From: Hyalangium minutum
GTDB lineage: Bacteria > Myxococcota > Myxococcia > Myxococcales > Myxococcaceae
Assembly (NCBI RefSeq): GCF_000737315.1
Contig: NZ_JMCB01000003.1
Coordinates: 217,394 to 281,393, forward strand
Direction of reading: 5' to 3'
Length of the DNA stretch: 64,000 nt
Shown here: in pieces, positions 1 through 64,000 of the stretch
How positions within the stretch are numbered: position 1 is the first letter of the stretch
How the letters are laid out: each line of letters opens with the position of its first letter
Notes under the pieces: model-generated
The model's input: the letters and a program-made list of their open reading frames with translations, nothing else
Databases searched by the model: none
What the model was told of the DNA's origin: nothing
Program-made: the position numbers and the translations under genes

Positions 1-1
1 C

Positions 2-3000
2 CTGCCGGGTGCGCTGCTGCTGGAGGGACTGCCCCACACGGTGAGCCTCACCAGTGGGGACGCGCGCAGTGGCACGCTCTCTCCACAGGACTTCCAGCTC
101 GTCCGCTACTACGCGGATGGGGCGCTCCTCGGCACGGTTCGCACGCCGCGCGTCGAGATGCGCAACCTGGAGGAGGATCCCACCGAGCCGCCTGAGTACG
201 TCGCCGTGCCGCTGTGGGAGCTGAGCTATGTGCCGCGCGCGGGCACCGCCGGCACGGTCGTGGCGCTGTACGCCGAGGCTGTGGATGCCCGGGGTGCCAC
301 GGCTCGCGGGGCCACCATCCTGGTTCGGATCGCGCGGGATGGGCCGCCGCTCGTCACCCTCCGGAGTCCCTCGGGGCCTCGGGTGCAAGCCACTGCGGGC
401 CGCCCCGTGCAGCTCACGGGCCTTGTCGAGGACGACACCGTGACGCTCGGGGTGGAGCTCTCCCTGTTGGTGGATGGTGCCCAGGTGAGCAGCACGCGGC
501 TGGTAGGCGAGGGGCTCGGGGGCACCCGCGCGGGCTCCGCGCCCTTCTCGATCTCCTGGACGCCTCCCGTCTCCAGCATCGGCCGGCTCGTGCGGCTGCA
601 GTTCATGGCCCGGGATGTGGGGGACCACGAGAGCCGCGCCTCACTGGAGGCCTCTGTCGTCGCGGATGCGCCTCCTCAGATCTCCCTCCAGACGCCACCG
701 CCCGGCAGCCAGGTGCTCGCGGGCACGACGCAGTTCCTCACGGCCTCGGTGGTGGATGACAGCGCGGGGCCTGTCGAGGTGACCTGGCGCGTGAACGGCG
801 TTCCCGTGGGGGCGTCGCGCTCGCCTCCGTACCGCACCTCCTGGTCCGTCCCCACGTCGGCCGCCGGGAGCACGCTCCAGCTTCAGGCCACCGCGCGGGA
901 CTCCACGGGCAACGAGGCCCAGGCCAGCGGAGAGCTCTTCGTCGTCAGCGACACCACGCGCCCCAGCATCTCCCTCGTGGTGCCGCGCCCGCTGGCGGAG
1001 GTGCCGGAGACACAGGATCTGGTGGTGTCCGTGGCGGGACAGGACGATGCCACCGTCAAGAAGGTGGAGGTGCTGCTGGAAGGGGAGGTGCTGGCCACCG
1101 ACGATGACCCCGGGCCCAACGGAACCCAGCTGGGCTCCTTCCTCACGCACACCCTGGTGCGCTCCGCCCAGCTCATGGGCCGCCAGCAGATCCGGCTGGG
1201 AGCGCGCGCGTATGACGCCTCGGGGAACGTGGGCTCGGCGCCCGAGGTGCTCGTCAAGGTGCTGCCCGATGCGCCGCCCACCGTGCGCTTCGTGCTCCCC
1301 GCGGCCAACACGCGGGCCACCATCGGCACGCCGCTGGAGTTGATCGCCGAGGCCGATGACGATGTGGCCGTCTCTTCCGTGGAGTTCTTCGCGGACGGGA
1401 ACTCTTCGTGCCGCGCCACGCTCCCGCCCTACCGGTGCACGATCACCGTGACGGGACCCGCCCGGACGCTCCACCTGCGGGCCGTGGCCTCGGATGCTGG
1501 AGGGCGCAGCAGCTCCGCGGAGGTGGCCGTCCAGGTCAGCGAGGATCGTGAGCCGCCGCTGGTGGCCTTCCGCTCTCCGTCCGAGGGCAGCTTCACCTTC
1601 GCCGGGCGGAACCTGTCCGTGGAGGTGGCGGCCAGTGACGACGTGGGCGTGCGCGATGTCCGGTTGGAACTGGACGGGCAGACGGTGGGCACCCAGAGCG
1701 GCGGCGTGGTGGATGGGCTCTACCGCCTCTTCCGCTGGCAGGTGCCCATTCCCGCGGGGGCGGCCGGTCACACGCTGGCATTCAAGGCGGTGGCCACGGA
1801 CACCTCGGGCCTCACGCGCGAGCGCTTGCTGGAGGTTCGCGCCCGCAGGGATGAGGCGCCCGCTGTCTCGCTCACCTCTCCGGCCCCCAACAGCTTCTAT
1901 AAGGAGGGAGAGGACGTCCGGCTCGTGGTGACGGTGGCGGATGACGAGGGCGTCATCGGGCTCGTGGGCCTGTCCGGTGGCCGCAGGCAGGGGACGTTGG
2001 CCCAGTCCGGGCCGCTGCTGGATGTCTCCCGGCCTCAGGCGCTTACCGTCCGCGCGCCCTCCATCTTCCGGGGTGAGCCTCCCACCGTGGGCGCCGAGGC
2101 GCGCGACACGGCCGGTCAGTCCGGTGTGGCCACGGTGATGCTGAACGTGGCGAGGGACCTCGAGCCGCCCTCGGCGCTGATGATCTCACCGCTGCCTCCC
2201 GCCACCGGCCACCTCCGGGTGAACGAAGGCGGCGCCTTCTCGCTGCGCGTGGAGGTGGAGGACGACGTGCGCGTGGTGCGCGTCGCGGCGGTGGTGGATG
2301 GGCAAGAGCTGCCCGTCGTGAATGGACGTGAGCCGCTGGGTCCTCAGAACGAGCGCTTCGAGGAGGTGCGTGTCCAGGATCCGGTGATGCCGGGGCAGAT
2401 CATCGTCAGCCGCCGCTACCTGGGCACCTTCGCGGGGACGGCGAGCCTGGCGCAGTACTCGGTGGGGCTCCACACGCTGGCGGCCCGGGCCTATGACGCG
2501 GGCGGGAATGCCACCACCACCCCGGCACTGTCCTTCGAGATCCTCGAGGTGCAGGATCTGGCACCGCCTCGGGTGACCCTGACGCTGGAGGGAGGCCCGG
2601 ATGAGCGCACGTGCGTGGCCGGAGCGCCCATGAAGCTGCGGGTCTCCGCCACGGATGACGTGTCGATCCGGGAGGCTTCGGTCACCTTCGAGGGCCAGCC
2701 CGTGACGATCCGAAACCCTCCGGAGCGCTCGCCTCGGAACTGGCAGGAGGAGATCCCCTTTCAGTTCCCGCCGCTCGGGACGGGCGGCCGCCGGACCGTC
2801 ACCTTCCTGGCCCGCGTCACGGATGGAGCCCAGCACACTGGCGTGGTGAGTCGCACTTGCGAGCTGACGCCAGATGGGCCTCCGCAGATCCTGGTGGTGA
2901 GCCCCACGGCGCGCGCGGCTCTCACGGAGGAAGGCACCGAGCCCGTCCAGGTGGACGTGAGCGATGACGTGGGCGTCCGGCGAGGGCTGAGGGTGCTGTC

Positions 3001-6000
3001 CACCTCGGCGGTGGCCGTGCCGGGCATCGGCAGCTTCGAGGTGACGGCGACCGCGGCGCATGAGGGACTGGGCGTCCCGAGCGCCACGCTGATCCCGGGC
3101 GATGGGCCTGGCTTCTCCGTCGAGGCCCTGGAGGGGCGGCTGCTGATCTCTCCGCCAGGGGAGGGGCAGGGGACGGGCACTACCGCACCGGGCCGTCTGC
3201 GGCTGAACGTGGAGCCTTCTCCCGCGGGGCACGGTGCCTTGGCCCAGGTGCGCTTCCGCTACGTCGTGAAGCCAGGGCACGAGGGCAGCACTGCGCTCCA
3301 GTCGTTCCGCTCCGCATTCCCCGACGGCGTGGGCAGCGTCACGCTCTCCGCGCCTGCCTTCTCCGCGGATCTGTCGTTCCCCTCCCAAGACATCGAGATG
3401 GAGGAGGTGGACATCCAGTTGTCCAAGGCGTCCGCGAACGCCGAGGAACTGGCGGTGACCCGGCTGGGCCTGCGCGGGTGGGGCACGCCGCAGCTCCAGC
3501 TCCGTGCTGAGGCTGCCGGCGAGCGCGTGGCGGTGCAGCGGTGGAACACGGGGGTGGCGCCCTCCCGGCCCGGACAGGTGAAGCGGATCGACGAAGCGGT
3601 GTGGCTGCCTCGGGGGCAGGCGCCGCGGGACTCCCAGCTAACCGTGCTGGCCGAGGATGTGGCCGGGCTCGTGGGCCGCGTGGCGATCCCGATCGTCGCG
3701 CGCACGGACACGGACCCGCCCACGGCCTCCATCGTCTCCCCCGGCAACGGCGCGTCGGTGGTGGAGGACACTGTCTTCGAGGTCCAGGTGAGCGCCCAGG
3801 ACAACGCGCGTCTGGATCAGCTGGAGCTGTGGGTGGATGGGCAGTCGCGCCAGGTGATGCGCGTGGGACCCGGGCCGTCCGGATCGCCTCAGGCGCACCG
3901 GTTCTCACTCTCCCTGCCGCTGCCGGCCTCGGGGTACCCGGCCGCGCTGTCGGTGGTGGCGCGGGATGGGGCGGGCAATGCCACGGCGTCGGACACAGCC
4001 TATGTGCGTGTCATCCCCGATGTGGCGCCGTCGGTGACGTTCCAGTCGTTGACCTCCGCGGTGGAGTCGTTCACCCGCACCGAGCTGGACAGCGGCTACG
4101 TCGTGATGCTGCAGGGCGTCCCCGCCACGCTGGGGATGCTGCTGGAGGATGACGCGGGCCTGGCCTCCATGCGCGTCCAGTTCGGCGATCAAGTGGTGAA
4201 GGAGGAGTCCTTCACGGGCGCGCCGCTGACGGCCGGGCGGCAGGTGACGTTCACTCCGCCCGTGGGCCGGGACGGCGCCCCCGTGGTGCTGCTCGTGTCG
4301 CTCACGGACTCTGCGGGCCATACGCGGCAGACCCGGCTGCTCATCGAGTCCCGGAGGCCCCGGCCTCCCGCGCTGGCGCTGGCCGCGCCTACCCCTGGCG
4401 CTACCATCGCCGAGGGCAGCATTCAGCTCCTCTTCGACGCCGTGGCCGTGGACGACACCGGGGTCGACCATGTGCAGCTGTTCATCAACGGCCAGCCCGC
4501 GCTGATCCTCACCCGGGGAGAGCCCATTGCGTGGAACCTGGATCCGCAGAGCGGGGCGGTGGTCGTCGCCGATCCCGCGCTCCGGCAGGCCGTGGCCTCC
4601 CTGCCCCCCGAGGACCAGGATCTGCAGCGCCTCCGGCACTACCGGGGTCAGGTGAAGCTGCCGCCCGGGTTCGTGGCGCTGGTGCCCGGGCGCACGGACG
4701 CGGCGCTCCAACTGCGCACCATCGCCGCAGATAAGGAGGGGCACGAGACGGTGCTCGATCAGCCGCTCCGCATCGAGGCGGACGTGGCGACCCCGCTCGT
4801 GGAGGTGCTGCGGCCCGTGCTGGGGCGCAACGTGGTGGAGGGCACCTCCGTGCTCGTGGAGGTGTCCGCCCGCGACAACGTGCTGGTGGATCGGGTGGAG
4901 ATCCTCGCGGGGCCTAGCGCCTCCGAGCTGCGCGTGGTGCACACCGCAGGCGGCTTCCCGCCCACGAACGCCGTGCCGGGCTCACCCTTTGATGTGTACG
5001 CGCCCCTGGTGCAGTACGCGTTCACGGTGCCCACGCTGGCGCAGCTCGGCTCCACGGTGCCGGTGCCGTACTTCGTCGCCGCGCGCGCCCGGGACATCAG
5101 TGGCAACTGGACGGCCCCCGCCGACTTCGTCATCCAGCCCATCGAGATCATCCAGGACCAGCCGCCTGGGGTCTCCATCCTCTCGCCCGCGGATGGCACT
5201 CCGGCAGTCGCCAACAGCACGATCACCGTGTCGGTGATGGCCGAGGATGACGTGGCCGTGGGCAACGTGCGCCTGGAGGTGGATGGCACGCCGCTGCCCG
5301 TCACGCTGCACGCGCCGCCTTTCTCCTTCCATGTGCCGGTCCCGGATCGCGCGGGCGAGCTCCGGCTGCGCGCGGTGGCGGTGGACTCGGGAGGCCATCA
5401 GGTGGGCAGCCAGGTGGTGATCCTGCCGCTGCGCGACGATCTGGCGCCCACTGTCGCCGTGGCGCAGCCTCGTCCGGAGGCTCGGCTCACGGAGGGCCGG
5501 GACTTCGCGCTGGTGGTGGCGGCGCAGGACGACGTGGCCATCCGCAGCGTGGAGGTGCTGGTGGAGGGCGGGCTCGCGGGCCCACTGCGCCTGGTGGCCT
5601 CCAACCTGCCGTACTCCTTCCGCGTTCCGTTGCCTCCGGGCTCGGCGGGGAGGACGCTGCGCATCGTCGCTCGGGCCCGGGACTCGGCCGGACACGAGTC
5701 CGTGGCCCCCGAGGTGACGGCCCTGGCGGTGGCGGACACCTCGCGCCCCACGGTGGCGTGGTTGCGCCCTGCCGCGGGCTCGCAGGCCCTGGAGGGCTCG
5801 GTGGTGGAGCTGGAGGTGGACGCGCGAGACGACGTCGCCGTCAACAGCCTGGAGCTGCGCCTCAATGATCAGCCGCTGGCCATCATGCCCACGCCGCCGT
5901 TCCGGATGACGTACCACGTCCCGGCGCAGGGGGGAGGGCAGGCGCTGGTGTTCTCCGCCATCGCTCGGGATCCCTCTGGCAACCAGACCGTGGAGACGCG

Positions 6001-9000
6001 CCGCCTGGAGATCGCGGAGGACGAGCCTCCGTCCGTCTCGGTGATTGCGCCGACGCGGCTCGTGGTGGGCAACCCCGCGCTGCTGCGCGCCCAGGCCAGC
6101 GATGACGTGGCCGTCACCGAGATTGGCTTCCATGTGGGATCGGATCCGGCGGCCTTGAGCGAGGTGGCCCGGCGCTACCAGTTGCCTTACGAGTTCCGCT
6201 ACGCGGCCACCGAGGCCGATGTGGGCAAGGTGCTGACGATCCGGGGCCGAGCCATGGATCTGGCGGGCCATGAAGCGTGGTCCGTCCCCGTGCAGGCGCT
6301 GGTGGTGCCGGACACACCTCCCACCGTGGCGGTTCGGAAGCCCCTGGCGGGCGAGGCGATCTTCGAGGGCCAGCGCCTGCGTCTGGAGGTGGAGGCCACG
6401 GACGTGGAAGGCCCCATCAAGCAGGTGGCCTTCTTCGTGGACGGGCGCAAGGTGCACGTGGCCACCACGCCTGCGGGCATCCCCGGTTCGCCCAACCTCT
6501 TTGCCACGAGCTACAGCCCACCGGTGGGCAGCGGCAACCGGCTGCTGCGGATCACGGCGGTGGCGGTGGACTCGGCCAACCAGGAGACGGAGTCCGCGCC
6601 GGTCGTCGTGGGCACGGTGCGCGACACGGTGCCGCCGGAGACCCAGCTCGTCGATCCCATGGTGTGGGAGCTCGTCACCGAGGCCGAGCCTGTGGAGTGG
6701 ACGGCCGCGGCCCTGGACGAGTCCGCCGTGGTGGGGGTGCGCTTCCTGGTGGATGGGCAGCAGGTGGGGCCACCGTCGACCGTGCCGAGGCCGGGGCCCT
6801 CCAACCGGCCGCTGTATTACGGCACATGGCTGCCTCCCTCGGGTGCCGCGGGACAGACGCGCACGCTCACCGCAGAGGCCACGGATCCGTCCCAGAACGT
6901 GGGCCGTGCCGAGCCTGTCACCGTCGAGCTGGGCATGCGCCCCGAGCCCGCGGTGGAGCTGGTGGTGGAGCCCTACGCGCGGCGGCAGGCCGGGATGGCG
7001 GCGGATGGCGAGGGCCTCGTCATTCATGGGGCTCTGCTGAAGGACGTGCCCCTGCCCCCGCCCAACGACACGGTGAAGCGGGATGAGGGCCGACTGGCAC
7101 TGGCCCGGCTGGACCTGAACGGGCTGGCGCCGCTGGGGACTGTGAAGGTGACGGGCTCTCCGGTGAGCCAGACGTTGCTGGGACGGCTGGCGCTCGTGGC
7201 GATGGGCCCCGTCTTCGATCCTGTGGGCAAGAAGACGATCCCCGCGCAGCTGCAGGTGGTGGATCTGTCCAACACCGCCGTGCCCCGGCTGAGGGGAGTG
7301 GTGGATCTGCCCAGCGACGACGTGCACCAGGTGGTGGCGAGGGACCGGTTGGCCTTCGTGGCCAACGGAACTTCGGGCGTGGCGGTGCTGGAGCTGGGCA
7401 ATCCGGACGCGCCTCAGCGGGCTTTCACCCGTCCCACGGTGGGTCCGGCGCGGGGCGTGGCGGTGACGGACCAGTGGCTGTTGGTGGCCGCAGGCTCCGG
7501 AGGCCTGCGCGTGCTGGACGTGCGCGATCCGTATCTGCGCGAGCTGGGCTTCGTCGCGCTGCCCGGTGAGGCGAACCGGGTAGAAGTCGTGGGCTCGCGC
7601 GCATACGTGGGGTGCTCGAACGCCCAGGCGCCTCTGGCGGTGGTGGATCTCTCCCGTCCCGCGCAGCCCCGGCTGATGTCGCTGCTCTCGCACGCGCCGC
7701 GCCGCCCGGACCTGCTGGCCAGCGAGGTGACGGACGTCGCCGTCTCCGGAGGCGTGGCGCTGGTGACCACCGCGATCACCGATCAGGACGCGGAGCCCGT
7801 GAAGGGGATCCTCTCCGCCTCGACGGTGAAGGCGGATGGGGCCGCCTCCACTTTCGTCCGGGCGAACCTGCCGGGCGCTCGGGATGTGCTCTTCAGCCAG
7901 GGGCGGCCGGTGGCGCTGCTCGGGGACTCGGCGATGGGGGCCTTCACGCTCCCTCGGCTGGCGGTGACGGACGTGTCCCCTGTGGATGGCACGGGGCAGG
8001 TGCCTCCCACGGCTCAGGTGACGGTGACGTTCTCCCGGCTGTTGCAGGGGGCCTCGGTGACGGAGCAGACAGTGTTGCTCCGAGCCCAGGACGCCGTGCT
8101 CGGGCCGGTGGTGCCCGCCACGGTGACGGTGAATGAGACGCGCATCCTCGTGGCACCTCGGGCGCCGCTGCCCACGAACACGGAGATCTTCCTCACGGTG
8201 CTCCCCACCGTCACGGGCGAGGGCGGGGTGACGCTGGGCGAGCGCTTCGTCTCGCGCTTCCGCACGAGCCCAGTGGACGGCCTGCCTCCCCAGGTCGCGG
8301 ATGTGCAGCCGCCCGCGGGCCCAGTGGACGGCGGTACACGCGTGAGGGTGTGGGGCCTCCACTTCGCTCCTGGCGCCCGAGTGCTCTTCTCCGGCCAGGA
8401 GGCCACGCAGGTGCAGGTGGCCGCGGATGGCCGCAGCCTCGATGCCGTCACGCCTCCCAACCTGGAGGGGGCCGTCGTGGTGACGGTGGTGAACCCCAAC
8501 GGGCTGGAGGGCTCGCTGCTCGGCGGCTTCCTCTACCTCCAGATCCTCGACGTGAGCATGGTGGTGCCGGCCACCGGCAGCCTCGCGGGTGGCAATCTCG
8601 TGGAGCTGTCCGGCTCGGGCTTCCAGCGCGGCGCCACCGTGCGCTTCGACGGGGTGCCCGCCACGGACGTGCGCGTGCTCTCGCCGGGCCGCATCTCCCT
8701 GCGCACACCTCCCGGACACTTCGGCACGGTGGATGTGCGGGTGGACAACCCGGATGGCCGGTACGTGGTGAAGCCGGATGCCTTCCTCTACTCGAACCTC
8801 GTCGTCTCCCGGGTGCTGGGGCGCCACATCCCGGATCCTCAATATGACGGCCCCATCCGCCCGGCGGAGAAGCTGCCACAAGGCGTCCCGCGCGCCGTGG
8901 TGATGCAGGGCGGCCTGGCCTGGTTGCTGAGCGACGGCACGGCCGCCCTCCAAGCCCACTCCCCCGAGGAGCTGCTCCAGGACAGCATCCAGGCGGCGGT

Positions 9001-12000
9001 GACGCTGGTGGACGTGAGCGATCCGGACAACGCCGCCGTGCGGAGCGGTGTGTCCATCGCGCCGCCCTACCAGCCGCGCGCGCTCGCGGTACGGGGCACG
9101 ACGGCCTACGTCGCGGCGGATGCCGCGGAACTGCCCTACGTGGATGTGGTGGGGGAGGGTGGGCCCTCGCTGCTGGTGGTGGATGCGTCGGTGCTGCAGG
9201 CCCCGAGGATGGTGACCGCGGTGCCCTTCGAGGGGACCGCTCGCGCGGTGGCGGTGGCGGATGATCTGGCGCTGGTGGCCGCGGGCGCGGGCGGACTGGC
9301 TGTCTTCTCGGTGGCCGATCCGCTGCGGCCGGTGCTCACGGGCTCGATCCAGAGCATGCGGGTGAGGGGCGAGGTTCGCGCGGTGAACGTGGTGGACGTG
9401 GCGGCCTCGGGCCGCTACGCGCTGGTGAGGGCAGGCACGAACGCCGGCACGTTCACGCTGGTGCTGGATCTGGCCACTCCGGGGATCGAGGTGGTGGGCG
9501 AGGCGTCCGATCTCGGGCCGATGGCGCTCCAGGGCCGCCGGGGACTCACGCTCGGCAACGGGCAGATCCGGACGCTCTCGTTCTCGCCGCCCACGTGGCC
9601 TCGGAACCTCGTGGGCATGTCGTCGCTCGTGGGGGGTACTCCCGTCACCGTGGCGGTAGGCCCCCACGTGGGCGCCGCGGGGACAGAGGTGTCTCGGCCC
9701 GGGAACTCTGGCTCGGGCAAGCTGGAGGTCTCCCTGAGCGCGGACCCCTCGCGTCCGCGAGCGGTCGATGCCGTGGATCTCTACCCCGCGGCCCGCTTTG
9801 GAGGGGTCGCCGTGGAGCGGGATGTCGCGGTGATCTCCATCTCCGCCTTGCTGACCAAGAAGGGCGAGGTCGTGGCGGATCCCACGCTGGCCCTGGGCTC
9901 GGATGGTTTGGCGGTGGTGCGGATGCCCTTCCTCATGGGGATGCGCAGCCAGCCCGCGGATGGGGACACCGAGGTGCCGCCCTCCACGCCGCTGCGGCTC
10001 GAGTTCAACCGCGAGGTGGCCGGAGCCTCGCCGCAGACGGTGCGCCTCATTCGCCAGGATGGCTCGGTCAACGGCGTGGTGGAGCCCGCGGAGATCCAGA
10101 CCTTGGGGCGCACGGTGCTGCTGCTGCCCGCCCAGCCGCTCGCGCCCTCGACGACCTACCGAGTGGTGGCCGATCAGCTGACGGATGCGCTCACGCGGGC
10201 GGAGATGGCCGGGCCCTTCTACCTGGAGTTCTCCACCGCCAGCAGCAGCGCGGCCATGCCCGTGTCCATCTCAGGGCTCACGCCGCGCGAGGGCCCCGCG
10301 GCCGGGGGTACGCTGGTGACGGTGACGGGCACGGGCTTCGAGCCGGGGGCCACGGTGCGCTTCGGCGGCGTGCCGGCCACGCAGGTGACGGTGTCCGAGG
10401 ACGGGACGCAGCTCACGGCTCGCACGGCCGCCAACACCGCCGGAGCCGCGACGCTGGAGGTGACCAATCCCTCGGGCAGTGTGGCGCGGCGCCTCGGCGC
10501 CTTCCTCTTTACGCAGCCGCTGTCCGTGCTGGCGGCAGCTCCGGGGCGCGGCCCCGCCTCGGGGGGCACGCGCGTCATCTTGTCGGGCACGGGGTTCTCT
10601 TCGACGGGAACGGTCCAGGTCCGCTTCGGAGGTGTCCCGGCGCTGCGCACGCGCGTGCTCGGGCTGAACCGGCTCGAGGTGTACACGCCGCGCGGCCTGC
10701 GCGGCACGGTCGACATCCAGGTCACCAACCCGGACGGCAGTCAGGCCACGCTGGAGGACGGCTTCATCTTCGATCAGCCGGGTGGGGCCTCGGTGGCGCT
10801 GTCGGATCGGCCGGTGGATGTGGTGGTGATCGGCGACTCCGCGCTCGTGCTCCAACGCGGTGGGTTGTCGGTGGTGGATCTCTCCGGGCTGTACCTCAAG
10901 GGGCCCCTCAAGGACACGCCCATCCCTCCGGATCTGGTGGATGGTCTCGTGGACGTGGATAACGATCGCAAGGACGATCGGCTCGTCTCGTTCCTCCCGA
11001 TCCCGGATGCGCTCTCCCTGGCCTATCCGTCCACCTGGGGGCACCGCCTCTTCGTGGGAACAGGAGGCTGGGATTCCAAGCTGCAGCAGTGGACGGCGGG
11101 CGAGGTGCTCGAGGTGGCCATCGCGGATCTGGCCCACCCGGCGATCTCGGCCAGGACGGCGGCCGTGGAGGGGCCTGTCTTCGGCCTGGATGTGAAGGAC
11201 GAGCGGTTGCTGGCCGCCACGGGACAGAAGGGACTCAGCAGCTTCGATCGCTCATATGCGCCGTTCCTCGTTGGCCAGCTGCCGATGCAGGGCGCGGCCC
11301 AGTCCGTGGCGGGAAGCGCGGGCATGGCGGTGGTGGGCGTGGGGCAGCGAGACGCCACCTCCTTTGCCGTGTCGGCCGGGGCACTGCGGATCGTCTCCAC
11401 CGAGGCCTCGCCTTCGCTCCGGGGCGCGCTGCCGCTCAACATTCAGCGGGCGAGGTGGAAGGGCGACGTGGCCGTCGTGGCTGCTGGCGATGCGGGGCTC
11501 GTGCTGGTGAGCGCCGCGAATCCGGATCAGCCCCAGGTGCTGGCCTCGGTGCTGGTGGGCGGCTTCGCGTGGGATGTGCGGCTGCAGGGCAACCTGGCCT
11601 ATGTGGCGGCGGGGACGGCGGGCGTGGCGGTGGTGGATCTGACGGATCTGCTCCACCCGCGCGTGCTGTACCACGTGACGGGCGCCCGGGGCGGCACGGC
11701 GAAGCTCGTGGAGATGACCGCGGGCGGCCGCCTCGTGAGCATGAGGGATCGCGGTACCCAGGGCTGGTCCGTGGACTTCGGACGCCCCTCGGAGCTGGCG
11801 GTGGTCTCCGCGAGCGTGGCGCCGGACGAGGTGGTGCCGCTCTCGCTGCCCTCGGTGACGGTGACGCTGTCCGCGGGCCTGTTGCACACGTCGGCGCCGG
11901 AGGCCTTCTCATTCACGGCGAATGGCGCTCCGGTGCCTGGGACGCTGGAGGCTGGGACGCCGGAGCTGCCGGTGAGCACGCTGGTGTTCCGGCCTTCGGA

Positions 12001-15000
12001 GCCGCTGCCCTCGGGCGCCGAGCTGCGGCTGGCGCTGGGCACCTCGCTGCGCTCCCTGCTGGGGGATGCGCTGATAGCGCCCTTCGAGGTGCGCTTCTTC
12101 GCCGCGGGAGGCACGGGCGAGCGTCCGCAGCTCCTCCAGGTGGTGCCGCGCGTGGGGCCCTCCGAGGGAGGCACGGAGATCGAGCTGCTGGGCACGGGCT
12201 TCGTCCCAGGCACCACGGTCCGCATCGGTGCCGCGCCCGCGCTCGTGCTGTCGCTGTCCTCCACGCGGATGACGGTCCGCGTGCCTCCCGGAGAGCCTGG
12301 GCTGGCGGACGTGGTGGTGGTGCACCCCTCGGGCGTCACCGCGAGGCGCTCGGGCGGCTACTTCTATTCCGCGCCGCTGTTCGCGAGCGCGTCGATCCCG
12401 CGCTTCCTCAACCCGAAGGGCGGAAGCACCGTGCGAGTGACGGGGCGCGGCTTCCTGCCCACCTGGTCCAGCCCGTTGGGCTCCACGCGCGTGCTGATTC
12501 GCGGGCTGCCCGCGCGCAGCGTCTCCGTGGAGTCCACCACCCAGCTCGTCGCGGTGGCCGGGCCCGGCTCCTTTGGCGACGCGGACGTGGAGCTGGTGGC
12601 GGCGGACGGCCTGCAGCGCGCGAGCTCGCCCTCTCCCGTGGGGTATGGGCTCCCATTCTCGGGGAAGGTGGTGGGTGCCTCGGTGAGGCCCGTGGCGCTG
12701 GCGGGCAACCCCGCGCTGCCGCTGCTGCCGTTCGCGGCGGCGGGCGCTTCGGTGGAAGGCAACACCTTCCCTCAGCCCTATACCGGTCCCATGACGGGCG
12801 GCGGCCTGGTGCCCGAGTCCTTCCGCATGGTGGCCTATGACGTGACTCGCGTGGGCCGGCCCGAGCTGGCGGGCGCCTCGGTGGTGGATCCGCCGGATCA
12901 CGACGTGGACTACCTGATCGGCAGCCTGCCGTATCTGGCCCAGCGGGAGCTGCCCCTGCCAGAAGTGGAGCTGATGCCGGACTCCTTCGACGTGGCGCTG
13001 CGCGGCACCCAGCTCCTGGTGGCCAACGGCGCCAGCGGCCTCGCGGTGATTGACGCGTCCGGGACGACCCTGGAGCAGTGGCCGCTGCTGGGGCGCGGAG
13101 GCATTGGCAGCGTGCTCGGCCAGGAGTACGCCACGCGCCTGCTGGCGACTCCGACGGGAGCCTGGGTGTTCAGCAATCCCCTCGAGGACAACCTCCTGCC
13201 CGAGGAGATCCCCTGTAAGTCCCCCACGGACGAGCACTACCCCGCCGCGGGCAGTGGTGGCCAGCTGCAGCTCTTCGATACCCGCAGTCCGTCGGATCCG
13301 GTCCTCCTGGGGAGCATCGGCTCGGGGAGCGCGCAGGAGCCGTACGGCGCCACGGTGGCGGGAGGACGGCTGCTGGTGGCCATGGGCAACCACGCGGGCG
13401 TCATCTACTGCACCGAGACGCCGTTCCCTCCGCCGCCCTGGGCCTCGCTGACCACGGGCCGCCGCACGCGGTTCCTCGGGCTCGATCCGAGCGACGACTA
13501 CCGGTCCGAGGACGCGCCGATCATCATGATGAAGACCCCGCACGGGGCCTTGGAACTCTATGACTCGGCGGGAGTGGGCGCGCAGCGGCTCGCTCGGAGG
13601 CCGTACCCCTACAGCCTCACGGACGTGGTGGTGGTGCGGGACGTGGCCATCGCCTCGGCGGCCGAGTTCGGACTGATCTTCTTCGACGTGCGGCCGGACA
13701 ACCCGCAGGCGCCGCAGGAACTGCTGCGGCTGCCCTTCGATCAATCGCTCTCCAACACCCCCGGCCACCCCGAGCGCCTGCGGCTGATTGGGGATCTGCT
13801 CTTCGTGGCCGCCTCCTCGGGGAGCGTGTACGTGCTGGACGTGTCGGATCCGCGCCACCCGGAGTTCCTCAGCGGAGGCAACACGGAGTTCGCGTACGAC
13901 GTGCTGCCCGTGGGGGATCGGCTGATGCTGGCGAGCCGCCAGGAGCTCACCGAGCTGTCCATGCCCTTCCTCCTGCCCCTGTCGACGACGCCGGAGCGGG
14001 ATGCGCTGGTGCCGCCGTCCCTGAGCCAGCTCGAGGTCCGCTTCAACCGGCCGCTGGCGCCGGCCACCGTCAACGACATCAGCGTGCAGCTGATCGGGCC
14101 CTCGGGTCCGGTCCCGCTGGAGCTGTCCGTGGTGGCGGAGCACGCGACGCTCACCTACGCCGTGCGCGCCCAGCTCCCGGAAGAGGGGCTGGAGCCTGGC
14201 GCCACCTATGAGGTGCGGATCGCGTCCACGGTTGCGGACCAGCGGGGCGGAGGGATGATCCGGCCCTTCCGCACCGCCTTCCGCACGGGCGCCGCGGGCA
14301 GCCACGCGCCTCGGATCGATGCGGTGCAGCCCTCGGCGGTCTCCATGGCGGGAGGGCAGCAGGTGGTGATCCAGGGCTCGGGCCTGAGCGGCGTGGCGTC
14401 GGTGCGGATCGGTGGAGCCACCGCCAGCTTCACGGCAGCGGGGGATACGGAGCTGCACGTCACCGTGCCTCCGTCCACGCGCCCTGGGCCAGCGGACGTG
14501 CGTATAGAGGATGCGGGGGGCCCCTGGTCCCTGTTGCCGCACGGCGTCCTGTACCTGTCGCCGCTCGCGAGCGCTCACGCCTCGCTGGTGCCCGACCACG
14601 GGCCCGTGGAGGGCGGTACCGAGGTGAAGGTGTCGTTCAGCGGGGCCTCTCCGGTGGCTCCGGGCACTCGCGTCTTCATTGGAGATCGCGAGGGCGTGAA
14701 CGTGGACGTGGTGAGCCTGTCCACCCTGCGCTTCACCACGCCGCGTCCAGATGGGCCCGGCCTGGTGCCCGTGAAGCTGGAGCGTCCGGGCGAGGTGTCG
14801 GAGACGGTGGGGTACTTCTCCTATGATCTGCCCACGGGCACCACGGTGGATCTGCCCGGCTTCCCGCCGCGCGAGACGTCCGAGGTGGTGCTCTCGGGGG
14901 ATCTGCTGTTCGCGGGAGTGCCCACCGCCGGGTACGAGGGGCTCGAGCTCTTCAACATCCGCGTGCCCGAGCACCCGGTCCGTCTGGGAGGCCTGCGCAC

Positions 15001-18000
15001 GGAGGGCGCGGTGCGAGGCCTGGACGCGCGAGGAGCGCTGGCCCTGCTGGCCACGGATGCGTTCGGCCTGGTGGCGGTGGATGTGCAGGATACCGCCCGG
15101 CCCTTCACCGTCGGCCGGGGCGCCACTGCGGGGCTCGCCACGGGGATCCGGCTGGAGGGCAACGTGGCCCACGTCTCGGTGACCCAGATGGATGGGGGCG
15201 CCGGGTATGTGCAGACGTTCGATGTCTCGCAGCCCTCGCTGCCGCTGCTGAGCACCACTCCGCTCACGGAAGATGCGCTGGCGCTGGATCACGCTCCGGG
15301 GCGCTTCTACGCGCTGACCTCCAATGTGCGCACCGGGCAGCCGGATGGGCTGCGCCTCACGGTCTACACCCGCCAGGGCCAGCGCCTGGGCGGCGTGGTG
15401 GTGGATGCCACGCCGCGCTCCTACGCGGAGCTGGTGCGCAGCCGGCTCACTGTGCGCGGAGGCCGGGCCTACGTCACCCTGGGCTCTCGGCTTTACGTCT
15501 TCGACATGAGCGACGAGACCGCGCCGCAGGTGCTCCAGTCCACGGAACTGGGCGCTCCGGCGCGCGGGCTCACCTGGGCGGGCGGCTCGCTGCTGGTCTC
15601 CACCACGGGGAGCTCCACGCTGGTGACGGTGCCACCGACGGATCTGCTGGTCGTGGGCACCTCGCCCGTGAATGGCGCGCTGGCTTCTCCGCTCACCTCC
15701 ATCCGCGTGGACATGAGCCTGCCCGTGCGCGAGGACACGGTGACGGCGGGGACCTTCGAGGTGGTGCAGGTGGGCTCGGCAGGCCCCGTGCCCGTGCCCG
15801 GCCATCGGGAAGTGGTGTTCGCCACGCGGGGCTCCTCGCTCGTCTTCACGCCGGAGGACCCGCTCGAGCCCGGCGCTCAGATTGAGGTGAAGGTGGAGGG
15901 GGTGCTGGGCTTTGACACCCGGCCGCTGGCGCACCCTGCGTCCTTCGCTTTCACGGTGGCGGGGGAAGATGCGCTGCAGCCCTGGGTGGAGCGGCTCGAA
16001 CCCGCCTCGGGGCTCTTCACGGACTTCACCGCCACCACGGTGCGGGGCGCGGGCTTCCGCCAGGGCGTCACCGTGCGGATCGCCGGGCAGAACGCCACGG
16101 TGGTCTCCGTGCAGGAGGATCAGCTGGGGATCGTCGTCCCGCCGTCGCTCACGTCGGCAGGGCCGGCCTCGGTGGAGGTCATCGATCCGAGCGGCCTGTC
16201 CGCGGTGCGCCTGGGCGGCTTCCTCTACCGCGAGCCGCTGCGGCTGGCGCTGCTCTCGCCGGATCGCGCGCCGCAGCAGGGCGGAGTGGCCGTGGAGCTG
16301 CGAGGCACGGGCTTCATGCCCGGCCTGGTGGTGCGCTTTGGTGGCACCGGCTCCTTCCAGGTGGACGTGCCGTCCATGGAGCGGGCGGTGGCCGTGGCGC
16401 CTCCGCACGCGCAGGGGTTGGTGGATGTGGAGGCGGTGCTGGGCAGCCAGAGCGCCGTCAAGGCGCGCTCCTTTCTCTATGGCACGGGCGCGGTGTCTCG
16501 CCTGCCCACGCCCCCGGTGCGGGACGTGCGGGTGGAGGGCACGGTGGCCTATGTGGCGCTGGGCGGCGAGACGGAGATCGTCGGGCTCGACGCCGAGGGC
16601 CACCTCATCACCCTCGAGCAGCGGCGGAAGACGGACTCCGGTGGGCTCATGGTGGCCGATCTCAGCGAGCCCACGGTGGCGCGCGAGATCCGGCGAGTGA
16701 ACGTGTCCGCGCAGGGGGGCGTGCGCCGCATGGCCAGGGCGGGCAACACCCTGTACCTGGCGGCGGGCTCCGCGGGGGTGGTGGCCGTGGACGTGAGCCA
16801 GCCCGCCAACGCGTCGGAGACCCTGAGGCTGTCCGTCCAGGGCGAGGCCGTGGACGTGGTGACGGCCGGCAGCCTGATCTTCGTGGCGGATGGGAGCGGC
16901 GTGCGGGTGTTCCGCACGGGTGAGACGGAGCAGCCCATGCTGGTGGCCCAGCGAGCGCTGCCGGGGGGCGCGAGCGCGCTGGCGTTGTATGGCGGGCTGT
17001 TGCTGGTCTCGAACGCGAGCGCAACGGACGCACGGCTCTATGTGCTGGACGCGCGGCGCGGGGATCTGGCTCCGCTGGCCCAGGAGGCGCATCTGCCGCT
17101 GTCGGCTCCGGCGCGGCACATCGCGGTCGAGGGCACGCGGGCCTTTGTCTCGCTGGGGCGCGCGGGGCAGGTGGCCATCGTCGAGCTGGCCGATCCCACG
17201 GCGCCCGCTCCCGCGGGCACGCTGGTGCTGAAGGACGAGCTGCACCAGGGGTGGACCTCCGCCGAGCAGACGCTGGTGGCCGGAGACGTGGTCTGGGTGG
17301 CGGGCGGAGGCGGCAAGGTGCAGCGCTTCGCGGCGCTGGTGGGGCAGCAGCCCCAGTGGCTGGAGACGGCTTCCGTGCTCGGAGACGCGAAGGCGCTGGC
17401 GCGCTCGGGCCGCTACCTCATGGCGGGCACGCTGCTGCTGGACGTGAACGGACGCCCGGTGGAGATGCCGCTGGCGGACACCCGGGATGCGGCGGGGACC
17501 CTGACGGGCGGGCTCGTCTCTGTGGCGCTGGATCACCTGGAGCTGAGGGGGACGGTGCCGGTGGCGGGCGCGGTGGTGCAGGTGGGCGTGGTGCCCGAGG
17601 TTCTGCTCTCCGCGCTGCCGGACATGGCCACGGCGGGGGCAGTGCGGCTGGAGGGCACGGATGGCGTCGAGGTGCGCGTGGCGCGCCAGGGCCGGGCGGA
17701 CACGGAGGGAGGGCGGCTCGCGCTGATCCCGCAGTCGCCGCTGGCGGTGGGGACGGACTACGTGCTGCGCGTGGGCGGCACACTGGCGGATCTCGCGGGC
17801 CGGCCGCTCGGAACGGACGTGGGCGTGCGCTTCCGCACCGGCCCGATCGCATCTCCCGAGCAGCCGGTGATCACGGCGATGTCGCCTGTCACGGGCCTGG
17901 AGGCGGGCGGGGACACGGCCGTCCTCACGGGAGAGGGCTTCATGCCCGGCTGCCAGGTGTGGGTGGGGGACACGCTGGCCTCGGGGGTGACGGTGTCCTC

Positions 18001-21000
18001 GGATGGGGGCCGGATCACGCTCATCGTCCCGCCGGGGCCTGCGGGCGCGGCGGCGGTGCGGGTGCGCAACCCCAATGGACTCGAGGCGCTGCAGCTGGGG
18101 CTGTACCGCTACCTCGTGGCCCCCGAGCTGACGCAGGTGTCGCCGGCCCAGGCGCCCTTCAACAGCCGGCAGCGGGTGGTGCTGACGGGCAAGGGCTTCG
18201 CGGCGACCACGCAGGTGACGTTCGGCGGCAGGCCAGCGCTGCACCCGGTGATGGACTCGCAGGGCCGGATCTCGGTGGAGGTGCCGGACGATGTGACGGG
18301 CGTGGTGGAGGTGGCGGTGGCCACGCCGATGCCGGGAGGGGCGCTGGTCGCCCGGAGGCCGGACGGCTTCACCTATACGCTCAAGCCGCTGGGGGGCGTG
18401 GGCGGCAACACGGAGGCCCTGGCGGTGGCGGGGCGGGTGCTGCTGGCCGCGCGGGCGGGACGGCTCGTGGCGTTCGATCTCACGCGCCCCGGCGATCTGC
18501 CGGAGGTAGCCAATGTCCCCGGTGTGACGAGTGCGGGGGGCCTGGTGGTCTCGGGTGACGAAGCTTGGCTCGCGGGCCAGGGCGAGGTCGTGCGGTATGC
18601 CCTGGAGGGCTGCGGCGCGGGCCTCCCGGTGAGCTGCCCGCTCCAGGTGGTGGAGCGCATTCCGCTGGTGGCCTCGGGCGTGGCCAGCGTGGCGGCGGGG
18701 CAGGGGAGTGCATACGTGACGGTGGCGGGCGGCAGCGACGTGGTGCTGCTGGGCCGGGTGGACGGGGCCACGCGCGTGGTGGCCCAGGTGAACGTGGGGC
18801 CGGGCGTGGTGCGAGGCGTGGCCATGGCAGGCCCGGTGCTCGCGGTGCTGGTGCAGGGCTCGCAGTCGAGCCGGCTGGAGCTGCGCGACGTGGCGGATGG
18901 GTCGCTCACGCTGGTGGGTGAGGTGCCCGGGTTGTACTGGACCGTGAACCGGCTGGCCGCGGAGGGCACGCGCGTGGCGGTGGCCTCTGGAGCGGGCGTG
19001 CGCCTCTATGAGACGGCCGAGCCGGCCGTGCCCGTCGAGCTGGGCCGGTTTGAAGGCCAGGGCAGCGCGTACACCGTGGCGCTGTCGGGCCCGTGGGCGC
19101 TGGCCTCGGGAGACTTCGGGCTGGCGTGGCTGGACACGACGCAGGGGCTGAAGCGGCGCACCTCGGGCTCGACATATGGGTGGGCCGGGAACGTGGCCGT
19201 GGGGGCAGGGGTGGCGGTGGCGGCCTCGGCCTATGAGCTGAGAGCCTTCGAGCTGCCGTACCCCACGGTCACCGGCCAGGAGCCTTCGCCGGGAGGCGCA
19301 CTGCCCAGGGAAGCGGCCGTGTCGGTGACGCTGGCGGATCGTCTGCCGCCCTCGGTGGTGCAGGGCACTGCGATGGAGCTGGTGGGCCCCGCGGGAGCCA
19401 TCTCCGGCACGCGCACGGTGCAGGGCTCGGCGGTGCTGTTCCGGCCCTCGGCGGTGCTCACTCCCGGGGAGCGGGTGCAGGCGCGCGTCACGCTGGGCGC
19501 CACGCCCTATGTGGGCGGCACGGTCCTCGGGCCGTGGACGTGGTCCATCCTCCCGAGCGCGGAGGCTCCCTCCCTTCGAGTGGATGCGCTGGTGCCGGAC
19601 CATGGAGACGTGTCGGGTGGCTACCCGGTGGTGCTGGCGGGCGCGGGCTTCGACGCGCAGACGCAGGTGTGGTTCGGCACGCGTGCGGCCACGGTGGTGC
19701 CGCCGGTGTCCACGGACGCGATCCATGTGCTGGCGCCGGCCTCTCCGGTGCCGGGCCCGGTCCGCGTCCGCGTGAGCCCGGGGGTGGCGGGGACGCCGGT
19801 GGATGTGCCCGGAGGCTTCGTCTACCTGGCGCCGCTGGCGATCTCGCGGGTGACACCTCCCCGGGTGGACCTGGGCGGAGGCGCGGTGACAGTGGAGGGC
19901 ACGGGCTTCAACCGGAGCCTCACCGCGCGGCTGGGCGGGCTCGTGGCGCCGGTGAGTGACTTCACGCCCACGAGCTTCAAGCTGAGCGTTCCGGCCGGTC
20001 CTTCCGGGTGGCTCGCGCTCGAGGTGGCGCAGGCGGGCACGCCTCCGGTGACGCTGGCTCAGGCCGTGCTGCGCGCCGACGGCGTCGCGCCCACCGTCAC
20101 CGCGTGGGAGCCGCTGGACACGGTGGGCACTGGGCAGGTGCCGCTCAACTCCATCTTCACGGTGCGCTTCAACGAGCCCATTGATCCCGCCACAGCCACC
20201 CACGTGCGGCTCGTGCGCCAGGGCGGCACGGTGCCAGAGTCCGGGACCCACACCGTCGCGCCGGATGGGCTGAGCGTTACGTTCACACCGGCGGCGGCGC
20301 TGCCCTCCACCACGGCGTTCACGCTCTCGGCGGCGGGGGTGGCGGATCTGTTCGGCAACGCGATCGCGAACACTGCCGCGGCCCGGAAGGACTTCCGCTC
20401 TCGCGACGTGGTTCCGCCCAACGTATACGTGCGGTTGGAGAGCAGCACCGAGCCCCTCGCGCCAGGGACTCTGCTCGCGGCGGAGGTGTCCTGGAGCTTC
20501 CGGGTGGTGGCCTCGGATGACAGCGGCCAGGTGAGCCTCCGCCAGCTCTGGGTGGACGGAGCGGCCGTGAGCGTGGATTGGGACGGGAAGGCCACCTACC
20601 GCTGGCCCGCGATCATGAGCTCGAGGCCCTCGACGCTGAAGGTGCGCGCCGAGGACAGCGCGGGAAACGGTACCGAGTCCGAGGTGACGGTGCAGGTGGT
20701 GGAGGACATGCCGCCCACGGTGGCGATCACCCAGCCCTCCACGCCAGTGGTGCAGGTGGAGCAGGGCGTGTCGCTCACCGTGGCGCTGGCCGCGAGCGAC
20801 AACCATGGTGTCTCGGCGGTGGAGCTGCGGCTGGACGGGGTGCCGATCAAGCGCGCGAGCAGCCTGACGGGCACGAACGCCACGCTCTCCCATGTGCTGT
20901 ACCTGCCCACGCAGGGCACCTACCAGCTCACGGCGCTCGCGATGGATGATCGGGGCCAGCTCACCAGCTCCGAGAGCGTGAGCGTGCAGGTGCTCCCGGA

Positions 21001-24000
21001 CACGACGCCGCCGCAGTTGGCGTGGGTGTTGCCCATGGCAGGGACCAAGCTCATCGGCGGCGGGCGCTACCCGTTGCAGGTGTCCGCCACGGACCTGAAC
21101 GGAGTGGCCGAGGTGTCGTTCCGCATCGATGGCCAGCTCGTGGCGACGCGGACGGCCCCGCCCTGGTCGATGGACTGGGACGCGCCAGCGGTGACGTCCG
21201 CGGGGACCCGCCTGCTCGAGGCTCGCGCGCGAGATGCGCAGGGCAACGAGGCCGGAGCCAGCCAGACGGTGACGGTGGCGCCGCCCTCGACTTCACGGCC
21301 CACGATCGTGCTCGATGGGTTTTCTACTTCTTACGGCTACCCCGAAGGGACGGCGGTCACGGTCCGAGCGCGTGTGACGTCGGAGATCCCGCTCCAGAGC
21401 GTGCGCCTGTCGCTGGGAGCGGAGACGGTGACGCTCACCCAACCGCCCTGGCAGCTCACGTTCGTGGCACCGCGAGTTCCGCCGCCCTCGCAACTGGTGA
21501 GGCTCCGCGGCACCGCGGTGGATCTCCTGGGGCGCGAGAGCTTCCCTGTGGAGTACGACGTCACCGTCCAGGACGACGGGCGGCAGCCCGTGCTCGCGCT
21601 GGACATGAACCCGCAGGGCCCTTCGCTGCTGGGCGGTTCCACGCTCCAGGTGGGGGGCCTGGATGGCGGCGTCCTGACAGGCACGGTGGTCCGCGTGAGC
21701 GAGGTGCTCCAGCCCGCCGAGACGGACGGGGGCTACACCCTGCCCTTCGAGCCAGAGGCGGCGCCTGTGCGCGTGTCCGCGCGAATGGATGCGTGGGACG
21801 GCGGCATGGTGACGCTGGAGCGGCAGGGCACGCTGACGGCCTTTGCCAACGGTGCCACGGTCTCGGTCGCGGCCGCGGACGAGCCCGTGCTGGATCTGGC
21901 CACCTCCGGGCCATGGGAGTGGGTGGCCCGCGATCAGAGCGGTGGGCACACGCGCCTCGAGCTCCGGGATGCGGCCACTCAGGCCCTCACGGCCGAGCGC
22001 TCGCTGGACGGGACCGCGGTGGCCGTGGCCTTTGAGCGGGGCCGGGCCGTGGTGGCGCTGCGCACCGGAGGGCGCGGCCGGGTCGACATGATGTCCGTGC
22101 CTGCCCTGGAGACGGTCGGCTCGTTCTCCGTGCGCAGAATCCCCCGCGCACTGGAGACCACTTCCTTCGGTCTGGCGATCGGGACGGACGAGGGCCTCGA
22201 GCTGTGGAGCAGCGGGGGCATGCTCGCCTCGCGACTGCCCCTCGGGGACGTGCTCGGGGTGTCCGCCGAGGGTGATCGCCTCGCGGTGCTGACGAACAGC
22301 ACCTTGTATGAAGTGGATGCGAGCGTGCCGCATGCTCCGGCGCTCGTGGCCTCCGTGCCTGTGGCAGGAGCCACAGGGGTGGTGGCGCTCGCGGATGCCC
22401 GCAGGTGCGTGGTGGGAGCCACGGCGCGGTGCTTCCGCGTGGAGGGAACCGCCTTGACGCTCCAGGGTGAAGCGCGGCTGCCGGACACGGCGATCGCCGC
22501 CGACGGTCCGGGGCCGTGGCTCCTGGCGGGCACGGCCAGCGGTCTGTCCGTGGTGGATGCGCGGGGAGCTCCCTCGATGGCGGGGTACTACCCGGCACTG
22601 GCGGGGCGGGTGGCTGCAGGGGACGGCCGCATCGTCGCGGCGGCGCCGGGCCGCAGCTCCCTCCTGAAGCTGCGGCGGAGCGTGGGAGCGCCCACGGTTC
22701 ACCTGGAGCTTCCTCCCTCGGCGGCTCCTGGCGCGCGGGTGCCCGTGGTGGCCAGCGTGGAGGGGCTCTCGGACCCTCGGGATGGCTACACGGCGGAGCT
22801 GCGTGTGCGCGGCACGGCTGTCCAGGTGCTCAAGGGGCGGCTGCCGCAGTCCGTGGATCTGCCGCGTGACGGCACGGCGGCGCAGGTGGCCCTGCGGGTG
22901 GTGGATCTCGCGGGCCATGAGGCGCTCGCGCAAGGAACCGTGGCGCTCGTGGATGATGGGGCGGGCCCGGCGCTGGCGGCGCTGCAGGCGCGGGCGGAGG
23001 TGCCCTCGGGCGCCTTCTTCTCGCTGGCGGCGGTCCCGGCGGATCCCGCGCGGGTGGCCTCTGTCGAGTACTCCGTGGACAGCACGGTGCTGGGACGCGC
23101 GGATGCTCCGGCGCTGGCTTGGCGGCTGCGGGCTCCCACGGTGTCCACGGACACGGCCTTCACGGTGAGCGCGGTGGCATTGGACGCGCAGGGCCGCCGG
23201 GGCGCGCCGGTGCAGGCCTCGGTCTGGGTGCGGGCAGGAACGGGGGCGGCACTGCCCACGGTGTCCCTGGCGCGCGTGGGCACCGGGTCGATCCAGGAAG
23301 GCACGGAGGTGAGGGTCCGGGCCACGCTCACGCCGTCGGTCCCCGTGGCCGAGGTGCGCTTCAAGATGGACGGAGAGGAGCAGCAACGCCTGATGCTTCC
23401 CCCGTATGAGGCGGTGCTGCGGATGCCGGTGGGAACGGGCTCGCGCGGCGTCACAGTGGAGGCGGTGGCGGTGGATGACCAGGGCCGCGAGTCGGCCGCC
23501 GCGCTCCTACCGCTCACGGTGGTGGATGACCTGACGCCTCCGGTGGTGGCCCTCGAGGTGGATCCCTCGGGAGAGGTGCTGACAGCTGGGAGCCGTGTGC
23601 GAGCCACCGCGATCGCGTCCGATGGAGGAGCGCTCGAGTCCTGGTCCGTCCGGGCGCTGTTGGCGAACGTGGAACTGGCCAGCGGAGGTGGCCGGCTGGA
23701 CTTCACCGTGCCCGCGAGCACTCCGGCCGGGACCTTGGTGGAGATCGTCGCCACGGCGCGGGATGTGGCGGGCAACGTGGCGACGAGCCGGGTGACGAAG
23801 ACGGTGCTGGCCCCCGTCCTGCCCGACGGCGGCGTCGTGGTTGCCGGGGACTTCGTGGGAGCGGACCGCCTGACCCTGCGCGGGGACTTCGTCTATGCGA
23901 CGACCCCGAGAGGACTGGCCGTGGGGCGGGTGCGGTGGGGAGAGACGCCCACGATCGAGCCGGTGAGCTTCCTCGCCACGGACGTCGCGCCTTCCTCGTT

Positions 24001-27000
24001 GGCGGTCCAGGGCCCGTGGGCGGTGCTGGTGCTGCCAGGGAGAGGGCTGTCGATCGTCAACATCGCGGATCCGGCGCAGCCCCGGGTGCGCGGCACGCTC
24101 GCGGGCACCTTCACCAAGGCCCTGGCAGGGGATGGGCTCTATGTGCAGGGGAACTCCCTTTTCGAACTCGATCTGGAGGTGCCCTCCACTCCCGTGCTGA
24201 GGAACATGGCGGTATCGGCAACGGCGGTGGACGGCACGGCCGACGGGGTCGTCTTCAACTCCTACTCCTACCTCATGGTCCGCGCGCGGCTGACCAGCGG
24301 CCTCAGTGGCTACCTGTCGCTCCTGTGGCCCGTGGGAGTGCCTCAGACGGCTCGCTGGAACGATGGGAAGCTGCTGGTCGGGACGGATCGCTCTCTCGCC
24401 GTGCTCGTCCGCAGTGGGGACAGCCTCGGCGTGGCCCAGGAGGTACCGCTGCCCGCGGGGGTTCGCGCCATGGCCGTGGCGGATGGCCGGGTCTGGCTCG
24501 CCTGCACGGACGGCAAGCTGAGATGGGTGGACGTCCGCAACCCCACGGCTGCCCAGGTCATCGCCCAGGAGGCGCTCCCGGCCCGTGCGCTCGAGGTCTC
24601 CGGAGGGTTGATGCTCGCCACGACGGCGCAGGGGATCTTCGTGCGCCGGCTTCCGAACCTGGGCGCGGCGGGCAGTGCTCTGAGTACCCCGGTGGGAGGT
24701 CTGACCCTGGATGACGCGCCTCGGGCGGTGACGTCGTTCCGGCGGGGCGTATTGGTGGCGGCAGGGCTCGCCGGCGTGCAGCGGATCGTCCTGGACGATC
24801 CTTCCCACCCCAGCCGCGTCTCCCAGTCCGTGGCGGGGTTGGCCCTGAAGCAAGTCGAGCGCACGGGCGAGCAGGTCTTCACCCTGAATGGCACGACGCT
24901 CTCGATCCACGTGGAGCAGTGGGATGGAAGCCTGGTGAGGGATGGCGGTGCCTCGGATCGGCTGGCGGCGCTCGGCAGCGTGGAGCGCTTCGCCGTCTCG
25001 CCGAGGAGGCTGTGGGCGGTGTCGGGAGGCACGGTGTCCTCGATGGGGCTGCCCTCGGTGGATCAGAAGGTGTCCCTGCTGCTGGGCTCCGCCACGCTGG
25101 ACGTGGCGGGAGACGAGACGCGTGCCGTGGTGGCCCTGGGCCGCGCGGGCGCGGCGGTGGTGCTGGTAGATGGCGCGGGGACGCTGAGGCTGGGCGCGAT
25201 GATTCCGGAGGTCCACACGGACGCGGTGGCGGTGGACGGCGACCTCGCGCTGCTGGGAGGCCCCTCGGGCTTGGCGGTGGTGGATCTCAGCGCTGCGAGC
25301 GGGCCCGTGCGCCGGGCCTCGCTGCCCACGGCGGGAGCGGTGCGCCGTGTGAGGCTGGAGGGGCGGCTGGCCCTGGTGAGCGAGGGCTCGGCGGGAGTCG
25401 AGCTGTGGAATGTCTCCCAGCCCGCCGCGCCGGTGCTCCTGGGCAAGCTGTCCACGCCGCGCGCCGAGGACGCGGTGGTGGCCGCGGGGCACATCGTCGT
25501 CGCGGACAGTGTGGCGGGCGTAAAGGTCTTCTCCCTCCCCGCGGCTGGGGTGAACCCGGTGGTTCGGGTGGTGCCGGACGCGTCCAGCGTGGAGGCGGGG
25601 TCCTGGCTGGAGGTCTCGGCGCGGGTGTCGGGCGTGCAGGTGGATACGGCCGAGCTGCTCGTGGAGGGGCAGGTGCTCAGCCGGATGGACGAGCGGGCGG
25701 CGGTGGGCCGCTACCTCGTGCCAAAGCAAGCGGTGGTCGGCCGAGAGCTGGCGGTGCAGGTCCGGGCGCGCACCGCCTCCGGAGCCGAGACACTGTCGGC
25801 TCCGGTCTTCGTGAGGGTGTCAGCGCCCACGAACCTGCCGGAGATCGTCCTCTACCCGAACTCGCCCAACTCCGGCTGGTCGTACTACTCCGCGAGCAGC
25901 ATCTCCGTGTCCGCGGTCTACGGGGGGGCCCTGGCCCCCGTCTCGGCGCGGGTCCGCTGGGCGGGACAGGACCTGGGAGCGCTGACGGTCATGGACACCT
26001 CCATCCATGGGGAGCTGCGCATGCCGGTGGTGGGAGCGGACACGACGGGGACGCTGGAGTTCGTGCTCGTCGATGCGGCGGGGCGGATCAAGACGGCCTC
26101 CGTCCCGTCCATCAGGGTGCTGGCTCCCCAGGATCCGCTCCCCCAATCCGTCTACGGGCTGCCCTCCCGCCTGTACTCGGCGCCCTATGACAACGCCTTC
26201 ACGGCTCAGGCCTACTGCTACACTTGGTGCAACGTGCGCGTGGAGCGCAATGGCGTCACCATCGCGAGCACCCTGAGTACCTCCCCGTACACCGGGTGGC
26301 GAAGCCTGCCAGTCTCGCTGGTGCTTCCGGGAGAGACCACTGGAACGCAGCAGACGCTGACGATCGTGGCCGAGGACTCGGCAGGCCGTCAGGTCCGGCA
26401 GGAGCAGCGCTACACCGTGCTCCGGGATGATCTGGTCCCGTCGGTGTCCCTCTACGCGCCGTACTCCGCTTCCGAGGGCGCGACTGTCTCCGTCTCCGCC
26501 TACGCCTCGTTCCCACCGGGGCATCAGATCCGGTCGCTGCGGTTGTTGGCCAATGGGGTCGAGATCGCCTCCGTGGTGGGCCCCACGCTATCGGGCGTGC
26601 CCTATACGTTCCCCAGTGTCAGCGTCACCTCGACCGTCCGCTTCGAGGCGATTGCCACCGATCACCTGGGGCGCGAGGGACGCGCGGAGCAACTCGCCCA
26701 GGTTCTTCCAGACGCGCCGCCCAGCGCATCTATGTATGCGTCCCCAACGCCTGTGCAGGGCTACCCGATCTACGCGTGCATCAATGCCGCGGATGACGTG
26801 AGGCTCACGGCCGTGACCTTCAAGGCGGGAGAGGAGACGTTGTGGAGCTGCACGAGCGGCTGCTCGGCCTACTTCTCCACGTCCTTCTCCAAGTGCGTCC
26901 AGAGCGCGTCTCGCTACACAGGGAGCGAGATCGTCCTGAGCGCGGAGCTCACCGACAGCGTCGGCCATACTGTCACGGAGACGCGGCCCTACGCGGTGGC

Positions 27001-29857
27001 GCAGAACCAGCCGCCGACGGTGACGCTAACGTCCAAGAGCTATCTGGTGGCCGGACAGGGGGGGACCCCTGTGTACGCGAGTGCCTATGATGAGGCCCAC
27101 ATGCAGTCGCTCAAGGTGCGGGTGGGCGACACCCTGATCGCGCAGAGCACCTCCTCCTACTATGCCCAGAGTGGTCTCTCCTGGAGCGGTTCCTACACGC
27201 CCAGCTCTCCGGAGTCGTTCGTTCTCGAGGCGGTGGCGGAGGATGGGGCGGGCCTACAGACCGTCCTGCGCAAGCAGGTGCCTGTCTTGCCCGCGGGGTC
27301 GGGGCAGAGCTGTGAGAAGCCCGTCCCGATCGGCATGGACCTCACGCTGAGGCCGCCTCAGGTGCAGCTGCAGAGCACGTTCTACTCGCGGTGTGGGACC
27401 TTCTATACGGGCTCGTGGCACACCCTGCCGTTCGACGGGCCCGTCGAGGAGATCTCCTTGAGGGCCTATTCCGACTCTTGGTACTGGCCAACCCTCATCG
27501 TGAAGGACGGCTGTGACGCCTCGGCGGCGCAGTTCTGTCCATATTCCTCGTCGTCTTCCGATGTCTCCACGCGCGCCACCTCGCTCTCCTCCCAGGCGCG
27601 TGTCTTCCTCTCTCAGGTCACAGGGGACGTTTATGTCTCCTTCGCCCGGCTGGGCATGGGCGCCCGGTGCATCCCGGGCTCTACCTCCGTGGTCTGCTCC
27701 AACAGCGTCTGCCGTGAGCAGAGCAGTGGTGAGTACCGATGCGCTCCCGAGGCCTGCAGGGATGGCCTGGACAATGACGGCGATGGGCGCGTGGACTTCC
27801 CAGCGGAGCCGGGCTGCACGTCCGCGACGGACGACGACGAGACAGACCCCGTGCCGCTCCCCACCTGCGCCAACGGGGTGGACGAGGATGAGGATGGGGC
27901 CATGGACTGGCCGGCGGAGACGGACTGCCCCTCTGCCTCCAGCAACGGGGAGCACCCGACCTCCTGCCAGGTGACGCCGCTGACCCTGCTGGGCTCCCGC
28001 ATGCGGATCGACTTCTCTCAGGCCTCGAATCTGGACGATCTGGTGTGCAGCACCTCCGGCTCGGGGCCAGACCAGGTCGTGAGGGTGGAGGTGCCAGGCC
28101 AGGCCTCGCTCTCTGGATCGCTGATGGAGCCGTACGGGTACCCAAAGACGCTGGCGCTCCGAAAGAGCTGCACGGACGGAGGAGCGTTCCTCGCCTGTGC
28201 TCCGGCGGAGTGGCAATCGGTTTGGGATGATGGACGTTGGGTATCTCAGTCTGTGGCCATGACGAGCGCGGAGGTGGGGCCCGGCTCCTACCTGTTCGTG
28301 GCGGACTCCTCGCTGCCCACCGGGTACGGCGCACCCTTGTTCCAGGTCCAAGGGCAACTCGCGGCGGACCAGCCCTGTGATCCGGCGCAGCCCTGGTTCG
28401 CCTGTCAGCAGGGACAGCGCTGCCTACCCTCGGTGGACGGTTACCAGTGCCAGGACGCCGCATGCGCCAGCGCGCAGGACGAAGATAGCGATGGGTGGAG
28501 CGGCTATCCCCAGGATCCGGGCTGTACGTCGCCGGATGATCAGGACGAGTCGGACCCCGAGACTGCACCTGCCTGCTCCAACGGTGCGGACGACGACGGC
28601 GACGGGCGTACGGACTGGCCAGCCGATCCGGGCTGCAGCTCCGCCTCGGGGAACACCGAGTCGGGAGATGGCGAGCGGTGCGAGGCACCTGCGGAAGTGA
28701 CTGCATCCACCACGGTGGTGGACTTCTCGGAGGCGGCCTCGGACGAGACGCTGCTCTGTGATGCCCGGCCTGTCGGCGACAAGGTGTTGAGCGTCCGGAT
28801 GCCAGGGGCTGGCACCATGGTGCTCACTTCCAGCCCGGAGATCTCAGCGCTGGCGCTTCGTCCGGCCTGCGCGGAGGAGCATGCGGACGTGAGATGCCTC
28901 TCGACCTTGACGGCGCCCTTGTACACCAAGGTGCCGTTGGAGGCAGGGGCCTATTCGATCGTGCTCAAGGGGACAGGGACCGCGACGCTTCGAGTCTCGG
29001 GCTTCTTGAATCACGGCGCTGGCTGCGATCCCGCGATGCCTTGGTTCAAGTGCGTGGCTCCGGCGTCCTGTACCATGGGCCCCACGGGCGCCACCTGCGT
29101 CGCTCCGGTGTGCTCGAACGGGCTGGATGACGATGGCGATGGCAAAGTGGATTTCCCGTCGGATCCAGGGTGCAGCTCGATGTGGGATATGGATGAGTCG
29201 GATCCTCCGGCGACTCCCGCCTGCCGTGACGGTGTGGACAACGATGGAGACGGGCTCACGGACTGGCCCGTCGATCCAGGCTGCGAGATCCGGGACGATC
29301 TGGATGAGGCCGATCTCTCCACGCCTCCTCAATGCTCCAACGGTGTGGACGACGACGGTGACGGCCTGATCGACTACGGCTCCGATCCGGAGTGCTCCAG
29401 TGCGGGCTCGGACAGCGAGGGTCTCTTCCAGGGCGTGCTGGCACAGCACCTGTCCTCGCAGACGTCCGGCTATTTGCCCTTCACCGCCACCAGCCGGCTC
29501 CCGCTGATGACCTGCTTCGAGTCCAACCGGGAGCTCAAGAAGGTCTTCCAGTTCGTGGCGCCCAATACGGGGCGGTACATCATTCCTCCCAGCTGGCCCT
29601 CGGGCAGAGTGCGGTTCTCCGTCGACGTGGTCGGGCCCGACCGGGGACAGATCATCTGTGCCAACGACTCCGCGCAGCTGTCGCTAAGACAGGGGGACGA
29701 GATCATCGTCACTGTCGGAGGGGATGACACCTATGGTGGGAATGGCACCGGCGGGGTGATGCAGATCCACTTCATGTACTCTGAACCGCAGCAGATCGTC
29801 TCCCCATGGCTCCCACCCCCTGAGCTCGATTGGCAGTGGACGGGCGTCATCCCATGA
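2..29857 (+). CDS. Giant modular surface/adhesin-like protein, 5'-truncated by the window edge (more than 9,938 aa in window). It has tandem bacterial Ig-like domains, seven beta-propeller(LVIVD-like)+Ig+2xIPT/TIG supermodules, and a Cys/Asp-rich Ca-binding-like C-terminus.
   Basis: A single uninterrupted frame runs from position 2 to TGA at 29855-29857 and stays open upstream of the first in-frame GTG at 41. Repeated ~100-aa units have the pattern D.PP.V.L.P...DDVAV..VEF.VDG...PY...W, which is Ig/Big-like. Fourteen IPT/TIG-like motifs (G.GF.PGA.V.FGG.PA) occur in seven pairs. LVIVD-like repeats are present (LRVLDVRDP..., LAVVDLSRPAQP...). The C-terminus has CxNGxDDDGDGxxDxPxDPGC repeats. All antisense ORFs there are compositionally junk. 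Confidence 0.85.
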   Translation: MPGALLLEGLPHTVSLTSGDARSGTLSPQDFQLVRYYADGALLGTVRTPRVEMRNLEEDPTEPPEYVAVPLWELSYVPRAGTAGTVVALYAEAVDARGATARGATILVRIARDGPPLVTLRSPSGPRVQATAGRPVQLTGLVEDDTVTLGVELSLLVDGAQVSSTRLVGEGLGGTRAGSAPFSISWTPPVSSIGRLVRLQFMARDVGDHESRASLEASVVADAPPQISLQTPPPGSQVLAGTTQFLTASVVDDSAGPVEVTWRVNGVPVGASRSPPYRTSWSVPTSAAGSTLQLQATARDSTGNEAQASGELFVVSDTTRPSISLVVPRPLAEVPETQDLVVSVAGQDDATVKKVEVLLEGEVLATDDDPGPNGTQLGSFLTHTLVRSAQLMGRQQIRLGARAYDASGNVGSAPEVLVKVLPDAPPTVRFVLPAANTRATIGTPLELIAEADDDVAVSSVEFFADGNSSCRATLPPYRCTITVTGPARTLHLRAVASDAGGRSSSAEVAVQVSEDREPPLVAFRSPSEGSFTFAGRNLSVEVAASDDVGVRDVRLELDGQTVGTQSGGVVDGLYRLFRWQVPIPAGAAGHTLAFKAVATDTSGLTRERLLEVRARRDEAPAVSLTSPAPNSFYKEGEDVRLVVTVADDEGVIGLVGLSGGRRQGTLAQSGPLLDVSRPQALTVRAPSIFRGEPPTVGAEARDTAGQSGVATVMLNVARDLEPPSALMISPLPPATGHLRVNEGGAFSLRVEVEDDVRVVRVAAVVDGQELPVVNGREPLGPQNERFEEVRVQDPVMPGQIIVSRRYLGTFAGTASLAQYSVGLHTLAARAYDAGGNATTTPALSFEILEVQDLAPPRVTLTLEGGPDERTCVAGAPMKLRVSATDDVSIREASVTFEGQPVTIRNPPERSPRNWQEEIPFQFPPLGTGGRRTVTFLARVTDGAQHTGVVSRTCELTPDGPPQILVVSPTARAALTEEGTEPVQVDVSDDVGVRRGLRVLSTSAVAVPGIGSFEVTATAAHEGLGVPSATLIPGDGPGFSVEALEGRLLISPPGEGQGTGTTAPGRLRLNVEPSPAGHGALAQVRFRYVVKPGHEGSTALQSFRSAFPDGVGSVTLSAPAFSADLSFPSQDIEMEEVDIQLSKASANAEELAVTRLGLRGWGTPQLQLRAEAAGERVAVQRWNTGVAPSRPGQVKRIDEAVWLPRGQAPRDSQLTVLAEDVAGLVGRVAIPIVARTDTDPPTASIVSPGNGASVVEDTVFEVQVSAQDNARLDQLELWVDGQSRQVMRVGPGPSGSPQAHRFSLSLPLPASGYPAALSVVARDGAGNATASDTAYVRVIPDVAPSVTFQSLTSAVESFTRTELDSGYVVMLQGVPATLGMLLEDDAGLASMRVQFGDQVVKEESFTGAPLTAGRQVTFTPPVGRDGAPVVLLVSLTDSAGHTRQTRLLIESRRPRPPALALAAPTPGATIAEGSIQLLFDAVAVDDTGVDHVQLFINGQPALILTRGEPIAWNLDPQSGAVVVADPALRQAVASLPPEDQDLQRLRHYRGQVKLPPGFVALVPGRTDAALQLRTIAADKEGHETVLDQPLRIEADVATPLVEVLRPVLGRNVVEGTSVLVEVSARDNVLVDRVEILAGPSASELRVVHTAGGFPPTNAVPGSPFDVYAPLVQYAFTVPTLAQLGSTVPVPYFVAARARDISGNWTAPADFVIQPIEIIQDQPPGVSILSPADGTPAVANSTITVSVMAEDDVAVGNVRLEVDGTPLPVTLHAPPFSFHVPVPDRAGELRLRAVAVDSGGHQVGSQVVILPLRDDLAPTVAVAQPRPEARLTEGRDFALVVAAQDDVAIRSVEVLVEGGLAGPLRLVASNLPYSFRVPLPPGSAGRTLRIVARARDSAGHESVAPEVTALAVADTSRPTVAWLRPAAGSQALEGSVVELEVDARDDVAVNSLELRLNDQPLAIMPTPPFRMTYHVPAQGGGQALVFSAIARDPSGNQTVETRRLEIAEDEPPSVSVIAPTRLVVGNPALLRAQASDDVAVTEIGFHVGSDPAALSEVARRYQLPYEFRYAATEADVGKVLTIRGRAMDLAGHEAWSVPVQALVVPDTPPTVAVRKPLAGEAIFEGQRLRLEVEATDVEGPIKQVAFFVDGRKVHVATTPAGIPGSPNLFATSYSPPVGSGNRLLRITAVAVDSANQETESAPVVVGTVRDTVPPETQLVDPMVWELVTEAEPVEWTAAALDESAVVGVRFLVDGQQVGPPSTVPRPGPSNRPLYYGTWLPPSGAAGQTRTLTAEATDPSQNVGRAEPVTVELGMRPEPAVELVVEPYARRQAGMAADGEGLVIHGALLKDVPLPPPNDTVKRDEGRLALARLDLNGLAPLGTVKVTGSPVSQTLLGRLALVAMGPVFDPVGKKTIPAQLQVVDLSNTAVPRLRGVVDLPSDDVHQVVARDRLAFVANGTSGVAVLELGNPDAPQRAFTRPTVGPARGVAVTDQWLLVAAGSGGLRVLDVRDPYLRELGFVALPGEANRVEVVGSRAYVGCSNAQAPLAVVDLSRPAQPRLMSLLSHAPRRPDLLASEVTDVAVSGGVALVTTAITDQDAEPVKGILSASTVKADGAASTFVRANLPGARDVLFSQGRPVALLGDSAMGAFTLPRLAVTDVSPVDGTGQVPPTAQVTVTFSRLLQGASVTEQTVLLRAQDAVLGPVVPATVTVNETRILVAPRAPLPTNTEIFLTVLPTVTGEGGVTLGERFVSRFRTSPVDGLPPQVADVQPPAGPVDGGTRVRVWGLHFAPGARVLFSGQEATQVQVAADGRSLDAVTPPNLEGAVVVTVVNPNGLEGSLLGGFLYLQILDVSMVVPATGSLAGGNLVELSGSGFQRGATVRFDGVPATDVRVLSPGRISLRTPPGHFGTVDVRVDNPDGRYVVKPDAFLYSNLVVSRVLGRHIPDPQYDGPIRPAEKLPQGVPRAVVMQGGLAWLLSDGTAALQAHSPEELLQDSIQAAVTLVDVSDPDNAAVRSGVSIAPPYQPRALAVRGTTAYVAADAAELPYVDVVGEGGPSLLVVDASVLQAPRMVTAVPFEGTARAVAVADDLALVAAGAGGLAVFSVADPLRPVLTGSIQSMRVRGEVRAVNVVDVAASGRYALVRAGTNAGTFTLVLDLATPGIEVVGEASDLGPMALQGRRGLTLGNGQIRTLSFSPPTWPRNLVGMSSLVGGTPVTVAVGPHVGAAGTEVSRPGNSGSGKLEVSLSADPSRPRAVDAVDLYPAARFGGVAVERDVAVISISALLTKKGEVVADPTLALGSDGLAVVRMPFLMGMRSQPADGDTEVPPSTPLRLEFNREVAGASPQTVRLIRQDGSVNGVVEPAEIQTLGRTVLLLPAQPLAPSTTYRVVADQLTDALTRAEMAGPFYLEFSTASSSAAMPVSISGLTPREGPAAGGTLVTVTGTGFEPGATVRFGGVPATQVTVSEDGTQLTARTAANTAGAATLEVTNPSGSVARRLGAFLFTQPLSVLAAAPGRGPASGGTRVILSGTGFSSTGTVQVRFGGVPALRTRVLGLNRLEVYTPRGLRGTVDIQVTNPDGSQATLEDGFIFDQPGGASVALSDRPVDVVVIGDSALVLQRGGLSVVDLSGLYLKGPLKDTPIPPDLVDGLVDVDNDRKDDRLVSFLPIPDALSLAYPSTWGHRLFVGTGGWDSKLQQWTAGEVLEVAIADLAHPAISARTAAVEGPVFGLDVKDERLLAATGQKGLSSFDRSYAPFLVGQLPMQGAAQSVAGSAGMAVVGVGQRDATSFAVSAGALRIVSTEASPSLRGALPLNIQRARWKGDVAVVAAGDAGLVLVSAANPDQPQVLASVLVGGFAWDVRLQGNLAYVAAGTAGVAVVDLTDLLHPRVLYHVTGARGGTAKLVEMTAGGRLVSMRDRGTQGWSVDFGRPSELAVVSASVAPDEVVPLSLPSVTVTLSAGLLHTSAPEAFSFTANGAPVPGTLEAGTPELPVSTLVFRPSEPLPSGAELRLALGTSLRSLLGDALIAPFEVRFFAAGGTGERPQLLQVVPRVGPSEGGTEIELLGTGFVPGTTVRIGAAPALVLSLSSTRMTVRVPPGEPGLADVVVVHPSGVTARRSGGYFYSAPLFASASIPRFLNPKGGSTVRVTGRGFLPTWSSPLGSTRVLIRGLPARSVSVESTTQLVAVAGPGSFGDADVELVAADGLQRASSPSPVGYGLPFSGKVVGASVRPVALAGNPALPLLPFAAAGASVEGNTFPQPYTGPMTGGGLVPESFRMVAYDVTRVGRPELAGASVVDPPDHDVDYLIGSLPYLAQRELPLPEVELMPDSFDVALRGTQLLVANGASGLAVIDASGTTLEQWPLLGRGGIGSVLGQEYATRLLATPTGAWVFSNPLEDNLLPEEIPCKSPTDEHYPAAGSGGQLQLFDTRSPSDPVLLGSIGSGSAQEPYGATVAGGRLLVAMGNHAGVIYCTETPFPPPPWASLTTGRRTRFLGLDPSDDYRSEDAPIIMMKTPHGALELYDSAGVGAQRLARRPYPYSLTDVVVVRDVAIASAAEFGLIFFDVRPDNPQAPQELLRLPFDQSLSNTPGHPERLRLIGDLLFVAASSGSVYVLDVSDPRHPEFLSGGNTEFAYDVLPVGDRLMLASRQELTELSMPFLLPLSTTPERDALVPPSLSQLEVRFNRPLAPATVNDISVQLIGPSGPVPLELSVVAEHATLTYAVRAQLPEEGLEPGATYEVRIASTVADQRGGGMIRPFRTAFRTGAAGSHAPRIDAVQPSAVSMAGGQQVVIQGSGLSGVASVRIGGATASFTAAGDTELHVTVPPSTRPGPADVRIEDAGGPWSLLPHGVLYLSPLASAHASLVPDHGPVEGGTEVKVSFSGASPVAPGTRVFIGDREGVNVDVVSLSTLRFTTPRPDGPGLVPVKLERPGEVSETVGYFSYDLPTGTTVDLPGFPPRETSEVVLSGDLLFAGVPTAGYEGLELFNIRVPEHPVRLGGLRTEGAVRGLDARGALALLATDAFGLVAVDVQDTARPFTVGRGATAGLATGIRLEGNVAHVSVTQMDGGAGYVQTFDVSQPSLPLLSTTPLTEDALALDHAPGRFYALTSNVRTGQPDGLRLTVYTRQGQRLGGVVVDATPRSYAELVRSRLTVRGGRAYVTLGSRLYVFDMSDETAPQVLQSTELGAPARGLTWAGGSLLVSTTGSSTLVTVPPTDLLVVGTSPVNGALASPLTSIRVDMSLPVREDTVTAGTFEVVQVGSAGPVPVPGHREVVFATRGSSLVFTPEDPLEPGAQIEVKVEGVLGFDTRPLAHPASFAFTVAGEDALQPWVERLEPASGLFTDFTATTVRGAGFRQGVTVRIAGQNATVVSVQEDQLGIVVPPSLTSAGPASVEVIDPSGLSAVRLGGFLYREPLRLALLSPDRAPQQGGVAVELRGTGFMPGLVVRFGGTGSFQVDVPSMERAVAVAPPHAQGLVDVEAVLGSQSAVKARSFLYGTGAVSRLPTPPVRDVRVEGTVAYVALGGETEIVGLDAEGHLITLEQRRKTDSGGLMVADLSEPTVAREIRRVNVSAQGGVRRMARAGNTLYLAAGSAGVVAVDVSQPANASETLRLSVQGEAVDVVTAGSLIFVADGSGVRVFRTGETEQPMLVAQRALPGGASALALYGGLLLVSNASATDARLYVLDARRGDLAPLAQEAHLPLSAPARHIAVEGTRAFVSLGRAGQVAIVELADPTAPAPAGTLVLKDELHQGWTSAEQTLVAGDVVWVAGGGGKVQRFAALVGQQPQWLETASVLGDAKALARSGRYLMAGTLLLDVNGRPVEMPLADTRDAAGTLTGGLVSVALDHLELRGTVPVAGAVVQVGVVPEVLLSALPDMATAGAVRLEGTDGVEVRVARQGRADTEGGRLALIPQSPLAVGTDYVLRVGGTLADLAGRPLGTDVGVRFRTGPIASPEQPVITAMSPVTGLEAGGDTAVLTGEGFMPGCQVWVGDTLASGVTVSSDGGRITLIVPPGPAGAAAVRVRNPNGLEALQLGLYRYLVAPELTQVSPAQAPFNSRQRVVLTGKGFAATTQVTFGGRPALHPVMDSQGRISVEVPDDVTGVVEVAVATPMPGGALVARRPDGFTYTLKPLGGVGGNTEALAVAGRVLLAARAGRLVAFDLTRPGDLPEVANVPGVTSAGGLVVSGDEAWLAGQGEVVRYALEGCGAGLPVSCPLQVVERIPLVASGVASVAAGQGSAYVTVAGGSDVVLLGRVDGATRVVAQVNVGPGVVRGVAMAGPVLAVLVQGSQSSRLELRDVADGSLTLVGEVPGLYWTVNRLAAEGTRVAVASGAGVRLYETAEPAVPVELGRFEGQGSAYTVALSGPWALASGDFGLAWLDTTQGLKRRTSGSTYGWAGNVAVGAGVAVAASAYELRAFELPYPTVTGQEPSPGGALPREAAVSVTLADRLPPSVVQGTAMELVGPAGAISGTRTVQGSAVLFRPSAVLTPGERVQARVTLGATPYVGGTVLGPWTWSILPSAEAPSLRVDALVPDHGDVSGGYPVVLAGAGFDAQTQVWFGTRAATVVPPVSTDAIHVLAPASPVPGPVRVRVSPGVAGTPVDVPGGFVYLAPLAISRVTPPRVDLGGGAVTVEGTGFNRSLTARLGGLVAPVSDFTPTSFKLSVPAGPSGWLALEVAQAGTPPVTLAQAVLRADGVAPTVTAWEPLDTVGTGQVPLNSIFTVRFNEPIDPATATHVRLVRQGGTVPESGTHTVAPDGLSVTFTPAAALPSTTAFTLSAAGVADLFGNAIANTAAARKDFRSRDVVPPNVYVRLESSTEPLAPGTLLAAEVSWSFRVVASDDSGQVSLRQLWVDGAAVSVDWDGKATYRWPAIMSSRPSTLKVRAEDSAGNGTESEVTVQVVEDMPPTVAITQPSTPVVQVEQGVSLTVALAASDNHGVSAVELRLDGVPIKRASSLTGTNATLSHVLYLPTQGTYQLTALAMDDRGQLTSSESVSVQVLPDTTPPQLAWVLPMAGTKLIGGGRYPLQVSATDLNGVAEVSFRIDGQLVATRTAPPWSMDWDAPAVTSAGTRLLEARARDAQGNEAGASQTVTVAPPSTSRPTIVLDGFSTSYGYPEGTAVTVRARVTSEIPLQSVRLSLGAETVTLTQPPWQLTFVAPRVPPPSQLVRLRGTAVDLLGRESFPVEYDVTVQDDGRQPVLALDMNPQGPSLLGGSTLQVGGLDGGVLTGTVVRVSEVLQPAETDGGYTLPFEPEAAPVRVSARMDAWDGGMVTLERQGTLTAFANGATVSVAAADEPVLDLATSGPWEWVARDQSGGHTRLELRDAATQALTAERSLDGTAVAVAFERGRAVVALRTGGRGRVDMMSVPALETVGSFSVRRIPRALETTSFGLAIGTDEGLELWSSGGMLASRLPLGDVLGVSAEGDRLAVLTNSTLYEVDASVPHAPALVASVPVAGATGVVALADARRCVVGATARCFRVEGTALTLQGEARLPDTAIAADGPGPWLLAGTASGLSVVDARGAPSMAGYYPALAGRVAAGDGRIVAAAPGRSSLLKLRRSVGAPTVHLELPPSAAPGARVPVVASVEGLSDPRDGYTAELRVRGTAVQVLKGRLPQSVDLPRDGTAAQVALRVVDLAGHEALAQGTVALVDDGAGPALAALQARAEVPSGAFFSLAAVPADPARVASVEYSVDSTVLGRADAPALAWRLRAPTVSTDTAFTVSAVALDAQGRRGAPVQASVWVRAGTGAALPTVSLARVGTGSIQEGTEVRVRATLTPSVPVAEVRFKMDGEEQQRLMLPPYEAVLRMPVGTGSRGVTVEAVAVDDQGRESAAALLPLTVVDDLTPPVVALEVDPSGEVLTAGSRVRATAIASDGGALESWSVRALLANVELASGGGRLDFTVPASTPAGTLVEIVATARDVAGNVATSRVTKTVLAPVLPDGGVVVAGDFVGADRLTLRGDFVYATTPRGLAVGRVRWGETPTIEPVSFLATDVAPSSLAVQGPWAVLVLPGRGLSIVNIADPAQPRVRGTLAGTFTKALAGDGLYVQGNSLFELDLEVPSTPVLRNMAVSATAVDGTADGVVFNSYSYLMVRARLTSGLSGYLSLLWPVGVPQTARWNDGKLLVGTDRSLAVLVRSGDSLGVAQEVPLPAGVRAMAVADGRVWLACTDGKLRWVDVRNPTAAQVIAQEALPARALEVSGGLMLATTAQGIFVRRLPNLGAAGSALSTPVGGLTLDDAPRAVTSFRRGVLVAAGLAGVQRIVLDDPSHPSRVSQSVAGLALKQVERTGEQVFTLNGTTLSIHVEQWDGSLVRDGGASDRLAALGSVERFAVSPRRLWAVSGGTVSSMGLPSVDQKVSLLLGSATLDVAGDETRAVVALGRAGAAVVLVDGAGTLRLGAMIPEVHTDAVAVDGDLALLGGPSGLAVVDLSAASGPVRRASLPTAGAVRRVRLEGRLALVSEGSAGVELWNVSQPAAPVLLGKLSTPRAEDAVVAAGHIVVADSVAGVKVFSLPAAGVNPVVRVVPDASSVEAGSWLEVSARVSGVQVDTAELLVEGQVLSRMDERAAVGRYLVPKQAVVGRELAVQVRARTASGAETLSAPVFVRVSAPTNLPEIVLYPNSPNSGWSYYSASSISVSAVYGGALAPVSARVRWAGQDLGALTVMDTSIHGELRMPVVGADTTGTLEFVLVDAAGRIKTASVPSIRVLAPQDPLPQSVYGLPSRLYSAPYDNAFTAQAYCYTWCNVRVERNGVTIASTLSTSPYTGWRSLPVSLVLPGETTGTQQTLTIVAEDSAGRQVRQEQRYTVLRDDLVPSVSLYAPYSASEGATVSVSAYASFPPGHQIRSLRLLANGVEIASVVGPTLSGVPYTFPSVSVTSTVRFEAIATDHLGREGRAEQLAQVLPDAPPSASMYASPTPVQGYPIYACINAADDVRLTAVTFKAGEETLWSCTSGCSAYFSTSFSKCVQSASRYTGSEIVLSAELTDSVGHTVTETRPYAVAQNQPPTVTLTSKSYLVAGQGGTPVYASAYDEAHMQSLKVRVGDTLIAQSTSSYYAQSGLSWSGSYTPSSPESFVLEAVAEDGAGLQTVLRKQVPVLPAGSGQSCEKPVPIGMDLTLRPPQVQLQSTFYSRCGTFYTGSWHTLPFDGPVEEISLRAYSDSWYWPTLIVKDGCDASAAQFCPYSSSSSDVSTRATSLSSQARVFLSQVTGDVYVSFARLGMGARCIPGSTSVVCSNSVCREQSSGEYRCAPEACRDGLDNDGDGRVDFPAEPGCTSATDDDETDPVPLPTCANGVDEDEDGAMDWPAETDCPSASSNGEHPTSCQVTPLTLLGSRMRIDFSQASNLDDLVCSTSGSGPDQVVRVEVPGQASLSGSLMEPYGYPKTLALRKSCTDGGAFLACAPAEWQSVWDDGRWVSQSVAMTSAEVGPGSYLFVADSSLPTGYGAPLFQVQGQLAADQPCDPAQPWFACQQGQRCLPSVDGYQCQDAACASAQDEDSDGWSGYPQDPGCTSPDDQDESDPETAPACSNGADDDGDGRTDWPADPGCSSASGNTESGDGERCEAPAEVTASTTVVDFSEAASDETLLCDARPVGDKVLSVRMPGAGTMVLTSSPEISALALRPACAEEHADVRCLSTLTAPLYTKVPLEAGAYSIVLKGTGTATLRVSGFLNHGAGCDPAMPWFKCVAPASCTMGPTGATCVAPVCSNGLDDDGDGKVDFPSDPGCSSMWDMDESDPPATPACRDGVDNDGDGLTDWPVDPGCEIRDDLDEADLSTPPQCSNGVDDDGDGLIDYGSDPECSSAGSDSEGLFQGVLAQHLSSQTSGYLPFTATSRLPLMTCFESNRELKKVFQFVAPNTGRYIIPPSWPSGRVRFSVDVVGPDRGQIICANDSAQLSLRQGDEIIVTVGGDDTYGGNGTGGVMQIHFMYSEPQQIVSPWLPPPELDWQWTGVIP

Positions 29858-30723
29858 GGCCCTCAAGCGGAATAGGCAGCTGGCTCGTGTTGGCCCTCGC
29901 GGTGCTGTCCGGGTGCGATGACTCGCGAACGGTGGCGAAGGTGGGGCGCACGGGCCTGACGGTGGAGGACGTGACGCAGCTGCGCGCCGCGCAGAGCCCG
30001 AGCGTCCGCGCCGCGCCGGAGCAGACGCTGGAGGTGCTGGTGGATCGCGCCCTGCTGGCCGAGGAGGCCCGGCGCCAGAAACTGCACGAGCAGCCCACGG
30101 TGAAGGCCCAGCTCGCGGCCGCCGAGCGGGAGCTCCTGGCGCATGCGGTGCTGGAGCGGGCGGTGGCTCCCAGCGTGACGGACGAGGCGCTGCGCGCGCG
30201 CTACGAGGCCGCGCGCTCCCGGCTGGAGCGCCGCGAGGTGCACGTGGCCCAGATCTTCGCGCGGATGCCCGAGGGCTCTGATGAGAAGACTCGGCGCCAG
30301 GCGCAGGTGCGCATCAACCAAGCCTATGCCCGGCTCGCGGGCGGAGAGCCTTTCGAGACCGTGGCGCGCGAGCTGTCCGAGGACTTGGTGAGCGCGCCCC
30401 AAGGAGGAGAGCTCGGCGTGGTTCGGGAGGGAGGAGTGGATCCAGCGTTCTTCGCCCAGGCCGTGGCGCTGGCCGCAGGCGCTTGGTCCAAGCCGTTCAT
30501 CACGCCCTTCGGCTGGCACGTGGTGAAGGCGCTTGAGGCGTCGAAGACGGTGGTGCCCTCCTTTGATGAGGCGAGAGGTGTGCTGGAGTCCGAGGCGCGC
30601 CAGGAGGCCCAGGCGAAGCTGATGGAGCGGCTGCGTCAGGAGATCTCGGTCCGTCGCTACCCGGAGCGGCTCAAGCTGGCAGAGGAGAAGAGCAAGCCCC
30701 AGGGCGAGGGGGAGGCGAGATGA
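29854..30723 (+). CDS. Peptidyl-prolyl cis-trans isomerase, parvulin (PpiC) type. It is a PrsA/SurA-like foldase lipoprotein.
   Basis: The ATG at 29854 overlaps the TGA of the giant gene (ATGA). The N-terminus MRPSSGIGSWLVLALAVLSGCDD is a signal peptide with an LSGC lipobox. The C-terminal parvulin signature is PFITPFGWHVVKALE. A SurA-like N-terminal chaperone region rich in A/E/R helices is present. Confidence 0.85.
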   Translation: MRPSSGIGSWLVLALAVLSGCDDSRTVAKVGRTGLTVEDVTQLRAAQSPSVRAAPEQTLEVLVDRALLAEEARRQKLHEQPTVKAQLAAAERELLAHAVLERAVAPSVTDEALRARYEAARSRLERREVHVAQIFARMPEGSDEKTRRQAQVRINQAYARLAGGEPFETVARELSEDLVSAPQGGELGVVREGGVDPAFFAQAVALAAGAWSKPFITPFGWHVVKALEASKTVVPSFDEARGVLESEARQEAQAKLMERLRQEISVRRYPERLKLAEEKSKPQGEGEAR

Positions 30724-33700
30724 TCCGCCGCGCTCCGCGATGGCTGTGGCTCGTGCTGGGGCTGGTGACACTGGCCACGGCGTGCGACCGGCGCTCCAGC
30801 GAGGAGCCCGCGTCCGCCGCGCCGCCCGCGCAGGCTGCTCAACAGGCACAGGCGCTGTCCGGAAGCACGTGCGACAGCGTGGCTCCCACCGGCATGGCGC
30901 CGGGGTGGAAGGTGGCGCCGATCCAGGCTGCGGGCCAGAACGTCGCGAGCACGATCTTCCCGGCGTCCGTCGGTGAGCGGGCGATCCTGATCCTGCAGGA
31001 GTCGGCGGAGGCGCTGAATCAGGAGTTCAAGACGGAGGCCTCCCTCAACGGTGTGGACTGGGTGGCCATCTCCCGGCAGAGGCCGCTGGCGGCGCGGGTG
31101 GTGCAGCTGAGTGCCTCGAACCGGCTGGAGCTGGAGACGAACGGAGGCGTGGCACGGACGTCCGTGGCGGCGCTGTCGCCGCTGCCGTGCGCGGCGGTGG
31201 AGGCACGCGTGACGCACGCGGGAGGCTCGGCCGCCACCGTGGAGACGCGCACCTTCACATGGCCCATGGGAGCAGGCCCGGCCCTGCTGGTGGTGGAGTC
31301 GGGCAGTGCGTCGCAGGTGACGGGGCGGGTGGTGCTGGGCAGCCTGACGGTGCAGGTGCCGGCCGCAGGCCAGCTCCCCGTGGTGGAGGTGGTGTCGCCG
31401 CAGGCGAGCAACACGCTGCGAGTCGAGGTGGGAGGCAGCGCGGGCGCGTGGGTCCGGGCAGTGGTGGTGGAGCCGGACATGTTGCCGCCCATCGTGAGCA
31501 TGGGGCAGCCCGCGGAGGGCGCGCAGCTGAACGCCTCGCCGGTGGAGGTCCAGGGCACCGCGGGAGCCGGGGCGGTGGCCGTGAAGGTGGGGGCGGTGGA
31601 CGCGGTGCTGTCGCAAGGCCAGTACACGGCGCAGGTGCCGCTGGTGGAGGGGCCCAACGCGCTGGTGGCCGAGGTGAGAGACCAGTGCGGCAACGTGGCG
31701 CGAGTGTGCCGGCCGGTGGTGCTGACGACGGCGCCGCCCACCGTTGTTATCGAGGGAGTTACTGACGGCCAGGTCTCGCGCGAGCCACTGCACCCCACGT
31801 GGACGGTGACGAGCAGCGGCCCGGTCACGGTGGAGGCGACGCTGGATGGCGCGCCCTTCGTCGGCGGCACGGCTGTAACGGCCGAGGGCTCGCACGAGCT
31901 GCGGGTCATGGTGCGGGACGCGGCGGGCCGGGAGGCGCAGGCGCAGGTGGGCTTCGCGATCGACACCACACCGCCGCGACTCACGCTGACAGGAGTGGAA
32001 GAGGGGGAGCGGCGCAATACTCCGGCGGTGCTCGGCTTCACGGTGGAGGAGGAGCACCCGGGCTCGGTGGAGGCCACCCTGGATGGGGCTCCCATGGCCT
32101 CGGGGGACACGGTCTCGGCGGAGGGCGCGCATGTGTGGACGGTGGCGGCCACGGACGCGGCGGGCAACCGGTCCGAGGTGCAGCGCCACTTCGTGGTGGA
32201 TGTGACGGCTCCCACGCTGGAGGTGCTCTCACCCGCGCCGGGCAGCTTCACCCAGGCGGGCTCCGTCGAGGTGGTGGTGGCGGCGGCGGATGACGGGCCG
32301 GTGGCGGGCGTGTGGCTGGGGAACGCGGAGCTGACGCTCGGCACGGACGGGAAGTACCGGAGCCTGGTGGTGTTGGAGGAGGGCAGCAACCTGCTGGTGC
32401 TGGTGGCTCGGGATGCGGCGGGCAACAGCGCGCAGAGCTCGCTGGCCGTGACGCGGGACTCCACGCCGCCCCAGCTCACCCTCACCACCCCGGCCGAGGG
32501 CGCGAAGGTGGCGGGGGACTCGGTGCAGGTGGAGGGACAGGCGCAGGACACCACGCCGCTCACGGTGCGCGTGGCGGGGATGACCGCGGCGGTCGCGGCG
32601 GATGGTCACTTCCAGCTCTCGGTGGCCGTGGCGCAGGGCCCTGTCTCCCTGGAGGTGGTGGCCACGGATGCGGCGGGGAACACCGCGCGTCTGGTGCGCG
32701 GCATCCGCGTCAACACCACGCCCCCGAGGTTGGATCTGACGGCACCGGCCTCGGGCACGGTCACCGAGGAGTCCTCCATCGAGGTGTCCGGCTTCGCGAG
32801 GGCGGCGGATCGCACGGACACGGTGCGGGTAGAGGTGGCGGGAACCGAGCACGGTGTGAGGGCGGATGGCAGCTTCTCGGTGCAGGTGCCGCTGGAGGTG
32901 GGCCTGAACACCGTGTCCGTCACGGCGGTGGATGGCTATGGCCTGCGCACCCCGCGCACCGTGCGGGTGGAGCGCCAGGGGCCTCAGGGGCCCGGTCCTG
33001 GAGATGGAGGCTCGGGAGACGGTTCGGGAGGCGGCACGGACGGAGGCTCGGGGGAAGACACCCCGGATGCAGGCAGCGGAGCGCCGGATGCGGGCTCGCC
33101 CGGTCCCGTGCCGGATGGCGGCATCCCGAGCGAGCCTCCGGTGCTGGTGCTGGCCTCGCCCCAGGAGAACAGCCTCTGGGGTGTGGAGCGGGTGTCGGTG
33201 CTGGGCCGTGTGGAGGGCGGAGACCTGCCGCTGCAGGTGACGGTGGATGGACTGCCAGCCGCGGTGACGGGGCGCCAGTTCTCCGCATCGGTGGCGCTGC
33301 CTGAAGGCTCCTCGATGCTGCACGTGCGCGCCGTGGACGCGCTGGGCCGGATCGCCGAGGTGCGGCGGCAGGTGAGGGTGGATCAGACACCGCCCTTCTT
33401 GGAAGTGACGCGGCCGGAGCAGCCGTCGACGACCGTGAGCGAATCCCCATACCTGGTGGAGGGCCTCGCGGGAGACGCGTACCTCGCGGGCGTCACGGTG
33501 AACGGGGCGCCGGTGATGGTGCTGGCCGGGCACTTCTCGTCCTCGGTGGCCCTGGTCGCGGGAGACAACACCGTGGAGGTGGAGGCGGTGGATCTCGCGG
33601 GTAACCGCTCGCGCGCCGTCCGGACCTTGCGGGTGGAAGCGCTGCCGCCTCAGCTGACCGTGCTGGAGCCGGTCGATGGCTCGGAGGCCACCGAGCCGGT

Positions 33701-36700
33701 GGTGAGGGTGACGGTGAAGGTCGAGTCCTCCGCGCCGCTCGACGAGGTGCGCATCGGCACGGGCATCGCGGCGAACCTGGGCTCGGGCCAGTACACGGCC
33801 CAGGTGCCGCTGGCGCTGGGAGAGAACGTCATCCCCGTGAGCGCGCGGGACACGCTGGGGATGACGGGCTCGGCCACCGTGCGCGTGCGCTACCGCGATC
33901 CGAGCACTGAGCCGTTGACCGTGACGGGGGTGGATCCCTCGGATCAGGCCACGGAGCTGGAGCCGGACACGCTGGTGAACGTGGCCTTCAACAAGGCCGT
34001 GAAGCCTGCGTCGGTGCGGGCGGGCTTCACGGTGAGCGTGGAAGGGCAGCCGCTGGCGGGCGGCTGGTCCGTCGCGCACGGAGCACAGATCGTCTCCTTC
34101 ATTGCGCGCGATCCGCTGCCGGAGGGCGCCACGCTGCAGGTACGGGTAGCGGGCGTGGAGCCGGTGCAGGGGCCGGGGATGCAGGGCGAGTTCCGCAGCA
34201 TGTTCACGGTGCGCCGTCCACTGACCCGGCTGCGCGGCCAGGTGGTGGACGCGCGGCGCGAGCCCGTGTCCGGCGTACGGGTGGAGGTGGAGGGCCAGGG
34301 CCTCTTCACGCGCACGGGAGCGGACGGCAACTGGGCCCTCTTTGGGGTGCAGCCGGGGCAGGTGGTGCTGCGCTACGAGGGAGGCGCCTCCTCGGAAGGG
34401 CAGGTCTTCCCCACGGTCCGCCGGCGGTTCGCCGTGGAGGCCGAGCGGGACAATGAGGAGTCCACCGTGGTGCTGACGCCCGTGGACGCCGAGTCCGCGG
34501 AGCCGGTGGATACCTCCCTGCCGCTGCACCTCACCTTTGGGGGGAGGCATGGGGCGCTGGAGGTGGACATCCCCGCGGGGGGGCTCATTCTCGAAGGAGG
34601 ATCGACGCGCGGCCTGGTGACGCTCACGCAGCTGCCGCTCCACTCGCTCCCGGTGCCCACGGAAGGCGCCTTGCGCCCGGTGGTGGTGTGGCAGCTCCAG
34701 CCCGCCGGGACGCGCCTGGTGCGGCCGGTGGTGCTCCGCCTGCCCAATCGGCTGAGTGCGCCGCCCGGCAGCCGGGCCGCGCTGTTCACGTATGATCCCG
34801 AGGCGCACCGGCTGCACATCGCGGGGCTGGCCACGCTCAGCGCGGATGGCACACAGCTCGTGTCGGACGGTGTGCTCGAGGCCGGCTCGCTGGAGTACTT
34901 CGGCTACCTGCCGCTGCCCGAGGAGTCCTCCGTCGCGCGGGCCGGGGCCGTCTCTCCCCGTGTGGCGAACCTGGGCCCGCTGCCCCGGCCACCGTCTGAC
35001 GGGCTCATCCGCCCGCTGACCCAGGGCTTCGGGCTGGATCCTGGCAGCGCGCTCGCCATCTGGGACTCCTACCAGCCCTTCATCGCTCCCGCCGCCGTCA
35101 TGGGGACGGTCCGAGGGCCTCGCGAGCAGGCGGTGGCCCTCGATCTCTCCTCGCCGAGCCTGGGCGAGTCGCGGCGGGTGGCGTTGGATTCGCAGCTGCG
35201 CTACCGGATGCCGCTCTCGGTTCAGGCCCGCTCGCTCTATCCCCTCTCGAGCAGTGGCCGGGATTCGCTCGTGCTGGCCCTCGAGGGCGTGGGCCCCGAG
35301 GGACAACGGCTGGGGCCGCCCAGCGGGGGCTCCTGGCGGCAGGAGAGCCCCCAGGGGCAGCGCGCGGAGCTGTCCACGCAGGTCGAACTCTCGCTCGGGA
35401 CCAGCTCGCTCTGGGCCACGGGCACCACGGCGCGCGGACGCAACGTACTCCGGCTGAACGCCGAGCTGTCCCTGGCGGATGGAGGCGTACCGGATGGGGG
35501 CGCGACCTCGGGATTGCTGCGCGTCCAGCGGGGGGATGGAGGCTCGGCAGGAGGGGAGGACAGTGAGGGACTGGTCCGCTTCGCGGGCATGCCTGTCCGG
35601 GTGACCGATGGCTGGCACGAAGGAGGGTCGATCTCCGGCCCGGCGGGCCGGTATGCCGCCTCGATCATCATGCTCCAGTCCTCCTGGATCCCTCCCGCGT
35701 CGGTCCTGGCCTGTGTTCGCCTGCCCATCGGATGGAACGTCCAGAGCTGGGTGGCGTGGGATGGCCGTGTCCGCACGCGCAAGGCCCCCTCCACCGCGGA
35801 GGAGTGCTCGGGCCCCTGGGAAGTCCTGGCCTGGCCTTCGCCCATCATCCCCGACATCGACGTGCTCGTGGATGTGCGGTGGTTGCACGGCAACATCACG
35901 TTCGTGGATCGGCAGGGCGAGCCGCTCCCGCCGCCGTGCAGCGACTTGGTGGTGCGCCAGGGCACCGAGGTGACCGGGCTGTCGCAAGACGCCGTGCGGA
36001 GCACGGAGGTTCACTTCTTCCGGGAGGATAATCTCTCCACCCCCATCGTCAGCTACGCCGTCGCGGATCCCGAGCAGTGTGACTCGTATCCGGGGGCCCC
36101 GCATGGCCGCTATGCCAAGGTCCGCTACGGTCCCTCCACCCTGAGCCGCGTGGCCTCGCGCCGCGACAGCCAGCGGTTGCTCCCGGGGGACCGGCTGGTG
36201 GTGTTCGCCGTCAACCATGCCACGGGCTATTCGGGCATGGAGGTCGTCACCGTTCCCTCCGTCAACCAATCCTCTCGCGCCGAGGATGGGAGCTGCCCGG
36301 CGGATGACGCCGCGGGCGGCCCGATGGCCGTGCAAGATGGGAGTCGCACGGTCTCCGTCTCTCGCTGCACGCTGCAGGATCTCGGCATCGAGGCGGATCT
36401 CAAGCTGTACCCGCCGGAGATCGACGTGCGTGTGGAGCGCCAGTCTCGGGCCGAGGGATCTTCCCAGGAGGCCCTGGAGCCCAGCCTTGTCCGCCATAAG
36501 GGCGCGGCCACGACGCGGGACAACTTCGTGAGCGTTGCCACGCACTGGCGCGTCCGGCGCCAGCCCGCGCGCTCGTGGGATCCGGGGGTGTTGCCTCCCG
36601 TGAATTCTTCCTGCGAGGGCGGGAGCCAGGCGGCTGGAAGCACCTGTGCGCCCCAGATCCTCCTGGACGAGGGCCCGCGAGGCACATGGGCGGAGCACTA

Positions 36701-39700
36701 CTGCGGGGAACTTCCCGAGCCGCGGACCCCCGAGCAGCAGGCCCTCTGCCTGAAGGATGACCGCGAGCTGGCGGAGGTTCCGGTGGGGGTACCGCCCCTG
36801 GCTGGGCGCGTGGTGCGCATCACTGGCTCGGCGGTGGAGGAGCCAGCGGTGGCGAGCTTCCACGTGGCCCCGGGCCGCTCCACGACGACCGTGCAGACAG
36901 CGCTGCGGCGAGTGGAGCGGGACGGGCGCGAGGTGGTGCTCAACAACCTGACGCGTGCCTACTACTACGTGCAGGTGGTGGGGCACCCCGTGCTCCCGCG
37001 GGATCGCAACAGCGATGGCACGCTGGATCCCTCGGAGGAGAACGCGCCGCCGCCCGACTTCGAGGATGATGAGGACGCCCCGGGGATTCCCGAGGGAGTC
37101 GTCACGCTGAAGAGCGTCTACCGGAGCGTGGAGCCCGAGGGGCGCATCGAGCGCTACGATCGAGCGCTCGAGCACGAGTTCCGGGTGATGGAAGTGGGCT
37201 CCTCCCGGGTCACGGCACGGACGGAGCGGGGCGAGGAGCGCCCGCTGCCCCAGCCGGGGCAGCCTCCGTCGTCTGCGGCCGCCAGCCCGGAGGACGTGGC
37301 CTATCAGTTCCTGCTCAATCTGCTGGAGCCAGAAGATCCGGGGCGGACGGGGCCGCCGAGCAGCCAGTACGTGCTGCGGCTGGGCACGGACTCCTTCGGC
37401 ATCGAGTGCCCCATCGAGCTGAACGCCTCGGCGGGCACGCTGCGTGGCACGTGCGAGGGCGAGTACCTGCCGGAGGTGCTGAGCGCGGGGGATGTGCTCT
37501 ACCTCGAGGTGTACTTGCGCGGTAACGCGGAGAACGTGCTGTACCGCTTCAACTTCGACGGTCTGTCCATGCGGGAGGACTACCTGGGGGCCTCCAGCCG
37601 GTTCACCGCCCACCGCGCGGTGGAGCAGCAGAATGGCAAGCCCGTGGAGGATCGGCCGATCTCCCGGCTGAACGAGGCGCACTTCTTCCTCTCGCCTCAC
37701 GAGCTCAGCTCAGGACGGATCCGGCTCTGCACCAACGCGGAGTGCTCGGGCGACGGGGCGGTCATCAAGGACGCCACCGTCTTGTGGACGGCGGCGGGCT
37801 CCTACGCGGTGAGCGAGCAGGCGACGGGCAGTGCTCCGGGGCGGCTGGTCCAGGAGGTCACGTCAGGCGCAGGGAACGCGCGCCACCTTCGGCTGGGACT
37901 GCCTGCCTCGGTGACGGCGATGCCGGGGATCGCGGCGGCGGGCGCGGGGATCTTCCTGGTCAAGGACAGCGAGTCTCCGCCACGAGCGCGGCAGGTGGAG
38001 CGCCTGGGAACGCCGAAGGGACGCTTCCAGGGGCTGAACGCGCAGGCGCCGGGCCAGGAGGCCGTGGCGGGCATCAATGTGGCGGATCTGCACCTGGCCC
38101 TGACGCACACGGACTTCGCGGTGCCGCAGCTCGCGGGAGAGGTCTCCTTCTCCAGGACCTATGCCAACCAGAACGATCTGCCCTCGCCCATGGGCGTGGG
38201 CTGGAGGCACGAGCTGGACGGCTTCGTGCTCGAGGAGAGCCTCGGCCGCTATGTCGTGAACCTGGGTGGGCAGGCCTGGGGCTTCATCCGGTGCACCACC
38301 GTGGATGAGGAAGCGCAGACCGCCAGCGGGTGCATGACGGACAAGACCCACGGCATGTCGCTGAAGGTTGACAGCGAGGGCGTCCAGCTCACCACGGAGC
38401 AGGGGAGTGTGTACCGGTTCAACCGGCCGGCGGTGAAGCGGGACCAGGAGGGCCGGCGCAAGTGGCTGCTGACCAAGTTCCACGATGGCCATGGCCGAGG
38501 CGAGCAGGACGGGTGGACGCACCTCACCTATGCCGAGGGCACCAACCGGCTCACGCAAGCGAAGCGCACGCCTGGGGAGCTGTCGCTGGAGCTCAAGTAC
38601 TGCGAGGACTTCTCCCGCGAGGACTGCGATGGCGTGGCGCCGGACGCGCCTGGCAACCTCAAGTTCCTGGCGCGCAGCGAGGGCTTCAAGCTGCTGAAGG
38701 GCGTGGTTCTCAAGAACAGCCAGGGCCAGGAGCTGCACATCGTGCGCTTCAAGCACGACCGGTGGGGCAACCTGCTGGAGGCCGAGCGCACCACGGATCC
38801 GCCCACGCAGAAGTGGAAGTACACCTACGCGCCCATTGCCGATGACGTGCCGTCCATGATGGCCTGGCGTGCCATCAATGAGCTGTCCGAGGCTCGCCTC
38901 GAGGTGGCTGGTCATCCCCAGTGGGTCGCCACCTACGGGCGCGGCGGCGCCGAGTGCTATGCGCACCTCGAGGCCTTCGAGTGTGTGAGCTCGGTGACGC
39001 AGACAGGCTTCATGGGCAACGTCCTTCAGGTGCAGGGCGAGGCGGGCCATCGCCAGCTCAAGCTCCCCACGGGGAACTCCGCGGAGGTGTCACTCAATGA
39101 GTATGGGAACGTCACCTCCTCGGCGTCGGAGGGGCAGGCGGCGCGGCGGCTGACGTGGCCCAGCTCCCAGCGCGGGGGCGAGGTGCGGCTGGAGAAGTCA
39201 GTCTCTCCGAGCGGCCGGACCCTGCGCTATGGCACGGATCACCAGCTGCGCCTGGACGAGGTGAAGCTGGAGGGGAGCTCGGACGTGGTGGGGCTCGAAG
39301 CGGGGGCGCTCGTCTCCGTGTTGGCACGCGATGCCCGGGGCTTGCCTACCTCGGGGAAGCTGTCCACGGCCAATGGTCCGGCCGAGTGGTCCATGCCCCG
39401 CTCTCAGTCGGGGGACGTGCTGGGCCTCTCACTGGGGGGCACGCAGCTCTTCTCGCGGGTCACGGACGAGGAGGGCCGGATCACCTCGGAGCGGGATGCG
39501 CTGGGCAATACGACCACGTTCACGTTTGGCGCGTTGGGGTTGCCTGTCAGGATCCAGGTGTCCTCGGACTCCGCGACGTCGGGGCTCGTCCGCTACACGC
39601 TGGTGCTGGAGTACGACGCCTATGGGCGTCTGATCCGCCGCTTCAATGAGACGACGGGCGAAGCGGAGTCCTGGCGTTACGACGGCCAGGGCAACATGCT

Positions 39701-42700
39701 CGAGCACACGCTCACGGGGGAGCCGTCCGAACGGTGGACGTACACCTATACGTACGGCGATCAGCGGCTCACCGTGGTGGAGCGCCTGGAAGGCACGGCC
39801 TACACCCGCACCGCCCTCTTCGAGCAGGGGCTGCTGAAGAGCGAGCAGCTCAGCTACGGCACGGGCAACGCGTCACGTGCCTATGAGTACGAGGGCGGGC
39901 GGCTCAAGAAGAAGACAGACGAGCTGTCAGTCACCTGGGAATACACCTACGACAGCGCGGGCCGGCTGAAGGTGGTGAAAGCGAATGGCCGGACCGTGGA
40001 GTCCTACGGGCTGGATGAGGACGGCATCCTCATCTCCACCACGGACCGCGAAGGGCACACCACCCAGATCGGCAACGACTCGCTGGGGAGACCCGTCTCG
40101 TGGACCTATGAGGATGGGTACAAGGAGGAGGTGCGGCGGGATGCCCAGGGCGCCATCGTCTGGGAGAAGAAAATGTCTCCCGGCGCGGACAGAGCCCACG
40201 TCTTCGCTCAAGAGGTGGACGCGCTCGGACAGGTTCTGAGCCGCCGGAGCGCGGAAAATGGGAGCGGAGTGGAGATCGTCTCCACCTATGACGCCGCGGG
40301 GAGAGTGCGGACGCGAGAGGATCGGGGCAGGGGCCTGAACGAGTCCTTCGAGTATGGTGACGTGCTCGGAAGGCTGACGCGCTATCAGCGGACCGTGGCG
40401 TCCGCCGCGGGGAGCCAGAACTGGATCGAGACCCGTCAATACGTGGATGAAGGGGGCCGCACGGAGCTCCGCATCCTGCGCCAGATCGACACGGGTTTAG
40501 GGCCGCGGCAAGAGAACCAGGTCCTGGTGCTGGATGCGCTGGGGCGGGTGCTGAAGGACCAGCGTCTGGGTGCGGGGGTCTTCGAGTACACCTACGACGC
40601 GCGAGGCAACGTGCTGGAGCGTCGGCACTCCGTGCTGGGAACCACGTCGTATACCTACGACGGGTTGGGGAACCTGCTGTCGATGACGGAGCCGGGGGGC
40701 GTCACCACCACGTACACGGTGGATGCGGCAGGCCGGGTGCTCACGCAGGAGGGGCCTCACGATCAGGAGCGGTGGACGTTCACCTACGATCTGTTCGACC
40801 GGCCGCTGACGCAGGTGCTGGCGCAGGCCGGGAGCTCGCCGCAGGCTGCGTGGAGCTTCGAGTATCCGGGGAATGGGATCGTCATTGAGACGGATCCTCT
40901 GAGTATCGCGACGACCCGGCGTTTCAACTCGCGCGAGCTGCTGCTCTCGGAGGAGCGAGGGAGCCAGACGGCGGAGTACGCCTACGATGGAACGTGGCCT
41001 CGCCTGCACCTCATCTCCCATGAAGGTTCGGAGCGGAAGCTGACGCGGAGCTTCGATGACCTCGGGCGGCCGCTCCAGCAGGTGGAGTTCTGGAAACAGG
41101 GGGACCACTCCTATACGTACAGCACGACCACGGCTTGGACGGGCAGGCGCGGGACTCGCCAGGAGCGGTGGGAGGCCACGGACGCGAGCGTCCGGACGCT
41201 CACGGCGACGATCCGGGTGGACGGGCTGGGGAACCTCATCGAGCAGGAGCAGGGGGGCCTGACGGACGCTTGGGCCTACGATGCGGCCGGACTGTTGGCA
41301 CGTGAGGCACTGGCGGGGCGTCCGGAAAAGCGCTTCTTCTACGAGCAGGATCGGCTCGTCCGGATGGAGAACGGCTCGGAGACGACGCTGTACGAGTATG
41401 ACGCCGCGGGCCGGCAGTGGAAGGAGACGGATCCTTCGGGGCGCGAGCGCACGCGGGTCTACAACGCACAGGGCCTGGTGGCGAGCGAGCGCTTCGGAGC
41501 AGGGGAGACGCTGGAGTCCGCGTACACTTACGATCGAGGCGGGGGCCTCCGGACGCTGACGCGTGGCGGGGCACAGTGGAACTTCACGCATGGGCCTCGG
41601 GGGGAACTCCAGGCCGTCGAACTTCCGGGCGGGCTGGGGACCTTCACCTATCAATACGATGCCTTGCTGCAGCTCAAGGGGGTGACGCCTCCAGAGGGCG
41701 GGGGAGCAGCGGCACAGACCTTCGCGTATGACAACTGGGGCCGGCAGCTGCGCCGGACCCGAGGCTCCAGCGTCTGGTCCACGGCCTGGCAGGGCGGGTT
41801 GAGCACCACGAGCGACCCGAATGGCGACGTGGTGGAGCAGCTCTACGACGGCCGCGGCCGCGTCGTGCGTGAGCGCTTCGCTCCCGGGAACAGCAGCCGG
41901 CCCTTCCATGATCTGACAGCGGTGACGTACGCCTATGACGGGCTCGACCAGCTGCTGTTGGCGCAGGAGAGCCGCATCTCGGGAGCGGTCTCCAATGTGT
42001 ATGACTATGACGGGCGGAGCCGGCTGATCTCGATGCGGCGCGGCAGCGAGGAGATCTCATACACATACACGGAGAGCGGGCAGAAGCGGACGGTCACGTC
42101 TCCGTCCGGCACGTTGCGCTACGAATACGACGCGCAGGATCGGGTGCGGCGCATCGAGAGCAGCCAGGGGCCGGTGGTGGCGGTGGGCTGGGAGCCGGGA
42201 GGTCTGCTCTCGGAGGTCAGTGGCAACGGGGTGGTGGAGCGGTACGCGTATTGGGGCCATGGGCTCATCCGCTCCATCGCTTCGCAGTGGGACGGCCCCT
42301 CGGCGGGCACGCTGCGGTACGAGTACGGCTACGATGTGCGCGGCAACCGCCTGGAAGAGCGCTACACGGCACCGGGGGCCACGGCGTTCGAGGTGACGCA
42401 ATTCGGGTACGACGCGGCGGACCGGCTGACCGGGGTGCGCTACCCCACAGGCGAGGCCGAACTCTACCTCCTGGCAGCTGACGGCTCGCGCCTGGAGGAG
42501 AAGCACCTGCAGGGGTACTCAGGGGGACTGACTCCCCAGGCGCTGGCCAACGCCACGAATGCCACCCAGCACTGGCGGTACGCGTATGACACCGCGGGAG
42601 GGCTGCAACGCATTGATGACGTGTTGACGGGGGGCGTGGAAGCCCAGGTCACCACGGACGCGGGAGGCCGCGTCGTCGCGGAGATGCGAGGTGGCACCAC

Positions 42701-44768
42701 GCGGCAGTATGGCTGGGACGCAGGAGGGCGGCTCGCTTCGACCAAGCGGATCACCGCGCAGGAGACGGTCGAAGCCTCATATGCGTATGGCTTTGACGGA
42801 CTGCGGCGGACTCGGACCGTGAACGGAGTGAGCACCCGGTATGTGTGGGGTGCGAACGAAGAGCTGCTCGAAGAAGGGCCGGCTGTGGGAAGTCGGCTGT
42901 TGTATGCCCAGGCAGGCTTCGGAGCGGTGGCGGCGGGAGGAGAGCGGCTGCTGCGGGATGCGCTGGGCAGTGTCGTGGGGCGCGTGGGTCCGTCCACGGA
43001 GCTGTCTCGCTATGGCGCGTGGGGCGCACTCCGGCAGGGAGCGCCGCCCCAGGGCATGGAACCGTCCCTGGCCTACGCGGGGCAATCTCTCGACAGCGAA
43101 ACAGGGCTGAGCTACGCGCAGCAGCGTTGGTACAGCTCGGAGACCGGGCGTTTCCTCTCGGAGGATCCCCTGGGAGCGGCGGCGTACCTCTCGACCCCGA
43201 CCGAGCTGAACCCCTGGCTCTATGCGAGGTCCAATCCCCTGACGTACCTGGATCCCTCGGGTTTGTGGTCCTGGTCTCAGGCTGGAGTGGGGCTGGCCAG
43301 AGCTGGCAGGAAAGCCTGGCATGAAACGGCCAATGCTTTCTCGTGGGCCGCTCGTCCTCTGAACGGCGCGTTCGGAGTGTCCTCGGGACACTACGACAAG
43401 AAGGGACGATGGAGGCTTCGGGATACAGGCACCTTCAAAGAGGAGGCGAAGAAGCAGCTCAAGCAGATCAAGGAGGTCGCGGAGTACGTGAAGGACCACC
43501 CGGTGGAGACGGTGACTGGGCTGGTGGTGGAGCCGGCGAAGGCGATCGGTACCGGGATTGCGGCCTGTGTCGTCGGCGCGACGACGCAGGGCGTGGTGGG
43601 CGACGAGGCGAGCCGTGACTGTGGCGAGATGCTCCCGAAGGCGATCGGATCGGTAGCGGGCACTTTCTCCGGGGCAGGCGCGGCGATCCGGACCGCAGGA
43701 CGCGTCCGGCGTGCCGCGGCAGATATGCGTACGGCCATGAGGAGGAGCGTCTCGGCCGCTGATGACATGGCCAGGACGAGGCTGGGCCCGCAGCGCGGAT
43801 GGCCTGACGAGGCCCCGAAGCCCGCGAGGGCCGGCGCCAATGACTGCGCGGGTGGGGTCTGCCAACGCCCAGGACAATGCTTCGTGGCGGGCACTCCCGT
43901 CCTGACCCAGGAAGGTCTCAAGCCCATTGAGCAGATTGTCGAAGGGGAACTGGTCTGGTCACGTAACGAGGAGACGGGCCAATCGGATTGGCGGCCCGTG
44001 GTGCGGACGTTCGTGACGCCGGACCAGCCAGTGCTGAGACTGGAGCTGACGGACGAGGCCGGTCAGCGCACCGTGCTGGGAGTGACTGGGGAGCACCCGT
44101 TCTGGGTGAAAGACCTGGGATGGGTGGGAGCGTCGTCGCTGCTCCCCGGTCAGCAGGTGGCCAGCGCGCACGGAGGATGGCTCAAGGTGGGGGCCGCGAC
44201 GTGGGAGCAGGCGCGCGCCACCGTCTTCAACTTCGAAGTGGAGGAATTCCACACCTACTTCGTGGGCGACGTCGGCGCGTGGGTCCACAACAGCTGTCAG
44301 CAGCCATGGTTGTTCGCGGCGGGACAGGGGGATGTGTACACGCTCCTGGAGAAATTCAGGAAGACTCACACGTTAGGGAAAGCGGAGACCTTTGCGCTGG
44401 CAATGCTGGAGAGTGGTGAGCGTGCATTTGGAATCAACTCGGGTTTGTTCAAGGGCAGGGATTCCCGGATTCATGGCTTTGAAATGTTGAGGGAGCACGG
44501 GTTGCTGAAGAAAGCCACCATATACAGTCAGGAGCCCTTCCTGCTGCACGCAGAGGCTCTGGCGGTCATTCGTCTGTGGGAGCGGCTGCAGGGCAAAGAC
44601 CTTTCACTGATTCGGCTGTACGTCGACAACCCAACCTGCAAGCTGTGTCTGAGCGGCCTTCCCAGACTGCAAGTGGCGCTTGGGATCAAACGCTTGGAGA
44701 TTTATGGCCCGGGAACCATTCACATCAGCAAGCCGTCTCTCCACCCCATTGACCTTCTCAAGAATTGA
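30720..44768 (+). CDS. RHS/YD-repeat polymorphic toxin lipoprotein (4,682 aa). Layout: signal/lipobox, Ig-like domains, carboxypeptidase-regulatory-like plug, about 1,200 aa of unknown function, YD-repeat shell, RHS core (DPSGL), glycine-zipper linker, Hint domain, C-terminal deaminase-like toxin.
   Basis: The ATG at 30720 overlaps the PPIase TGA (ATGA) and is preceded by GGGGGAGG. The N-terminus MIRRAPRWLWLVLGLVTLATACD is a lipoprotein signal. Many YD repeats are present (YTYDARGNVLER, YEYDAAGRQW, YAYDGLDQL...). The RHS-associated core reads RWYSSETGRFLSEDPLG...NPWLYARSNPLTYLDPSGL. It ends at TGA 44766-44768. Confidence 0.9.
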   Translation: MIRRAPRWLWLVLGLVTLATACDRRSSEEPASAAPPAQAAQQAQALSGSTCDSVAPTGMAPGWKVAPIQAAGQNVASTIFPASVGERAILILQESAEALNQEFKTEASLNGVDWVAISRQRPLAARVVQLSASNRLELETNGGVARTSVAALSPLPCAAVEARVTHAGGSAATVETRTFTWPMGAGPALLVVESGSASQVTGRVVLGSLTVQVPAAGQLPVVEVVSPQASNTLRVEVGGSAGAWVRAVVVEPDMLPPIVSMGQPAEGAQLNASPVEVQGTAGAGAVAVKVGAVDAVLSQGQYTAQVPLVEGPNALVAEVRDQCGNVARVCRPVVLTTAPPTVVIEGVTDGQVSREPLHPTWTVTSSGPVTVEATLDGAPFVGGTAVTAEGSHELRVMVRDAAGREAQAQVGFAIDTTPPRLTLTGVEEGERRNTPAVLGFTVEEEHPGSVEATLDGAPMASGDTVSAEGAHVWTVAATDAAGNRSEVQRHFVVDVTAPTLEVLSPAPGSFTQAGSVEVVVAAADDGPVAGVWLGNAELTLGTDGKYRSLVVLEEGSNLLVLVARDAAGNSAQSSLAVTRDSTPPQLTLTTPAEGAKVAGDSVQVEGQAQDTTPLTVRVAGMTAAVAADGHFQLSVAVAQGPVSLEVVATDAAGNTARLVRGIRVNTTPPRLDLTAPASGTVTEESSIEVSGFARAADRTDTVRVEVAGTEHGVRADGSFSVQVPLEVGLNTVSVTAVDGYGLRTPRTVRVERQGPQGPGPGDGGSGDGSGGGTDGGSGEDTPDAGSGAPDAGSPGPVPDGGIPSEPPVLVLASPQENSLWGVERVSVLGRVEGGDLPLQVTVDGLPAAVTGRQFSASVALPEGSSMLHVRAVDALGRIAEVRRQVRVDQTPPFLEVTRPEQPSTTVSESPYLVEGLAGDAYLAGVTVNGAPVMVLAGHFSSSVALVAGDNTVEVEAVDLAGNRSRAVRTLRVEALPPQLTVLEPVDGSEATEPVVRVTVKVESSAPLDEVRIGTGIAANLGSGQYTAQVPLALGENVIPVSARDTLGMTGSATVRVRYRDPSTEPLTVTGVDPSDQATELEPDTLVNVAFNKAVKPASVRAGFTVSVEGQPLAGGWSVAHGAQIVSFIARDPLPEGATLQVRVAGVEPVQGPGMQGEFRSMFTVRRPLTRLRGQVVDARREPVSGVRVEVEGQGLFTRTGADGNWALFGVQPGQVVLRYEGGASSEGQVFPTVRRRFAVEAERDNEESTVVLTPVDAESAEPVDTSLPLHLTFGGRHGALEVDIPAGGLILEGGSTRGLVTLTQLPLHSLPVPTEGALRPVVVWQLQPAGTRLVRPVVLRLPNRLSAPPGSRAALFTYDPEAHRLHIAGLATLSADGTQLVSDGVLEAGSLEYFGYLPLPEESSVARAGAVSPRVANLGPLPRPPSDGLIRPLTQGFGLDPGSALAIWDSYQPFIAPAAVMGTVRGPREQAVALDLSSPSLGESRRVALDSQLRYRMPLSVQARSLYPLSSSGRDSLVLALEGVGPEGQRLGPPSGGSWRQESPQGQRAELSTQVELSLGTSSLWATGTTARGRNVLRLNAELSLADGGVPDGGATSGLLRVQRGDGGSAGGEDSEGLVRFAGMPVRVTDGWHEGGSISGPAGRYAASIIMLQSSWIPPASVLACVRLPIGWNVQSWVAWDGRVRTRKAPSTAEECSGPWEVLAWPSPIIPDIDVLVDVRWLHGNITFVDRQGEPLPPPCSDLVVRQGTEVTGLSQDAVRSTEVHFFREDNLSTPIVSYAVADPEQCDSYPGAPHGRYAKVRYGPSTLSRVASRRDSQRLLPGDRLVVFAVNHATGYSGMEVVTVPSVNQSSRAEDGSCPADDAAGGPMAVQDGSRTVSVSRCTLQDLGIEADLKLYPPEIDVRVERQSRAEGSSQEALEPSLVRHKGAATTRDNFVSVATHWRVRRQPARSWDPGVLPPVNSSCEGGSQAAGSTCAPQILLDEGPRGTWAEHYCGELPEPRTPEQQALCLKDDRELAEVPVGVPPLAGRVVRITGSAVEEPAVASFHVAPGRSTTTVQTALRRVERDGREVVLNNLTRAYYYVQVVGHPVLPRDRNSDGTLDPSEENAPPPDFEDDEDAPGIPEGVVTLKSVYRSVEPEGRIERYDRALEHEFRVMEVGSSRVTARTERGEERPLPQPGQPPSSAAASPEDVAYQFLLNLLEPEDPGRTGPPSSQYVLRLGTDSFGIECPIELNASAGTLRGTCEGEYLPEVLSAGDVLYLEVYLRGNAENVLYRFNFDGLSMREDYLGASSRFTAHRAVEQQNGKPVEDRPISRLNEAHFFLSPHELSSGRIRLCTNAECSGDGAVIKDATVLWTAAGSYAVSEQATGSAPGRLVQEVTSGAGNARHLRLGLPASVTAMPGIAAAGAGIFLVKDSESPPRARQVERLGTPKGRFQGLNAQAPGQEAVAGINVADLHLALTHTDFAVPQLAGEVSFSRTYANQNDLPSPMGVGWRHELDGFVLEESLGRYVVNLGGQAWGFIRCTTVDEEAQTASGCMTDKTHGMSLKVDSEGVQLTTEQGSVYRFNRPAVKRDQEGRRKWLLTKFHDGHGRGEQDGWTHLTYAEGTNRLTQAKRTPGELSLELKYCEDFSREDCDGVAPDAPGNLKFLARSEGFKLLKGVVLKNSQGQELHIVRFKHDRWGNLLEAERTTDPPTQKWKYTYAPIADDVPSMMAWRAINELSEARLEVAGHPQWVATYGRGGAECYAHLEAFECVSSVTQTGFMGNVLQVQGEAGHRQLKLPTGNSAEVSLNEYGNVTSSASEGQAARRLTWPSSQRGGEVRLEKSVSPSGRTLRYGTDHQLRLDEVKLEGSSDVVGLEAGALVSVLARDARGLPTSGKLSTANGPAEWSMPRSQSGDVLGLSLGGTQLFSRVTDEEGRITSERDALGNTTTFTFGALGLPVRIQVSSDSATSGLVRYTLVLEYDAYGRLIRRFNETTGEAESWRYDGQGNMLEHTLTGEPSERWTYTYTYGDQRLTVVERLEGTAYTRTALFEQGLLKSEQLSYGTGNASRAYEYEGGRLKKKTDELSVTWEYTYDSAGRLKVVKANGRTVESYGLDEDGILISTTDREGHTTQIGNDSLGRPVSWTYEDGYKEEVRRDAQGAIVWEKKMSPGADRAHVFAQEVDALGQVLSRRSAENGSGVEIVSTYDAAGRVRTREDRGRGLNESFEYGDVLGRLTRYQRTVASAAGSQNWIETRQYVDEGGRTELRILRQIDTGLGPRQENQVLVLDALGRVLKDQRLGAGVFEYTYDARGNVLERRHSVLGTTSYTYDGLGNLLSMTEPGGVTTTYTVDAAGRVLTQEGPHDQERWTFTYDLFDRPLTQVLAQAGSSPQAAWSFEYPGNGIVIETDPLSIATTRRFNSRELLLSEERGSQTAEYAYDGTWPRLHLISHEGSERKLTRSFDDLGRPLQQVEFWKQGDHSYTYSTTTAWTGRRGTRQERWEATDASVRTLTATIRVDGLGNLIEQEQGGLTDAWAYDAAGLLAREALAGRPEKRFFYEQDRLVRMENGSETTLYEYDAAGRQWKETDPSGRERTRVYNAQGLVASERFGAGETLESAYTYDRGGGLRTLTRGGAQWNFTHGPRGELQAVELPGGLGTFTYQYDALLQLKGVTPPEGGGAAAQTFAYDNWGRQLRRTRGSSVWSTAWQGGLSTTSDPNGDVVEQLYDGRGRVVRERFAPGNSSRPFHDLTAVTYAYDGLDQLLLAQESRISGAVSNVYDYDGRSRLISMRRGSEEISYTYTESGQKRTVTSPSGTLRYEYDAQDRVRRIESSQGPVVAVGWEPGGLLSEVSGNGVVERYAYWGHGLIRSIASQWDGPSAGTLRYEYGYDVRGNRLEERYTAPGATAFEVTQFGYDAADRLTGVRYPTGEAELYLLAADGSRLEEKHLQGYSGGLTPQALANATNATQHWRYAYDTAGGLQRIDDVLTGGVEAQVTTDAGGRVVAEMRGGTTRQYGWDAGGRLASTKRITAQETVEASYAYGFDGLRRTRTVNGVSTRYVWGANEELLEEGPAVGSRLLYAQAGFGAVAAGGERLLRDALGSVVGRVGPSTELSRYGAWGALRQGAPPQGMEPSLAYAGQSLDSETGLSYAQQRWYSSETGRFLSEDPLGAAAYLSTPTELNPWLYARSNPLTYLDPSGLWSWSQAGVGLARAGRKAWHETANAFSWAARPLNGAFGVSSGHYDKKGRWRLRDTGTFKEEAKKQLKQIKEVAEYVKDHPVETVTGLVVEPAKAIGTGIAACVVGATTQGVVGDEASRDCGEMLPKAIGSVAGTFSGAGAAIRTAGRVRRAAADMRTAMRRSVSAADDMARTRLGPQRGWPDEAPKPARAGANDCAGGVCQRPGQCFVAGTPVLTQEGLKPIEQIVEGELVWSRNEETGQSDWRPVVRTFVTPDQPVLRLELTDEAGQRTVLGVTGEHPFWVKDLGWVGASSLLPGQQVASAHGGWLKVGAATWEQARATVFNFEVEEFHTYFVGDVGAWVHNSCQQPWLFAAGQGDVYTLLEKFRKTHTLGKAETFALAMLESGERAFGINSGLFKGRDSRIHGFEMLREHGLLKKATIYSQEPFLLHAEALAVIRLWERLQGKDLSLIRLYVDNPTCKLCLSGLPRLQVALGIKRLEIYGPGTIHISKPSLHPIDLLKN
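43878..44297 (+). other. Hint (Hedgehog/intein-like, pre-toxin HINT) domain inside the RHS protein.
   Basis: It starts CFVAGTPVLTQEGLKPIEQIV and ends VGDVGAWVHNSC. This is the canonical Cys-1 ... His-Asn-(Cys/Ser) intein/Hint boundary arrangement, about 140 aa long. Confidence 0.7.
44298..44765 (+). other. C-terminal toxin domain of the RHS protein; candidate nucleic-acid deaminase (CDA fold).
   Basis: LLHAEALAV (HAE at 44547-44555) is followed about 27 aa later by NPTCKLC (PCxxC at 44631-44648). This is the zinc-binding H[AC]E ... PCxxC signature of the cytidine/nucleotide deaminase superfamily. It sits at the extreme C-terminus after RHS core and Hint, the typical toxin position. Confidence 0.6.
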
Positions 44769-44780
44769 CCCGGCATATAG

Positions 44781-46247
44781 CTATTGCGCCTGCGGATTCT
44801 GAGTCGTGGGCGGGCGCGCTCGTTCCCAAGCAGGGTCGTAGCACTCCTCCTGCCACTGGTAGGTATCGTCGCTGCATGGCGGTCTCTTGTCGGCCACGCG
44901 CACCCAGCAGCCGCCATGAATGATTTTCTCCCAGTCTCGCTTGCACGGGGGGCGGCGCTGGCCCGGGAGCGGTTGCTTGGGCATGTCCAGGGAGATGGAT
45001 CTGGCCTCAGAGGGAATCGATTGAACTTCCATCCGAGTGGTGAGCGCATCGTCTCCCAATCCGCGGGTACCGGCATCTGGCTCCATGCCCGCATCCAGCG
45101 CTTCAGCACGCGCCGTCTCAGACGGCTTTGCGCTCCACTCGGGAGCCATCCAGCAGGGCCCCACCACCGCCAGAGACATCGTGAGCAGCGCGAGGAGATT
45201 CCTCCAAGGGACGGGCCGAACTTGCTGCCTCGCCTGGAGAGTTCCTGCTTTGTGCTCAGTAGCTTTGGCTGGGGCCGTCTTCGCATCGACGGGCCTCGCG
45301 GGCCCGGCTTGAGTCTGTACCGCAGGCTTCACTGAAGCCCAGAGAGGAACATCCGCTGCGGAACCTAGATGCTCCGCCGAGGTTTCCGCTGCTTGTGCCA
45401 ACTCACTTGCCGTCCCGCGAGCCTCAGGCTCCGCCGCGAGCAGCCGCTCCACCAGCGCCGAGAGCTCAGGCACCACTCGGGGGTTGAGTTCATGCGTGCA
45501 TTGGCGTCGCGCAACTCCACCCTGGATTTGTTTCTTGAGGTCTTCAGGCTCCGTGCCAGGAGGGGGATAGATCCGAGTCAATAACCGGTACAGCGTCACG
45601 CCCAGCGCATAGAGATCGTCCGCCGGGGTGGCGTGGTAGCGCGCTCCCGGCGTGCTCCAGTGTTGCCACTCGAAGCGTAGCGCCTCGGGGCTGCGGTACT
45701 CAGGCGTGTTGGGAGGCAGCACCCGATGGGTGAGTGGGGGAGCGCCCTTCCACGTGCCCGAACCAAAATCCGTGAGCACCGCCCGGCCCTCGGGCTCCAC
45801 AAGAATGTTGTCGCCCTTCAGGTCGCGGTGCAGGCATTCCCCGCGGTGCAACACCTCCAACCCCCATGCCAGCTGGGCCACCACCCGGAGCACTTCGCGG
45901 CTGGTGGGAGTGTGCATCCGCGCCCACTCGTACAGCCGCTGGCCCCGGATCCACTCCATCACCACATAGGGATGCCGGACTCCAGGCTCGGCCTCCCACC
46001 AACCTTGGTCGATGAGTCGAGGCACGGCCGGGTGGCGGGTGCGTCTGAGCAACTCCACCTCCCGTTCGAAGCGCGGGTCATGAGGGAACACCGCCATCTT
46101 CAGTGCCACGGGCGGGGAGCCCGGGTCGTCGGCGCGCCGGGCGCGGAACACGGCGCCGTAGCTGCCCCGGCCGGCATAGCCCTCGATGCGCCAGGGGCCG
46201 ACCAGATCTCCGATGTTCAGCGAGTCAGGTGTCCTCGTGCCCGTCAT
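44781..46247 (-). CDS. Membrane-anchored Ser/Thr protein kinase (Hanks type) with a C-terminal Cys-rich extracytoplasmic domain.
   Basis: Kinase motifs are present: GRGSYGAVF...ALK (gly-loop and VAIK-like), HRDLKGDNILV (catalytic loop), DFGSG, PEYRSPE (APE-like). A TM helix LLALLTMSLAVVGPCW is followed by a 5-Cys tail. Confidence 0.9.
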   Translation of the reverse strand: MTGTRTPDSLNIGDLVGPWRIEGYAGRGSYGAVFRARRADDPGSPPVALKMAVFPHDPRFEREVELLRRTRHPAVPRLIDQGWWEAEPGVRHPYVVMEWIRGQRLYEWARMHTPTSREVLRVVAQLAWGLEVLHRGECLHRDLKGDNILVEPEGRAVLTDFGSGTWKGAPPLTHRVLPPNTPEYRSPEALRFEWQHWSTPGARYHATPADDLYALGVTLYRLLTRIYPPPGTEPEDLKKQIQGGVARRQCTHELNPRVVPELSALVERLLAAEPEARGTASELAQAAETSAEHLGSAADVPLWASVKPAVQTQAGPARPVDAKTAPAKATEHKAGTLQARQQVRPVPWRNLLALLTMSLAVVGPCWMAPEWSAKPSETARAEALDAGMEPDAGTRGLGDDALTTRMEVQSIPSEARSISLDMPKQPLPGQRRPPCKRDWEKIIHGGCWVRVADKRPPCSDDTYQWQEECYDPAWERARPPTTQNPQAQ

Positions 46248-46302
46248 GGCACCGGAGACTACCCAAGGGGTCGCTCGCCGTCATGCCGCTCTTTCAGGTA
46301 GG

Positions 46303-47517
46303 ATGGCGGCGATGGAGAATCTCCCGAGAGAGACGGAGCGTCTCCGGCCGTGGACGGTTCACAGGCGTCTCGCTCTGGCAACCGCTTGGCTCGGGAGTTG
46401 CTTGAGGCCGGGCGGTATGACGGGACTGCACGACCGATTCTTCCGCTACCTCTTCAACCACACCGCGCGCACCGAGGCTTTGCTGCGGCACAACCTGCCC
46501 GCGTTCCTCATGGCCGAGGTGGATTGGCCGTCGCTGCGGCGAGAGTCCGGCACGCTGGTCGACGGCGAGCGCGAGACTCGCAAGGACCTGCTCTTCTCCG
46601 CCCGCTGTCTCCAGTCCGCACCGGAGGAGCCTCCGCACTTCTTTCTCATCGAGCATCAATCCTCGGTGGACCCGTGGATGGCACTGCGGATGCACGACTA
46701 CGCTTGGCGTCTCATCCAGCACTGGCGAGAGCAGCACCCCCAGAGCCGATGGATTCCCGAGGTGACGCCCCTGGTGGTGTACCCCCGGCAAGGTCGGACG
46801 TGGTCAGCGCCCCTGCGGCTGGGTGACCACTATCTGGTGCGAGCGCGCGCGGACAAAGAGGGGCTGCCTTGGATTTTGCGTTCTGGGTACTGGATGGACG
46901 CCGTCTCGAACGAGCAGGAGGCACGGGCTCACGGGGGACCACCGCTGGTTTCTCTGGGATTGCTGGTGCTCAGCTTCGCGGGTACGCGGCAATTGGCGAG
47001 GAGGTTGCCGCACTGGTGCGATCTGTTTGCCCAGGTGTACGCGACAGATGGTCCCCAAACGCTCTATCGCATGGTGCGCTATGTGCACCATCTGGGGGAC
47101 GAGGAGGCCGTTGCGGCAATTCGGCGCGTGCTACATTCCATTATGGAGTCCACAAGGGCGGAGGCGTTCATGCGAACCATGGCAGAGGTGCTCAAAGAGC
47201 GGGGACGCCGCGAGGGGTGGATCGAGGGGAAGGCAGAAGGGAAGGCCGAGGGGAAGGCCGAGGGGAAGGCCGAGGGGAAGGCCGAGGGGAAGGCCGAGGG
47301 GAAGGCCGAGGGGAAGGCCGAGGGGCTCGCCGAGGGAGAGGCCAAGGGCTTGGTCAAGGCTCTCCTCCGCTTGTTAGCGGCACGAGGCCTACGTGTCGAT
47401 GAGGCCTCCCAGGAGCGCATCCAGAATTGCGGCGATGTCGCCACACTGGAGCGCTGGCTCGACCGGGCTCTGAACGCTACGCGGCTCACCGACGTCCTGG
47501 ACGGCCCCGCGCAGTAA
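46303..47517 (+). CDS. Rpn-family (YhgA-like, Transposase_31) PD-(D/E)XK recombination-promoting nuclease/putative transposase with a C-terminal DUF4351-like domain and an internal (EGKA)n repeat.
   Basis: FFLIEHQSSVDPWMALRMHDYAWRLIQHW matches the hallmark LIEHQS...MAFRLL.Y motif of E. coli RpnA-E/YhgA. The N-terminal H-D-x-x-F-(R/K) motif HDRFFRYLF is present. The C-terminus LVKALLRLLAARGLRVDEASQERIQNCGDVATLERWL is DUF4351-like. The start was chosen at the first ATG (46303, MAAMENL) that does not overlap the divergent kinase start. Confidence 0.85.
   Translation: MAAMENLPRETERLRPWTVHRRLALATAWLGSCLRPGGMTGLHDRFFRYLFNHTARTEALLRHNLPAFLMAEVDWPSLRRESGTLVDGERETRKDLLFSARCLQSAPEEPPHFFLIEHQSSVDPWMALRMHDYAWRLIQHWREQHPQSRWIPEVTPLVVYPRQGRTWSAPLRLGDHYLVRARADKEGLPWILRSGYWMDAVSNEQEARAHGGPPLVSLGLLVLSFAGTRQLARRLPHWCDLFAQVYATDGPQTLYRMVRYVHHLGDEEAVAAIRRVLHSIMESTRAEAFMRTMAEVLKERGRREGWIEGKAEGKAEGKAEGKAEGKAEGKAEGKAEGKAEGLAEGEAKGLVKALLRLLAARGLRVDEASQERIQNCGDVATLERWLDRALNATRLTDVLDGPAQ
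47224..47343 (+). repeat. In-frame 12-nt tandem repeat GAGGGGAAGGCC: 8 near-perfect copies plus 2 degenerate copies, encoding (EGKA)8-EGLA-EGEA inside the Rpn-like gene.
   Basis: Read directly: gaggggaaggca gaagggaaggcc (gaggggaaggcc)x6 gaggggctcgcc gagggagaggcc. Confidence 0.9.
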
Positions 47518-47522
47518 TCGCG

Positions 47523-48770
47523 TCAGAACAGCGCGTGCTCCGCGAGGAGCACCGCCAGCCCCACGATGAAGCTCAACAGCGTCACTGGCACGCCCACGCG
47601 CAGGTAGTCCAGGAAGGACATCTTCACCTTGTCGCGCGCGGCCTCGAAGACGATCAGGTTCGCCACGCTGCCAATCAACGTCAGGTTGCCCGCCAGCGTG
47701 GAGCACAGCGCCAGCACGTGCCAGCCCAGCTCCGGGTCCTGCAGCGTCGGAACCCACGTGCGCGCCAGCATCACGAACGGCACGTTGCTGAACAGGTTCG
47801 ACGCCACCAGCGTCAGCGCCGCGAACCCCAGCGTCTCCCGCCACGGTGGCCCCGCCATCAACGGCGCGAACAGCGCCCGCAGCTCCTCCGTCCAGCCGTA
47901 CTTGTTCACCCCGTACACCACGATGAACAGGCTGGCGAAGAACACCAGCAGCACGAAGTCCACTCGCTCCATGATGGCCCGAGGCTCTCGGCGCGCCATG
48001 GCCATCACCACCGCCGCTCCCGTCAGCGCGCTCCAGCTCATGGAGAAGCCCGCGAAGAAGGCCACCACCACCGCCGCCATCACCGCCACCGTCAGCACCA
48101 TCAGCGGTCGATCCACCGGAGGCGGCTGCGGCTGCGGCTCGAAGCGCTTCGTGGGCAGCTCCTTGCGGAACAGGTACAGCAGCATTGCGATGACAATCCC
48201 CGTGGACAGGATCGCCGGCAGCGCCATGTACGCGGCGAAGCTCGCGTAGGACAGCTTCGAGGCCCCCTGAATCAGCATGTTCTGCGGGTTGCCCGTGAAC
48301 GTGGCCACCGAGCCGCTGTTGGAGCCCATGCACACCGCCAGCAGGTACGGCACGGGCGGCAGGCGCGCGTCCTCCACCACCACCAGCACCAGCGGCGTCA
48401 GCATCAGGCACACGGTGTCATTCACCAGGAACGCGGACAGGAGCGCGCTGATCCCCGTCACCGCCGCCAGCAGCAGCCGGGGCGTGTGCGCCAGCCGCAC
48501 CGTGTGGGCCCCCGCCGTCCGGAAGAACGCCGCCTGCGCCAGGTACGCCGCCAGCAGCATCATCCCCAGCAGCAGGACGATCGTGTCCAGATCCACCGCG
48601 TGCCGCGAGACGTCCTCGCTGTGGTTGAAGACCTCGGCGGGGGTGACGACGCCCAGGACCACCATGAGCACGGCACCCAGCAGGGCGCCGCCCGGCCGAT
48701 CCAGCTTCAGGAACGGGAGGCGCGCCCCGGCAATGAACACATACGTCAGCAAGAAGATGGCGAGGGCCAC
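47523..48770 (-). CDS. ArsB/NhaD-superfamily anion permease (YbiR/P-protein-like transporter), 415 aa, polytopic.
   Basis: It has 10+ hydrophobic helices. GNPQNMLI and SNLFSNVP motifs are typical of the ArsB/NhaD/CitMHS permease superfamily. It uses a GTG start (an in-frame TAG lies 10 codons upstream). Confidence 0.75.
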   Translation of the reverse strand: MALAIFLLTYVFIAGARLPFLKLDRPGGALLGAVLMVVLGVVTPAEVFNHSEDVSRHAVDLDTIVLLLGMMLLAAYLAQAAFFRTAGAHTVRLAHTPRLLLAAVTGISALLSAFLVNDTVCLMLTPLVLVVVEDARLPPVPYLLAVCMGSNSGSVATFTGNPQNMLIQGASKLSYASFAAYMALPAILSTGIVIAMLLYLFRKELPTKRFEPQPQPPPVDRPLMVLTVAVMAAVVVAFFAGFSMSWSALTGAAVVMAMARREPRAIMERVDFVLLVFFASLFIVVYGVNKYGWTEELRALFAPLMAGPPWRETLGFAALTLVASNLFSNVPFVMLARTWVPTLQDPELGWHVLALCSTLAGNLTLIGSVANLIVFEAARDKVKMSFLDYLRVGVPVTLLSFIVGLAVLLAEHALF

Positions 48771-48838
48771 GAAGCGCGGACAGTACCCCAGGTGCTTCTG
48801 CTACGCTGCAATCCTCACGCATCGCCTCAAGGGACATC

Positions 48839-49915
48839 ATGACCGGCACCAGCCGGCCCGAAGAGGGGCCGGTGCAGCTCGACGGCAGCGAAGGGGAGGG
48901 GGGAGGGCAGATCCTCCGCTCGGCGCTCGCCCTGTCGCTCATCACCGGCCGCCCGTTCCACCTCACCCGCCTGCGTGAGCGCAGGGATCCCCCCGGCCTG
49001 CGCCCTCAGCACCTGGCCTGCGTGCGAGGCGCCGAGGCCCTCAGCTCCAGCACCAGCGTGGGCGCCGTCCTGGGCGGCTCAGAGCTGTCCTTCACCCCCG
49101 GCCCCGTGCGTCCCGGCGACTACGTACTGGAGGTGGGCACTGCAGGCAGCACCCCGTTGCTCTTCCAGTGCCTCTTCTTCCCATTGGCCCTGGCCGGAGG
49201 CGGGAGCCTCACCCTGCGCGGCGGCACGCACCTGCCGCACAGCCCCAGCTACCACTACCTCGCCAACGTCTGGCTGCCGGTGATGCACGCCTATGGGTTC
49301 CCGGCCGCGCTCCGGCTGACGCACGCCGGCTTCTACCCAGAGGGTGGCGGAGAGTTTCAAGGAGAGATCTCGGCTCCGGCCGAGCCGCCCCGGCTCGTGG
49401 ATCTGCCCACGCGCGGCATGCTGCAGGACATCACCGTCAGCACCTTCGTGGGGGGCCTGCCGTTCACCATCGCCGATCGCCAGTCCCGTGCCGCCGAGGC
49501 CGCCTTGCGTGAGCGGGGGCTCTACAGCCTCGTGCAGAACCGGGCCTTGCCCGTGGCGGGCTCTGCCGGAACCGTCACTTTCATCCTGGCGCAGTTCGAG
49601 AACACCTTCGCGGGCTTCACCGCCATCGGTGAGCGCGGACGGCCCGCAGAGGAAGTGGGGCGCGAGGCCGCTGACGCCGTGGCCCGCTTCATGGAATCCG
49701 CCGGCGCCATCGACGAGCACCTGGGGGATCAGATCCTGCTCCCGGCGGCGCTGCTGGCCTCGGGGCGGCTGGGCCCGGCCTCACCGGGAACCACGCGCTT
49801 CACGGCCGCGAAGGTCACCGAGCACCTGACGACGCACGCACGGGTCCTCGAGCGCTTCCTGCCAGTCAAAGTGACGGTGGAGCCGGGCGGTACGGTGGAG
49901 GTCCGCCCGGCTTGA
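48839..49915 (+). CDS. rtcA: RNA 3'-terminal phosphate cyclase.
   Basis: LDGSEGEGGGQILRSALALSLITGRPFHLTRLRERRDPPGLRPQHLACVRGAEAL matches the RtcA N-terminal signature (GS.GEGGGQILR...R..PGL..QH). The 358-aa length fits. Confidence 0.9.
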   Translation: MTGTSRPEEGPVQLDGSEGEGGGQILRSALALSLITGRPFHLTRLRERRDPPGLRPQHLACVRGAEALSSSTSVGAVLGGSELSFTPGPVRPGDYVLEVGTAGSTPLLFQCLFFPLALAGGGSLTLRGGTHLPHSPSYHYLANVWLPVMHAYGFPAALRLTHAGFYPEGGGEFQGEISAPAEPPRLVDLPTRGMLQDITVSTFVGGLPFTIADRQSRAAEAALRERGLYSLVQNRALPVAGSAGTVTFILAQFENTFAGFTAIGERGRPAEEVGREAADAVARFMESAGAIDEHLGDQILLPAALLASGRLGPASPGTTRFTAAKVTEHLTTHARVLERFLPVKVTVEPGGTVEVRPA

Positions 49916-49963
49916 CACGGAAACGGTGTCTTGCAGCTTCAGGCCCGGGTAGCCGGGTGAGGC

Positions 49964-50311
49964 TCAGGACTCTTCTTCGCCCTCGGCCGCCGCAGCCGCC
50001 GAAGTACCGAAGGAGTTCGAGTCCGCGATCTCCTTCGTCGTGTTGCGGTAGGCCCGGAGCGCGAACGGCGTGGCTGCCAGGAACACGAGCCCGGCCAGGC
50101 CGATGGCGGCCCAGGGCACCGGGGTCTCCTTGATCTGGATGTCCTTGCTATAGGCGTTCATGTTGCCCCCGAGCTGCTGAGCCTTGAGGGCGGACTTCTC
50201 CTCATCGGACATCTCGGAGGGGGGCTGGAACTCCTGCACGGGGCGGCCAGCCAGCACGGCGCTACCCGAGAGCAGGGCGGACAGGAGGACGAGTCGCGAG
50301 AGCGTACGCAT
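49964..50311 (-). CDS. Small hypothetical secreted/membrane protein (signal peptide plus C-terminal TM helix).
   Basis: MRTLSRLVLLSALLSGSAVLAGRP is a signal peptide. A later hydrophobic helix reads WAAIGLAGLVFLAATPFAL. The start is set at the second Met (signal-peptide geometry). It could begin at 50329. Confidence 0.45.
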   Translation of the reverse strand: MRTLSRLVLLSALLSGSAVLAGRPVQEFQPPSEMSDEEKSALKAQQLGGNMNAYSKDIQIKETPVPWAAIGLAGLVFLAATPFALRAYRNTTKEIADSNSFGTSAAAAAEGEEES

Positions 50312-50428
50312 GGAATCCCATCCTATCACGGGTCGGGCCCTCCATCGCCAGAGGGGACCATCGCCGCCCGTACAGCTCCATGAAAGCAGGCTTGCGTCCG
50401 TCCCAGCCGTCCATTAGGCGCGGAGCGA

Positions 50429-52144
50429 ATGCGCCTGCTCTTCGTTGGCCTCGCGAACCTGCTGCTGGGGGTGTGGACCCTGCTTGGGCTGCCCTTCCGC
50501 CTGCTTGCCTCCCGGAACCGTCCCACCTACGTCCGCTTCCGGCTCTCCGGGGAGCTGCCCTACCGTCAGCCGCGCAAGGCCCGGCGGTTTTTCTCCGGCT
50601 CGAAGCCCGAGCCCGCCACCGTCACCTCCCTGGTGGCCTTCGGTGAGTCGCTCAAACTGCTGGCCCAGGATCCTCACGTGAAGGGCATCCTCCTGGAGAT
50701 CGAGGGGCTGGAGCTCGGCTCGGCGAAGAAGGACGCGGTGGTGAAGCTGCTCACGGACTTCCGGGCGGCGGGCAAGCGGGTGGTGGGGTGGGCCGTGAGC
50801 GTGGACAACCTGGGCTACCAGATCCTCTGCGCGGCGGACGAGGTGCTGCTGGCCCCCGCCGGGAGGCTCGAGCTGGTGGGCTATGCCGCGGAGGCCACGG
50901 CGATCGGAGAGGGGCTCGCGCGCGTGGGCATCCAGGCGCACTTCGTCCGCCGGGGTGACTACAAGACGGCCCCCGAGCTCTTCACCCATGCCCATGTCTC
51001 GGACATCCAGCGCCAGACCATCGAGGGCTTCCTGGACGAGCGCTATGCCGATCTCATCGACTCGATAGCCCGGGGGCGCAAGCGCACGCCCGAGGAGGTC
51101 CGAGCAATCATCGACGTCGGCCCCTACAGCGCCCAGCGCGCGCTGGCGGCGGGACTGGTGGACGGGCTGTGCAGCGAGGCAGATCTCCCCGCCCGGCTGG
51201 ACGAGCGCAGGCGCGAGGAGAAGGACTCGGACGATGCCGAGGAGCCGATCGAGCCAATGGCGTCCTGGCTGGGCGCGCGGCCGTTCCCTCCGATGAAGTG
51301 GCGGCCAGTGAAGCGGCGGCCGAAGCTCGGGCTGGTGGTGATCTCGGGGATCATCGCCCCGGGCAAGGGCTCCAGCGGCGAGCTGGGGCCGAAGATTGCG
51401 GGCTCCGAGGCGGTGGTGAAGGCCCTGCGTGCGGCCAGCCGGGACAAGCGGGCCAAGGCGGTGGTGCTCTACATCGACAGCCCGGGGGGCTCGGCGCTGG
51501 CCTCGGAGTTGATCCTCGAGGCCGTGCAGCGGGTGGCGCGCAAGAAGCCGGTGATCGCCTACGTGGATCAAGTCTGCGCCAGCGGCGGGTACATGGCGGC
51601 GCTCGGGGCCAAGGAGATCTGGTCGGCGCCGCACGCGATCGTCGGCTCCATTGGCGTCTTCGCTGGGAAGTTCGAGGCCTCGGGGCTCATGGATCGCCTG
51701 GGCATTCGCCGGACACTGATCTCCCGAGGCGAGAACGCCGGGATCTTCTCCACCTCGCGAGGCTTCACCCCGCACGAGCGCGCCGCGCTGGAGGCGGAGG
51801 TGGAGGAGACGTACCAGGCCTTCCTCGCCCACGTGGCCAAGGCCCGCGGGAAGACGAAGGAGGAGATCCACACTCGCGCCGAGGGCCGCGTGTACTCGGG
51901 CACGCGCGCGCTGGCAGCGGGGCTGGTGGACCGCGCGGGAAGCTTCGAGGAGGTGTGCCGCCATGCGCTCGACCTGGCGAAGGTACCTCCCGGCAAGTTC
52001 GACGTGGGGCTGTACGCCACGCCCGATAGAGGGCTCTCCCTGCTGCAGATCCTCCTGAGCCTGTCTGGCGCTCACCTCTATGCACTGTGCCCCTCCGCCT
52101 GGTCTCTCATGGGAGGGAAGGCAGGCAGGCGATTCGAGGGGTAG
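50429..52144 (+). CDS. sppA: Signal peptide peptidase SppA (protease IV), 67K type.
   Basis: Two ClpP/crotonase-like halves are present. The catalytic region reads YIDSPGGSALASELILEAV...KPVIAYVDQVCASGGYMAALGAKEIWSAPHAIVGSIGVFAG. It has an N-terminal TM helix. Confidence 0.9.
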   Translation: MRLLFVGLANLLLGVWTLLGLPFRLLASRNRPTYVRFRLSGELPYRQPRKARRFFSGSKPEPATVTSLVAFGESLKLLAQDPHVKGILLEIEGLELGSAKKDAVVKLLTDFRAAGKRVVGWAVSVDNLGYQILCAADEVLLAPAGRLELVGYAAEATAIGEGLARVGIQAHFVRRGDYKTAPELFTHAHVSDIQRQTIEGFLDERYADLIDSIARGRKRTPEEVRAIIDVGPYSAQRALAAGLVDGLCSEADLPARLDERRREEKDSDDAEEPIEPMASWLGARPFPPMKWRPVKRRPKLGLVVISGIIAPGKGSSGELGPKIAGSEAVVKALRAASRDKRAKAVVLYIDSPGGSALASELILEAVQRVARKKPVIAYVDQVCASGGYMAALGAKEIWSAPHAIVGSIGVFAGKFEASGLMDRLGIRRTLISRGENAGIFSTSRGFTPHERAALEAEVEETYQAFLAHVAKARGKTKEEIHTRAEGRVYSGTRALAAGLVDRAGSFEEVCRHALDLAKVPPGKFDVGLYATPDRGLSLLQILLSLSGAHLYALCPSAWSLMGGKAGRRFEG

Positions 52145-52146
52145 GG

Positions 52147-52172
52147 GGGGCCCGCCCAGACATACGGGCCCC
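52147..52172 (+). terminator. GC-rich hairpin immediately after the sppA stop (7-bp stem GGGGCCC/GGGCCCC, 12-nt loop), with no U-tract.
   Basis: ggggccc gcccagacatac gggcccc starts 3 nt after TAG 52142-52144. It may be a factor-dependent or non-canonical terminator. Weak call. Confidence 0.25.
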
Positions 52173-52253
52173 TGATCGACGCGCTGCGCAAAAGGATACG
52201 TTCACTTTCAGGCAATTCCGCTATCCTCCCGGTAGGAGGGCCCCCGCCAGACC

Positions 52254-53414
52254 ATGAACGTCGTCTTCATCTCGCCGCACTTTCCCCCTCACTTCGTGCA
52301 CTTCGTCAGCGCGCTTCGCGAGCGCGGCATCCACGTGTTGGGGATCGGGGACGCTCCGTATGACACCTTGCAGCAAGAGCTGCGCACCGTGTTGACGGAG
52401 TACTACTTCACGCCCCGGCTCAGTGACGCAGAGGCGATGTTGCGCGCGGTCGGCTACTTCACCTGGCGCTACGGCCGCATTCACCGCATCGACTCGCTCA
52501 ACGAGACGTGGCTGGAGGTCGAGGCCTACCTGCGTGAGGACTTTCACGTGCCAGGCCTGCTGCCCTCGGAGGTGCGCCAGCTGCGCTCGAAGCTGGGCAT
52601 GCACGATCTCTTCAAGGCAGCCGGTATTCCGCACCCGGACGCGATCGCCGCCCAGGACGCCGCCACCGTGAAGGCCTTTGGCCAGAAGGTGGGCTATCCG
52701 CTCGTGCTCAAGCCGGACGTGGGCGTGGGCGCCGCCGACACCTTCACCGTGAAGAGTGACGCGGACGTGGACGCGGCGTTCTCCAAGCCGCTGCAGGGCT
52801 ACGCGGCGCAGAAGTTCGTGAAGGGCACCATCGTCACCTACGACGGCATGGTGGATGGGAACGGCAAGATCGTCTGCTCGTTCAGCCACGAGTACAGCAC
52901 CGGCATCATGGAGTCGGTGCTCGAGCAGCGCGACATCTCCATCTGGAGCCAGCGTGAGCTGCCGCCAGCGCTCGAGGAGATGGGCCGCAAGACGCTCGAC
53001 GCGCTCGGGCTTCGAGAGCGCTGGTTCCACCTGGAGTTCTTCCGTCTGGAGGATGGGAGCTACGCCGCACTGGAGGCCAACCTGCGTCCGCCAGGGGCCT
53101 TCTTGATGGACATGATGAACTACGCCTGCGACATCGACGTGTACCGGCTGTGGGCGCGGATGATCTCCGGCGAGACCGTGAGCGACTTTCAGTACAGCCG
53201 CAAGTACCACGTGTGTCACACGTCCCGCCGGGCGGGACGTACGTACAAATATCCGCACGCGGAGGTGGTGTCCCGGCTGGGCGGCGCATTGATCGATCAC
53301 CGCGAGCTGCCGGGGGTCTTCCACAGCGCGCTGGGCACCGAGATGTACCTGTCTCGGCACCAGGAGCTGGACGCCATGCGCGAGGCCGTCCAGTTCATCC
53401 AGGCGCGGCCCTGA
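52254..53414 (+). CDS. ATP-grasp domain enzyme (carboxylate-amine ligase-like), 386 aa.
   Basis: The fold layout is VVFISPHFPPHFVHF...IHVLGIGD (pre-ATP-grasp), then a central region PLVLKPDVGVGAADTFTV, then C-terminal WFHLEFFRLEDGSYAALEANLRPPG, typical of ATP-grasp_4-like proteins. Confidence 0.7.
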   Translation: MNVVFISPHFPPHFVHFVSALRERGIHVLGIGDAPYDTLQQELRTVLTEYYFTPRLSDAEAMLRAVGYFTWRYGRIHRIDSLNETWLEVEAYLREDFHVPGLLPSEVRQLRSKLGMHDLFKAAGIPHPDAIAAQDAATVKAFGQKVGYPLVLKPDVGVGAADTFTVKSDADVDAAFSKPLQGYAAQKFVKGTIVTYDGMVDGNGKIVCSFSHEYSTGIMESVLEQRDISIWSQRELPPALEEMGRKTLDALGLRERWFHLEFFRLEDGSYAALEANLRPPGAFLMDMMNYACDIDVYRLWARMISGETVSDFQYSRKYHVCHTSRRAGRTYKYPHAEVVSRLGGALIDHRELPGVFHSALGTEMYLSRHQELDAMREAVQFIQARP

Positions 53415-53438
53415 GCCGCGGGGCACGGTGCTGGCGGC

Positions 53439-54212
53439 TCAGCTCAGCAGCCAGCGCAGCGCCATGGGGAGGCGGCGCTGCCAGTCCAGCTCGTGGTGGT
53501 GGCCGTGGGGCTCCAACACGAGCGCCAGCTCGTGATCGGCGTACCCCAGGTTCTTGAGGTGGAAGTAGAAGTCCCGAGTGGCCTGTCCATAGAACATGGG
53601 CCAGCCCACGGGATCGATGTTCTCGTCCGTGCCCGCGTCCAGGTAGATGCGCGTCCAGCGCCGGGTATGGGACGTCCAGTGCTCGAAGAGCCGGCCGTAG
53701 CTCCACATCACGGAAGGCGACATGCCGCCGACGCGGCCGAACAGCTCCGGGTACCTCCACCCCAGGTAGAGCGAGATGAGGCCGCCCATGGACGAGCCCA
53801 TGACGCCAGTCCACTCGGGGCTCTGGCGCGTGGGCCAGTGGTGGTCCACGAAGGGCTTGAGGGTGTCTACGAAGAAGCGGACGTAGGGCTCCCCGCGAGC
53901 GGAGATGCGGCTGCGGGGCTCGTCCCACGGGGAGTACTCGGAGAGGCGATGGGGGGTGGAGTCGACGGCGACGATGATCCACGGCTCGGAGTGGCGCTGG
54001 TGCACCAGGGAGTCGAGCACGTGGTTGGCGCACCAAGTGTCGTAGATGGCCGACTCGTGGTGGGCGAAGACGTTCTGCCCATCGTGCATGTAGAGCACGG
54101 GATAGCGGTGGCCCGCTGAGGGGTCATACCCCTCGGGAGTGCAGATGCGCAGAGTGCGCGAGAAGCCTTCCTGAGGGGAGTAGAAGTCGCGGATGATCTG
54201 GATGGAACTCAT
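53439..54212 (-). CDS. Esterase family alpha/beta hydrolase (esterase D / enterochelin-esterase-like, PF00756-type).
   Basis: YPVLYMHDGQNVF, the nucleophile-elbow motif VMGSSMGGLISL, and the C-terminal HGHHHELDWQRRLPMALRWL are present. The start is set at MSSIQ (54212). An upstream Met at 54263 is possible. Confidence 0.8.
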   Translation of the reverse strand: MSSIQIIRDFYSPQEGFSRTLRICTPEGYDPSAGHRYPVLYMHDGQNVFAHHESAIYDTWCANHVLDSLVHQRHSEPWIIVAVDSTPHRLSEYSPWDEPRSRISARGEPYVRFFVDTLKPFVDHHWPTRQSPEWTGVMGSSMGGLISLYLGWRYPELFGRVGGMSPSVMWSYGRLFEHWTSHTRRWTRIYLDAGTDENIDPVGWPMFYGQATRDFYFHLKNLGYADHELALVLEPHGHHHELDWQRRLPMALRWLLS

Positions 54213-54241
54213 GAGGGGGAACCCGGCGGCCCGCACGATAG

Positions 54242-55342
54242 ATGGGGGCTTTGCTCTATCCAATGGCTAAGCTTGCCCCCATGTCCTGTGTGCACTGTGG
54301 CCAACCTCTGCCGGAGGCAGAGAGTCGCACCTGCCCCCACTGTGGGAAGCCCGTGGAGCGCTCGGAGGCTCGGCTGCCACCCGAGGTAGCGAAGGCGGCC
54401 GCCACCGCCGCGGACGCGGCCCGGCGCGCGGCGGGACATACGGGGCAGGCGGTGCAGTCCGTGCTGGAGGATCCGCGCCTGAGGGAGCGCCTCCCGGGGC
54501 GATCCTTGGCGCTGCTGGGAGCGGGGTTGGTGGCGCTGGCGGTGCTGTTGTCCGTGCTGCCGTTCTTTGGGGGGATTGGGGTGGGGTGGTCGCTGGTGAT
54601 GCTCGCGGGGAGCCTGCTCATCGGAGCGCGCGAGCTTCATGCGGCGGGGCGCACGCTTCCGGACCCGGTGGTGCAGGCGGCGCGGTGGGCCGAGCACCCG
54701 CTGTTCCTCCCGGCCTTCACGGTGCTGACGTTCGTGCACGCGATCCTGACGCTGGGCTTCGGGATCGTGCCGTTGCTGTGGCTGCTGGCGGCGGTGGTGC
54801 TGGGCTACGACCAGCGGCGGACGCTGGCTTCGTACGTAGCGGAGCAGGGCGCTCCGGCGCCCGCGGAGCGGAAGCTGGCTCGCTGGGTGCTGGGGGGCAC
54901 GCTGCTGTGCGTGGTGGCGCTGTTCTTCTCGTGGGGATACGGAGGCGGTGGCTTTTTCTCGGGAGGCATCCAGCAGGTCCACGAGCGAGACATCATCATG
55001 GACGGCTTTGGCCGGGAGCATGTGGATCGGTTCTCGTACCGCTACAACCCGATGATGAACTGGGTACCCGCGTACGCGGCGTCGGGCCGGGGTCGTCCGC
55101 TGGTGTCCGGAGTGCTGCTCGGGCTGGGTGGGTTGGTGGTGCTGACGCGGGGGCGCCGGGTTCGGTCAGCAGTGCCACCGTGGGTGCTGCCCGTGCTCGC
55201 GGGCGTCGTCACGCTCTGGGGGCTTTCTGGGCTGGCCTCCGCTCTGGGACCGTGGCTCTTCCTGGCGGGGGCGATCCTGGTCGACATCGCCGTGGTGAGA
55301 GACTTTCAGCAGCAGCGCCCGCGCTCAGGTTCGGGGAGCTAG
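54242..55342 (+). CDS. Hypothetical polytopic membrane protein with an N-terminal zinc-ribbon (CxxC...CxxC).
   Basis: MSCVHCGQPLPEAESRTCPHCGKPV is followed by at least 8 hydrophobic helices. The start is ambiguous among 54242, 54263 and 54281. Confidence 0.55.
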   Translation: MGALLYPMAKLAPMSCVHCGQPLPEAESRTCPHCGKPVERSEARLPPEVAKAAATAADAARRAAGHTGQAVQSVLEDPRLRERLPGRSLALLGAGLVALAVLLSVLPFFGGIGVGWSLVMLAGSLLIGARELHAAGRTLPDPVVQAARWAEHPLFLPAFTVLTFVHAILTLGFGIVPLLWLLAAVVLGYDQRRTLASYVAEQGAPAPAERKLARWVLGGTLLCVVALFFSWGYGGGGFFSGGIQQVHERDIIMDGFGREHVDRFSYRYNPMMNWVPAYAASGRGRPLVSGVLLGLGGLVVLTRGRRVRSAVPPWVLPVLAGVVTLWGLSGLASALGPWLFLAGAILVDIAVVRDFQQQRPRSGSGS

Positions 55343-55365
55343 GCTCCCCGGTCTTCCGGGGAGGC

Positions 55366-56862
55366 TCAGAGCACTTCGGAGAGACACGTGCTCTGCAGCG
55401 GCACGGACCAGAGCTGCCCGGCCTGCGTGTCGTCGTAGGCGCCGAAGTAAACGCGCTCCCCGACGCGCATGAACGAGCGAGGGTAGGCGCTCTCCCCGCC
55501 AGGACCGATGTCCCGCAGCCGCTGCGTGCCGGCGGCCGTCCCGTCACTCACCCAGGGCTCGATGCCAGTGGCCGGCTCGTAGGCGCTGAAGAAGACGAGC
55601 CCGCTGCCAAGAGCGTAGATCGGTGAGGAGTACTCATCCGAGAGGCTCAGCGGTCGCCGCAGGAGCTTCGTCCCGCCCTGTGTCCCATCTGTCACCCACA
55701 GCTGGGTGTCGCGGGGCGCCGGGCCCGTGCTGCCGATTCCGATGGAGAAGAAGATCTTCCCCTCCGTGCGAGAGACGTCCTGCAAGAATGGGATCGCGTC
55801 GGGCTGACCCGCGTAGGGGTTGGGCACGGTCGCAATGTACTCGCGGCTCGAGGCGACGCCCGTGCGCAGCCGGTACACCCGCATCCACTGCAAATCCGTG
55901 TCTGAGAGCGTGAGGTACACGTACTCTCCGAGCGAGCCCAAGAGCCGGGCGGTGGGGTTGGGGCCGAAGGTGTACAGGCGCAGGGTGCCGCCCGATGTTC
56001 CGTCCGTCTGCCAGACCTCGGTGTTGTTCCCATCGAGCACGGTGAAGAAGGCCCTTCGGCCCTCGTTGCGCATGTCGAGCACGTTCACCTGTCCACTGTC
56101 GATGAGTTGGAGAAGGCCCGTGCCTGCCGCCGTACCATCCGTCTTCCACAACTCGGTGCCCCGGGTAGGGTGGGTGACGATGAAGAGTGCGGCGGTGTCC
56201 AGCCGGATATTCTTCCAGCTCACGGACGAGCCCGCCCCCAGATCCACTAGGCGCTGAGTGCCTGCGGCGGTGCCATCGGACCGCCACAGCTCCGACCTTT
56301 CCGCCTGGGTGGCCGAGCCGGGAACGAGCCGGGCGAAGACGAGCGTGCTGCCCACGCGAGAGAGAGGTCTCAGGTTCGAACCTTCGGAGCCAGGAGTGAT
56401 CTCCCTCACGAGCCTCGTCCCGCCGGGCGTGCCGTCCGTCGCCCACAGCTCGCTGCCCGTGGCGGCCTCAGTGGCCAGGAAGAAGAGCGTGTCTTCTGCA
56501 GGGGTTAGCTCGCCCACCCGAGCGAAGGTCCAGGGAGGCAGGGCTGCGAAGCCCTTCACCTCGGTGGTGGTGGCGCCGGTGCCAGCGCTCTTCCACAGCG
56601 CCGTGCGGCCATCCTCGAAGTTCAGGGCGAAGTAGAGCTGGCCCCGAAACTCCACCAAGCTCTCCGGCATCGCCGCATACCGGGGAATGTTCTCGGAGGG
56701 TGGGAGAACGGTCTTCACACGCTGGGCTTCACCGGCGGGAGCGCACGACCCGGCGGCTGTCTCGGCTGCCTGGCCCTCGTCCCACGCGCCCTCGTCTGGC
56801 AGCGCTCCACCACACCCGATCGCCAACCCACACATCACCAGTCCTGCACGCCACGCCTGCAT
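55366..56862 (-). CDS. ELWxxDGT-repeat lipoprotein (predicted beta-propeller).
   Basis: About 8 repeats of ELW(K/A/R)(S/T)DGT..GT.LV are present (ELWATDGTPGGTRLV, ELWRSDGTAAGTQRLV, ELWKTDGTAAGTGLL, EVWQTDGTSGGTLRL, QLWVTDGTQGGTKLL, EPWVSDGTAAGTQRL). MQAWRAGLVMCGLAIGCGG is a signal peptide with a lipobox. GGAGAG lies 8 nt upstream of the ATG at 56862. Confidence 0.8.
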   Translation of the reverse strand: MQAWRAGLVMCGLAIGCGGALPDEGAWDEGQAAETAAGSCAPAGEAQRVKTVLPPSENIPRYAAMPESLVEFRGQLYFALNFEDGRTALWKSAGTGATTTEVKGFAALPPWTFARVGELTPAEDTLFFLATEAATGSELWATDGTPGGTRLVREITPGSEGSNLRPLSRVGSTLVFARLVPGSATQAERSELWRSDGTAAGTQRLVDLGAGSSVSWKNIRLDTAALFIVTHPTRGTELWKTDGTAAGTGLLQLIDSGQVNVLDMRNEGRRAFFTVLDGNNTEVWQTDGTSGGTLRLYTFGPNPTARLLGSLGEYVYLTLSDTDLQWMRVYRLRTGVASSREYIATVPNPYAGQPDAIPFLQDVSRTEGKIFFSIGIGSTGPAPRDTQLWVTDGTQGGTKLLRRPLSLSDEYSSPIYALGSGLVFFSAYEPATGIEPWVSDGTAAGTQRLRDIGPGGESAYPRSFMRVGERVYFGAYDDTQAGQLWSVPLQSTCLSEVL

Positions 56863-57024
56863 GTCCGCTCTCTCCTCTTGGGGGTGGCGCCAAGGTTTGA
56901 AGCGAACCGGAATATGTCCAGTGTCCGCGCCAAGACGGGTTAAACGCCTGACCCTGGCCCGAGCGAGCACTCCACCGTTCTTGCCTCCCTCCTGCCACAC
57001 GCCCGGTGCTACGCTGCCGCACGC

Positions 57025-57631
57025 CATGAAGCCCTCTTGCCGCCTGCTCCTGCTCCTGGCCCTCACCGCCGGTTGCGCCACGACGCCCCAGGGGCCCTCG
57101 GCCGCTGCGGAGTCCTATGCCAAGGCGCTCGAGGAGAACCGGCTCACGGACGCCTATGCCCTCACCACCGGGCTGGCCGAGGGTGAGAAGGGCTTCCAGG
57201 AGCGCTATGCGGACGCCGCCGCGCGCCAGGAGCGGGCCGCCTCCGTGCGTGCCGTGGTGGGCCAGCTCGAGGCGCGGGCGCCGAACCTGATCGTCGAGCG
57301 CCGGGAGAACGCCTGGCGCGTGGTGGAGACGCGGCCGGCAGACGAGGCCAAGGCGGTGCTGACGCGCTTTCTCAACGCGGTGGATGCGCGGGACTGGGAG
57401 AAGGCCTGGAGCCTGCTGAGCGCGCCGCTGCGCTCCCGCTACACGCCAGACCGGTTCCGCGACGACTTCGAGCGCGAGCCCCTGGCCAGGGAGCGTGTGC
57501 GCAAGGCCCGGCTGGCACTCAAAGGCGCCATGAAGGTAACGAACGCGGAGGCCTCCATTGCCTTGGGGGCGGATCGGGCGGTGCGGCTGGTGATGGAGGA
57601 CGGCGAGTACCGGGTGGCCGCCATCGAGTGA
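57025..57631 (+). CDS. Hypothetical lipoprotein (about 202 aa).
   Basis: MKPSCRLLLLLALTAGCATTPQ is a lipoprotein signal peptide. It is divergent from the ELWxxDGT gene (163-bp intergenic region). No recognisable catalytic motif. Confidence 0.55.
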
Positions 57632-57637
57632 GCTTCA

Positions 57638-57699
57638 TTAACGGGAGCGTGCAGGCGGGCGGAGGGACGGAGCGTGCAGGCGGGGCCGGGGCCCGTTAA
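57638..57699 (+). promoter_or_regulatory. Composite repeat element between the lipoprotein gene and apbC/mrp: an 8-bp inverted repeat TTAACGGG...CCCGTTAA flanking two copies of the 16-nt direct repeat GGAGCGTGCAGGCGGG.
   Basis: Read directly. TTAACGGG is at 57638-57645. The direct repeats are at 57644-57659 and 57669-57684. CCCGTTAA is at 57692-57699. It starts 7 nt after the stop at 57631. A TTGACA hexamer at 57706-57711 follows, but no matching -10 is seen. Confidence 0.3.
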
Positions 57700-57789
57700 A
57701 CGTCGTTGACAGCCCGGGGGGGGCTGGCCATCCTCCGCGCCCTTCCGGGCTCGCAACCGCCCGATTTCCAAAAGGTTTCAGGTGTTTCG

Positions 57790-58881
57790 ATGAGCGTTTC
57801 CGAGCGCGACATCCTCGCGGCGATGTCCAAGGTGATGGATCCCGAGCTTCACGTGGATCTGGTGAAGGCGGGCATGGTGAAGGACATCCGTCTCAACGGC
57901 GATGCGGTGAAGCTGAAGATCGAGCTGACCACGCCGGCCTGTCCAATGAAGGGGAAGATCCAGGCGGACGCCGAGGCAGCGCTCAAGGCCGTGCCGGGGC
58001 TGAAGTCCTTCGACATCGAGTGGGGAGCGCAGGTGCGGGCCACGGGTGGCGCGGGGCCGGGCCAGCAGGGCCAGGCGCTGCTGCCGGGTGTGAAGAACAT
58101 CGTCCTGGTGGGCGCGGGCAAGGGCGGTGTGGGCAAGAGCACGGTGGCGGTGAACCTGGCCGTGAGCCTGGCCAAGCACGGGGCGAAGGTGGGCCTGCTG
58201 GACGCGGACTTCTACGGCCCATCCATCCCGCTGATGACCGGGATTACCGAGCGCCCGGTGAGCCCGGACGGCAAGACGCTCAACCCGATGATCAAGCACG
58301 GGCTGAAGGTCATGTCGATCGGCTTCCTGGTGGAGTCGGATCAGGCGCTCATCTGGCGTGGGCCCATGCTGCACGGGGCGCTGATGCAGCTGGTGCGCGA
58401 CGTGAACTGGGGCGAGCTGGACTACCTCATCCTGGATCTGCCGCCGGGCACGGGCGACGTGGCGCTCTCGCTGTCGCAGAGCGTGCGCGCGGCGGGCGCG
58501 GTGTTGGTGACGACGCCGCAGGACGTGGCGCTGGCGGACGTGGTGCGCGCCAAGCAGATGTTCGACAAGGTCCACATTCCGGTGCTGGGGATCGTAGAGA
58601 ACATGAGCCAGTTCGTGTGCCCGAACTGCTCGCACACGACGCACATCTTCAACAAGGGCGGCGGCCGCAAGGCGGCGGAGATGTTCAACATCTCCTTCTT
58701 GGGCGAGGTGCCTCTGGATCTGAAGGTGCGCGAGTCGGGTGATGCGGGAGTGCCGGTGGTGGCGGGCGCCCCGGAGAGCCTGGAGGCGAAGGCGTTCATG
58801 GAGATCGCCCGCAACGTGGCCGGCCGGGTGTCCGCGGAGAGCGCGCGGGCCATCCGTCTGCCGGTGATGCAGGCGCGCTGA
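57790..58881 (+). CDS. apbC: Mrp/ApbC/NBP35-family Fe-S cluster carrier ATPase with an N-terminal DUF59 (MIP18-like) domain.
   Basis: ILAAMSKVMDPELHVDLVKAGMV is DUF59-like. The Walker A/deviant P-loop GKGGVGKST and the DADFYGPSIP motif are present. The CPNC motif (FVCPNCSH) is characteristic of Mrp/ApbC. Confidence 0.9.
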   Translation: MSVSERDILAAMSKVMDPELHVDLVKAGMVKDIRLNGDAVKLKIELTTPACPMKGKIQADAEAALKAVPGLKSFDIEWGAQVRATGGAGPGQQGQALLPGVKNIVLVGAGKGGVGKSTVAVNLAVSLAKHGAKVGLLDADFYGPSIPLMTGITERPVSPDGKTLNPMIKHGLKVMSIGFLVESDQALIWRGPMLHGALMQLVRDVNWGELDYLILDLPPGTGDVALSLSQSVRAAGAVLVTTPQDVALADVVRAKQMFDKVHIPVLGIVENMSQFVCPNCSHTTHIFNKGGGRKAAEMFNISFLGEVPLDLKVRESGDAGVPVVAGAPESLEAKAFMEIARNVAGRVSAESARAIRLPVMQAR

Positions 58882-58905
58882 GTCCCGAAGTCCCGGAGGT
58901 CCCTC

Positions 58906-59385
58906 ATGGCTGGTGACAGCAACGACTTTCCGCCGGATCCGCTCGATGACGACTACCAGCAGCCGCACTCGGGCCGCGAGGGGCGTGCGGGCTTTGTGCC
59001 CGACTTCGTGCGCAAGGTGGCGGTGGCGGGGCTAGGCGCCATCTTCATGACGGAGGAGGGCATCCGGAACCTGGCGGGACAGCTCAAGCTGCCCAAGGAG
59101 ATGCTCGGCTTCGTGCTCTCCCAGGCGGAGAAGACGAAGGACGAGGTCGGCCGGGTGCTGGCGGAGGAGGTGCGCCGCTTCCTACAGTCGGAGAAGCTGC
59201 GCGAGGAGTTCGTGAAGCTGATGTCGGGGATGACCTTGGATGTGCGGGCGCAGATCCGCCTGGTGCCCGCCGACGAGGACAAGAAGGAGGCCTCGTCCGA
59301 GGAGGGCTCGGGTGTCCCCACGACGCCCAAGGTGACCGTCTCCGAGGTGAACGCGCGCCGCGGCAAGCGGGCGAAGAAGGAGTGA
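58906..59385 (+). CDS. Hypothetical protein, helical and K/E-rich; possibly a phasin-like (PHA granule-associated) protein.
   Basis: It is 159 aa with predicted amphipathic helices (LKLPKEMLGFVLSQAEKTKDEVGRVLAEEVRRFLQSEKLREEFVKLM). It sits immediately upstream of a 3-hydroxybutyryl-CoA dehydrogenase cluster. The phasin assignment is speculative. Confidence 0.45.
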   Translation: MAGDSNDFPPDPLDDDYQQPHSGREGRAGFVPDFVRKVAVAGLGAIFMTEEGIRNLAGQLKLPKEMLGFVLSQAEKTKDEVGRVLAEEVRRFLQSEKLREEFVKLMSGMTLDVRAQIRLVPADEDKKEASSEEGSGVPTTPKVTVSEVNARRGKRAKKE

Positions 59386-59789
59386 CGTTGGAGTCTGAAG
59401 CACGGCCCAGCTGGCGGAACCGCCCCTTGATGAAGCGCCTGCCGTTGCTGGTGATGGCGGCGCTGGGCGTGTGGCTCTGGCAGACGATGGGCACGCCGGA
59501 GCGCGAGCTGGTCTGGCAACTGGACGGCTCGGGCTGGGCGGCGGTACGGGCGCTGGACCTCCAGGTGACGGCGCCGGACGGGAAGATCCTCAAGCGGGAG
59601 GAGCGGTTCTTTACCGGAGCGCCTCCGCACGAGGTGACGCTGAAGGTGGCGCTGCCGGAGGGCACCTACCGCGCGCTCATCTTCGTGAAAGAGGAGAACC
59701 GCCCCACGCGGCCCCCACTGGTGGAATCCCTGACGATTGGCTCGGAGCAGTATGTGCTCCGGACGCTGAGACTGCCGGCGATCCGTTGA
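59382..59789 (+). CDS. Hypothetical protein with an N-terminal membrane anchor/signal (135 aa).
   Basis: A GTG start overlaps the upstream stop (GTGA). MKRLPLLVMAALGVWLWQ is a hydrophobic N-terminus. Good GC3. No motifs recognised. Confidence 0.4.
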   Translation: MTLESEARPSWRNRPLMKRLPLLVMAALGVWLWQTMGTPERELVWQLDGSGWAAVRALDLQVTAPDGKILKREERFFTGAPPHEVTLKVALPEGTYRALIFVKEENRPTRPPLVESLTIGSEQYVLRTLRLPAIR

Positions 59790-59851
59790 CCGGCTGGGAG
59801 GCGGGGGCTATAGCGCCCGCACTTTCACTCTCGGCTGGAGCAGGAGACGCC

Positions 59852-60700
59852 ATGGCAACGGAGCACATCGTCGTCGTCGGGGCAGGGCAGATGGGAGCGG
59901 GCATCGCGCAGGTCTCGCTGCTGGCGGGGCTGCGCGTCACGCTGGTGGACGTCTCGAAGGAGGGGCTCGCCAAGGGCGCGGACCGCATTCGGGCTGGCCT
60001 GGCGAAGCTGGTGGAGAAGGGCAAGCTGGACGACGCCAAGCGCAAGGCCGCCGAGGCGAACCTGGCCACGGCCACCAGCGCCGCCGAGGTGAAGGACGTG
60101 GACTTCGCCGTCGAGGCGGTGACGGAGAACGAGGACCTCAAGCGCCGCATCTTCCAGGAGCTGGACGGGGTGGTGAAGCCCGGGGGCGTGCTGGCGACGA
60201 ACACCTCGTCCATTCCGATCACGCGCATCGCGGCGGGGACGAAGCGGCCCGAGGCGGTGATCGGGATGCACTTCATGAACCCGGTGCCAGTGATGCAGCT
60301 GGTGGAGCTGATCCGGGGCGCGGCGACGTCGGACGAGACGTACCAGAAGACAAAGGCGCTGGCGGAGAAGATGGGGAAGACGACGGTGGTGTCCAAGGAC
60401 ATGCCGGGCTTCATCGTCAACCGCATCCTGATTCCGATGCTGAACGAGGCGTGCTTCGCGCTGATGGAGGGGCTGGGGACGGCGGAGGACATCGACACGG
60501 CGATGAAGCTGGGGACGAACCAGCCCATGGGCCCGCTGCAGCTGGCGGACTTCATCGGCCTGGACACGTGCCTCTACATCGCCGAGGTGCTCCACAAGGG
60601 CCTGGGCGACAGCAAGTACCGCCCGTGCCCGCTGCTGCGTCAGTACGTGGACGCCGGTTGGTACGGCAAGAAGAGCGGCCGCGGCTTCTACAAGTACTAG
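59852..60700 (+). CDS. hbd: 3-hydroxybutyryl-CoA (3-hydroxyacyl-CoA) dehydrogenase, NAD-dependent.
   Basis: The Rossmann motif IVVVGAGQMGAGIAQV, the NTSS motif, and the C-terminal 3HCDH domain (PMGPLQLADFIGLDTC) are present. The ATG at 59852 has GGAGAC upstream. The longer ORF from 59471 is rejected. Confidence 0.9.
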   Translation: MATEHIVVVGAGQMGAGIAQVSLLAGLRVTLVDVSKEGLAKGADRIRAGLAKLVEKGKLDDAKRKAAEANLATATSAAEVKDVDFAVEAVTENEDLKRRIFQELDGVVKPGGVLATNTSSIPITRIAAGTKRPEAVIGMHFMNPVPVMQLVELIRGAATSDETYQKTKALAEKMGKTTVVSKDMPGFIVNRILIPMLNEACFALMEGLGTAEDIDTAMKLGTNQPMGPLQLADFIGLDTCLYIAEVLHKGLGDSKYRPCPLLRQYVDAGWYGKKSGRGFYKY

Positions 60701-60723
60701 AGCACCGAGCCGTCTCGGATCCT

Positions 60724-61356
60724 TTAGGGCACGGGGCGCACGGGAAGCGGAGCCGTCTTCAAGTTCGCCAGATCGAGGACGAACTCGAGCTTCTCGAGCT
60801 GCTGCCCCCAGCCGATCTGCACCGTCACCTTGACGCTTCCCTTCTTCGGGAGGGGAGCGCCCCAGAGCACGGTGCGCATGACCGAGGCTTTGCCAGTGGA
60901 CACCCCGAATGCGTCCTCAAGGGTCCTGCCATCGGTGGCAAGGACGTCCTTCGGATCGAAGAGCTCGGTGCCTGGCTCGAAGCGCTTCTTGAGGAGCGTC
61001 TCGGTCATCGCCTGGTAGCTCTGACCATCGATGGTGAAATCTCGCAGCTCGGCTAGGGAGAAGAGCCCCGTGGCCGAGGGCTGCCGGACGAAGAGAAACT
61101 CGAACCCGAGCCCGTCGGGTGCTTCCTGCCTCGCGGCGGTCTGAGCGTCGAGCTTCCAGGCCCGTAGCAACAGGGCCCGCGAGTGCGCGCCTTTCTTCTC
61201 CGTCACGACGGCCGGGGGCTTGGCCTTCTTGGCGGCGCCTTGGCTTGGAGGGGCGCTGGCGCTGGCCGTCTGCAAGGGAGCGGTGACCCCCAGGAACAGG
61301 GAGAACGTCAGCAGGGCGATGGAACGGGTGTGACGGGCGGGATCCAACACGCTCAT
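60724..61356 (-). CDS. Hypothetical secreted protein (210 aa) with an N-terminal signal peptide.
   Basis: IALLTFSLFLGVTAPLQTASASA is a signal peptide. No motif recognised. It is convergent with hbd. Confidence 0.5.
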   Translation of the reverse strand: MSVLDPARHTRSIALLTFSLFLGVTAPLQTASASAPPSQGAAKKAKPPAVVTEKKGAHSRALLLRAWKLDAQTAARQEAPDGLGFEFLFVRQPSATGLFSLAELRDFTIDGQSYQAMTETLLKKRFEPGTELFDPKDVLATDGRTLEDAFGVSTGKASVMRTVLWGAPLPKKGSVKVTVQIGWGQQLEKLEFVLDLANLKTAPLPVRPVP

Positions 61357-61438
61357 GGAGGCCTCTGGGAATATGCCTTGGAGGGGACTCGGGGAATGGT
61401 ATGGATAACCGCGTCTCGACGGAACACGAGGACCTCAC

Positions 61439-62215
61439 ATGGCCTACGAGAACATCAAGCTGGAGACGCAGGGCCCCATCAGCACGCTCACGATCGACCG
61501 GCCCAAGGCGCTCAACGCGCTCAACAGCAAGACCCTTCAGGAGATCGAGTCCGCGCTGCAGTCCCTGGGCCCGGACACCCGCGTGCTCATCGTCACCGGA
61601 GGCGGGGAGAAGGCCTTCGTCGCCGGCGCGGACATCTCGGAGATGTCCTCGATCAGCGCGGCACAGGCTCGTGAGTTCGCCGCCCTCGGCCACCGCGTGT
61701 TCCTGGCGCTGGAGTCTCTGCCGTTCCCCACCATCGCTGCGGTGAACGGCTTTGCCCTGGGCGGCGGCTGCGAGCTGGCCCTGGCGTGCGACCTCATCTA
61801 CGCCTCGGAGAAGGCCAAGATGGGCCTGCCGGAGGTCTCCCTCGGCGTTATCCCCGGCTTCGGCGGGACGCAGCGGCTCGCGCGGCTCGTGGGGAAGATG
61901 CGCGCCAAGGAGCTCATCTTCTCGGGTAGCCATGTGACGGCGGCGCAGGCCAAGGAATACGGCATGGTGCTGGATGTGCTGCCTCCGGAGAAGCTCATGG
62001 AGCATTGCCAGGGGGTGGCCGCGAAGATCCTCAAGAACGGCCCGCTGGCCATCTCGCAGGCCAAGCGCGTCATCGAGTTCGGCGCGGACCAAGACCTGCG
62101 CGCTGCCAACGAGCTGGAGCGCCAGGGCTTCGCCGTCCTCTTCGGCTCGGAGGACCAGCGCGAGGGCATGAAGGCCTTCCTGGAGAAGCGCCCCGCCTCC
62201 TTCATGGGCAAGTAG
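61439..62215 (+). CDS. crt: Enoyl-CoA hydratase (crotonase family).
   Basis: ISTLTIDRPKALNAL, VLIVTGGGEKAFVAGADI and the catalytic-Glu context GGGCELALACDLIYASEKAKMGLPEVSLGVIPGFGGTQRL are crotonase-fold signatures. Confidence 0.9.
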   Translation: MAYENIKLETQGPISTLTIDRPKALNALNSKTLQEIESALQSLGPDTRVLIVTGGGEKAFVAGADISEMSSISAAQAREFAALGHRVFLALESLPFPTIAAVNGFALGGGCELALACDLIYASEKAKMGLPEVSLGVIPGFGGTQRLARLVGKMRAKELIFSGSHVTAAQAKEYGMVLDVLPPEKLMEHCQGVAAKILKNGPLAISQAKRVIEFGADQDLRAANELERQGFAVLFGSEDQREGMKAFLEKRPASFMGK

Positions 62216-62242
62216 GCATCTGCCCACAGCACCGGGAAGCCG

Positions 62243-62254
62243 TCCGACCGGTCG
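62243..62254 (+). promoter_or_regulatory. Perfect 12-bp palindrome CCGACCGGTCGG in the crt-acd intergenic region; candidate operator.
   Basis: Read directly. It is its own reverse complement. It lies 112 nt upstream of the acd ATG. Confidence 0.25.
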
Positions 62255-62365
62255 GTTTCTCATGGGCGCGGCAACCTGGACTCGGGGGAGCCCGCTGACG
62301 AGCGGTATTCCCCAGCGCCGCGCCTCATTATAAGGAGTCCGAGCCCCATCCCCTTCAGGAGTGCC

Positions 62366-63508
62366 ATGAACTTCGAGCTGACCGACATCCAGCGTGACAT
62401 CCAGCGGATGTGCCGAGAGTTCGCCGCCAAAGAGCTCATCCCCAACGCCCGTAAGTGGGACGAGACCCACGCGTGGCCCACCGAGGCCGTGAAGAAGCTG
62501 GCGGAGCTGGCGCTGCTGGGCGTCGCGGTGCCGGAGCAGTACGGCGGCGCCGGGCTGGACAACGTCTGCTACGCCATCGCCATGGAGGAGATCAGCCGCG
62601 GCTGCGCCTCCACCGGCGTCATCATGAGCGTGAACAACTCGCTGTACTGCGATCCGGTGATGAAGTTCGGCACCGAGGCGCAGAAGCAGGAGTTCCTCGT
62701 CCCGTTCGCGCGCGGCGAGAAGCTCGGCTGCTTCGGCCTCACCGAGCCCGAGGCTGGCAGCGACGCGGCCGCCCAGAAGACCACCGCCGTCCGCCGGGGT
62801 GACGAGTACGTCATCAACGGCTCGAAGAACTGGATCACGGTGGGCCCGAAGGCGGACGCCATCGTCCTGTTCACGATGACGAACAAGGAAGCGGGCAACA
62901 AGGGCATCACCGCGTTCCTGGTTCCGACGAACACGCCGGGCTTCATCCGCGCCGAGCCGGACAAGAAGATGGGCATCAGTGCAGCGCACTCGTGCTCCAT
63001 GTTCTTCGAGGACATGCGCGTACCGGCCAAGAACATCCTCGGCAAGGAGGGGGATGGCTTCAAGGTGGCCATGAGCACGCTGGACGGCGGGCGCATCGGC
63101 ATCGCGGCGCAGGCGCTGGGCATCGCGCGGGCGGCCTTCGAGGAGGCGGTGCGGTACTCGGGGGAGCGCAAGACGTTCGGCAAGCCCATCCGCGATCACC
63201 AGGCCATCCAGTTCATGCTGGCGGACATGGCCACGGAGATCGACGCGGCGCGGCTGCTGGTGTGGCAGGCGGCGCTGCTCAAGGACAAGGGCGTGCGCCA
63301 CAGCGTGGAGAGCGCCATGGCGAAGCTGTACGCCAGCGAGATGGCCAGCCGCGTGGCGAACAAGGCCCTGCAGGTCCATGGCGGCATGGGCTACAGCAAG
63401 GAGATGGACGCCGAGCGCCACGTGCGCGACGCCCGCATCACTGAGATCTACGAGGGGACGAGCGAGATCCAGCGCATCGTCATCTCGGCCAACCTGCTGA
63501 AGGACTAG
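62366..63508 (+). CDS. Acyl-CoA dehydrogenase (short/butyryl-CoA dehydrogenase-like), 380 aa.
   Basis: GCFGLTEPEAGSDAA is the ACAD signature. A C-terminal YEGTSEIQ motif is present. AGGAGT lies 9 nt upstream of the ATG. Confidence 0.9.
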   Translation: MNFELTDIQRDIQRMCREFAAKELIPNARKWDETHAWPTEAVKKLAELALLGVAVPEQYGGAGLDNVCYAIAMEEISRGCASTGVIMSVNNSLYCDPVMKFGTEAQKQEFLVPFARGEKLGCFGLTEPEAGSDAAAQKTTAVRRGDEYVINGSKNWITVGPKADAIVLFTMTNKEAGNKGITAFLVPTNTPGFIRAEPDKKMGISAAHSCSMFFEDMRVPAKNILGKEGDGFKVAMSTLDGGRIGIAAQALGIARAAFEEAVRYSGERKTFGKPIRDHQAIQFMLADMATEIDAARLLVWQAALLKDKGVRHSVESAMAKLYASEMASRVANKALQVHGGMGYSKEMDAERHVRDARITEIYEGTSEIQRIVISANLLKD

Positions 63509-63515
63509 CGCGCCG

Positions 63516-64000
63516 TGAACCTCGAGCTGACCGAGACCCAGACGCTGATCCGCGACACCGCACGCAAGTTCGCCAAGGAGAAGGTGGCTCCGCAGGCGCG
63601 CAAGCTGGATCGCGAGGAGATCTTCCCCACGGCCACCTTCAAGGAGCTGGCCGAGCTGGGGCTGATGGGCGTGAACCTCCCCACGCGCTACGGCGGCGCC
63701 GAGGCCGGCGTGGTGGCCTACGCGCTGGCGATGATGGAGATCGCCGCGGCGGACGCGTCCACCTCGGTGGCCATGTCGGTGACGAACATGTGCGCGGAGC
63801 TGATCTACATGTTCGGCACGGACGCGCAGCGCGAGAAGTTCGTCACGAAGCTGACCTCGGGCGAGGCGGTGGTGGGCTCGTTCGCGCTGTCCGAGCCGCA
63901 TGCGGGCTCGGATCCGGGGGCGATGAACACCTCGGCGGTGCGCAAGGGCGACACGTGGGTGCTCAACGGCAGCAAGCAGTGGATCACCTCGGGCGCGCAC
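63516..64000 (+). CDS. Second acyl-CoA dehydrogenase, 3'-truncated by the window end.
   Basis: A GTG start 8 nt after the previous stop. GSFALSEPHAGSDPGAM is the ACAD signature. The frame is open to the window end. Confidence 0.85.

Follow-up and report, generated by a model that had tools for sequence, protein, structure and literature searches.

The window analysed, a 64,000-nucleotide stretch of Hyalangium minutum DNA, includes a gene for a small, membrane-anchored folding helper, a parvulin lipoprotein, which sits between two giant genes (Table 1). The upstream gene encodes an Ig-repeat surface protein and runs past the left end of the window, so the size given for it is a minimum, and the downstream gene encodes an Rhs lipoprotein toxin carrying PT-HINT and a deaminase-like end. 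Both junctions are ATGA overlaps: the start codon of the parvulin gene overlaps the TGA of the Ig giant, and its own TGA (30721-30723) overlaps the ATG of the Rhs gene. The position between two giants and the coupling on both sides, each of which had been claimed in an earlier note on this DNA, are therefore real.

Table 1. The parvulin gene and its giant neighbours in the H. minutum window.
Gene	Position	Strand	Size
Giant Ig-repeat gene (surface protein), upstream	ends in TGA overlapping ATG 29854		frame open for 9,951 codons, ~10,000 residues (minimum)
Parvulin lipoprotein gene	29854..30723	+	289 aa
Rhs lipoprotein toxin gene, downstream	from ATG 30720		4,682 codons / 4,682 aa

The public annotation starts the parvulin gene at GTG 29887, giving a 278-aa product which lacks the charged beginning of the signal peptide. 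We consider ATG 29854 to be the likelier start, because homologues of 285-289 aa align with the longer product from residue 1.

The protein is a lipoprotein with a PrsA/PEB4/SurA-like chaperone fold and a single parvulin domain. Its LSGC lipobox occupies residues 18-21, with Cys21 behind a hydrophobic stretch and Arg2, and the GWHVVK motif, previously taken as the sign of one parvulin domain, lies at residues 220-225, within Pfam matches to Rotamase (PF00639; aa 134-226, E 1.2e-18, 68.3 bits against a cut-off of 21.7 bits) and Rotamase_3 (aa 125-228). The proposed SurA-like helical region is supported by structure: the AlphaFold model (pLDDT 87.9) resembles PEB4/Cj1289, HP0175, PrsA and SurA over its full length (Foldseek E 1.6e-13 to 1e-7, about 265 aligned columns), but the Pfam match to SurA_N_3 is sub-threshold (E 0.035).

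The tests proposed in the earlier note favour a dedicated protein over a housekeeping one. The gene is not the only SurA-like gene of its genome, because a canonical core parvulin gene adjoins the cluster and occurs as well in a genome that lacks the cluster. H. minutum encodes at least one further PrsA/SurA-like parvulin lipoprotein (P0201, 308 aa, 30% identical), and it belongs to a core family found across the Myxococcota. In a neighbour-joining tree, the family of the 29854..30723 gene forms a separate clade from these core parvulins with 100% bootstrap support. Orthologous loci show a larger operon, the first gene of which encodes a second cluster-specific parvulin with neither of the catalytic histidines; in some cases a gene for a trypsin-like lipoprotein protease comes next. 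The locus has three parvulin genes, the 29854..30723 gene being one of them.

Relatives of the parvulin (43-100% identity) are encoded at 21 loci, and in 20 of these a similar Rhs gene lies directly downstream, with the stop and start codons overlapping by 4 nt in 17 of the 20. Giant flanks of this kind were found at none of 71 loci encoding more distant parvulins. The Ig giant is often present upstream of the relatives but is dispensable: it is missing from Myxococcus-type loci L003, L006 and L088. What is conserved as a partner is thus the Rhs lipoprotein encoded downstream, rather than the two giants together.

Since a toxin gene of this kind follows its relatives almost without exception, the parvulin is probably the toxin's own chaperone, not a housekeeping enzyme. 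The earlier note's suggestion of a dedicated foldase or holdase for both giant neighbours thus holds for the Rhs toxin, as far as gene order can indicate, but not for the Ig giant. The first histidine of the dual-His motif is a glutamine in the H. minutum protein, making isomerase activity, and with it a foldase role by prolyl isomerisation, uncertain; judged from this substitution, the protein is no less likely to act as a holdase. The reading that best fits this context is a periplasmic holdase/foldase that would be dedicated to the giant, Sec-exported Rhs toxin as its client. We found no description of a link between a parvulin and an Rhs toxin in the literature searched. The proposed pairing would be analogous to that of PrtM, which serves PrtP.

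Gene B, the subject of this analysis, lies between the Ig-repeat giant (gene A) and the Rhs toxin gene (gene C). Its translation begins with the signal peptide MRPSSGIGSWLVLALAVLSGC, in which the lipobox LSGC ends at Cys21, a residue kept in at least 90% of its homologues (alignments A1, A2 and A3). Pfam finds one parvulin domain (PF00639, aa 134-226; E 1.2e-18, 68.3 bits against a cut-off of 21.7), and the motif GWHVVK occupies aa 220-225. An earlier note on this DNA had described a lipoprotein with exactly these elements and with ATGA coupling on both sides, and the translation bears this out: the ATG of gene B shares bases with the TGA that closes a 9,951-codon open frame on its 5' side, and its own TGA overlaps the ATG (30720) of a 4,682-codon frame.

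The product is 100% identical over 278 aa to P0001, the annotated H. minutum protein (“peptidylprolyl isomerase [Hyalangium minutum]”), for which the public annotation places the start at GTG 29887. That start would remove the positively charged beginning of the signal peptide. We therefore favour ATG 29854, which keeps the charged n-region, is the position from which homologues of 285-289 aa align at residue 1, and is also the better fit to ATGA coupling.

Positions of the features discussed, in window coordinates unless another locus is named
Sequence	Feature	Position	Strand	Description and basis
Window	Gene A	1..29857	+	Giant Ig-repeat exported protein, at least 9,951 codons, 5' end beyond the window
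Window	Gene A, Cys/Asp-rich modules	nt 27755, 27866, 28574, 29111, 29222	+	Motif positions
Window	Gene B	29854..30723	+	ATG 29854 to TGA 30723; 289-aa lipoprotein parvulin chaperone
Window	Gene B, signal peptide and lipobox	29854..29916	+	L18-S19-G20-C21; Cys21 codon 29914-29916
Window	Gene B, NC chaperone domain, N-terminal part	29917..30225	+	AlphaFold secondary structure and Foldseek
Window	Gene B, parvulin (PpiC-type) domain	30226..30537	+	aa 125-228; Pfam and SurA alignment
Window	Gene B, C-terminal long helix	30562..30642	+	aa 237-263, completes the NC chaperone domain; AlphaFold and Foldseek
Window	Gene C	30720..44768	+	4,682-aa Rhs/YD-repeat lipoprotein toxin; Pfam and translation
Window	Gene C, DPSGL motif	43251..43265	+	aa 4178-4182, context NPLTYLDPSGLW
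Window	Gene C, Pretoxin HINT (PT-HINT) domain	43899..44294	+	aa 4394-4525; PF07591, E 6e-23 and 1.7e-24
Window	Gene C, C-terminal toxin domain	44298..44768	+	156 aa, deaminase-like; HAE aa 4610, PTCKLC aa 4638-4643
L084 (orthologous operon)	Parvulin-1 region	5310..7849		Operon start
L086 (orthologous operon)	Parvulin-1 region	5246..7801		Operon start
L085 (orthologous operon)	Parvulin-1 region	6932..7786		Operon start
L003 (locus with a gene B relative)	Parvulin-1 region	9081..9980		Operon start

The SurA-like chaperone region proposed in the earlier note is recovered by structure rather than by Pfam, where the SurA_N_3 match is sub-threshold (E 0.035, 14.4 bits against 27.2). The AlphaFold model of gene B (17 homologues) has a mean pLDDT of 87.9 and consists of a short beta hairpin (aa 26-36), four N-terminal helices (aa 37-46, 55-74, 81-108 and 110-119), the parvulin domain and a long C-terminal helix. 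In a Foldseek comparison with the PDB, nearly the whole chain aligns to PEB4/Cj1289 (3rfw; E 1.6e-13, 265 columns), HP0175 (6bhf and 5ez1; E ~1e-12), PrsA from Bacillus, Listeria and Streptococcus (4wo7, 6vj4 and 5htf; E 1e-10 to 1e-8, ~260-280 columns) and SurA. TM-scores against PEB4/HP0175/Par27-type chaperones are only 0.36-0.48, most likely reflecting a differing domain orientation. As a structural description of the predicted product, a PrsA/SurA-like chaperone with one parvulin domain holds, and the PrsA-type layout (a lipoprotein signal peptide, then an N+C chaperone domain with one inserted parvulin) is present.

Membership of a named family is a separate question, and PrsA, SurA, PpiD, NifM, EpsD and PpiC were each tried and rejected. 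Gene B does not reach the PrsA equivalogs (NF002827, 39.5 bits against 343; NF002846, 33.9 against 361; NF000809, 66.9 against 303) or the SurA equivalog (NF008038, 47.2 against 394), and its matches to NifM (TIGR02933; E 1.6e-6, 28 bits against 168) and EpsD (TIGR02925; E 6.3e-7, 29.3 bits against 108.9) are weak. Since all NCBIfam equivalog scores fall far below their cut-offs, we place it in none of these families. It also departs from the definition of SurA in having one parvulin domain instead of two, and in having a lipobox, from which the product is predicted to be anchored rather than soluble. We read it as a probable periplasm-facing, lipid-anchored chaperone of the PrsA/PEB4/SurA type, with its periplasmic location predicted from sequence.

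Parvulins have an active-site tetrad of Asp/Cys - His - His - Thr/Ser, known from the structures of Pin1 and Par14. When gene B is aligned to E. coli SurA P1/P2 and to its relatives (VAQIF against SHIL and RHIL), the corresponding positions are D177 - Q135 - H222 - T217. The canonical first His is thus replaced by Gln, and the full tetrad is absent. Of the 17 close homologues, ten have His and seven have Gln here, and His222 is invariant. The best alignment of the domain is to SurA P2 (E 2.8e-14). Because the dual-His motif is incomplete, isomerase activity is uncertain. Substitutions of the first dual-His histidine are tolerated in Pin1, and neither SurA nor PrsA needs PPIase activity to work as a chaperone. 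For gene B, the residues present suggest that a role as a holdase is at least as likely as one as a prolyl isomerase.

Both neighbours of gene B are very large. Gene A has an open frame from base 2 onward and extends past the left edge of the window; its first start codon in the window is GTG 41, which makes the resulting 9,938 aa a minimum. Its orthologues have 9,679-10,034 aa and type-I signal peptides at the start. Pfam finds many Big_7, TIG, Big_5 and LVIVD repeats in it, and its proline content is 8%. The last ~1,000 codons (window 26000..30000) have no Pfam match and a G+C of 0.66 vs 0.72, in a window of ~70% G+C. Five Cys/Asp-rich modules of the form C..G.D.D.DG..D.P.DP.C fall in the final ~700 residues and look calcium-binding. 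These modules flank beta-rich domains of ~150-230 aa.

Gene C is itself a lipoprotein gene, with Cys22 in the lipobox LATAC and with LAAGC, WAAGC or TLAGC in its orthologues. In order, it carries Big_13, seven Glucodextran_B, Big_5 and a CarboxypepD_reg-like domain, then ~1,240 aa (aa ~1220-2458, window 34320..38090) with no Pfam match at E <=0.1, then DUF6531 (E 2e-8) and RHS repeats (RHS_repeat E 1.3e-46). The DPSGL motif is presumably the usual Rhs shell end and autoproteolysis site, and the C-terminal end has a match to MafB19-deam that falls short of the Pfam cut-off (E 1.2e-4). Gene C thus has the features of an Rhs polymorphic toxin (a DUF6531 plug, RHS repeats, a DPxGL shell end and a C-terminal toxin), and from these, its lipoprotein signal, the PT-HINT domain and the deaminase-like end we identify it as a giant Rhs polymorphic toxin of the Sec/lipoprotein type. 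It is of the class reported for T6SS-independent kin discrimination in M. xanthus (PMC10433427).

We also tried gene C as a teneurin-like protein (TLP), whose superfold combines an FN-plug, an NHL propeller and a YD-shell (PMC13018210). This candidate was rejected: the scanned segments contain no NHL match at E <=0.1 (aa 3301-4380 were scanned at E 0.001 only), and the TLP that the paper lists for H. minutum is another protein, of 2,032 aa (PMC13018210). The same 2026 paper on teneurin-like toxins mentions immunity genes and no isomerase (PMC13018210). Directly 3' of gene C (44769..46247) there is no same-strand ORF that is plausible as an immunity gene. Immunity may be encoded at another site, or kin may not be the target of this toxin. 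The end of a convergent Ser/Thr kinase gene (44781..46247, - strand; Pkinase E 2.5e-31) lies 12 nt past the gene C stop. A YhgA/Transposase_31-like gene (window 46186..47517; E 1.7e-22) contains a 12-bp tandem repeat in 10.5 copies (47223..47348) that encodes (AEGK)n.

Gene context is what ties gene B to these neighbours. We compared 21 loci whose gene B relatives are 43-100% identical to the window protein: the window itself, L001-L012 from genomes (exact look-up or genome scan), L087-L088 from metagenomes (exact look-up) and L089-L094 from a metagenome scan. Together they cover Hyalangium, Stigmatella, Melittangium, Cystobacter, Citreicoccus, Corallococcus, Myxococcus and uncultured lineages, a span over which synonymous sites are saturated. 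By tblastn with A, B and C, a C-like Rhs gene lies directly 3' of the gene B relative in 20 of the 21, and in 17 of the 21 the stop of B overlaps the start of a long downstream frame by 4 nt ([AG]TGA). At L009 (M. xanthus AM003), an additional RHS-repeat gene of 1,406 aa, with a 150-codon frame before it, stands between B and the C-like gene (10849..15437) and is the first large gene 3' of B; the arrangement suggests rearrangement or duplication of Rhs modules. The sole exception is L007 (M. dinghuensis), where B is followed by small genes, including one for a Gmx_para_CXXCG family protein, with no Rhs gene. That region (10831..16198) may be a decayed toxin locus.

The link to gene A is looser. 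An A-like giant lies directly 5' of B in at least 10 loci, with the ATGA overlap between A and B in the window and at least nine others. At L003, L006 and L088, gene A is absent and B and C are still linked. None of the loci examined has A and B without C. As a control, the same scan found giant flanking frames abutting more distant parvulins in 0 of 71 loci. The earlier note had proposed that gene B serves both giant neighbours; the Rhs half of this proposal agrees with gene order, and the Ig half is weakened by the loci that dispense with the giant.

Orthologous operons with a visible 5' part (L084-L086) place the B-C pair in a larger cluster. In Stigmatella sp. ncwal1, the order is a divergent SurA_N-type parvulin (308 aa), parvulin-1 (298 aa), a trypsin-like lipoprotein (548 aa), A (9,740 aa), B and C. 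Archangium primigenium has the same order, with 316, 273, 543 and 10,034 aa for the first four, as does Citreicoccus without the protease, and Myxococcus-type loci have the divergent parvulin followed by parvulin-1, B and C. Parvulin-1, which opens these operons, is a second cluster-specific parvulin lipoprotein of 273-300 aa, and the protease after it in Stigmatella and Archangium (543-548 aa) has PPC-like repeats. From the gene orders of Stigmatella, Archangium and Citreicoccus we infer the 5' part of the Hyalangium operon, which lies beyond the window; exact-sequence look-ups with the window protein and with the two H. minutum proteins gave no match. Orthologues of all cluster products carry lipoboxes or signal peptides and are thus exported.

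The earlier note had also set gene B apart from housekeeping parvulins, and here the tree agrees. Neighbour-joining gives three clades: gene B (100% bootstrap), parvulin-1 (100% bootstrap), and the divergent core parvulin, which groups with a broad family found across the Myxococcota, with members in Anaeromyxobacter and Vulgatibacter. Gene B is not the only SurA-like gene of its genome, since H. minutum also encodes P0201, a parvulin lipoprotein of 308 aa that is 30% identical to B and lies outside the window. With this second gene, and with the order around B tied to giant proteins, the refuting outcome named in the earlier note does not apply. P0201 is a canonical SurA_N-type parvulin, of which Stigmatella, Archangium and Citreicoccus each have one as well. 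In M. stipitatus, the same conserved flank (aminotransferase, CmlA_N/metallo-beta-lactamase, APS kinase) accompanies the core parvulin gene, but parvulin-1, B and an Rhs gene are all missing, so the cluster can be regarded as an accessory insertion beside a housekeeping parvulin gene. Within Myxococcus it is patchy, being found in some species and strains only. Judged by these gene orders, the accessory cluster comprises parvulin-1, an optional trypsin-like lipoprotein protease, an optional Ig giant, parvulin B and the Rhs toxin.

On balance, we favour the view that gene B encodes a chaperone dedicated to the coupled downstream Rhs toxin, and probably also to the Ig giant, with gene order as the basis for the client link. 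The chaperone would be made by translational coupling, from the same transcript as the Rhs lipoprotein, in an arrangement that is preserved between deeply diverged relatives. On leaving the Sec translocon, the 4,682-residue Rhs lipoprotein would be unfolded, as probably would the ~10,000-residue Ig protein. Membrane-anchored B could then capture these very long, beta-rich chains by binding unfolded segments, keeping them soluble, free of aggregation and protected from proteolysis. It would also promote the ordered folding of Ig-like and YD-shell domains before the clients reach their place in the outer membrane or at the cell surface. Parvulin-1 probably acts together with B, and a client may be processed by the protease in those operons that have one.

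Conserved adjacency also fits co-inheritance in a mobile or accessory island. Gene B could accordingly be an ordinary, redundant envelope chaperone or PPIase paralogue with many clients that hitch-hikes with the island of giant genes. Such a paralogue would not be out of place, because several PrsA/SurA-like parvulin lipoproteins occur in myxobacteria, the B family grades into many similar metagenome lipoproteins, and L007 retains B without an Rhs gene. We nevertheless think this unlikely: the Rhs gene stays directly 3' across several genera and down to 43% identity, mostly with the 4-nt overlap, and B forms a distinct clade in a cluster that is patchy in Myxococcus and without which the core parvulin alongside persists.

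Another possibility is that the main client is the ~10,000-residue Ig protein, whose Ig-like domains may need prolyl isomerisation, and that the Rhs toxin is incidental. The requirement of pilins for SurA has been linked to their Ig-like folds, gene A is made of Ig-like domains and is 8% proline, and its ATGA overlap with B recurs. E. coli pilins are cited as requiring SurA (PMC3307742). Against this, the link between B and the Rhs gene survives the loss of A, and no locus keeps A and B without C, so we regard an Ig protein as main client as quite improbable. Equally hard to credit is a role after folding (as an adaptor for lipoprotein sorting or surface display, in the control of protease processing or in toxin release, with the parvulin as a non-catalytic binding module), which would suit the degenerate active site of B, the loss of both histidines from parvulin-1, the lipoprotein protease of the Stigmatella and Archangium operons and the lipoboxes or signal peptides of the cluster partners, but for which parvulin chaperones offer no known precedent in sorting or release, and to which the general-holdase fold of B and the absence of the protease from Citreicoccus and Myxococcus-type loci are opposed.

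It is conceivable, though we put it forward tentatively, that the cluster as a whole forms a self-contained, T6SS-independent apparatus for the assembly and delivery of a surface-displayed Rhs toxin. The two degenerate-site parvulin lipoproteins would be obligate assembly factors, the lipoprotein trypsin-like protease an optional component, and the ~10,000-residue Ig fibre a stalk or adhesin presenting the Rhs lipoprotein toxin of ~4,000-5,000 residues. Such an apparatus would make this myxobacterial cluster a contact-dependent antagonism system of a kind not described before, and the locus would gain in interest should self-contained toxin display be borne out.

The closest functional precedent, by analogy, would be PrtM of Lactococcus lactis, a parvulin maturation lipoprotein whose gene accompanies that of its specific client, the envelope proteinase PrtP (PMC3307742). 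PrtM is PrsA-like, and gene B follows the same logic, combining a lipobox and a single parvulin domain with close genetic linkage to a giant protein that is exported. The likeness drawn here is one of layout. PrtM is Gram-positive and plasmid-borne, its client is a protease, and the client's requirement for it has been shown experimentally, whereas gene B has a diderm host, is coupled to an Rhs toxin and has a predicted client role. PrsA of Bacillus and other Firmicutes has the same layout and size as gene B and is a general foldase, essential in B. subtilis (PMC3307742). Gene B differs in belonging to an accessory cluster and in scoring far below the PrsA equivalog cut-offs.

Among known systems, the best structural matches are the single-parvulin chaperones of the Gram-negative periplasm, PEB4/Cj1289 (Campylobacter), HP0175 (Helicobacter) and Par27 (Bordetella). 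To our knowledge, these are soluble proteins, of a type that forms a domain-swapped dimer, and their genes do not sit beside that of a client. B, by contrast, is a lipoprotein whose client-like neighbour is conserved, and it is only ~20-22% identical to them. Par27 binds FHA and figures in the literature on secretion of this very large exoprotein. SurA of E. coli shares the fold of the chaperone module; it differs in being a soluble protein with two parvulin domains that acts, via BAM, on outer-membrane beta-barrel proteins, while gene B has one parvulin domain and a lipid anchor. NifM and EpsD resemble gene B in being parvulins within one gene cluster and presumed specific to it. Their contexts are nitrogenase for NifM and exopolysaccharide/PEP-CTERM loci for EpsD, whereas the neighbours of gene B are Ig-repeat and Rhs genes.

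A different likeness is to the EagR/DUF1795 chaperones of T6SS Rhs toxins, which likewise have their gene directly 5' of that for an Rhs toxin and are required by this one toxin alone. EagR-type chaperones have a fold unrelated to that of B, are cytoplasmic and serve T6SS-loaded Rhs proteins without signal peptides. Gene B, on the other hand, is exported and proposed to serve a giant Rhs protein of the Sec/lipoprotein type. The large signal-peptide Rhs proteins of M. xanthus act in T6SS-independent kin discrimination; their export is unexplained, as is how Rhs proteins of ~4,000 residues cross the envelope and fold in it (PMC10433427). A chaperone gene coupled to giant Rhs toxins across genera is a concrete candidate for an accessory factor. 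Full-text literature searches found no description of a parvulin or PPIase linked to Rhs or other polymorphic toxins. Client-linked PrsA-like parvulin chaperones are known, and what would be new here is the predicted client class, the Sec-exported giant Rhs toxins of myxobacteria.

The locus may also be of use beyond its own biology. At the two active-site histidine positions, the core parvulin keeps both residues, parvulin-1 has lost both (Arg and Ala/Ser) and gene B is intermediate. Canonical, one-His-missing and both-missing parvulins at one locus are a natural series for separating chaperone from isomerase function. Gene B relatives also provide a compact search marker, namely a lipoprotein of 270-300 aa with N-terminal C-x-D-x-x-V-V-A-x-V-G and one parvulin domain. 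This marker can locate loci of 45-50 kb in fragmented assemblies, which usually break up the giant genes.

How far the family extends depends on the search used. A word-indexed protein search gave an apparent drop from 47% to 35% identity around the gene B family, and an exhaustive profile search instead shows a continuum of full-length lipoprotein relatives, so the idea of a tight, isolated family was rejected. For the same reason, our argument uses gene context and not family isolation. In the profile search, ~55 further cluster representatives score >200 bits, nearly all of them 243-304 aa long and 32-50% identical; most carry lipoboxes, and many share C-x-D-x-x-V-V-A-x-V-G near the N-terminus. 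Similar lipoproteins of 265-300 aa continue down to about 36% identity. For metagenome scanning, an alignment of 46 sequences was too diverse, and one of 11 sequences yielded 11 loci, six of them informative. Where loci of the profile-search relatives were fetched, an Rhs gene was present in six out of six.

Follow-up and report, generated by a model that had tools for sequence, protein, structure and literature searches.

A giant lipobox-bearing RHS protein of Hyalangium minutum with a HINT domain and a predicted MafB19-clade deaminase tip

What does an unbroken 14-kb reading frame in the myxobacterium Hyalangium minutum encode, and how might its product be used? The frame (30720..44768, plus strand; all coordinates are those of the window, the whole 64-kb stretch of DNA analysed here) starts with ATG, encodes 4,682 residues and was confirmed as real; its GC3 is of coding type over the entire length. 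From the N- to the C-terminus, the product consists of a lipobox cysteine (Cys22), at least ten Ig-like domains, a Big_5 domain, a weak CarboxypepD_reg/transthyretin-like (TTR) domain, about 1,240 residues without a match, DUF6531, a YD/RHS shell, an RHS core, a PT-HINT domain and a 158-residue tip, a pattern of domains that is not due to chance given the profile E-values. We consider it probable that the protein is a polymorphic RHS toxin of roughly 500 kDa, exported via Sec and signal peptidase II (SPII) and lipid-anchored, from a myxobacterium of the Cystobacterineae. Toxins of this kind are already known; what is unusual here is the large shell and cargo, the unrecognisable middle of 1,240 residues and the lack of an adjoining immunity gene.

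The initial annotation of this locus had read a lipobox, LATAC, at the N-terminus, and this motif is indeed present. The putative signal peptide (30720..30785, plus strand) has an Arg-rich n-region and a hydrophobic h-region that precede L-A-T-A-C, with Cys22 (nt 30783-30785) as the predicted lipidated residue 1 of the mature protein; the SPII signal was assigned by visual comparison with the usual pattern of lipoboxes. Canonical lipoboxes (LWAAGC and ALAAGC) are found at the same location in two orthologues, P0002 and P0004. These orthologues have Lys at position +2, the inner-membrane retention signal of M. xanthus, whereas the mature H. minutum protein has Asp at +2 (and Glu at +7), and the membrane of anchorage is uncertain.

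The lipobox is followed by a stalk (30786..33869, plus strand), in which Pfam recognises seven Glucodextran_B domains (E 7e-73), a Big_13 and a Big_7 domain up to about aa 1050 (about nt 33.87 kb), in line with the Ig-like domains of the D(T)TPP.L.L type that had been followed to about 33.9 kb; their boundaries can be read directly from the ‘DTTPP.L.L’ motif. A Gly/Asp/Ser-rich linker breaks the array near aa 760-800, and the segment ahead of it, aa 23-258, has no Pfam family match and is missing from the orthologues L002 and L005 (blastn gap 30686->31735). The SbsA-like Ig domain proposed to come next corresponds to a Big_5 domain (33906..34193, plus strand; aa 1063-1158; Pfam 28.9 bits, cutoff 23.6). 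It is followed by a likely CarboxypepD_reg/TTR domain (34230..34379, plus strand; aa 1171-1220), which probably extends to about aa 1250. A carboxypeptidase-regulatory-like domain had been annotated at this very place (about 34.23-34.39 kb), and the match is found there, albeit at 27.9 bits against a Pfam cutoff of 32.3, with TTR_TEN1-4 at 15 bits. The accompanying proposal that this fold plugs the shell as in teneurins does not hold: in teneurins, as in the teneurin-like proteins of bacteria, the shell is sealed by the FN-plug, which the TTR domain precedes in the chain (PMC13018210).

The next part of the protein (34380..38093, plus strand; aa 1221-2458) is a lineage-specific, beta-rich region of about 1,240 residues with 14 Cys, whose fold is unmatched. 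It had been described as about 1,200 residues without motifs and it keeps that description: no Pfam, NCBIfam or PDB sequence match was obtained, and a PDB profile search was also empty. Only four homologues were found among 5.8 billion proteins, all of them from Cystobacterineae metagenome bins and none from M. xanthus, and a search of 185,579 species genomes gave three loci. An AlphaFold2 model of aa 1262-2461 (5 sequences) has a mean pLDDT of 37 and is unusable.

Beyond this region lies the YD shell that had been read from the translation (38094..43010, plus strand; aa 2459-4097), with DUF6531 at aa 2459-2503 and then RHS/YD repeats, matched by Pfam RHS_repeat (PF05593, E 1.3e-46, in nine stretches) and by YD_repeat_2x (TIGR01643, E 5e-36). 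With about 1,720 residues, it is roughly twice the usual size. The shell is closed by an RHS-associated core (43011..43265, plus strand; aa 4098-4182; TIGR03696 64.5 bits, cutoff 32.5), from which the motifs DPLG (D4149) and PLTYLDPSGL (D4178) can be read directly, with a spacer of 29 residues from Asp to Asp; DPSGL lies at exactly 43251-43265, as annotated. The protein thus has two hallmarks of these polymorphic toxins, namely shell-forming repeats and a core that ends in PxxxxDPxGL with a second Asp upstream. By analogy with BiTLP and TcC (PMC13018210), aspartyl self-cleavage is predicted to occur after L4182 (L4182/W4183). At the level of sequence, the anatomy of the protein body (lipobox, Ig-like stalk, TTR-like domain, Cys-rich beta region and YD shell closed by the RHS core) is established.

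Much of this anatomy is shared with the bacterial teneurin-like proteins (TLPs; Raoelijaona et al., Nat Commun 2026, PMC13018210), whose superfold is defined by FN-plug, NHL and YD shell. Members from Myxococcota, too, have a Sec/SPII lipoprotein signal; TLPs begin with bacterial Ig domains for adhesion and contain a TTR domain, which is likely in our protein; their YD shell likewise bears a DPxG...DPxG site for aspartyl self-cleavage and encloses, as is predicted here, a highly polymorphic C-terminal toxin, for which ‘HINT toxin’ types are listed; and neither they nor our protein are encoded near a dedicated secretion machine. Lipoprotein anchoring, which the initial annotation had singled out as notable, is hence no novelty: Myxococcota YD-shell toxins with Ig and TTR domains, predicted to be SPII lipoproteins with polymorphic C-terminal domains that include HINT, were described in 2026 (PMC13018210). 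Our protein might then be a true TLP, with TIP, FN-plug and NHL domains so far diverged that they go unrecognised in the middle region, and with a surface shell that is sealed by the FN-plug, a reading that we regard as unlikely. In its favour, the flanking parts occur in the same order (SPII lipobox, BIG, TTR-like domain, YD shell, DPxG core and polymorphic C-terminal domain), TLPs are present in more than 20% of Myxococcota and can have HINT domains at the C-terminus (PMC13018210), and the shell aligns to that of the H. minutum TLP by BLASTP (E 6e-18, 22.7% identity), with co-linear but non-significant matches to the TTR domain (E 1.3) and to part of TIP (E 3.4).

However, neither an FN-plug nor an NHL propeller is detectable in the protein, which has the unrelated Cys-rich region instead. 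Pfam gives the protein no match to NHL or to any teneurin shell/NHL model, and the domain annotations precomputed for its homologues contain no NHL either. BLASTP with the middle region is empty for the FN-plug and NHL of the published H. minutum TLP, even though NHL blades are highly repetitive and easily seen, and neither BLASTP nor hhalign matches this region to the TIP, FN-plug and NHL of that protein, the hhalign probability against its TTR-TIP-FN-plug-NHL segment being 0.5% with a thin profile (Neff 1.3). Conserved peptides of the middle region likewise found no matches in part of the published TLP sequence set, a weak test since that set is a gapped alignment. Moreover, the best PDB sequence matches of the shell are T6SS-type Rhs shells (7q97, 8h8a and 8qja, E about 1e-15) and not teneurins, and the shell measures about 1,720 residues compared with about 900 in TLPs (HMM about 880), the cargo 500 residues and 54 kDa compared with the roughly 15 kDa typical of TLPs, and the DPxG-DPxG spacer is longer. 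Finally, almost all TLPs are accompanied by a downstream immunity gene, and the gene studied here is not. Since the AlphaFold2 model is too poor and the profile thin, these results amount to absence of evidence rather than to a disproof of the TLP reading.

We then turn to the probable polymorphic RHS toxin's cargo. Past L4182 the chain continues for 500 residues (54 kDa) in three parts; whether even a shell of 1,720 residues could accommodate such a cargo is a matter of our own scaling estimate and not a result. The first part (43266..43778, plus strand; aa 4183-4353) contains two hydrophobic Gly/Ala-rich stretches in hydropathy analysis, AIGTGIAACVVGATT and AIGSVAGTFSGAGAAI, and has no Pfam match; it is conserved with the Hyalangium orthologue in long identical runs, the rest of the cargo being unrelated, and this Gly-rich module of 171 residues is a candidate for membrane entry.

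The second part is a PT-HINT self-cleaving domain (43878..44291, plus strand; C4387 to N4524), which Pfam PF07591 matches over aa 4394-4525 with 82.1 bits against a cutoff of 27.7. Direct reading gives Cys1 (C4387, nt 43878), TGEH at 4456, H4523-N4524 and Ser4525 at +1. A Hint domain had been placed at 43878-44297; the domain is confirmed, and the end given for it runs two residues (S, C) too far because the catalytic Asn, N4524, lies at 44289-44291. The segment-wise profile scan that had been suggested as a check put both the RHS core and the HINT profile above cutoff. A small payload of roughly 155 residues had been predicted behind these two sites: as far as their motifs show, both are intact, and the payload counts 158 residues after the Asn. 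That such a protein would process itself twice is not a new deduction, as HINT domains directly before the toxin in Sec-exported RHS proteins, including those with MafB19-clade deaminases, were already tabulated by Iyer 2011 (PMC3239186) and Zhang 2012 (PMC3482391).

The third part, the toxin tip (44292..44768, plus strand; S4525-N4682, 158 residues, 17.8 kDa; stop codon 44766-44768), is predicted to be a DNA/RNA cytosine deaminase and a very diverged member of the MafB19 clade. Its catalytic motifs are H4610-A-E4612 and C4640-x-x-C4643. In the published signature of the clade, strand 2 ends in N and strand 3 in V, strand 4 starts with G, and helices 2 and 3 contain HxE and +xxCxxC, respectively (Iyer 2011, PMC3239186); the tip, in its own numbering, has FGIN(47), H84-A-E86, YV(109)D, NPTC(114)KLC(117) and LG(129)IK. 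The sole departure is at the ‘+’ of +xxCxxC, where an Asn replaces the basic residue. H84, E86, C114, C117, N47 and V109 are invariant in both tip alignments, as G129 is in one of them, with near invariance in the second. A test for the deaminase fold was likewise positive. Against PF14437 it scores 22.4 bits alone and 16.1 within the whole protein (cutoff 27), with its relatives exceeding the threshold (30-50 bits) and PF14437 being carried by all 12 of 12 profile-search matches. The catalytic motifs of the RHS core, the HINT domain and the deaminase are, as read, all intact.

Relatives of the tip were recovered only by exhaustive HMMER search: a word-indexed search of 5.8 billion proteins gave no match, and a metagenome scan with a 3-sequence alignment gave only two loci. 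The sole match from a sequence comparison of the tip with the PDB was rejected as spurious. A cassette of HINT and MafB19 domains also occurs on a cadherin/Ig scaffold (P0035). Compared with the RHS-HINT-deaminase toxins described previously (PMC3239186, PMC3482391), the protein likewise has RHS repeats, a HINT domain directly before a MafB19-clade deaminase and features of Sec rather than T6SS export; it differs in its far diverged tip, in the extra conserved 171-residue Gly-rich module between the RHS cut and the HINT domain, and in that its gene lacks the immunity partners of the clade, SUFU and SUKH, as well as the weakly Imm1-like frames of its relatives. The tip shares 10-17% sequence identity with DddA, DddB and SsdA, among which DddB, too, forms the tip of a protein with YD repeats; these differ from it in being T6SS-delivered and in belonging to other deaminase clades (SCP1.201-like and DYW-like). 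The deaminase identity of the payload, the polymorphism of the tip and the missing immunity gene had been overlooked in the initial annotation.

Is this tip a fixed part of the protein? Three or four orthologues from myxobacterial metagenome bins keep the body and differ in their tips (PD-(D/E)xK-like or JAB-like), and because they share the body and carry other tips the protein is a classic polymorphic toxin. The Hyalangium orthologue L003 has 78.6% DNA identity to the window up to nt 43469 and then an unrelated tip, which lacks a HINT domain and has a D...ExK motif; blastn homology stops at 43469 and resumes at 46319, only in an Rpn/YhgA gene. The variable cassette relative to this orthologue (43470..46318) thus includes the distal cargo, HINT, the deaminase and a convergent Ser/Thr kinase gene, and its GC3 is 0.70-0.74, compared with 0.85-0.89 in the gene body. 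In a further orthologue, L001, a JAB-like reading frame (HTHP...S..D) is found at the position of the tip, on a contig full of frameshifts that may be assembly errors. As judged from these alignments, the tip has been exchanged by recombination as a cassette.

The surroundings of the gene were examined in the same way. Upstream lie a giant Big_7/TIG/Big_5/LVIVD repeat protein (2..29857, plus strand; more than 9,950 residues, open to the window edge) and a PpiC/SurA-type peptidyl-prolyl isomerase (29854..30723, plus strand; Pfam Rotamase E 1e-18) that is itself a predicted lipoprotein (LSGC/DD). Both junctions are ATGA overlaps, the RHS start codon overlapping the isomerase stop. The isomerase gene is syntenic in L002, L001 and L005, and the giant-protein gene in L002. 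By gene arrangement, the RHS gene is evidently the last in a translationally coupled operon of three genes, for the giant Ig-repeat protein, the lipoprotein isomerase and the RHS protein.

Downstream, the position expected of an immunity gene is taken by a convergent gene (44781..46247, minus strand; Pkinase E 2.5e-31), whose 3' end lies 12 nt past the toxin stop codon; it encodes a Ser/Thr protein kinase that has a membrane segment and, at its C-terminus, a Cys-rich domain. Each of the three deaminase relatives with readable surroundings has a co-oriented frame of 138-146 residues directly downstream, and the one of these frames that was scanned is weakly Imm1-like. With the frames of two relatives as queries, tblastn and phmmer found no Imm1-like sequence in the six-frame translation of the 64-kb window, and Pfam found no immunity family among ten further reading frames of the window. 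A plus-strand frame at 44784..45335 was rejected as an immunity gene, being the Arg-rich antisense of the kinase gene. A kinase gene also lies near a deaminase relative in a Planctomycete; this linkage was rejected as coincidence, the two kinases sharing generic kinase-domain similarity only (28%).

The lack of an immunity gene would be explained if the toxin were aimed at prey or other non-kin, in predation or defence, with the producer guarded by export and encapsulation alone, a use to which we give a small chance. Myxobacteria are predators, the window holds no co-oriented downstream gene, Imm1-like sequence or immunity family within the searches just described, and other organisms are the probable targets of giant toxin-like proteins that lack immunity genes, as Zhang 2012 (PMC3482391) notes. 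Against this, the search spanned 64 kb and immunity genes can lie elsewhere, the queries were only two weakly related immunity sequences, and the kinase gene may just have pushed the immunity gene out or split it off. Furthermore, in the TLP study the shell gave E. coli no protection against chimeric cargos (PMC13018210), and there is so far no report of myxobacterial Rhs proteins in predation (PMC10433427).

A bolder proposal, which we hold to be unlikely, is that this protein and its few orthologues make up a class of their own among giant lipoprotein RHS toxins, not described before, with an oversized shell, a new middle module, a dedicated operon and a use against prey. The shell of about 1,720 residues may then be built for a 54-kDa cargo of three parts (membrane-entry module, HINT and toxin), the Cys-rich module of 1,240 residues may be a gate or receptor-binder that replaces the teneurin FN-plug and NHL, and the Ig-repeat protein of more than 9,950 residues together with the lipoprotein isomerase may constitute a dedicated export and folding operon; prey rather than kin would be the target because no immunity gene is linked.

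Other known systems were compared as well. A T6SS Rhs effector was rejected in view of the signal peptide with lipobox, the lack of a PAAR match and the presence of a HINT domain, and no T6SS families were found among the window proteins scanned. The cocoon of a Tc toxin (TcB/TcC) was also rejected: the protein is a single chain and has no SpvB, TcdB or TcA family matches, and TcA found no match among the window proteins scanned. WapA of Bacillus subtilis and other Sec-exported surface Rhs toxins resemble what we propose here in having a signal peptide, attachment to the surface, an RHS shell and, at the C-terminus, a polymorphic toxin that targets nucleic acids and serves in contact-dependent competition. 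WapA differs in belonging to a Gram-positive bacterium, in being wall-anchored and in having an immunity gene, WapI, next to it, whereas the protein described here is a lipoprotein of a two-membrane bacterium and would also have to cross an outer membrane. Compared by description, Rhs4 and Rhs5 of M. xanthus are likewise myxobacterial proteins of about 4,000 residues or more that combine a signal sequence and RHS repeats with a C-terminal toxin of polymorphic type; they are believed to be surface-located and to need contact, but neither T6SS nor outer-membrane exchange, for their action (PMC10433427); they differ in lying on Mx-alpha prophage-like elements with immunity genes, whereas the gene studied here is in a conserved chromosomal operon.

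The initial annotation had instead likened the protein to SitA, as an outer-membrane lipoprotein toxin of the RHS class passed on by TraA/TraB-dependent outer-membrane exchange. We find this very improbable. There is a lipobox, as in the polymorphic SitA toxins of myxobacteria (PMC5562445), outer-membrane exchange transfers outer-membrane lipoproteins, and the outer membrane would be the default location because Asp at +2 and Glu at +7 match neither the inner-membrane nor the matrix signal of M. xanthus. However, what led to the characterised large Rhs toxins of M. xanthus was the very fact that cells went on killing with both outer-membrane exchange and T6SS inactivated (PMC10433427), P0002 and P0004 carry the inner-membrane retention signal, the protein has no sequence relation to SitA, no sitI-like immunity gene lies downstream, and no traA or traB was found among the window frames listed and scanned. 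It is also about ten times larger than SitA, and 500 kDa with an RHS shell and an Ig stalk is the build of a surface adhesin, unlike the small SitA toxins. That the protein is mainly an adhesin or matrix protein with a decaying, non-functional toxin end, as the very large cargo for a shell, the lack of an immunity gene, the frameshifts in L001 and the giant adhesin-like and folding-helper operon partners might suggest, is hardly credible in view of the uninterrupted 14-kb frame with coding-type GC3, the intact catalytic residues of RHS core, HINT and deaminase, and the possibility that those frameshifts are assembly errors.

How might the protein work if it is the lipid-anchored polymorphic RHS toxin that we consider probable? 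Export is supported by the lipobox conserved in orthologues, the 14 Cys of the middle region and the lipoprotein nature of the partner isomerase. Counting against this reading are the lack of an adjoining immunity gene, the deaminase score below the Pfam threshold with Asn in place of the basic residue, the size of the cargo, and the +2 residues, which leave the membrane of anchorage uncertain. HINT domains go with Sec-, T5SS-, T7SS- and Tc-exported toxins and never with T6SS (PMC3482391), and large signal-peptide Rhs proteins act in M. xanthus kin discrimination without T6SS or outer-membrane exchange (PMC10433427). From such family knowledge we infer the following course. During folding of the shell, D4149 and D4178 would cut after L4182, leaving the free 54-kDa cargo within the oversized shell. 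The Ig stalk would display the shell outside the cell, and contact with a neighbouring bacterium would free the cargo, whose Gly-rich hydrophobic part (aa 4183-4353) may aid its passage through the target membrane. HINT (C4387, TGEH and HN4524) would then excise itself and liberate the 158-residue deaminase, which would act through H4610, E4612, C4640 and C4643 on cytosines in the nucleic acid of the target.

Current views are not overturned by this RHS protein. Compared with solved examples, its shell is roughly twice and its cargo roughly three times as large, which bears on the capacity of YD shells; for membrane entry, the conserved Gly-rich module that separates the RHS cut from the exchangeable cassette of HINT and toxin is a concrete candidate; and helpers for export or display are suggested by its partners in the conserved operon, the giant Ig-repeat protein and the lipoprotein isomerase. 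The deaminase clade of its tip has already been explored as a source of DNA base editors and of enzymes for sequencing. The finding is thus of modest importance, as a well-delimited addition to the recently recognised lipid-anchored, exported YD-shell toxins of myxobacteria.

The RHS gene reads as a single unbroken frame of 4,682 codons (30720-44768, + strand), and its GC3 is of coding type all along (5' end 0.89, shell 0.85, last 470 nt 0.70). Profile searches of the product matched nearly all of the elements proposed in the initial annotation, at coordinates close to those it had proposed. Ahead of the lipobox LATAC (Cys22) come an n-region rich in Arg and then a hydrophobic core, and in two orthologues the matching place is taken by lipoboxes of textbook form (WAAGC, LAAGC). 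Seven Glucodextran_B-type Ig domains, with Big_13 and Big_7, extend to about residue 1050 (E 7e-73) and are followed by a Big_5 (SbsA-type Ig) domain (aa 1063-1158, above cutoff), a DUF6531 match (aa 2459-2503, above cutoff), a YD shell of ~1,720 aa matched by RHS_repeat and YD_repeat_2x (E 1e-46 and E 5e-36), and the RHS-associated core (aa 4098-4182; 64.5 bits, cutoff 32.5), whose DPSGL motif lies at nt 43251-43265. The carboxypeptidase-regulatory-like domain was recovered as a CarboxypepD_reg match at aa 1171-1220, at 27.9 bits and so under the cutoff of 32.3 (the teneurin TTR model gave 15 bits). The HINT domain was likewise found (PT-HINT, aa 4394-4525; 82 bits, cutoff 27.7), with an end slightly displaced from that first assigned: Cys1 lies at nt 43878 and the catalytic Asn is N4524 (nt 44289-44291), so that the released tip would be S4525-N4682, 158 aa.

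Two further features of the protein were observed. The DPxG pair of the RHS core is 29 residues apart (D4149-D4178; 43164-43265, + strand), a longer spacing than the DPxG-X18-DPxG quoted for other RHS proteins and for bacterial teneurin-like proteins (TLPs). In addition, the first ~310 mature residues (30786-31735, + strand), from the lipobox to the first shared Ig domain, are missing in the orthologous loci L002 and L005, where the Ig array directly follows the lipobox, and are kept in a further orthologous contig, L001; most of this insert was without a match in a family search.

The payload is predicted to be a deaminase, an identity missed by the initial annotation, which had rightly placed a small payload after the HINT domain. 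Alone, the tip scored 22.4 bits against Pfam MafB19-deam, under the cutoff of 27, and a word-indexed search gave zero matches in 5.8 billion proteins; an exhaustive HMMER search returned 61 cluster representatives. In nearly all of these the match sits C-terminally on a scaffold unrelated to the RHS protein, among them an eCIS-core protein, a cadherin/Ig protein and a short HINT-bearing fragment, and the relatives that were scanned are MafB19-deam domains above threshold. The tip has the signature of the MafB19 clade (Iyer et al. 2011, PMC3239186): an N closing strand 2, HxE, a V closing strand 3, +xxCxxC, here with Asn in place of the basic '+', and a G opening strand 4. In the alignments the H, the E and both Cys are invariant and the other three signature positions invariant or nearly so, giving H4610, E4612, C4640 and C4643 as the predicted deaminase residues.

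The cargo as a whole (W4183 to the end; 500 aa, 54.4 kDa) has three parts: a conserved first part (aa 4183-4353) with two Gly/Ala-rich hydrophobic stretches and without a family match in Pfam, then, after a linker, the HINT domain, and last the deaminase. Compared with the best orthologue, L003 from a Hyalangium metagenome bin (78.6% DNA identity over nt 34271-43469), blastn similarity is gone after 43469 and back at 46319, inside a YhgA/Rpn-type gene. The first ~170 residues past the RHS cut site are common to both cargos, with long identical runs; the L003 tip is unrelated, ~195 aa long, without HINT and with a D...ExK motif. At the tip position of L001, a third, frameshift-ridden contig, there is a JAB/MPN-like frame with HTHP...S..D (20620-21162). 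Since the tips differ among orthologues, the RHS protein is, by this sequence comparison, a classic polymorphic toxin, and HINT and deaminase arrived jointly as a cassette. The HINT-MafB19 pair also occurs on a cadherin/Ig scaffold (P0035), and GC3 is lower in the cassette (0.70 in the toxin, 0.74 in the adjoining kinase gene). The orthologous locus of L001 (ENA contig_126814, 6800-21200, on a 60-kb contig) is split by frameshifts into many short frames, which makes it a pseudogene or else an artefact of long-read assembly. The conserved right border of the variable cassette, in the window (46186-47517, + strand) as in L003 (11590-12451; frameshifted there), is the YhgA/Rpn-type (Transposase_31) gene, which contains an (EGKA)n repeat. 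Rpn proteins promote recombination.

At the place downstream of the RHS gene where an immunity gene would be expected, none was found: a Ser/Thr kinase gene (44781-46247, - strand; Pkinase E 2.5e-31), convergent with the RHS gene and itself inside the variable cassette, has its 3' end 12 nt beyond the stop codon (44766-44768). All three deaminase relatives with readable surroundings have a co-oriented frame of 138-146 aa that starts at most 10 nt from the stop; the one frame scanned bears a weak resemblance to Imm1 and can be aligned with a second. Searches with these two frames by tblastn and phmmer gave no match in the six-frame 64-kb window, and immunity families were absent from Pfam scans of the window's other unannotated frames. 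At the kinase position, L003 has a gene directly after the toxin gene and in the same orientation (10144-11577, + strand); its product, a secreted TPR protein of 477 aa (signal peptide, C-terminal TPR repeats), would be of an unusual type if it is an immunity protein. In the window kinase a membrane segment is accompanied by a small Cys-rich domain at the C-terminus (PCKRDWEKIIHGGCW...PC...CY), and a terminator-like hairpin was not evident in the 12-nt gap. A kinase near the Planctomycete deaminase locus L008 has only generic similarity to it.

Upstream, the RHS gene is translationally coupled to two others. Its start codon shares an ATGA overlap with the end of a PpiC/SurA-type PPIase gene, which begins in the same way on the stop of a giant frame (ATGA, 29854-29857). 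This frame (2-29857, + strand) encodes >9,950 aa, is open at the 5' edge of the window and contains Big_7 (at least nine), TIG/IPT, Big_5 and LVIVD repeats; the order giant, PPIase, RHS is conserved on related contigs. The two giant neighbours of the PPIase, both beta-rich, may have in it a dedicated folding helper. The PPIase (29854-30723, + strand) is a lipoprotein itself (MRPSSGIGSWLVLALAVLSGC followed by DD; lipobox LSGC, then DD) and has an unusual +2 Asp in common with the RHS protein; Cys/Asp-rich 'DDDGDG' motifs lie near the C-terminus of the giant protein. Elsewhere in the window, a secreted 571-aa protein (55366-57081, - strand) with ~8 repeats of 'ELW.TDGT..GT', unmatched in Pfam, looks like an uncharacterised propeller-type repeat family.

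We compared the RHS protein with the TLPs, which are carried by >20% of Myxococcota and combine, in order, an SPII signal (in Myxococcota), BIG, TTR, TIP, FN-plug, NHL, YD shell, DPxG cleavage, a polymorphic C-terminal domain, which may be of HINT type, and an immunity gene (Raoelijaona et al., Nat Commun 2026, PMC13018210). The flanks of the RHS protein are alike, whereas the defining centre is not. Its middle region (aa 1221-2458) matched no entry in Pfam, NCBIfam or PDB, has no more than four relatives in a set of 5.8 billion proteins and occurs at three loci in 185,579 species genomes, all of them Cystobacterineae metagenome bins; its 14 cysteines fit an extracytoplasmic location, and the AlphaFold2 model built from five sequences was unusable (pLDDT 37). 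A strongly diverged FN-plug and propeller could be hidden in the protein, making it a true TLP, as the shared flanks would allow, but this seems unlikely: NHL and teneurin-type models were unmatched in Pfam, BLASTP against the FN-plug/NHL of the H. minutum TLP (PMC13018210 supplement) gave no match, and hhalign against that TLP gave a probability of 0.5%. Because the centre is unmatched and the closest solved relatives of the shell are T6SS-type Rhs proteins, we do not file the RHS protein as a TLP. Nor is it a carboxypeptidase-regulatory fold that plugs teneurin shells, as had been supposed; the FN-plug does so (PMC13018210).

The proposed analogy with SitA, delivered by outer-membrane exchange, fares worse, its main counter-argument being the nearest characterised relatives in function, Rhs4 and Rhs5 of M. 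xanthus (~4,000 aa, with a signal peptide, acting in kin discrimination), whose killing persists with outer-membrane exchange and T6SS both inactivated (PMC10433427). Furthermore, +2 Lys in M. xanthus lipoproteins denotes the inner membrane and +7 Ala the matrix; the RHS protein has +2 Asp and +7 Glu, and two orthologues have +2 Lys, with which transfer by outer-membrane exchange would be incompatible.

Read from the sequence, the RHS protein combines an export signal with lipobox, a stalk-like Ig array, a YD shell, a tip exchanged as a cassette and operon coupling, with intact sets of catalytic residues for the aspartyl cut of the RHS core, for HINT cleavage and for the deaminase. From established knowledge of these families, we infer that the shell would enclose the C-terminal region as it folds and that the core aspartates would cut behind L4182, in the manner of TcC, T6SS Rhs proteins and BiTLP (PMC13018210). 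The lipid anchor and Ig stalk would display the protein on the cell envelope. Upon contact the cargo would exit the shell, the conserved Gly-rich module may aid its entry into the target membrane, and HINT, with a cut expected at N4524|S4525 or before C4387, would release the deaminase, which would damage target nucleic acid by cytosine deamination. A HINT domain directly before a toxin is a release peptidase, found with Sec-, T5SS-, T7SS- and Tc-exported toxins and never with T6SS (Zhang et al. 2012, PMC3482391), which fits the signal peptide. TLP shells of ~900 aa have a cavity of ~44,000 cubic angstroms and cargos of ~15 kDa (PMC13018210); by a rough scaling of our own (volume proportional to area^1.5), the ~1,720-aa shell could enclose ~100,000 cubic angstroms. 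A cargo of 54 kDa, which needs more than ~70,000 cubic angstroms, would have to be compact to fit. The weak points of this mechanism are the crossing of the outer membrane, which membrane anchors the protein, and the protection of the producer and its siblings.

As a kind, polymorphic YD-shell toxins of myxobacteria that are exported, anchored by lipid and tipped with a HINT-released deaminase are known already, and the RHS-HINT-MafB19 architecture stands in Table 1 of Iyer et al. 2011 (PMC3239186). It is new or unusual that no immunity gene is linked to the RHS gene, that a rare module of 1,240 aa fills the middle where FN-plug and NHL would stand, that the shell is double-size and has a 54-kDa three-part cargo, and that the operon, shared with genes for a giant Ig-repeat protein and a lipoprotein PPIase, is conserved. 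It is conceivable, if improbable, that the protein belongs to a class of its own, made up of giant lipoprotein RHS toxins that have a gate module and a helper operon specific to them and may be directed against prey.

Follow-up and report, generated by a model that had tools for sequence, protein, structure and literature searches.

The published signature of the MafB19-like deaminase toxins (PF14437) comprises an Asn ending strand 2, an HxE motif on helix 2, a Val ending strand 3, a +xxCxxC motif on helix 3 and a Gly at strand 4, and their clade is partnered with RHS repeats, HINT peptidases and T2SS (Iyer, Zhang, Rogozin & Aravind 2011). The combination of RHS, HINT and MafB19 deaminase is an already published architecture. 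PF14437 itself falls into two structural clades and departs from the original profile of Iyer et al. Enzymes classed as MafB19 deaminated cytidine in ssDNA in one screen, and in another acted as DNA deaminases that tended to favour C followed by G. Other deaminases relevant to the locus described here are DddA, a dsDNA cytosine deaminase of the SCP1.201/DddA-like clade that is delivered by the Burkholderia cenocepacia T6SS and neutralised by the adjacent DddI, DddB/BaDTF3, the T6SS ssDNA cytosine deaminase SsdA from Pseudomonas syringae, and the plant DYW RNA-editing deaminases. MafB19-like toxins were also among the clades given as examples in an initial annotation of this DNA.

Domain organization of the RHS protein

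The window, i.e., the entire 64-kb stretch of DNA analysed, encodes an RHS polymorphic toxin as a single 4,682-aa ORF (30720-44768, + strand), whose Pfam architecture comprises Glucodextran_B (x7), Big_13, Big_7, Big_5, CarboxypepD_reg, DUF6531, RHS_repeat (x13), PT-HINT and, weakly, MafB19-deam. When the translation was read by eye, the N-terminus appeared to be a probable signal peptide of the Sec or lipoprotein type (MIRRAPRWLWLVLGLVTLATA, followed by C22; 30720-30785, +). Further along, residues 584-1220 at least (32469-34379, +) form an Ig-like array with a carboxypeptidase-regulatory-like domain (Glucodextran_B, E 6.9e-73 over 7 stretches; Big_13, E 3.5e-19; also Big_7, Big_5, and CarboxypepD_reg), presumed to be a surface stalk or adhesin part. 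The RHS shell (38094-43265, +) then begins with a DUF6531 plug (residues 2459-2503, E 1e-6), continues through RHS/YD repeats (RHS_repeat, E 1.3e-46 over 13 stretches; 15 YDxxG motifs in the protein), and closes with the core-end motif DPSGL, found by a DPxGL search at residues 4178-4182 (43251-43265). A linker of ~204 aa with Gly/Ala-rich hydrophobic stretches and no Pfam match (43266-43877, +) connects this core to a pre-toxin HINT domain (43878-44291, +), delimited by boundary motifs from Cys4387 (CFVAGTPV) to His-Asn4524, then Ser-Cys, and matching PT-HINT at residues 4394-4525 (E 6e-23) as well as Hint_2. The remaining tail (44298-44768, +) translates to 156 aa (44298-44765) followed by a TGA stop codon (44766-44768), so that RHS_repeat, DPSGL and PT-HINT all lie upstream of it, in agreement with the order initially proposed.

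This layout resembles that of the Sec-dependent RHS/YD-repeat toxins (“T2SS” class, Iyer 2011), with which the protein shares a putative signal peptide, a shell ending in DPxGL before a variable tip, and the lack of PAAR, VgrG and MafB-N. It differs from them in its exceptional length (4,682 aa), with ~1,200 aa of Ig-like sequence and ~1,150 aa devoid of domain assignment preceding the RHS part. Based on the sequence comparisons and structural model presented below, the tail is probably the toxin domain of a giant Sec-exported RHS polymorphic toxin of likely myxobacterial origin, and a divergent MafB19-like zinc-dependent deaminase in the division with the C-terminal hairpin.

Conserved motifs and relatives of the toxin domain

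Two motifs characterize the tail. H84-A85-E86 (44547-44555, +) is predicted from conservation and the model to contribute a zinc-ligand His and the catalytic proton-shuttle Glu, while C114-K-L-C117 (44637-44648, +), within PTCKLC (44631-44648), would provide the second and third zinc ligands. Translation confirmed both motifs where they had first been noticed, with exactly 27 residues between E86 and C114 as originally counted; of the H[AC]E...PCxxC pattern then invoked, the HAE and CxxC parts stood, whereas the second motif reads P-T-C-x-x-C instead of the canonical P-C-x-x-C. No other H[AC]E or CxxC occurs anywhere in the 4,682 aa, and an H[AC]E-x(20-40)-CxxC pair arose in none of 2,000 whole-protein shuffles and none of 10,000 tail shuffles.

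An exhaustive phmmer search with the tail returned 61 matches, comprising 55 true C-terminal domains (best E-values 2.6e-25, 2e-13, and 9.4e-11) and 6 spurious multi-stretch repeat proteins. The toxin domains of these relatives occur in settings typical of polymorphic toxins, namely behind PT-HINT, eCIS_core or cadherin/Ig arrays. Across an alignment with 38 relatives, G45, H84, E86, D110, C114 and C117 were invariant, the HAE alanine was present in 37/38, and the second motif took the form D-R-x-T-C-x-x-C. This conservation of H84, E86, C114 and C117 in a set of ~55 related C-terminal toxin domains supports the deaminase reading put forward initially. In addition to these four catalytic/zinc residues, the tail retains G45, V109, D110 and Asn47 (44436-44438, +), the MafB19-clade signature residue directly after strand 2 (GxN motif), which is N in 36/38 relatives. 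Its one departure from the signature is Asn111 (44628-44630, +), which replaces the basic residue of +xxCxxC, a position occupied by R in 36/38 relatives and K in the other 2. The tail thus agrees with the signature of Iyer 2011 at 5/6 positions: it shares with MafB19-like toxins the N after strand 2, HxE on helix 2, V ending strand 3, CxxC on helix 3, and G before strand 4, along with the same partners (RHS repeats, HINT peptidase) and the same C-terminal place. It is distinguished from them by Asn111, by a 7-residue insertion in the β4-β5 turn, and by the lack of an adjoining immunity gene.

Pfam comparisons led to the same family. The tail matches PF14437 (MafB19-deam) with 22.4 bits (E 1.2e-4), just below the curated gathering cut-off of 27 bits, in an alignment spanning exactly the HAE...CxxC core. 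All 39 alignment members (38 relatives and the tail) match this profile (best relative E 3.8e-21), and a scan of 14 full-length relatives put 12 of them over the cut-off. Since PF14437 is broad and heterogeneous, also catching dCMP deaminases, the substrate cannot be read from this match alone. Among the 20 families listed, Pfam DddA-like was matched by 0/39 members, and DddA and DddB/BaDTF3 share only 10–14% identity with the tail. Identity to SsdA and the DYW deaminases is likewise 10–14%, with Foldseek TM-scores ≤0.48, and the tail has neither the C-terminal D-Y-W motif nor the PPR tract of DYW proteins; by sequence, it belongs to neither the SsdA nor the DYW group.

Predicted structure and family assignment

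The AlphaFold2 model of the tail (pLDDT 83.9) places strand 2 at residues 42-46, HAE at the N-terminus of helix 85-97, and CxxC at the N-terminus of helix 115-128, so that both motifs start helices as the initial annotation had anticipated. Because the domain stops ~20 residues past strand 4, it lacks helix 4, which TadA and ADAR-type adenosine deaminases possess. Foldseek found no close solved structure (best E 1.3e-3, TM ≤ 0.48); fold searches with the model returned deaminases, and not ferredoxin-like HMA or thioredoxin folds.

Two alternatives to a MafB19-like assignment were considered. The tail could found a new deaminase toxin family, unrelated in sequence to named clades: word-indexed searches with the single sequence and NCBIfam gave no match, PDB sequence searches gave nothing meaningful, genome and metagenome contig scans yielded no close relatives, the Pfam score is below cut-off, and a single relative (P0001), among 1.84 billion cluster representatives, exceeds 50% identity. 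This is very improbable, as the phmmer matches to the tail at 2e-13 and 9.4e-11 are proteins scoring above the PF14437 cut-off, and 38/38 aligned relatives match that profile. Together with the MafB19 signature, these links largely refute the new-family reading, and with it the initial view that the domain had no similarity to a named clade. The HAE/CxxC pair could also be fortuitous, or belong to a metal or redox domain of HMA or glutaredoxin type, given that, among the top PDB matches of the family profile, one is a heavy-metal-binding protein (E 0.0065) and others are glutaredoxins (E 0.03-0.13). Yet these alignments are confined to the surroundings of CxxC, while dCMP, tRNA and cytidine deaminases in the same list align across both motifs; motif conservation, the fold searches and the absence of the pair from all 12,000 shuffles refute this reading, for which we see next to no chance.

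Genomic context and proposed mode of action

Downstream of the toxin, a 12-nt gap (44769-44780) separates its stop codon from that of a convergent kinase gene (44781-46247, −; Pkinase, E 2.5e-31). By comparison, a small same-strand ORF directly follows the toxin in 7/7 relatives examined, and is Imm1-like in the 6 with DNA. We identified no immunity gene at this canonical site or anywhere within the 64-kb window, although immunity genes may sit elsewhere in a genome. Codon composition also changes along the gene, with GC3 at 0.86 in the RHS body vs. 0.69 in the toxin tip; this drop fits horizontal acquisition of a swapped polymorphic tip, as expected. The low-GC3 region contains a YhgA-like transposase gene, suggesting local rearrangement.

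For a MafB19-like toxin of this architecture, the protein would be exported via its N-terminal signal peptide with Cys22, and the Ig-like arrays may display it at the cell surface, with the RHS repeats forming a shell around the C-terminal region. Release could proceed by autoproteolysis at two points, the DPSGL core end and the HINT domain (Cys4387...His-Asn4524), as would be consistent with what is established for Rhs/Tc and Hint domains. Delivery would accordingly differ from that of DddA, relying on a Sec signal and RHS with no adjoining immunity gene. Once freed, the ~156-aa domain is predicted to bind zinc via H84, C114 and C117, with E86 as the proton shuttle for hydrolytic deamination of a base in the target cell. 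This base is most likely cytosine in DNA (C to U), which is the least secure step of the scheme, its sole basis being the DNA cytosine deamination that screens found in MafB19-classed enzymes. Uracil formed in target DNA would lead to mutagenesis and repair-driven damage.

An active MafB19-fold enzyme could instead carry out C-to-U or A-to-I conversion in RNA or tRNA, or act on a free nucleotide. We regard this as unlikely but worth keeping in view, considering that the screened enzymes acted on DNA cytosines, that helix 4 of TadA/ADAR-type adenosine deaminases is missing, and that a nucleotide-pool deaminase would be unusual RHS cargo. The tip might also be decaying or attenuated, its deaminase inactive or weak and hence in no need of adjacent immunity. 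Such a state would fit the lack of an immunity gene, the local rearrangement suggested by the transposase region and the R/K111-to-N substitution, unique at a position kept basic in all 38 relatives, which could reduce or alter activity. It is rather doubtful, however, as the catalytic/zinc residues and G45, N47, V109 and D110 are intact, the 14-kb ORF is unbroken, the AlphaFold2 model is confident, and the immunity gene could be encoded elsewhere.

Among the neighbouring genes, the C-terminal 203 aa of the kinase ORF have homologues at E-values down to 1.7e-41, and the RHS toxin gene lies directly downstream of a peptidyl-prolyl isomerase gene and a 9,938-aa Ig/TIG-repeat ORF.

Carrier protein and position of the tail

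Nucleotides 44298-44768 (+) translate in frame into 156 residues followed by a TGA stop (44766-44768), and this tail, from whose start residues up to 156 are numbered here, forms the C-terminus of a single uninterrupted ORF of 4,682 amino acids (30720..44768, +). The initial annotation had read a deaminase signature, HAE...PTCKLC, in this stretch, and translation bore out both its coordinates and its spacing: HAE occupies 44547-44555, PTCKLC occupies 44631-44648, and 27 residues separate E86 from C114. H[AC]E and CxxC each occur once in the entire protein, and the motif pair was absent from all shuffled sequences (0 of 2,000 whole-protein and 0 of 10,000 tail shuffles).

The carrier begins with MIRRAPRWLWLVLGLVTLATAC, which from its sequence resembles a Sec or lipoprotein signal. 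Pfam searches then identified Ig-like domains (seven Glucodextran_B, E 6.9e-73, with Big_13, Big_7, and Big_5), a CarboxypepD_reg domain, DUF6531 (residues 2459-2503), and 13 stretches of RHS_repeat (E 1.3e-46), with about 1,150 residues lacking a Pfam match (residues ~1300-2450, window ~34620-38090, +) separating the Ig-like arrays from the RHS plug domain. NPLTYLDPSGL (residues 4172-4182) marks the end of the RHS core, and a PT-HINT domain follows (residues 4394-4525, E 6e-23), whose motif boundaries run from CFVAGTPV (C4387) to VHN (N4524), then Ser-Cys. The linker of ~204 amino acids from DPSGL to Hint (43266-43877, +) has no family match and contains Gly/Ala-rich hydrophobic stretches, e.g., GLVVEPAKAIGTGIAACVVGATTQGVV; speculatively, it could serve as a membrane-entry segment. 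RHS repeats, a PxxxxDPxGL core end, and a variable C-terminal tip, as expected of RHS/YD-repeat toxins, are all present. Since the RHS core end and PT-HINT lie directly upstream, the tail sits at the exact site of a polymorphic-toxin exchangeable tip, and its placement after RHS core and Hint in the initial annotation therefore stands. GC3 is 0.69 in the tip vs. 0.86 across the whole RHS ORF, which fits a laterally swapped tip.

Homology to MafB19-like deaminases

Individually compared to Pfam, the tail matched the MafB19-like deaminase family (PF14437) with an E-value of 1.2e-4 and 22.4 bits, i.e., below the 27-bit gathering threshold yet statistically meaningful. This match was restricted to the HAE...CxxC core (tail residues 81-128, profile positions 49-101 of 142). 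With the same query, no matches were obtained from NCBIfam, from a word-indexed protein homology search, or from a tblastn search of plasmids, and scans of genome and metagenome contigs yielded no close relatives. Three matches from these scans were attributed to chance, namely one in Pigmentiphaga (L007), in which the matched stretch lies inside an unrelated 445-aa ORF, and two to a back-translated ALGIKRLEIY pattern (L008 and L009). An exact look-up of the whole 4,682-aa product returned no record.

An exhaustive HMMER (phmmer) search of 1.84 billion cluster representatives (E ≤ 1e-3) returned 61 matches, from which we discarded six multi-stretch repeat proteins as spurious (P0004, P0022, P0032, P0044, P0051, and P0060, several with WD40-like tails). 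The 55 retained matches align over tail residues ~25-140 and lie at the very C-terminal end of proteins 94-2,862 amino acids long. Only one relative in this entire set of representatives, P0001, is more than 50% identical to the tail (53%), and it too falls below the PF14437 threshold (22.6 bits); the relatives P0002 (phmmer E 2e-13) and P0003 (9.4e-11) exceed it, with 29.8 and 38.5 bits, respectively. In a family alignment of 38 relatives and the tail, all 39 members matched PF14437 (best E 3.8e-21), and the curated cut-off was exceeded by 12 of the 14 full-length relatives scanned. The N-terminal parts of full-length relatives include PT-HINT, eCIS_core, and cadherin/Ig arrays, i.e., typical toxin-delivery contexts.

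Other searches were less informative. The word-indexed search with the family alignment recovered only five proteins, with uninformative names. In the PDB, the family profile weakly matched dCMP, tRNA, and cytidine deaminases, none decisively, along with HMA and glutaredoxin proteins over the CxxC only; an HMA/thioredoxin reading of the CxxC domain was ruled out by the fold searches described below. The PDB match of the single tail to a thyroid autoantigen chain (1jjr_A, ~35 residues) is spurious. The tail had no sequence match to the profile of the DddA-like (SCP1.201, PF14428) dsDNA deaminases, and neither a match to the DYW deaminase profile (PF14432) nor a C-terminal DYW motif.

Predicted fold and signature residues

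An AlphaFold2 model of the tail built with the family alignment (mean pLDDT 83.9, pTM 0.81) comprises a helix (residues 10-23), two strands (34-38 and 42-46, the latter followed by N47), an insert helix (56-66), a helix (80-97) with a break at 84 holding H84 and E86, a strand ending in V109 (104-109), a helix with C114 and C117 at its start (115-128), a strand (132-136), and, after a low-confidence turn, a short strand (151-152). Structure prediction, which the initial annotation had suggested as a check, thus returned a deaminase core in which HAE and CxxC each mark the N-terminus of a helix. All of the best 50 Foldseek matches were deaminases, although the matches were weak (best E 1.3e-3, TM ≤ 0.48), and no close solved structure was found among the Foldseek matches. 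Taken together, the modelled core and these matches make the predicted deaminase fold of the tail certain.

Across the alignment, G45, H84, E86, D110, C114, and C117 are invariant, and R21, N47, A85, and V109 are nearly so, with all four retained in the tail. The family consensus reads GTVA...GxNS...LxHAEAxAL...YVDRxTCxxC...LPxL...LGI, from which the tail departs at position 90 (V rather than the L of its relatives) and position 111 (N rather than R or K). The published MafB19 clade signature consists of an N at the end of strand 2, HxE in helix 2, a V at the end of strand 3, +xxCxxC in helix 3, and a G at the start of strand 4 (Iyer et al. 2011, PMC3239186). The tail shares every structural item of this signature except the basic residue at 111. 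N47 directly follows the modelled strand 42-46 (N in 36 of 38 relatives), H84-A-E86, an HxE rather than a CxE with H84 and E86 invariant, stands at the start of helix 85-97, V109 closes strand 104-109 (V in 35 of 38), and C114-K-L-C117, with both cysteines invariant, opens helix 115-128. G129 lies three residues before strand 132-136 (G in 34 of 38), and strands 132-136 and 151-152 have no helix between them in the model, as in the C-terminal-hairpin division, where a turn links strands 4 and 5 and helix 4 is missing. Only 20 residues follow strand 4 in the tail, including a modelled turn with pLDDT <50 (141-147), and the relatives stop 10-15 residues beyond strand 4. The basic residue of +xxCxxC, in contrast, is R in 36 and K in two of the 38 relatives, whereas the tail has N111. 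As an item of a descriptive signature, this missing residue lowers the case for MafB19 membership by homology without cancelling it.

We conclude that the tail is very probably a deaminase-fold toxin tip of the MafB19 clade. This clade has been known since 2011, and its reported partners include T2SS, T5SS, T6SS, and MafB-N secretion, RHS or haemagglutinin repeats, HINT peptidases, and SUFU or SUKH immunity proteins (PMC3239186), so that an architecture of Sec signal, RHS, HINT, and MafB19 deaminase is already published. The tail shares this polymorphic-toxin context (RHS, HINT, C-terminal position), and RHS-HINT-deaminase is a textbook arrangement. Accordingly, of the initial proposal of a deaminase toxin that might found a new family, the first part holds and the second does not, given the homology to PF14437 members and the published architecture. 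The tail instead belongs to a rare sub-branch, slightly aberrant, within a toxin deaminase clade that is already known, with P0001 as its one relative above 50% identity. What the locus adds is this sub-branch, the replacement of an otherwise invariant basic residue next to the zinc site, and a missing immunity gene.

Immunity genes in relatives and at this locus

Contigs were read for seven relatives (P0001, P0002, P0006, P0012, P0013, P0005, and P0031), and in each a small same-strand ORF begins 8-47 nt past the toxin stop. These ORFs encode 117-145 amino acids, except for one of 58 cut by a contig end, and one is a sub-threshold match to Imm1 (PF14430, E 0.0011). In the six relatives with DNA, they are homologous to one another (blastp E 1e-5 to 1e-42) and are found at L001 3122-3475, L002 7540-7968, L003 4519-4953, L004 11349-11783, L005 11597-11770, and L006 7862-8299. 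The small proteins from these six loci form a conserved, marginally Imm1-like family with a W/Y-x-x-G-S/N-G-D/G motif, which is probably the cognate immunity family of this deaminase sub-clade. At L006, the gene for P0031 and the putative immunity gene next to it are followed by another ORF, faintly matching Hint (8421-9766), and then by a 94-aa ORF; these last two look like an orphan toxin-tip/immunity cassette.

The arrangement differs next to the tail. Here a Ser/Thr kinase gene (44781..46247, -; Pkinase, E 2.5e-31) converges on the toxin gene, the two stops being separated by 12 nt, and the C-terminal 203 residues of the kinase occupy the would-be immunity position. Homologues of these residues (E 1.7e-41 to 2.4e-15) include one protein with a kinase domain and one from Stigmatella erecta, which identifies the minus strand as the coding one at this position. 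An ORF on the opposite strand (44784..45335, +; 183 aa, TTG start, 16 nt past the toxin stop) was considered as an immunity gene. Its product is Arg-rich and without a Pfam match, and the ORF is a codon-for-codon antisense shadow of the kinase C-terminal region, so this reading was dropped. Finally, the putative immunity proteins of the relatives had no homologue in any of the six frames of the 64-kb window by tblastn or HMM search (best E 0.22, 1.9, and 7.3). Hence, whereas the relatives examined carry a putative, Imm1-like immunity gene downstream (SUFU or SUKH in Iyer 2011), the tail has none in the window, and this is the chief curiosity of the locus.

Possible activity and substrate

Domain order, motifs, MafB19-clade homology, and a predicted deaminase fold are established for the tail, and they suggest how the toxin might work. 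The RHS protein would be exported via Sec and displayed at the surface, with the toxin tip enclosed within the RHS shell until its release through the autoproteolytic sites of the RHS core and Hint. In the tip, H84, C114, and C117 would hold the zinc, with E86 as a proton shuttle, and the freed domain would deaminate cytosine in the DNA of the target cell.

A structure-clustering study associated the PF14437 clade with ssDNA cytidine deamination and divided it into two structural groups. Similarly, in a 2023 screen of 175 enzymes, MafB19 was among five bacterial families with DNA deaminase activity, and its enzymes tended to prefer C before G (bioRxiv 10.1101/2023.06.29.547047). This screen used the Iyer profile, which according to its authors differs from that of Pfam (bioRxiv 10.1101/2023.06.29.547047), and PF14437 also matches phage dCMP deaminases. 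Because of this difference between profiles, the two structural groups, and the dCMP deaminases, the Pfam name alone leaves the substrate unfixed. We consider the chances that the tail is an active DNA cytosine deaminase to be about even, leaning slightly in favor. That it would act instead on RNA or a nucleotide appears unlikely, and attenuation of the tip, which the N111 substitution might reflect, somewhat more so.

The missing immunity gene raises a modest question with three possible answers: a gene encoded elsewhere in the genome, an attenuated toxin, or self-protection through export alone. A further reading, which we regard as a long shot, combines a fully active toxin without an adjacent immunity gene and an Arg-to-Asn subclade with a specificity unlike that of the tested MafB19 enzymes. 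Export of the toxin and its enclosure in the RHS shell would then protect the producer, the toxin being used on non-kin prey, and the unique replacement of Arg by Asn next to the CxxC zinc site would alter substrate or sequence-context specificity in a subclade made up of the tail and one metagenomic relative. If true, mining for base editors or sequencing enzymes would have a distinct candidate in this subclade. Base editors and enzymatic methylation sequencing both draw on bacterial toxin deaminases as raw material, and any divergent, confidently folded deaminase is therefore a possible reagent.

Neighboring genes

GC content in the window is ~65-73%. Between 44.3 and 47.5 kb, GC3 is 0.69 in the tip, 0.74 in the kinase gene, and 0.78 in a YhgA/Transposase_31-like gene, and it reaches at least 0.9 beyond 47.5 kb; the segment 44298-47517 may thus be variable or acquired. 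The kinase (44781-46247, -) combines a predicted transmembrane segment with a C-terminal domain rich in Cys. Together with the GC content, the Stigmatella erecta protein among the homologues of this C-terminal part suggests that the window comes from a myxobacterium. The YhgA/Transposase_31-like gene (46186-47517, +; E 1.7e-22) includes a tandem repeat (47223-47348; 12-nt unit, 10.5 copies) encoding (EGKA)n.

Upstream, a single ORF of 9,938 amino acids (41-29857, +) contains Big_7, TIG, Big_5, LVIVD, and CopC-like repeats, with repeated Cys/Asp-rich DxDxDG...DPxC modules in its C-terminal ~1,000 residues, and is presumably a giant surface adhesin. A gene for a parvulin-type peptidyl-prolyl isomerase (29830-30723, +; Rotamase, E 1.3e-18) separates the two giant genes, and its end shares 4 nt (30720-30723) with the RHS ORF, the stop running into the RHS start codon. 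This overlap suggests one operon, the isomerase perhaps being a dedicated folding helper.
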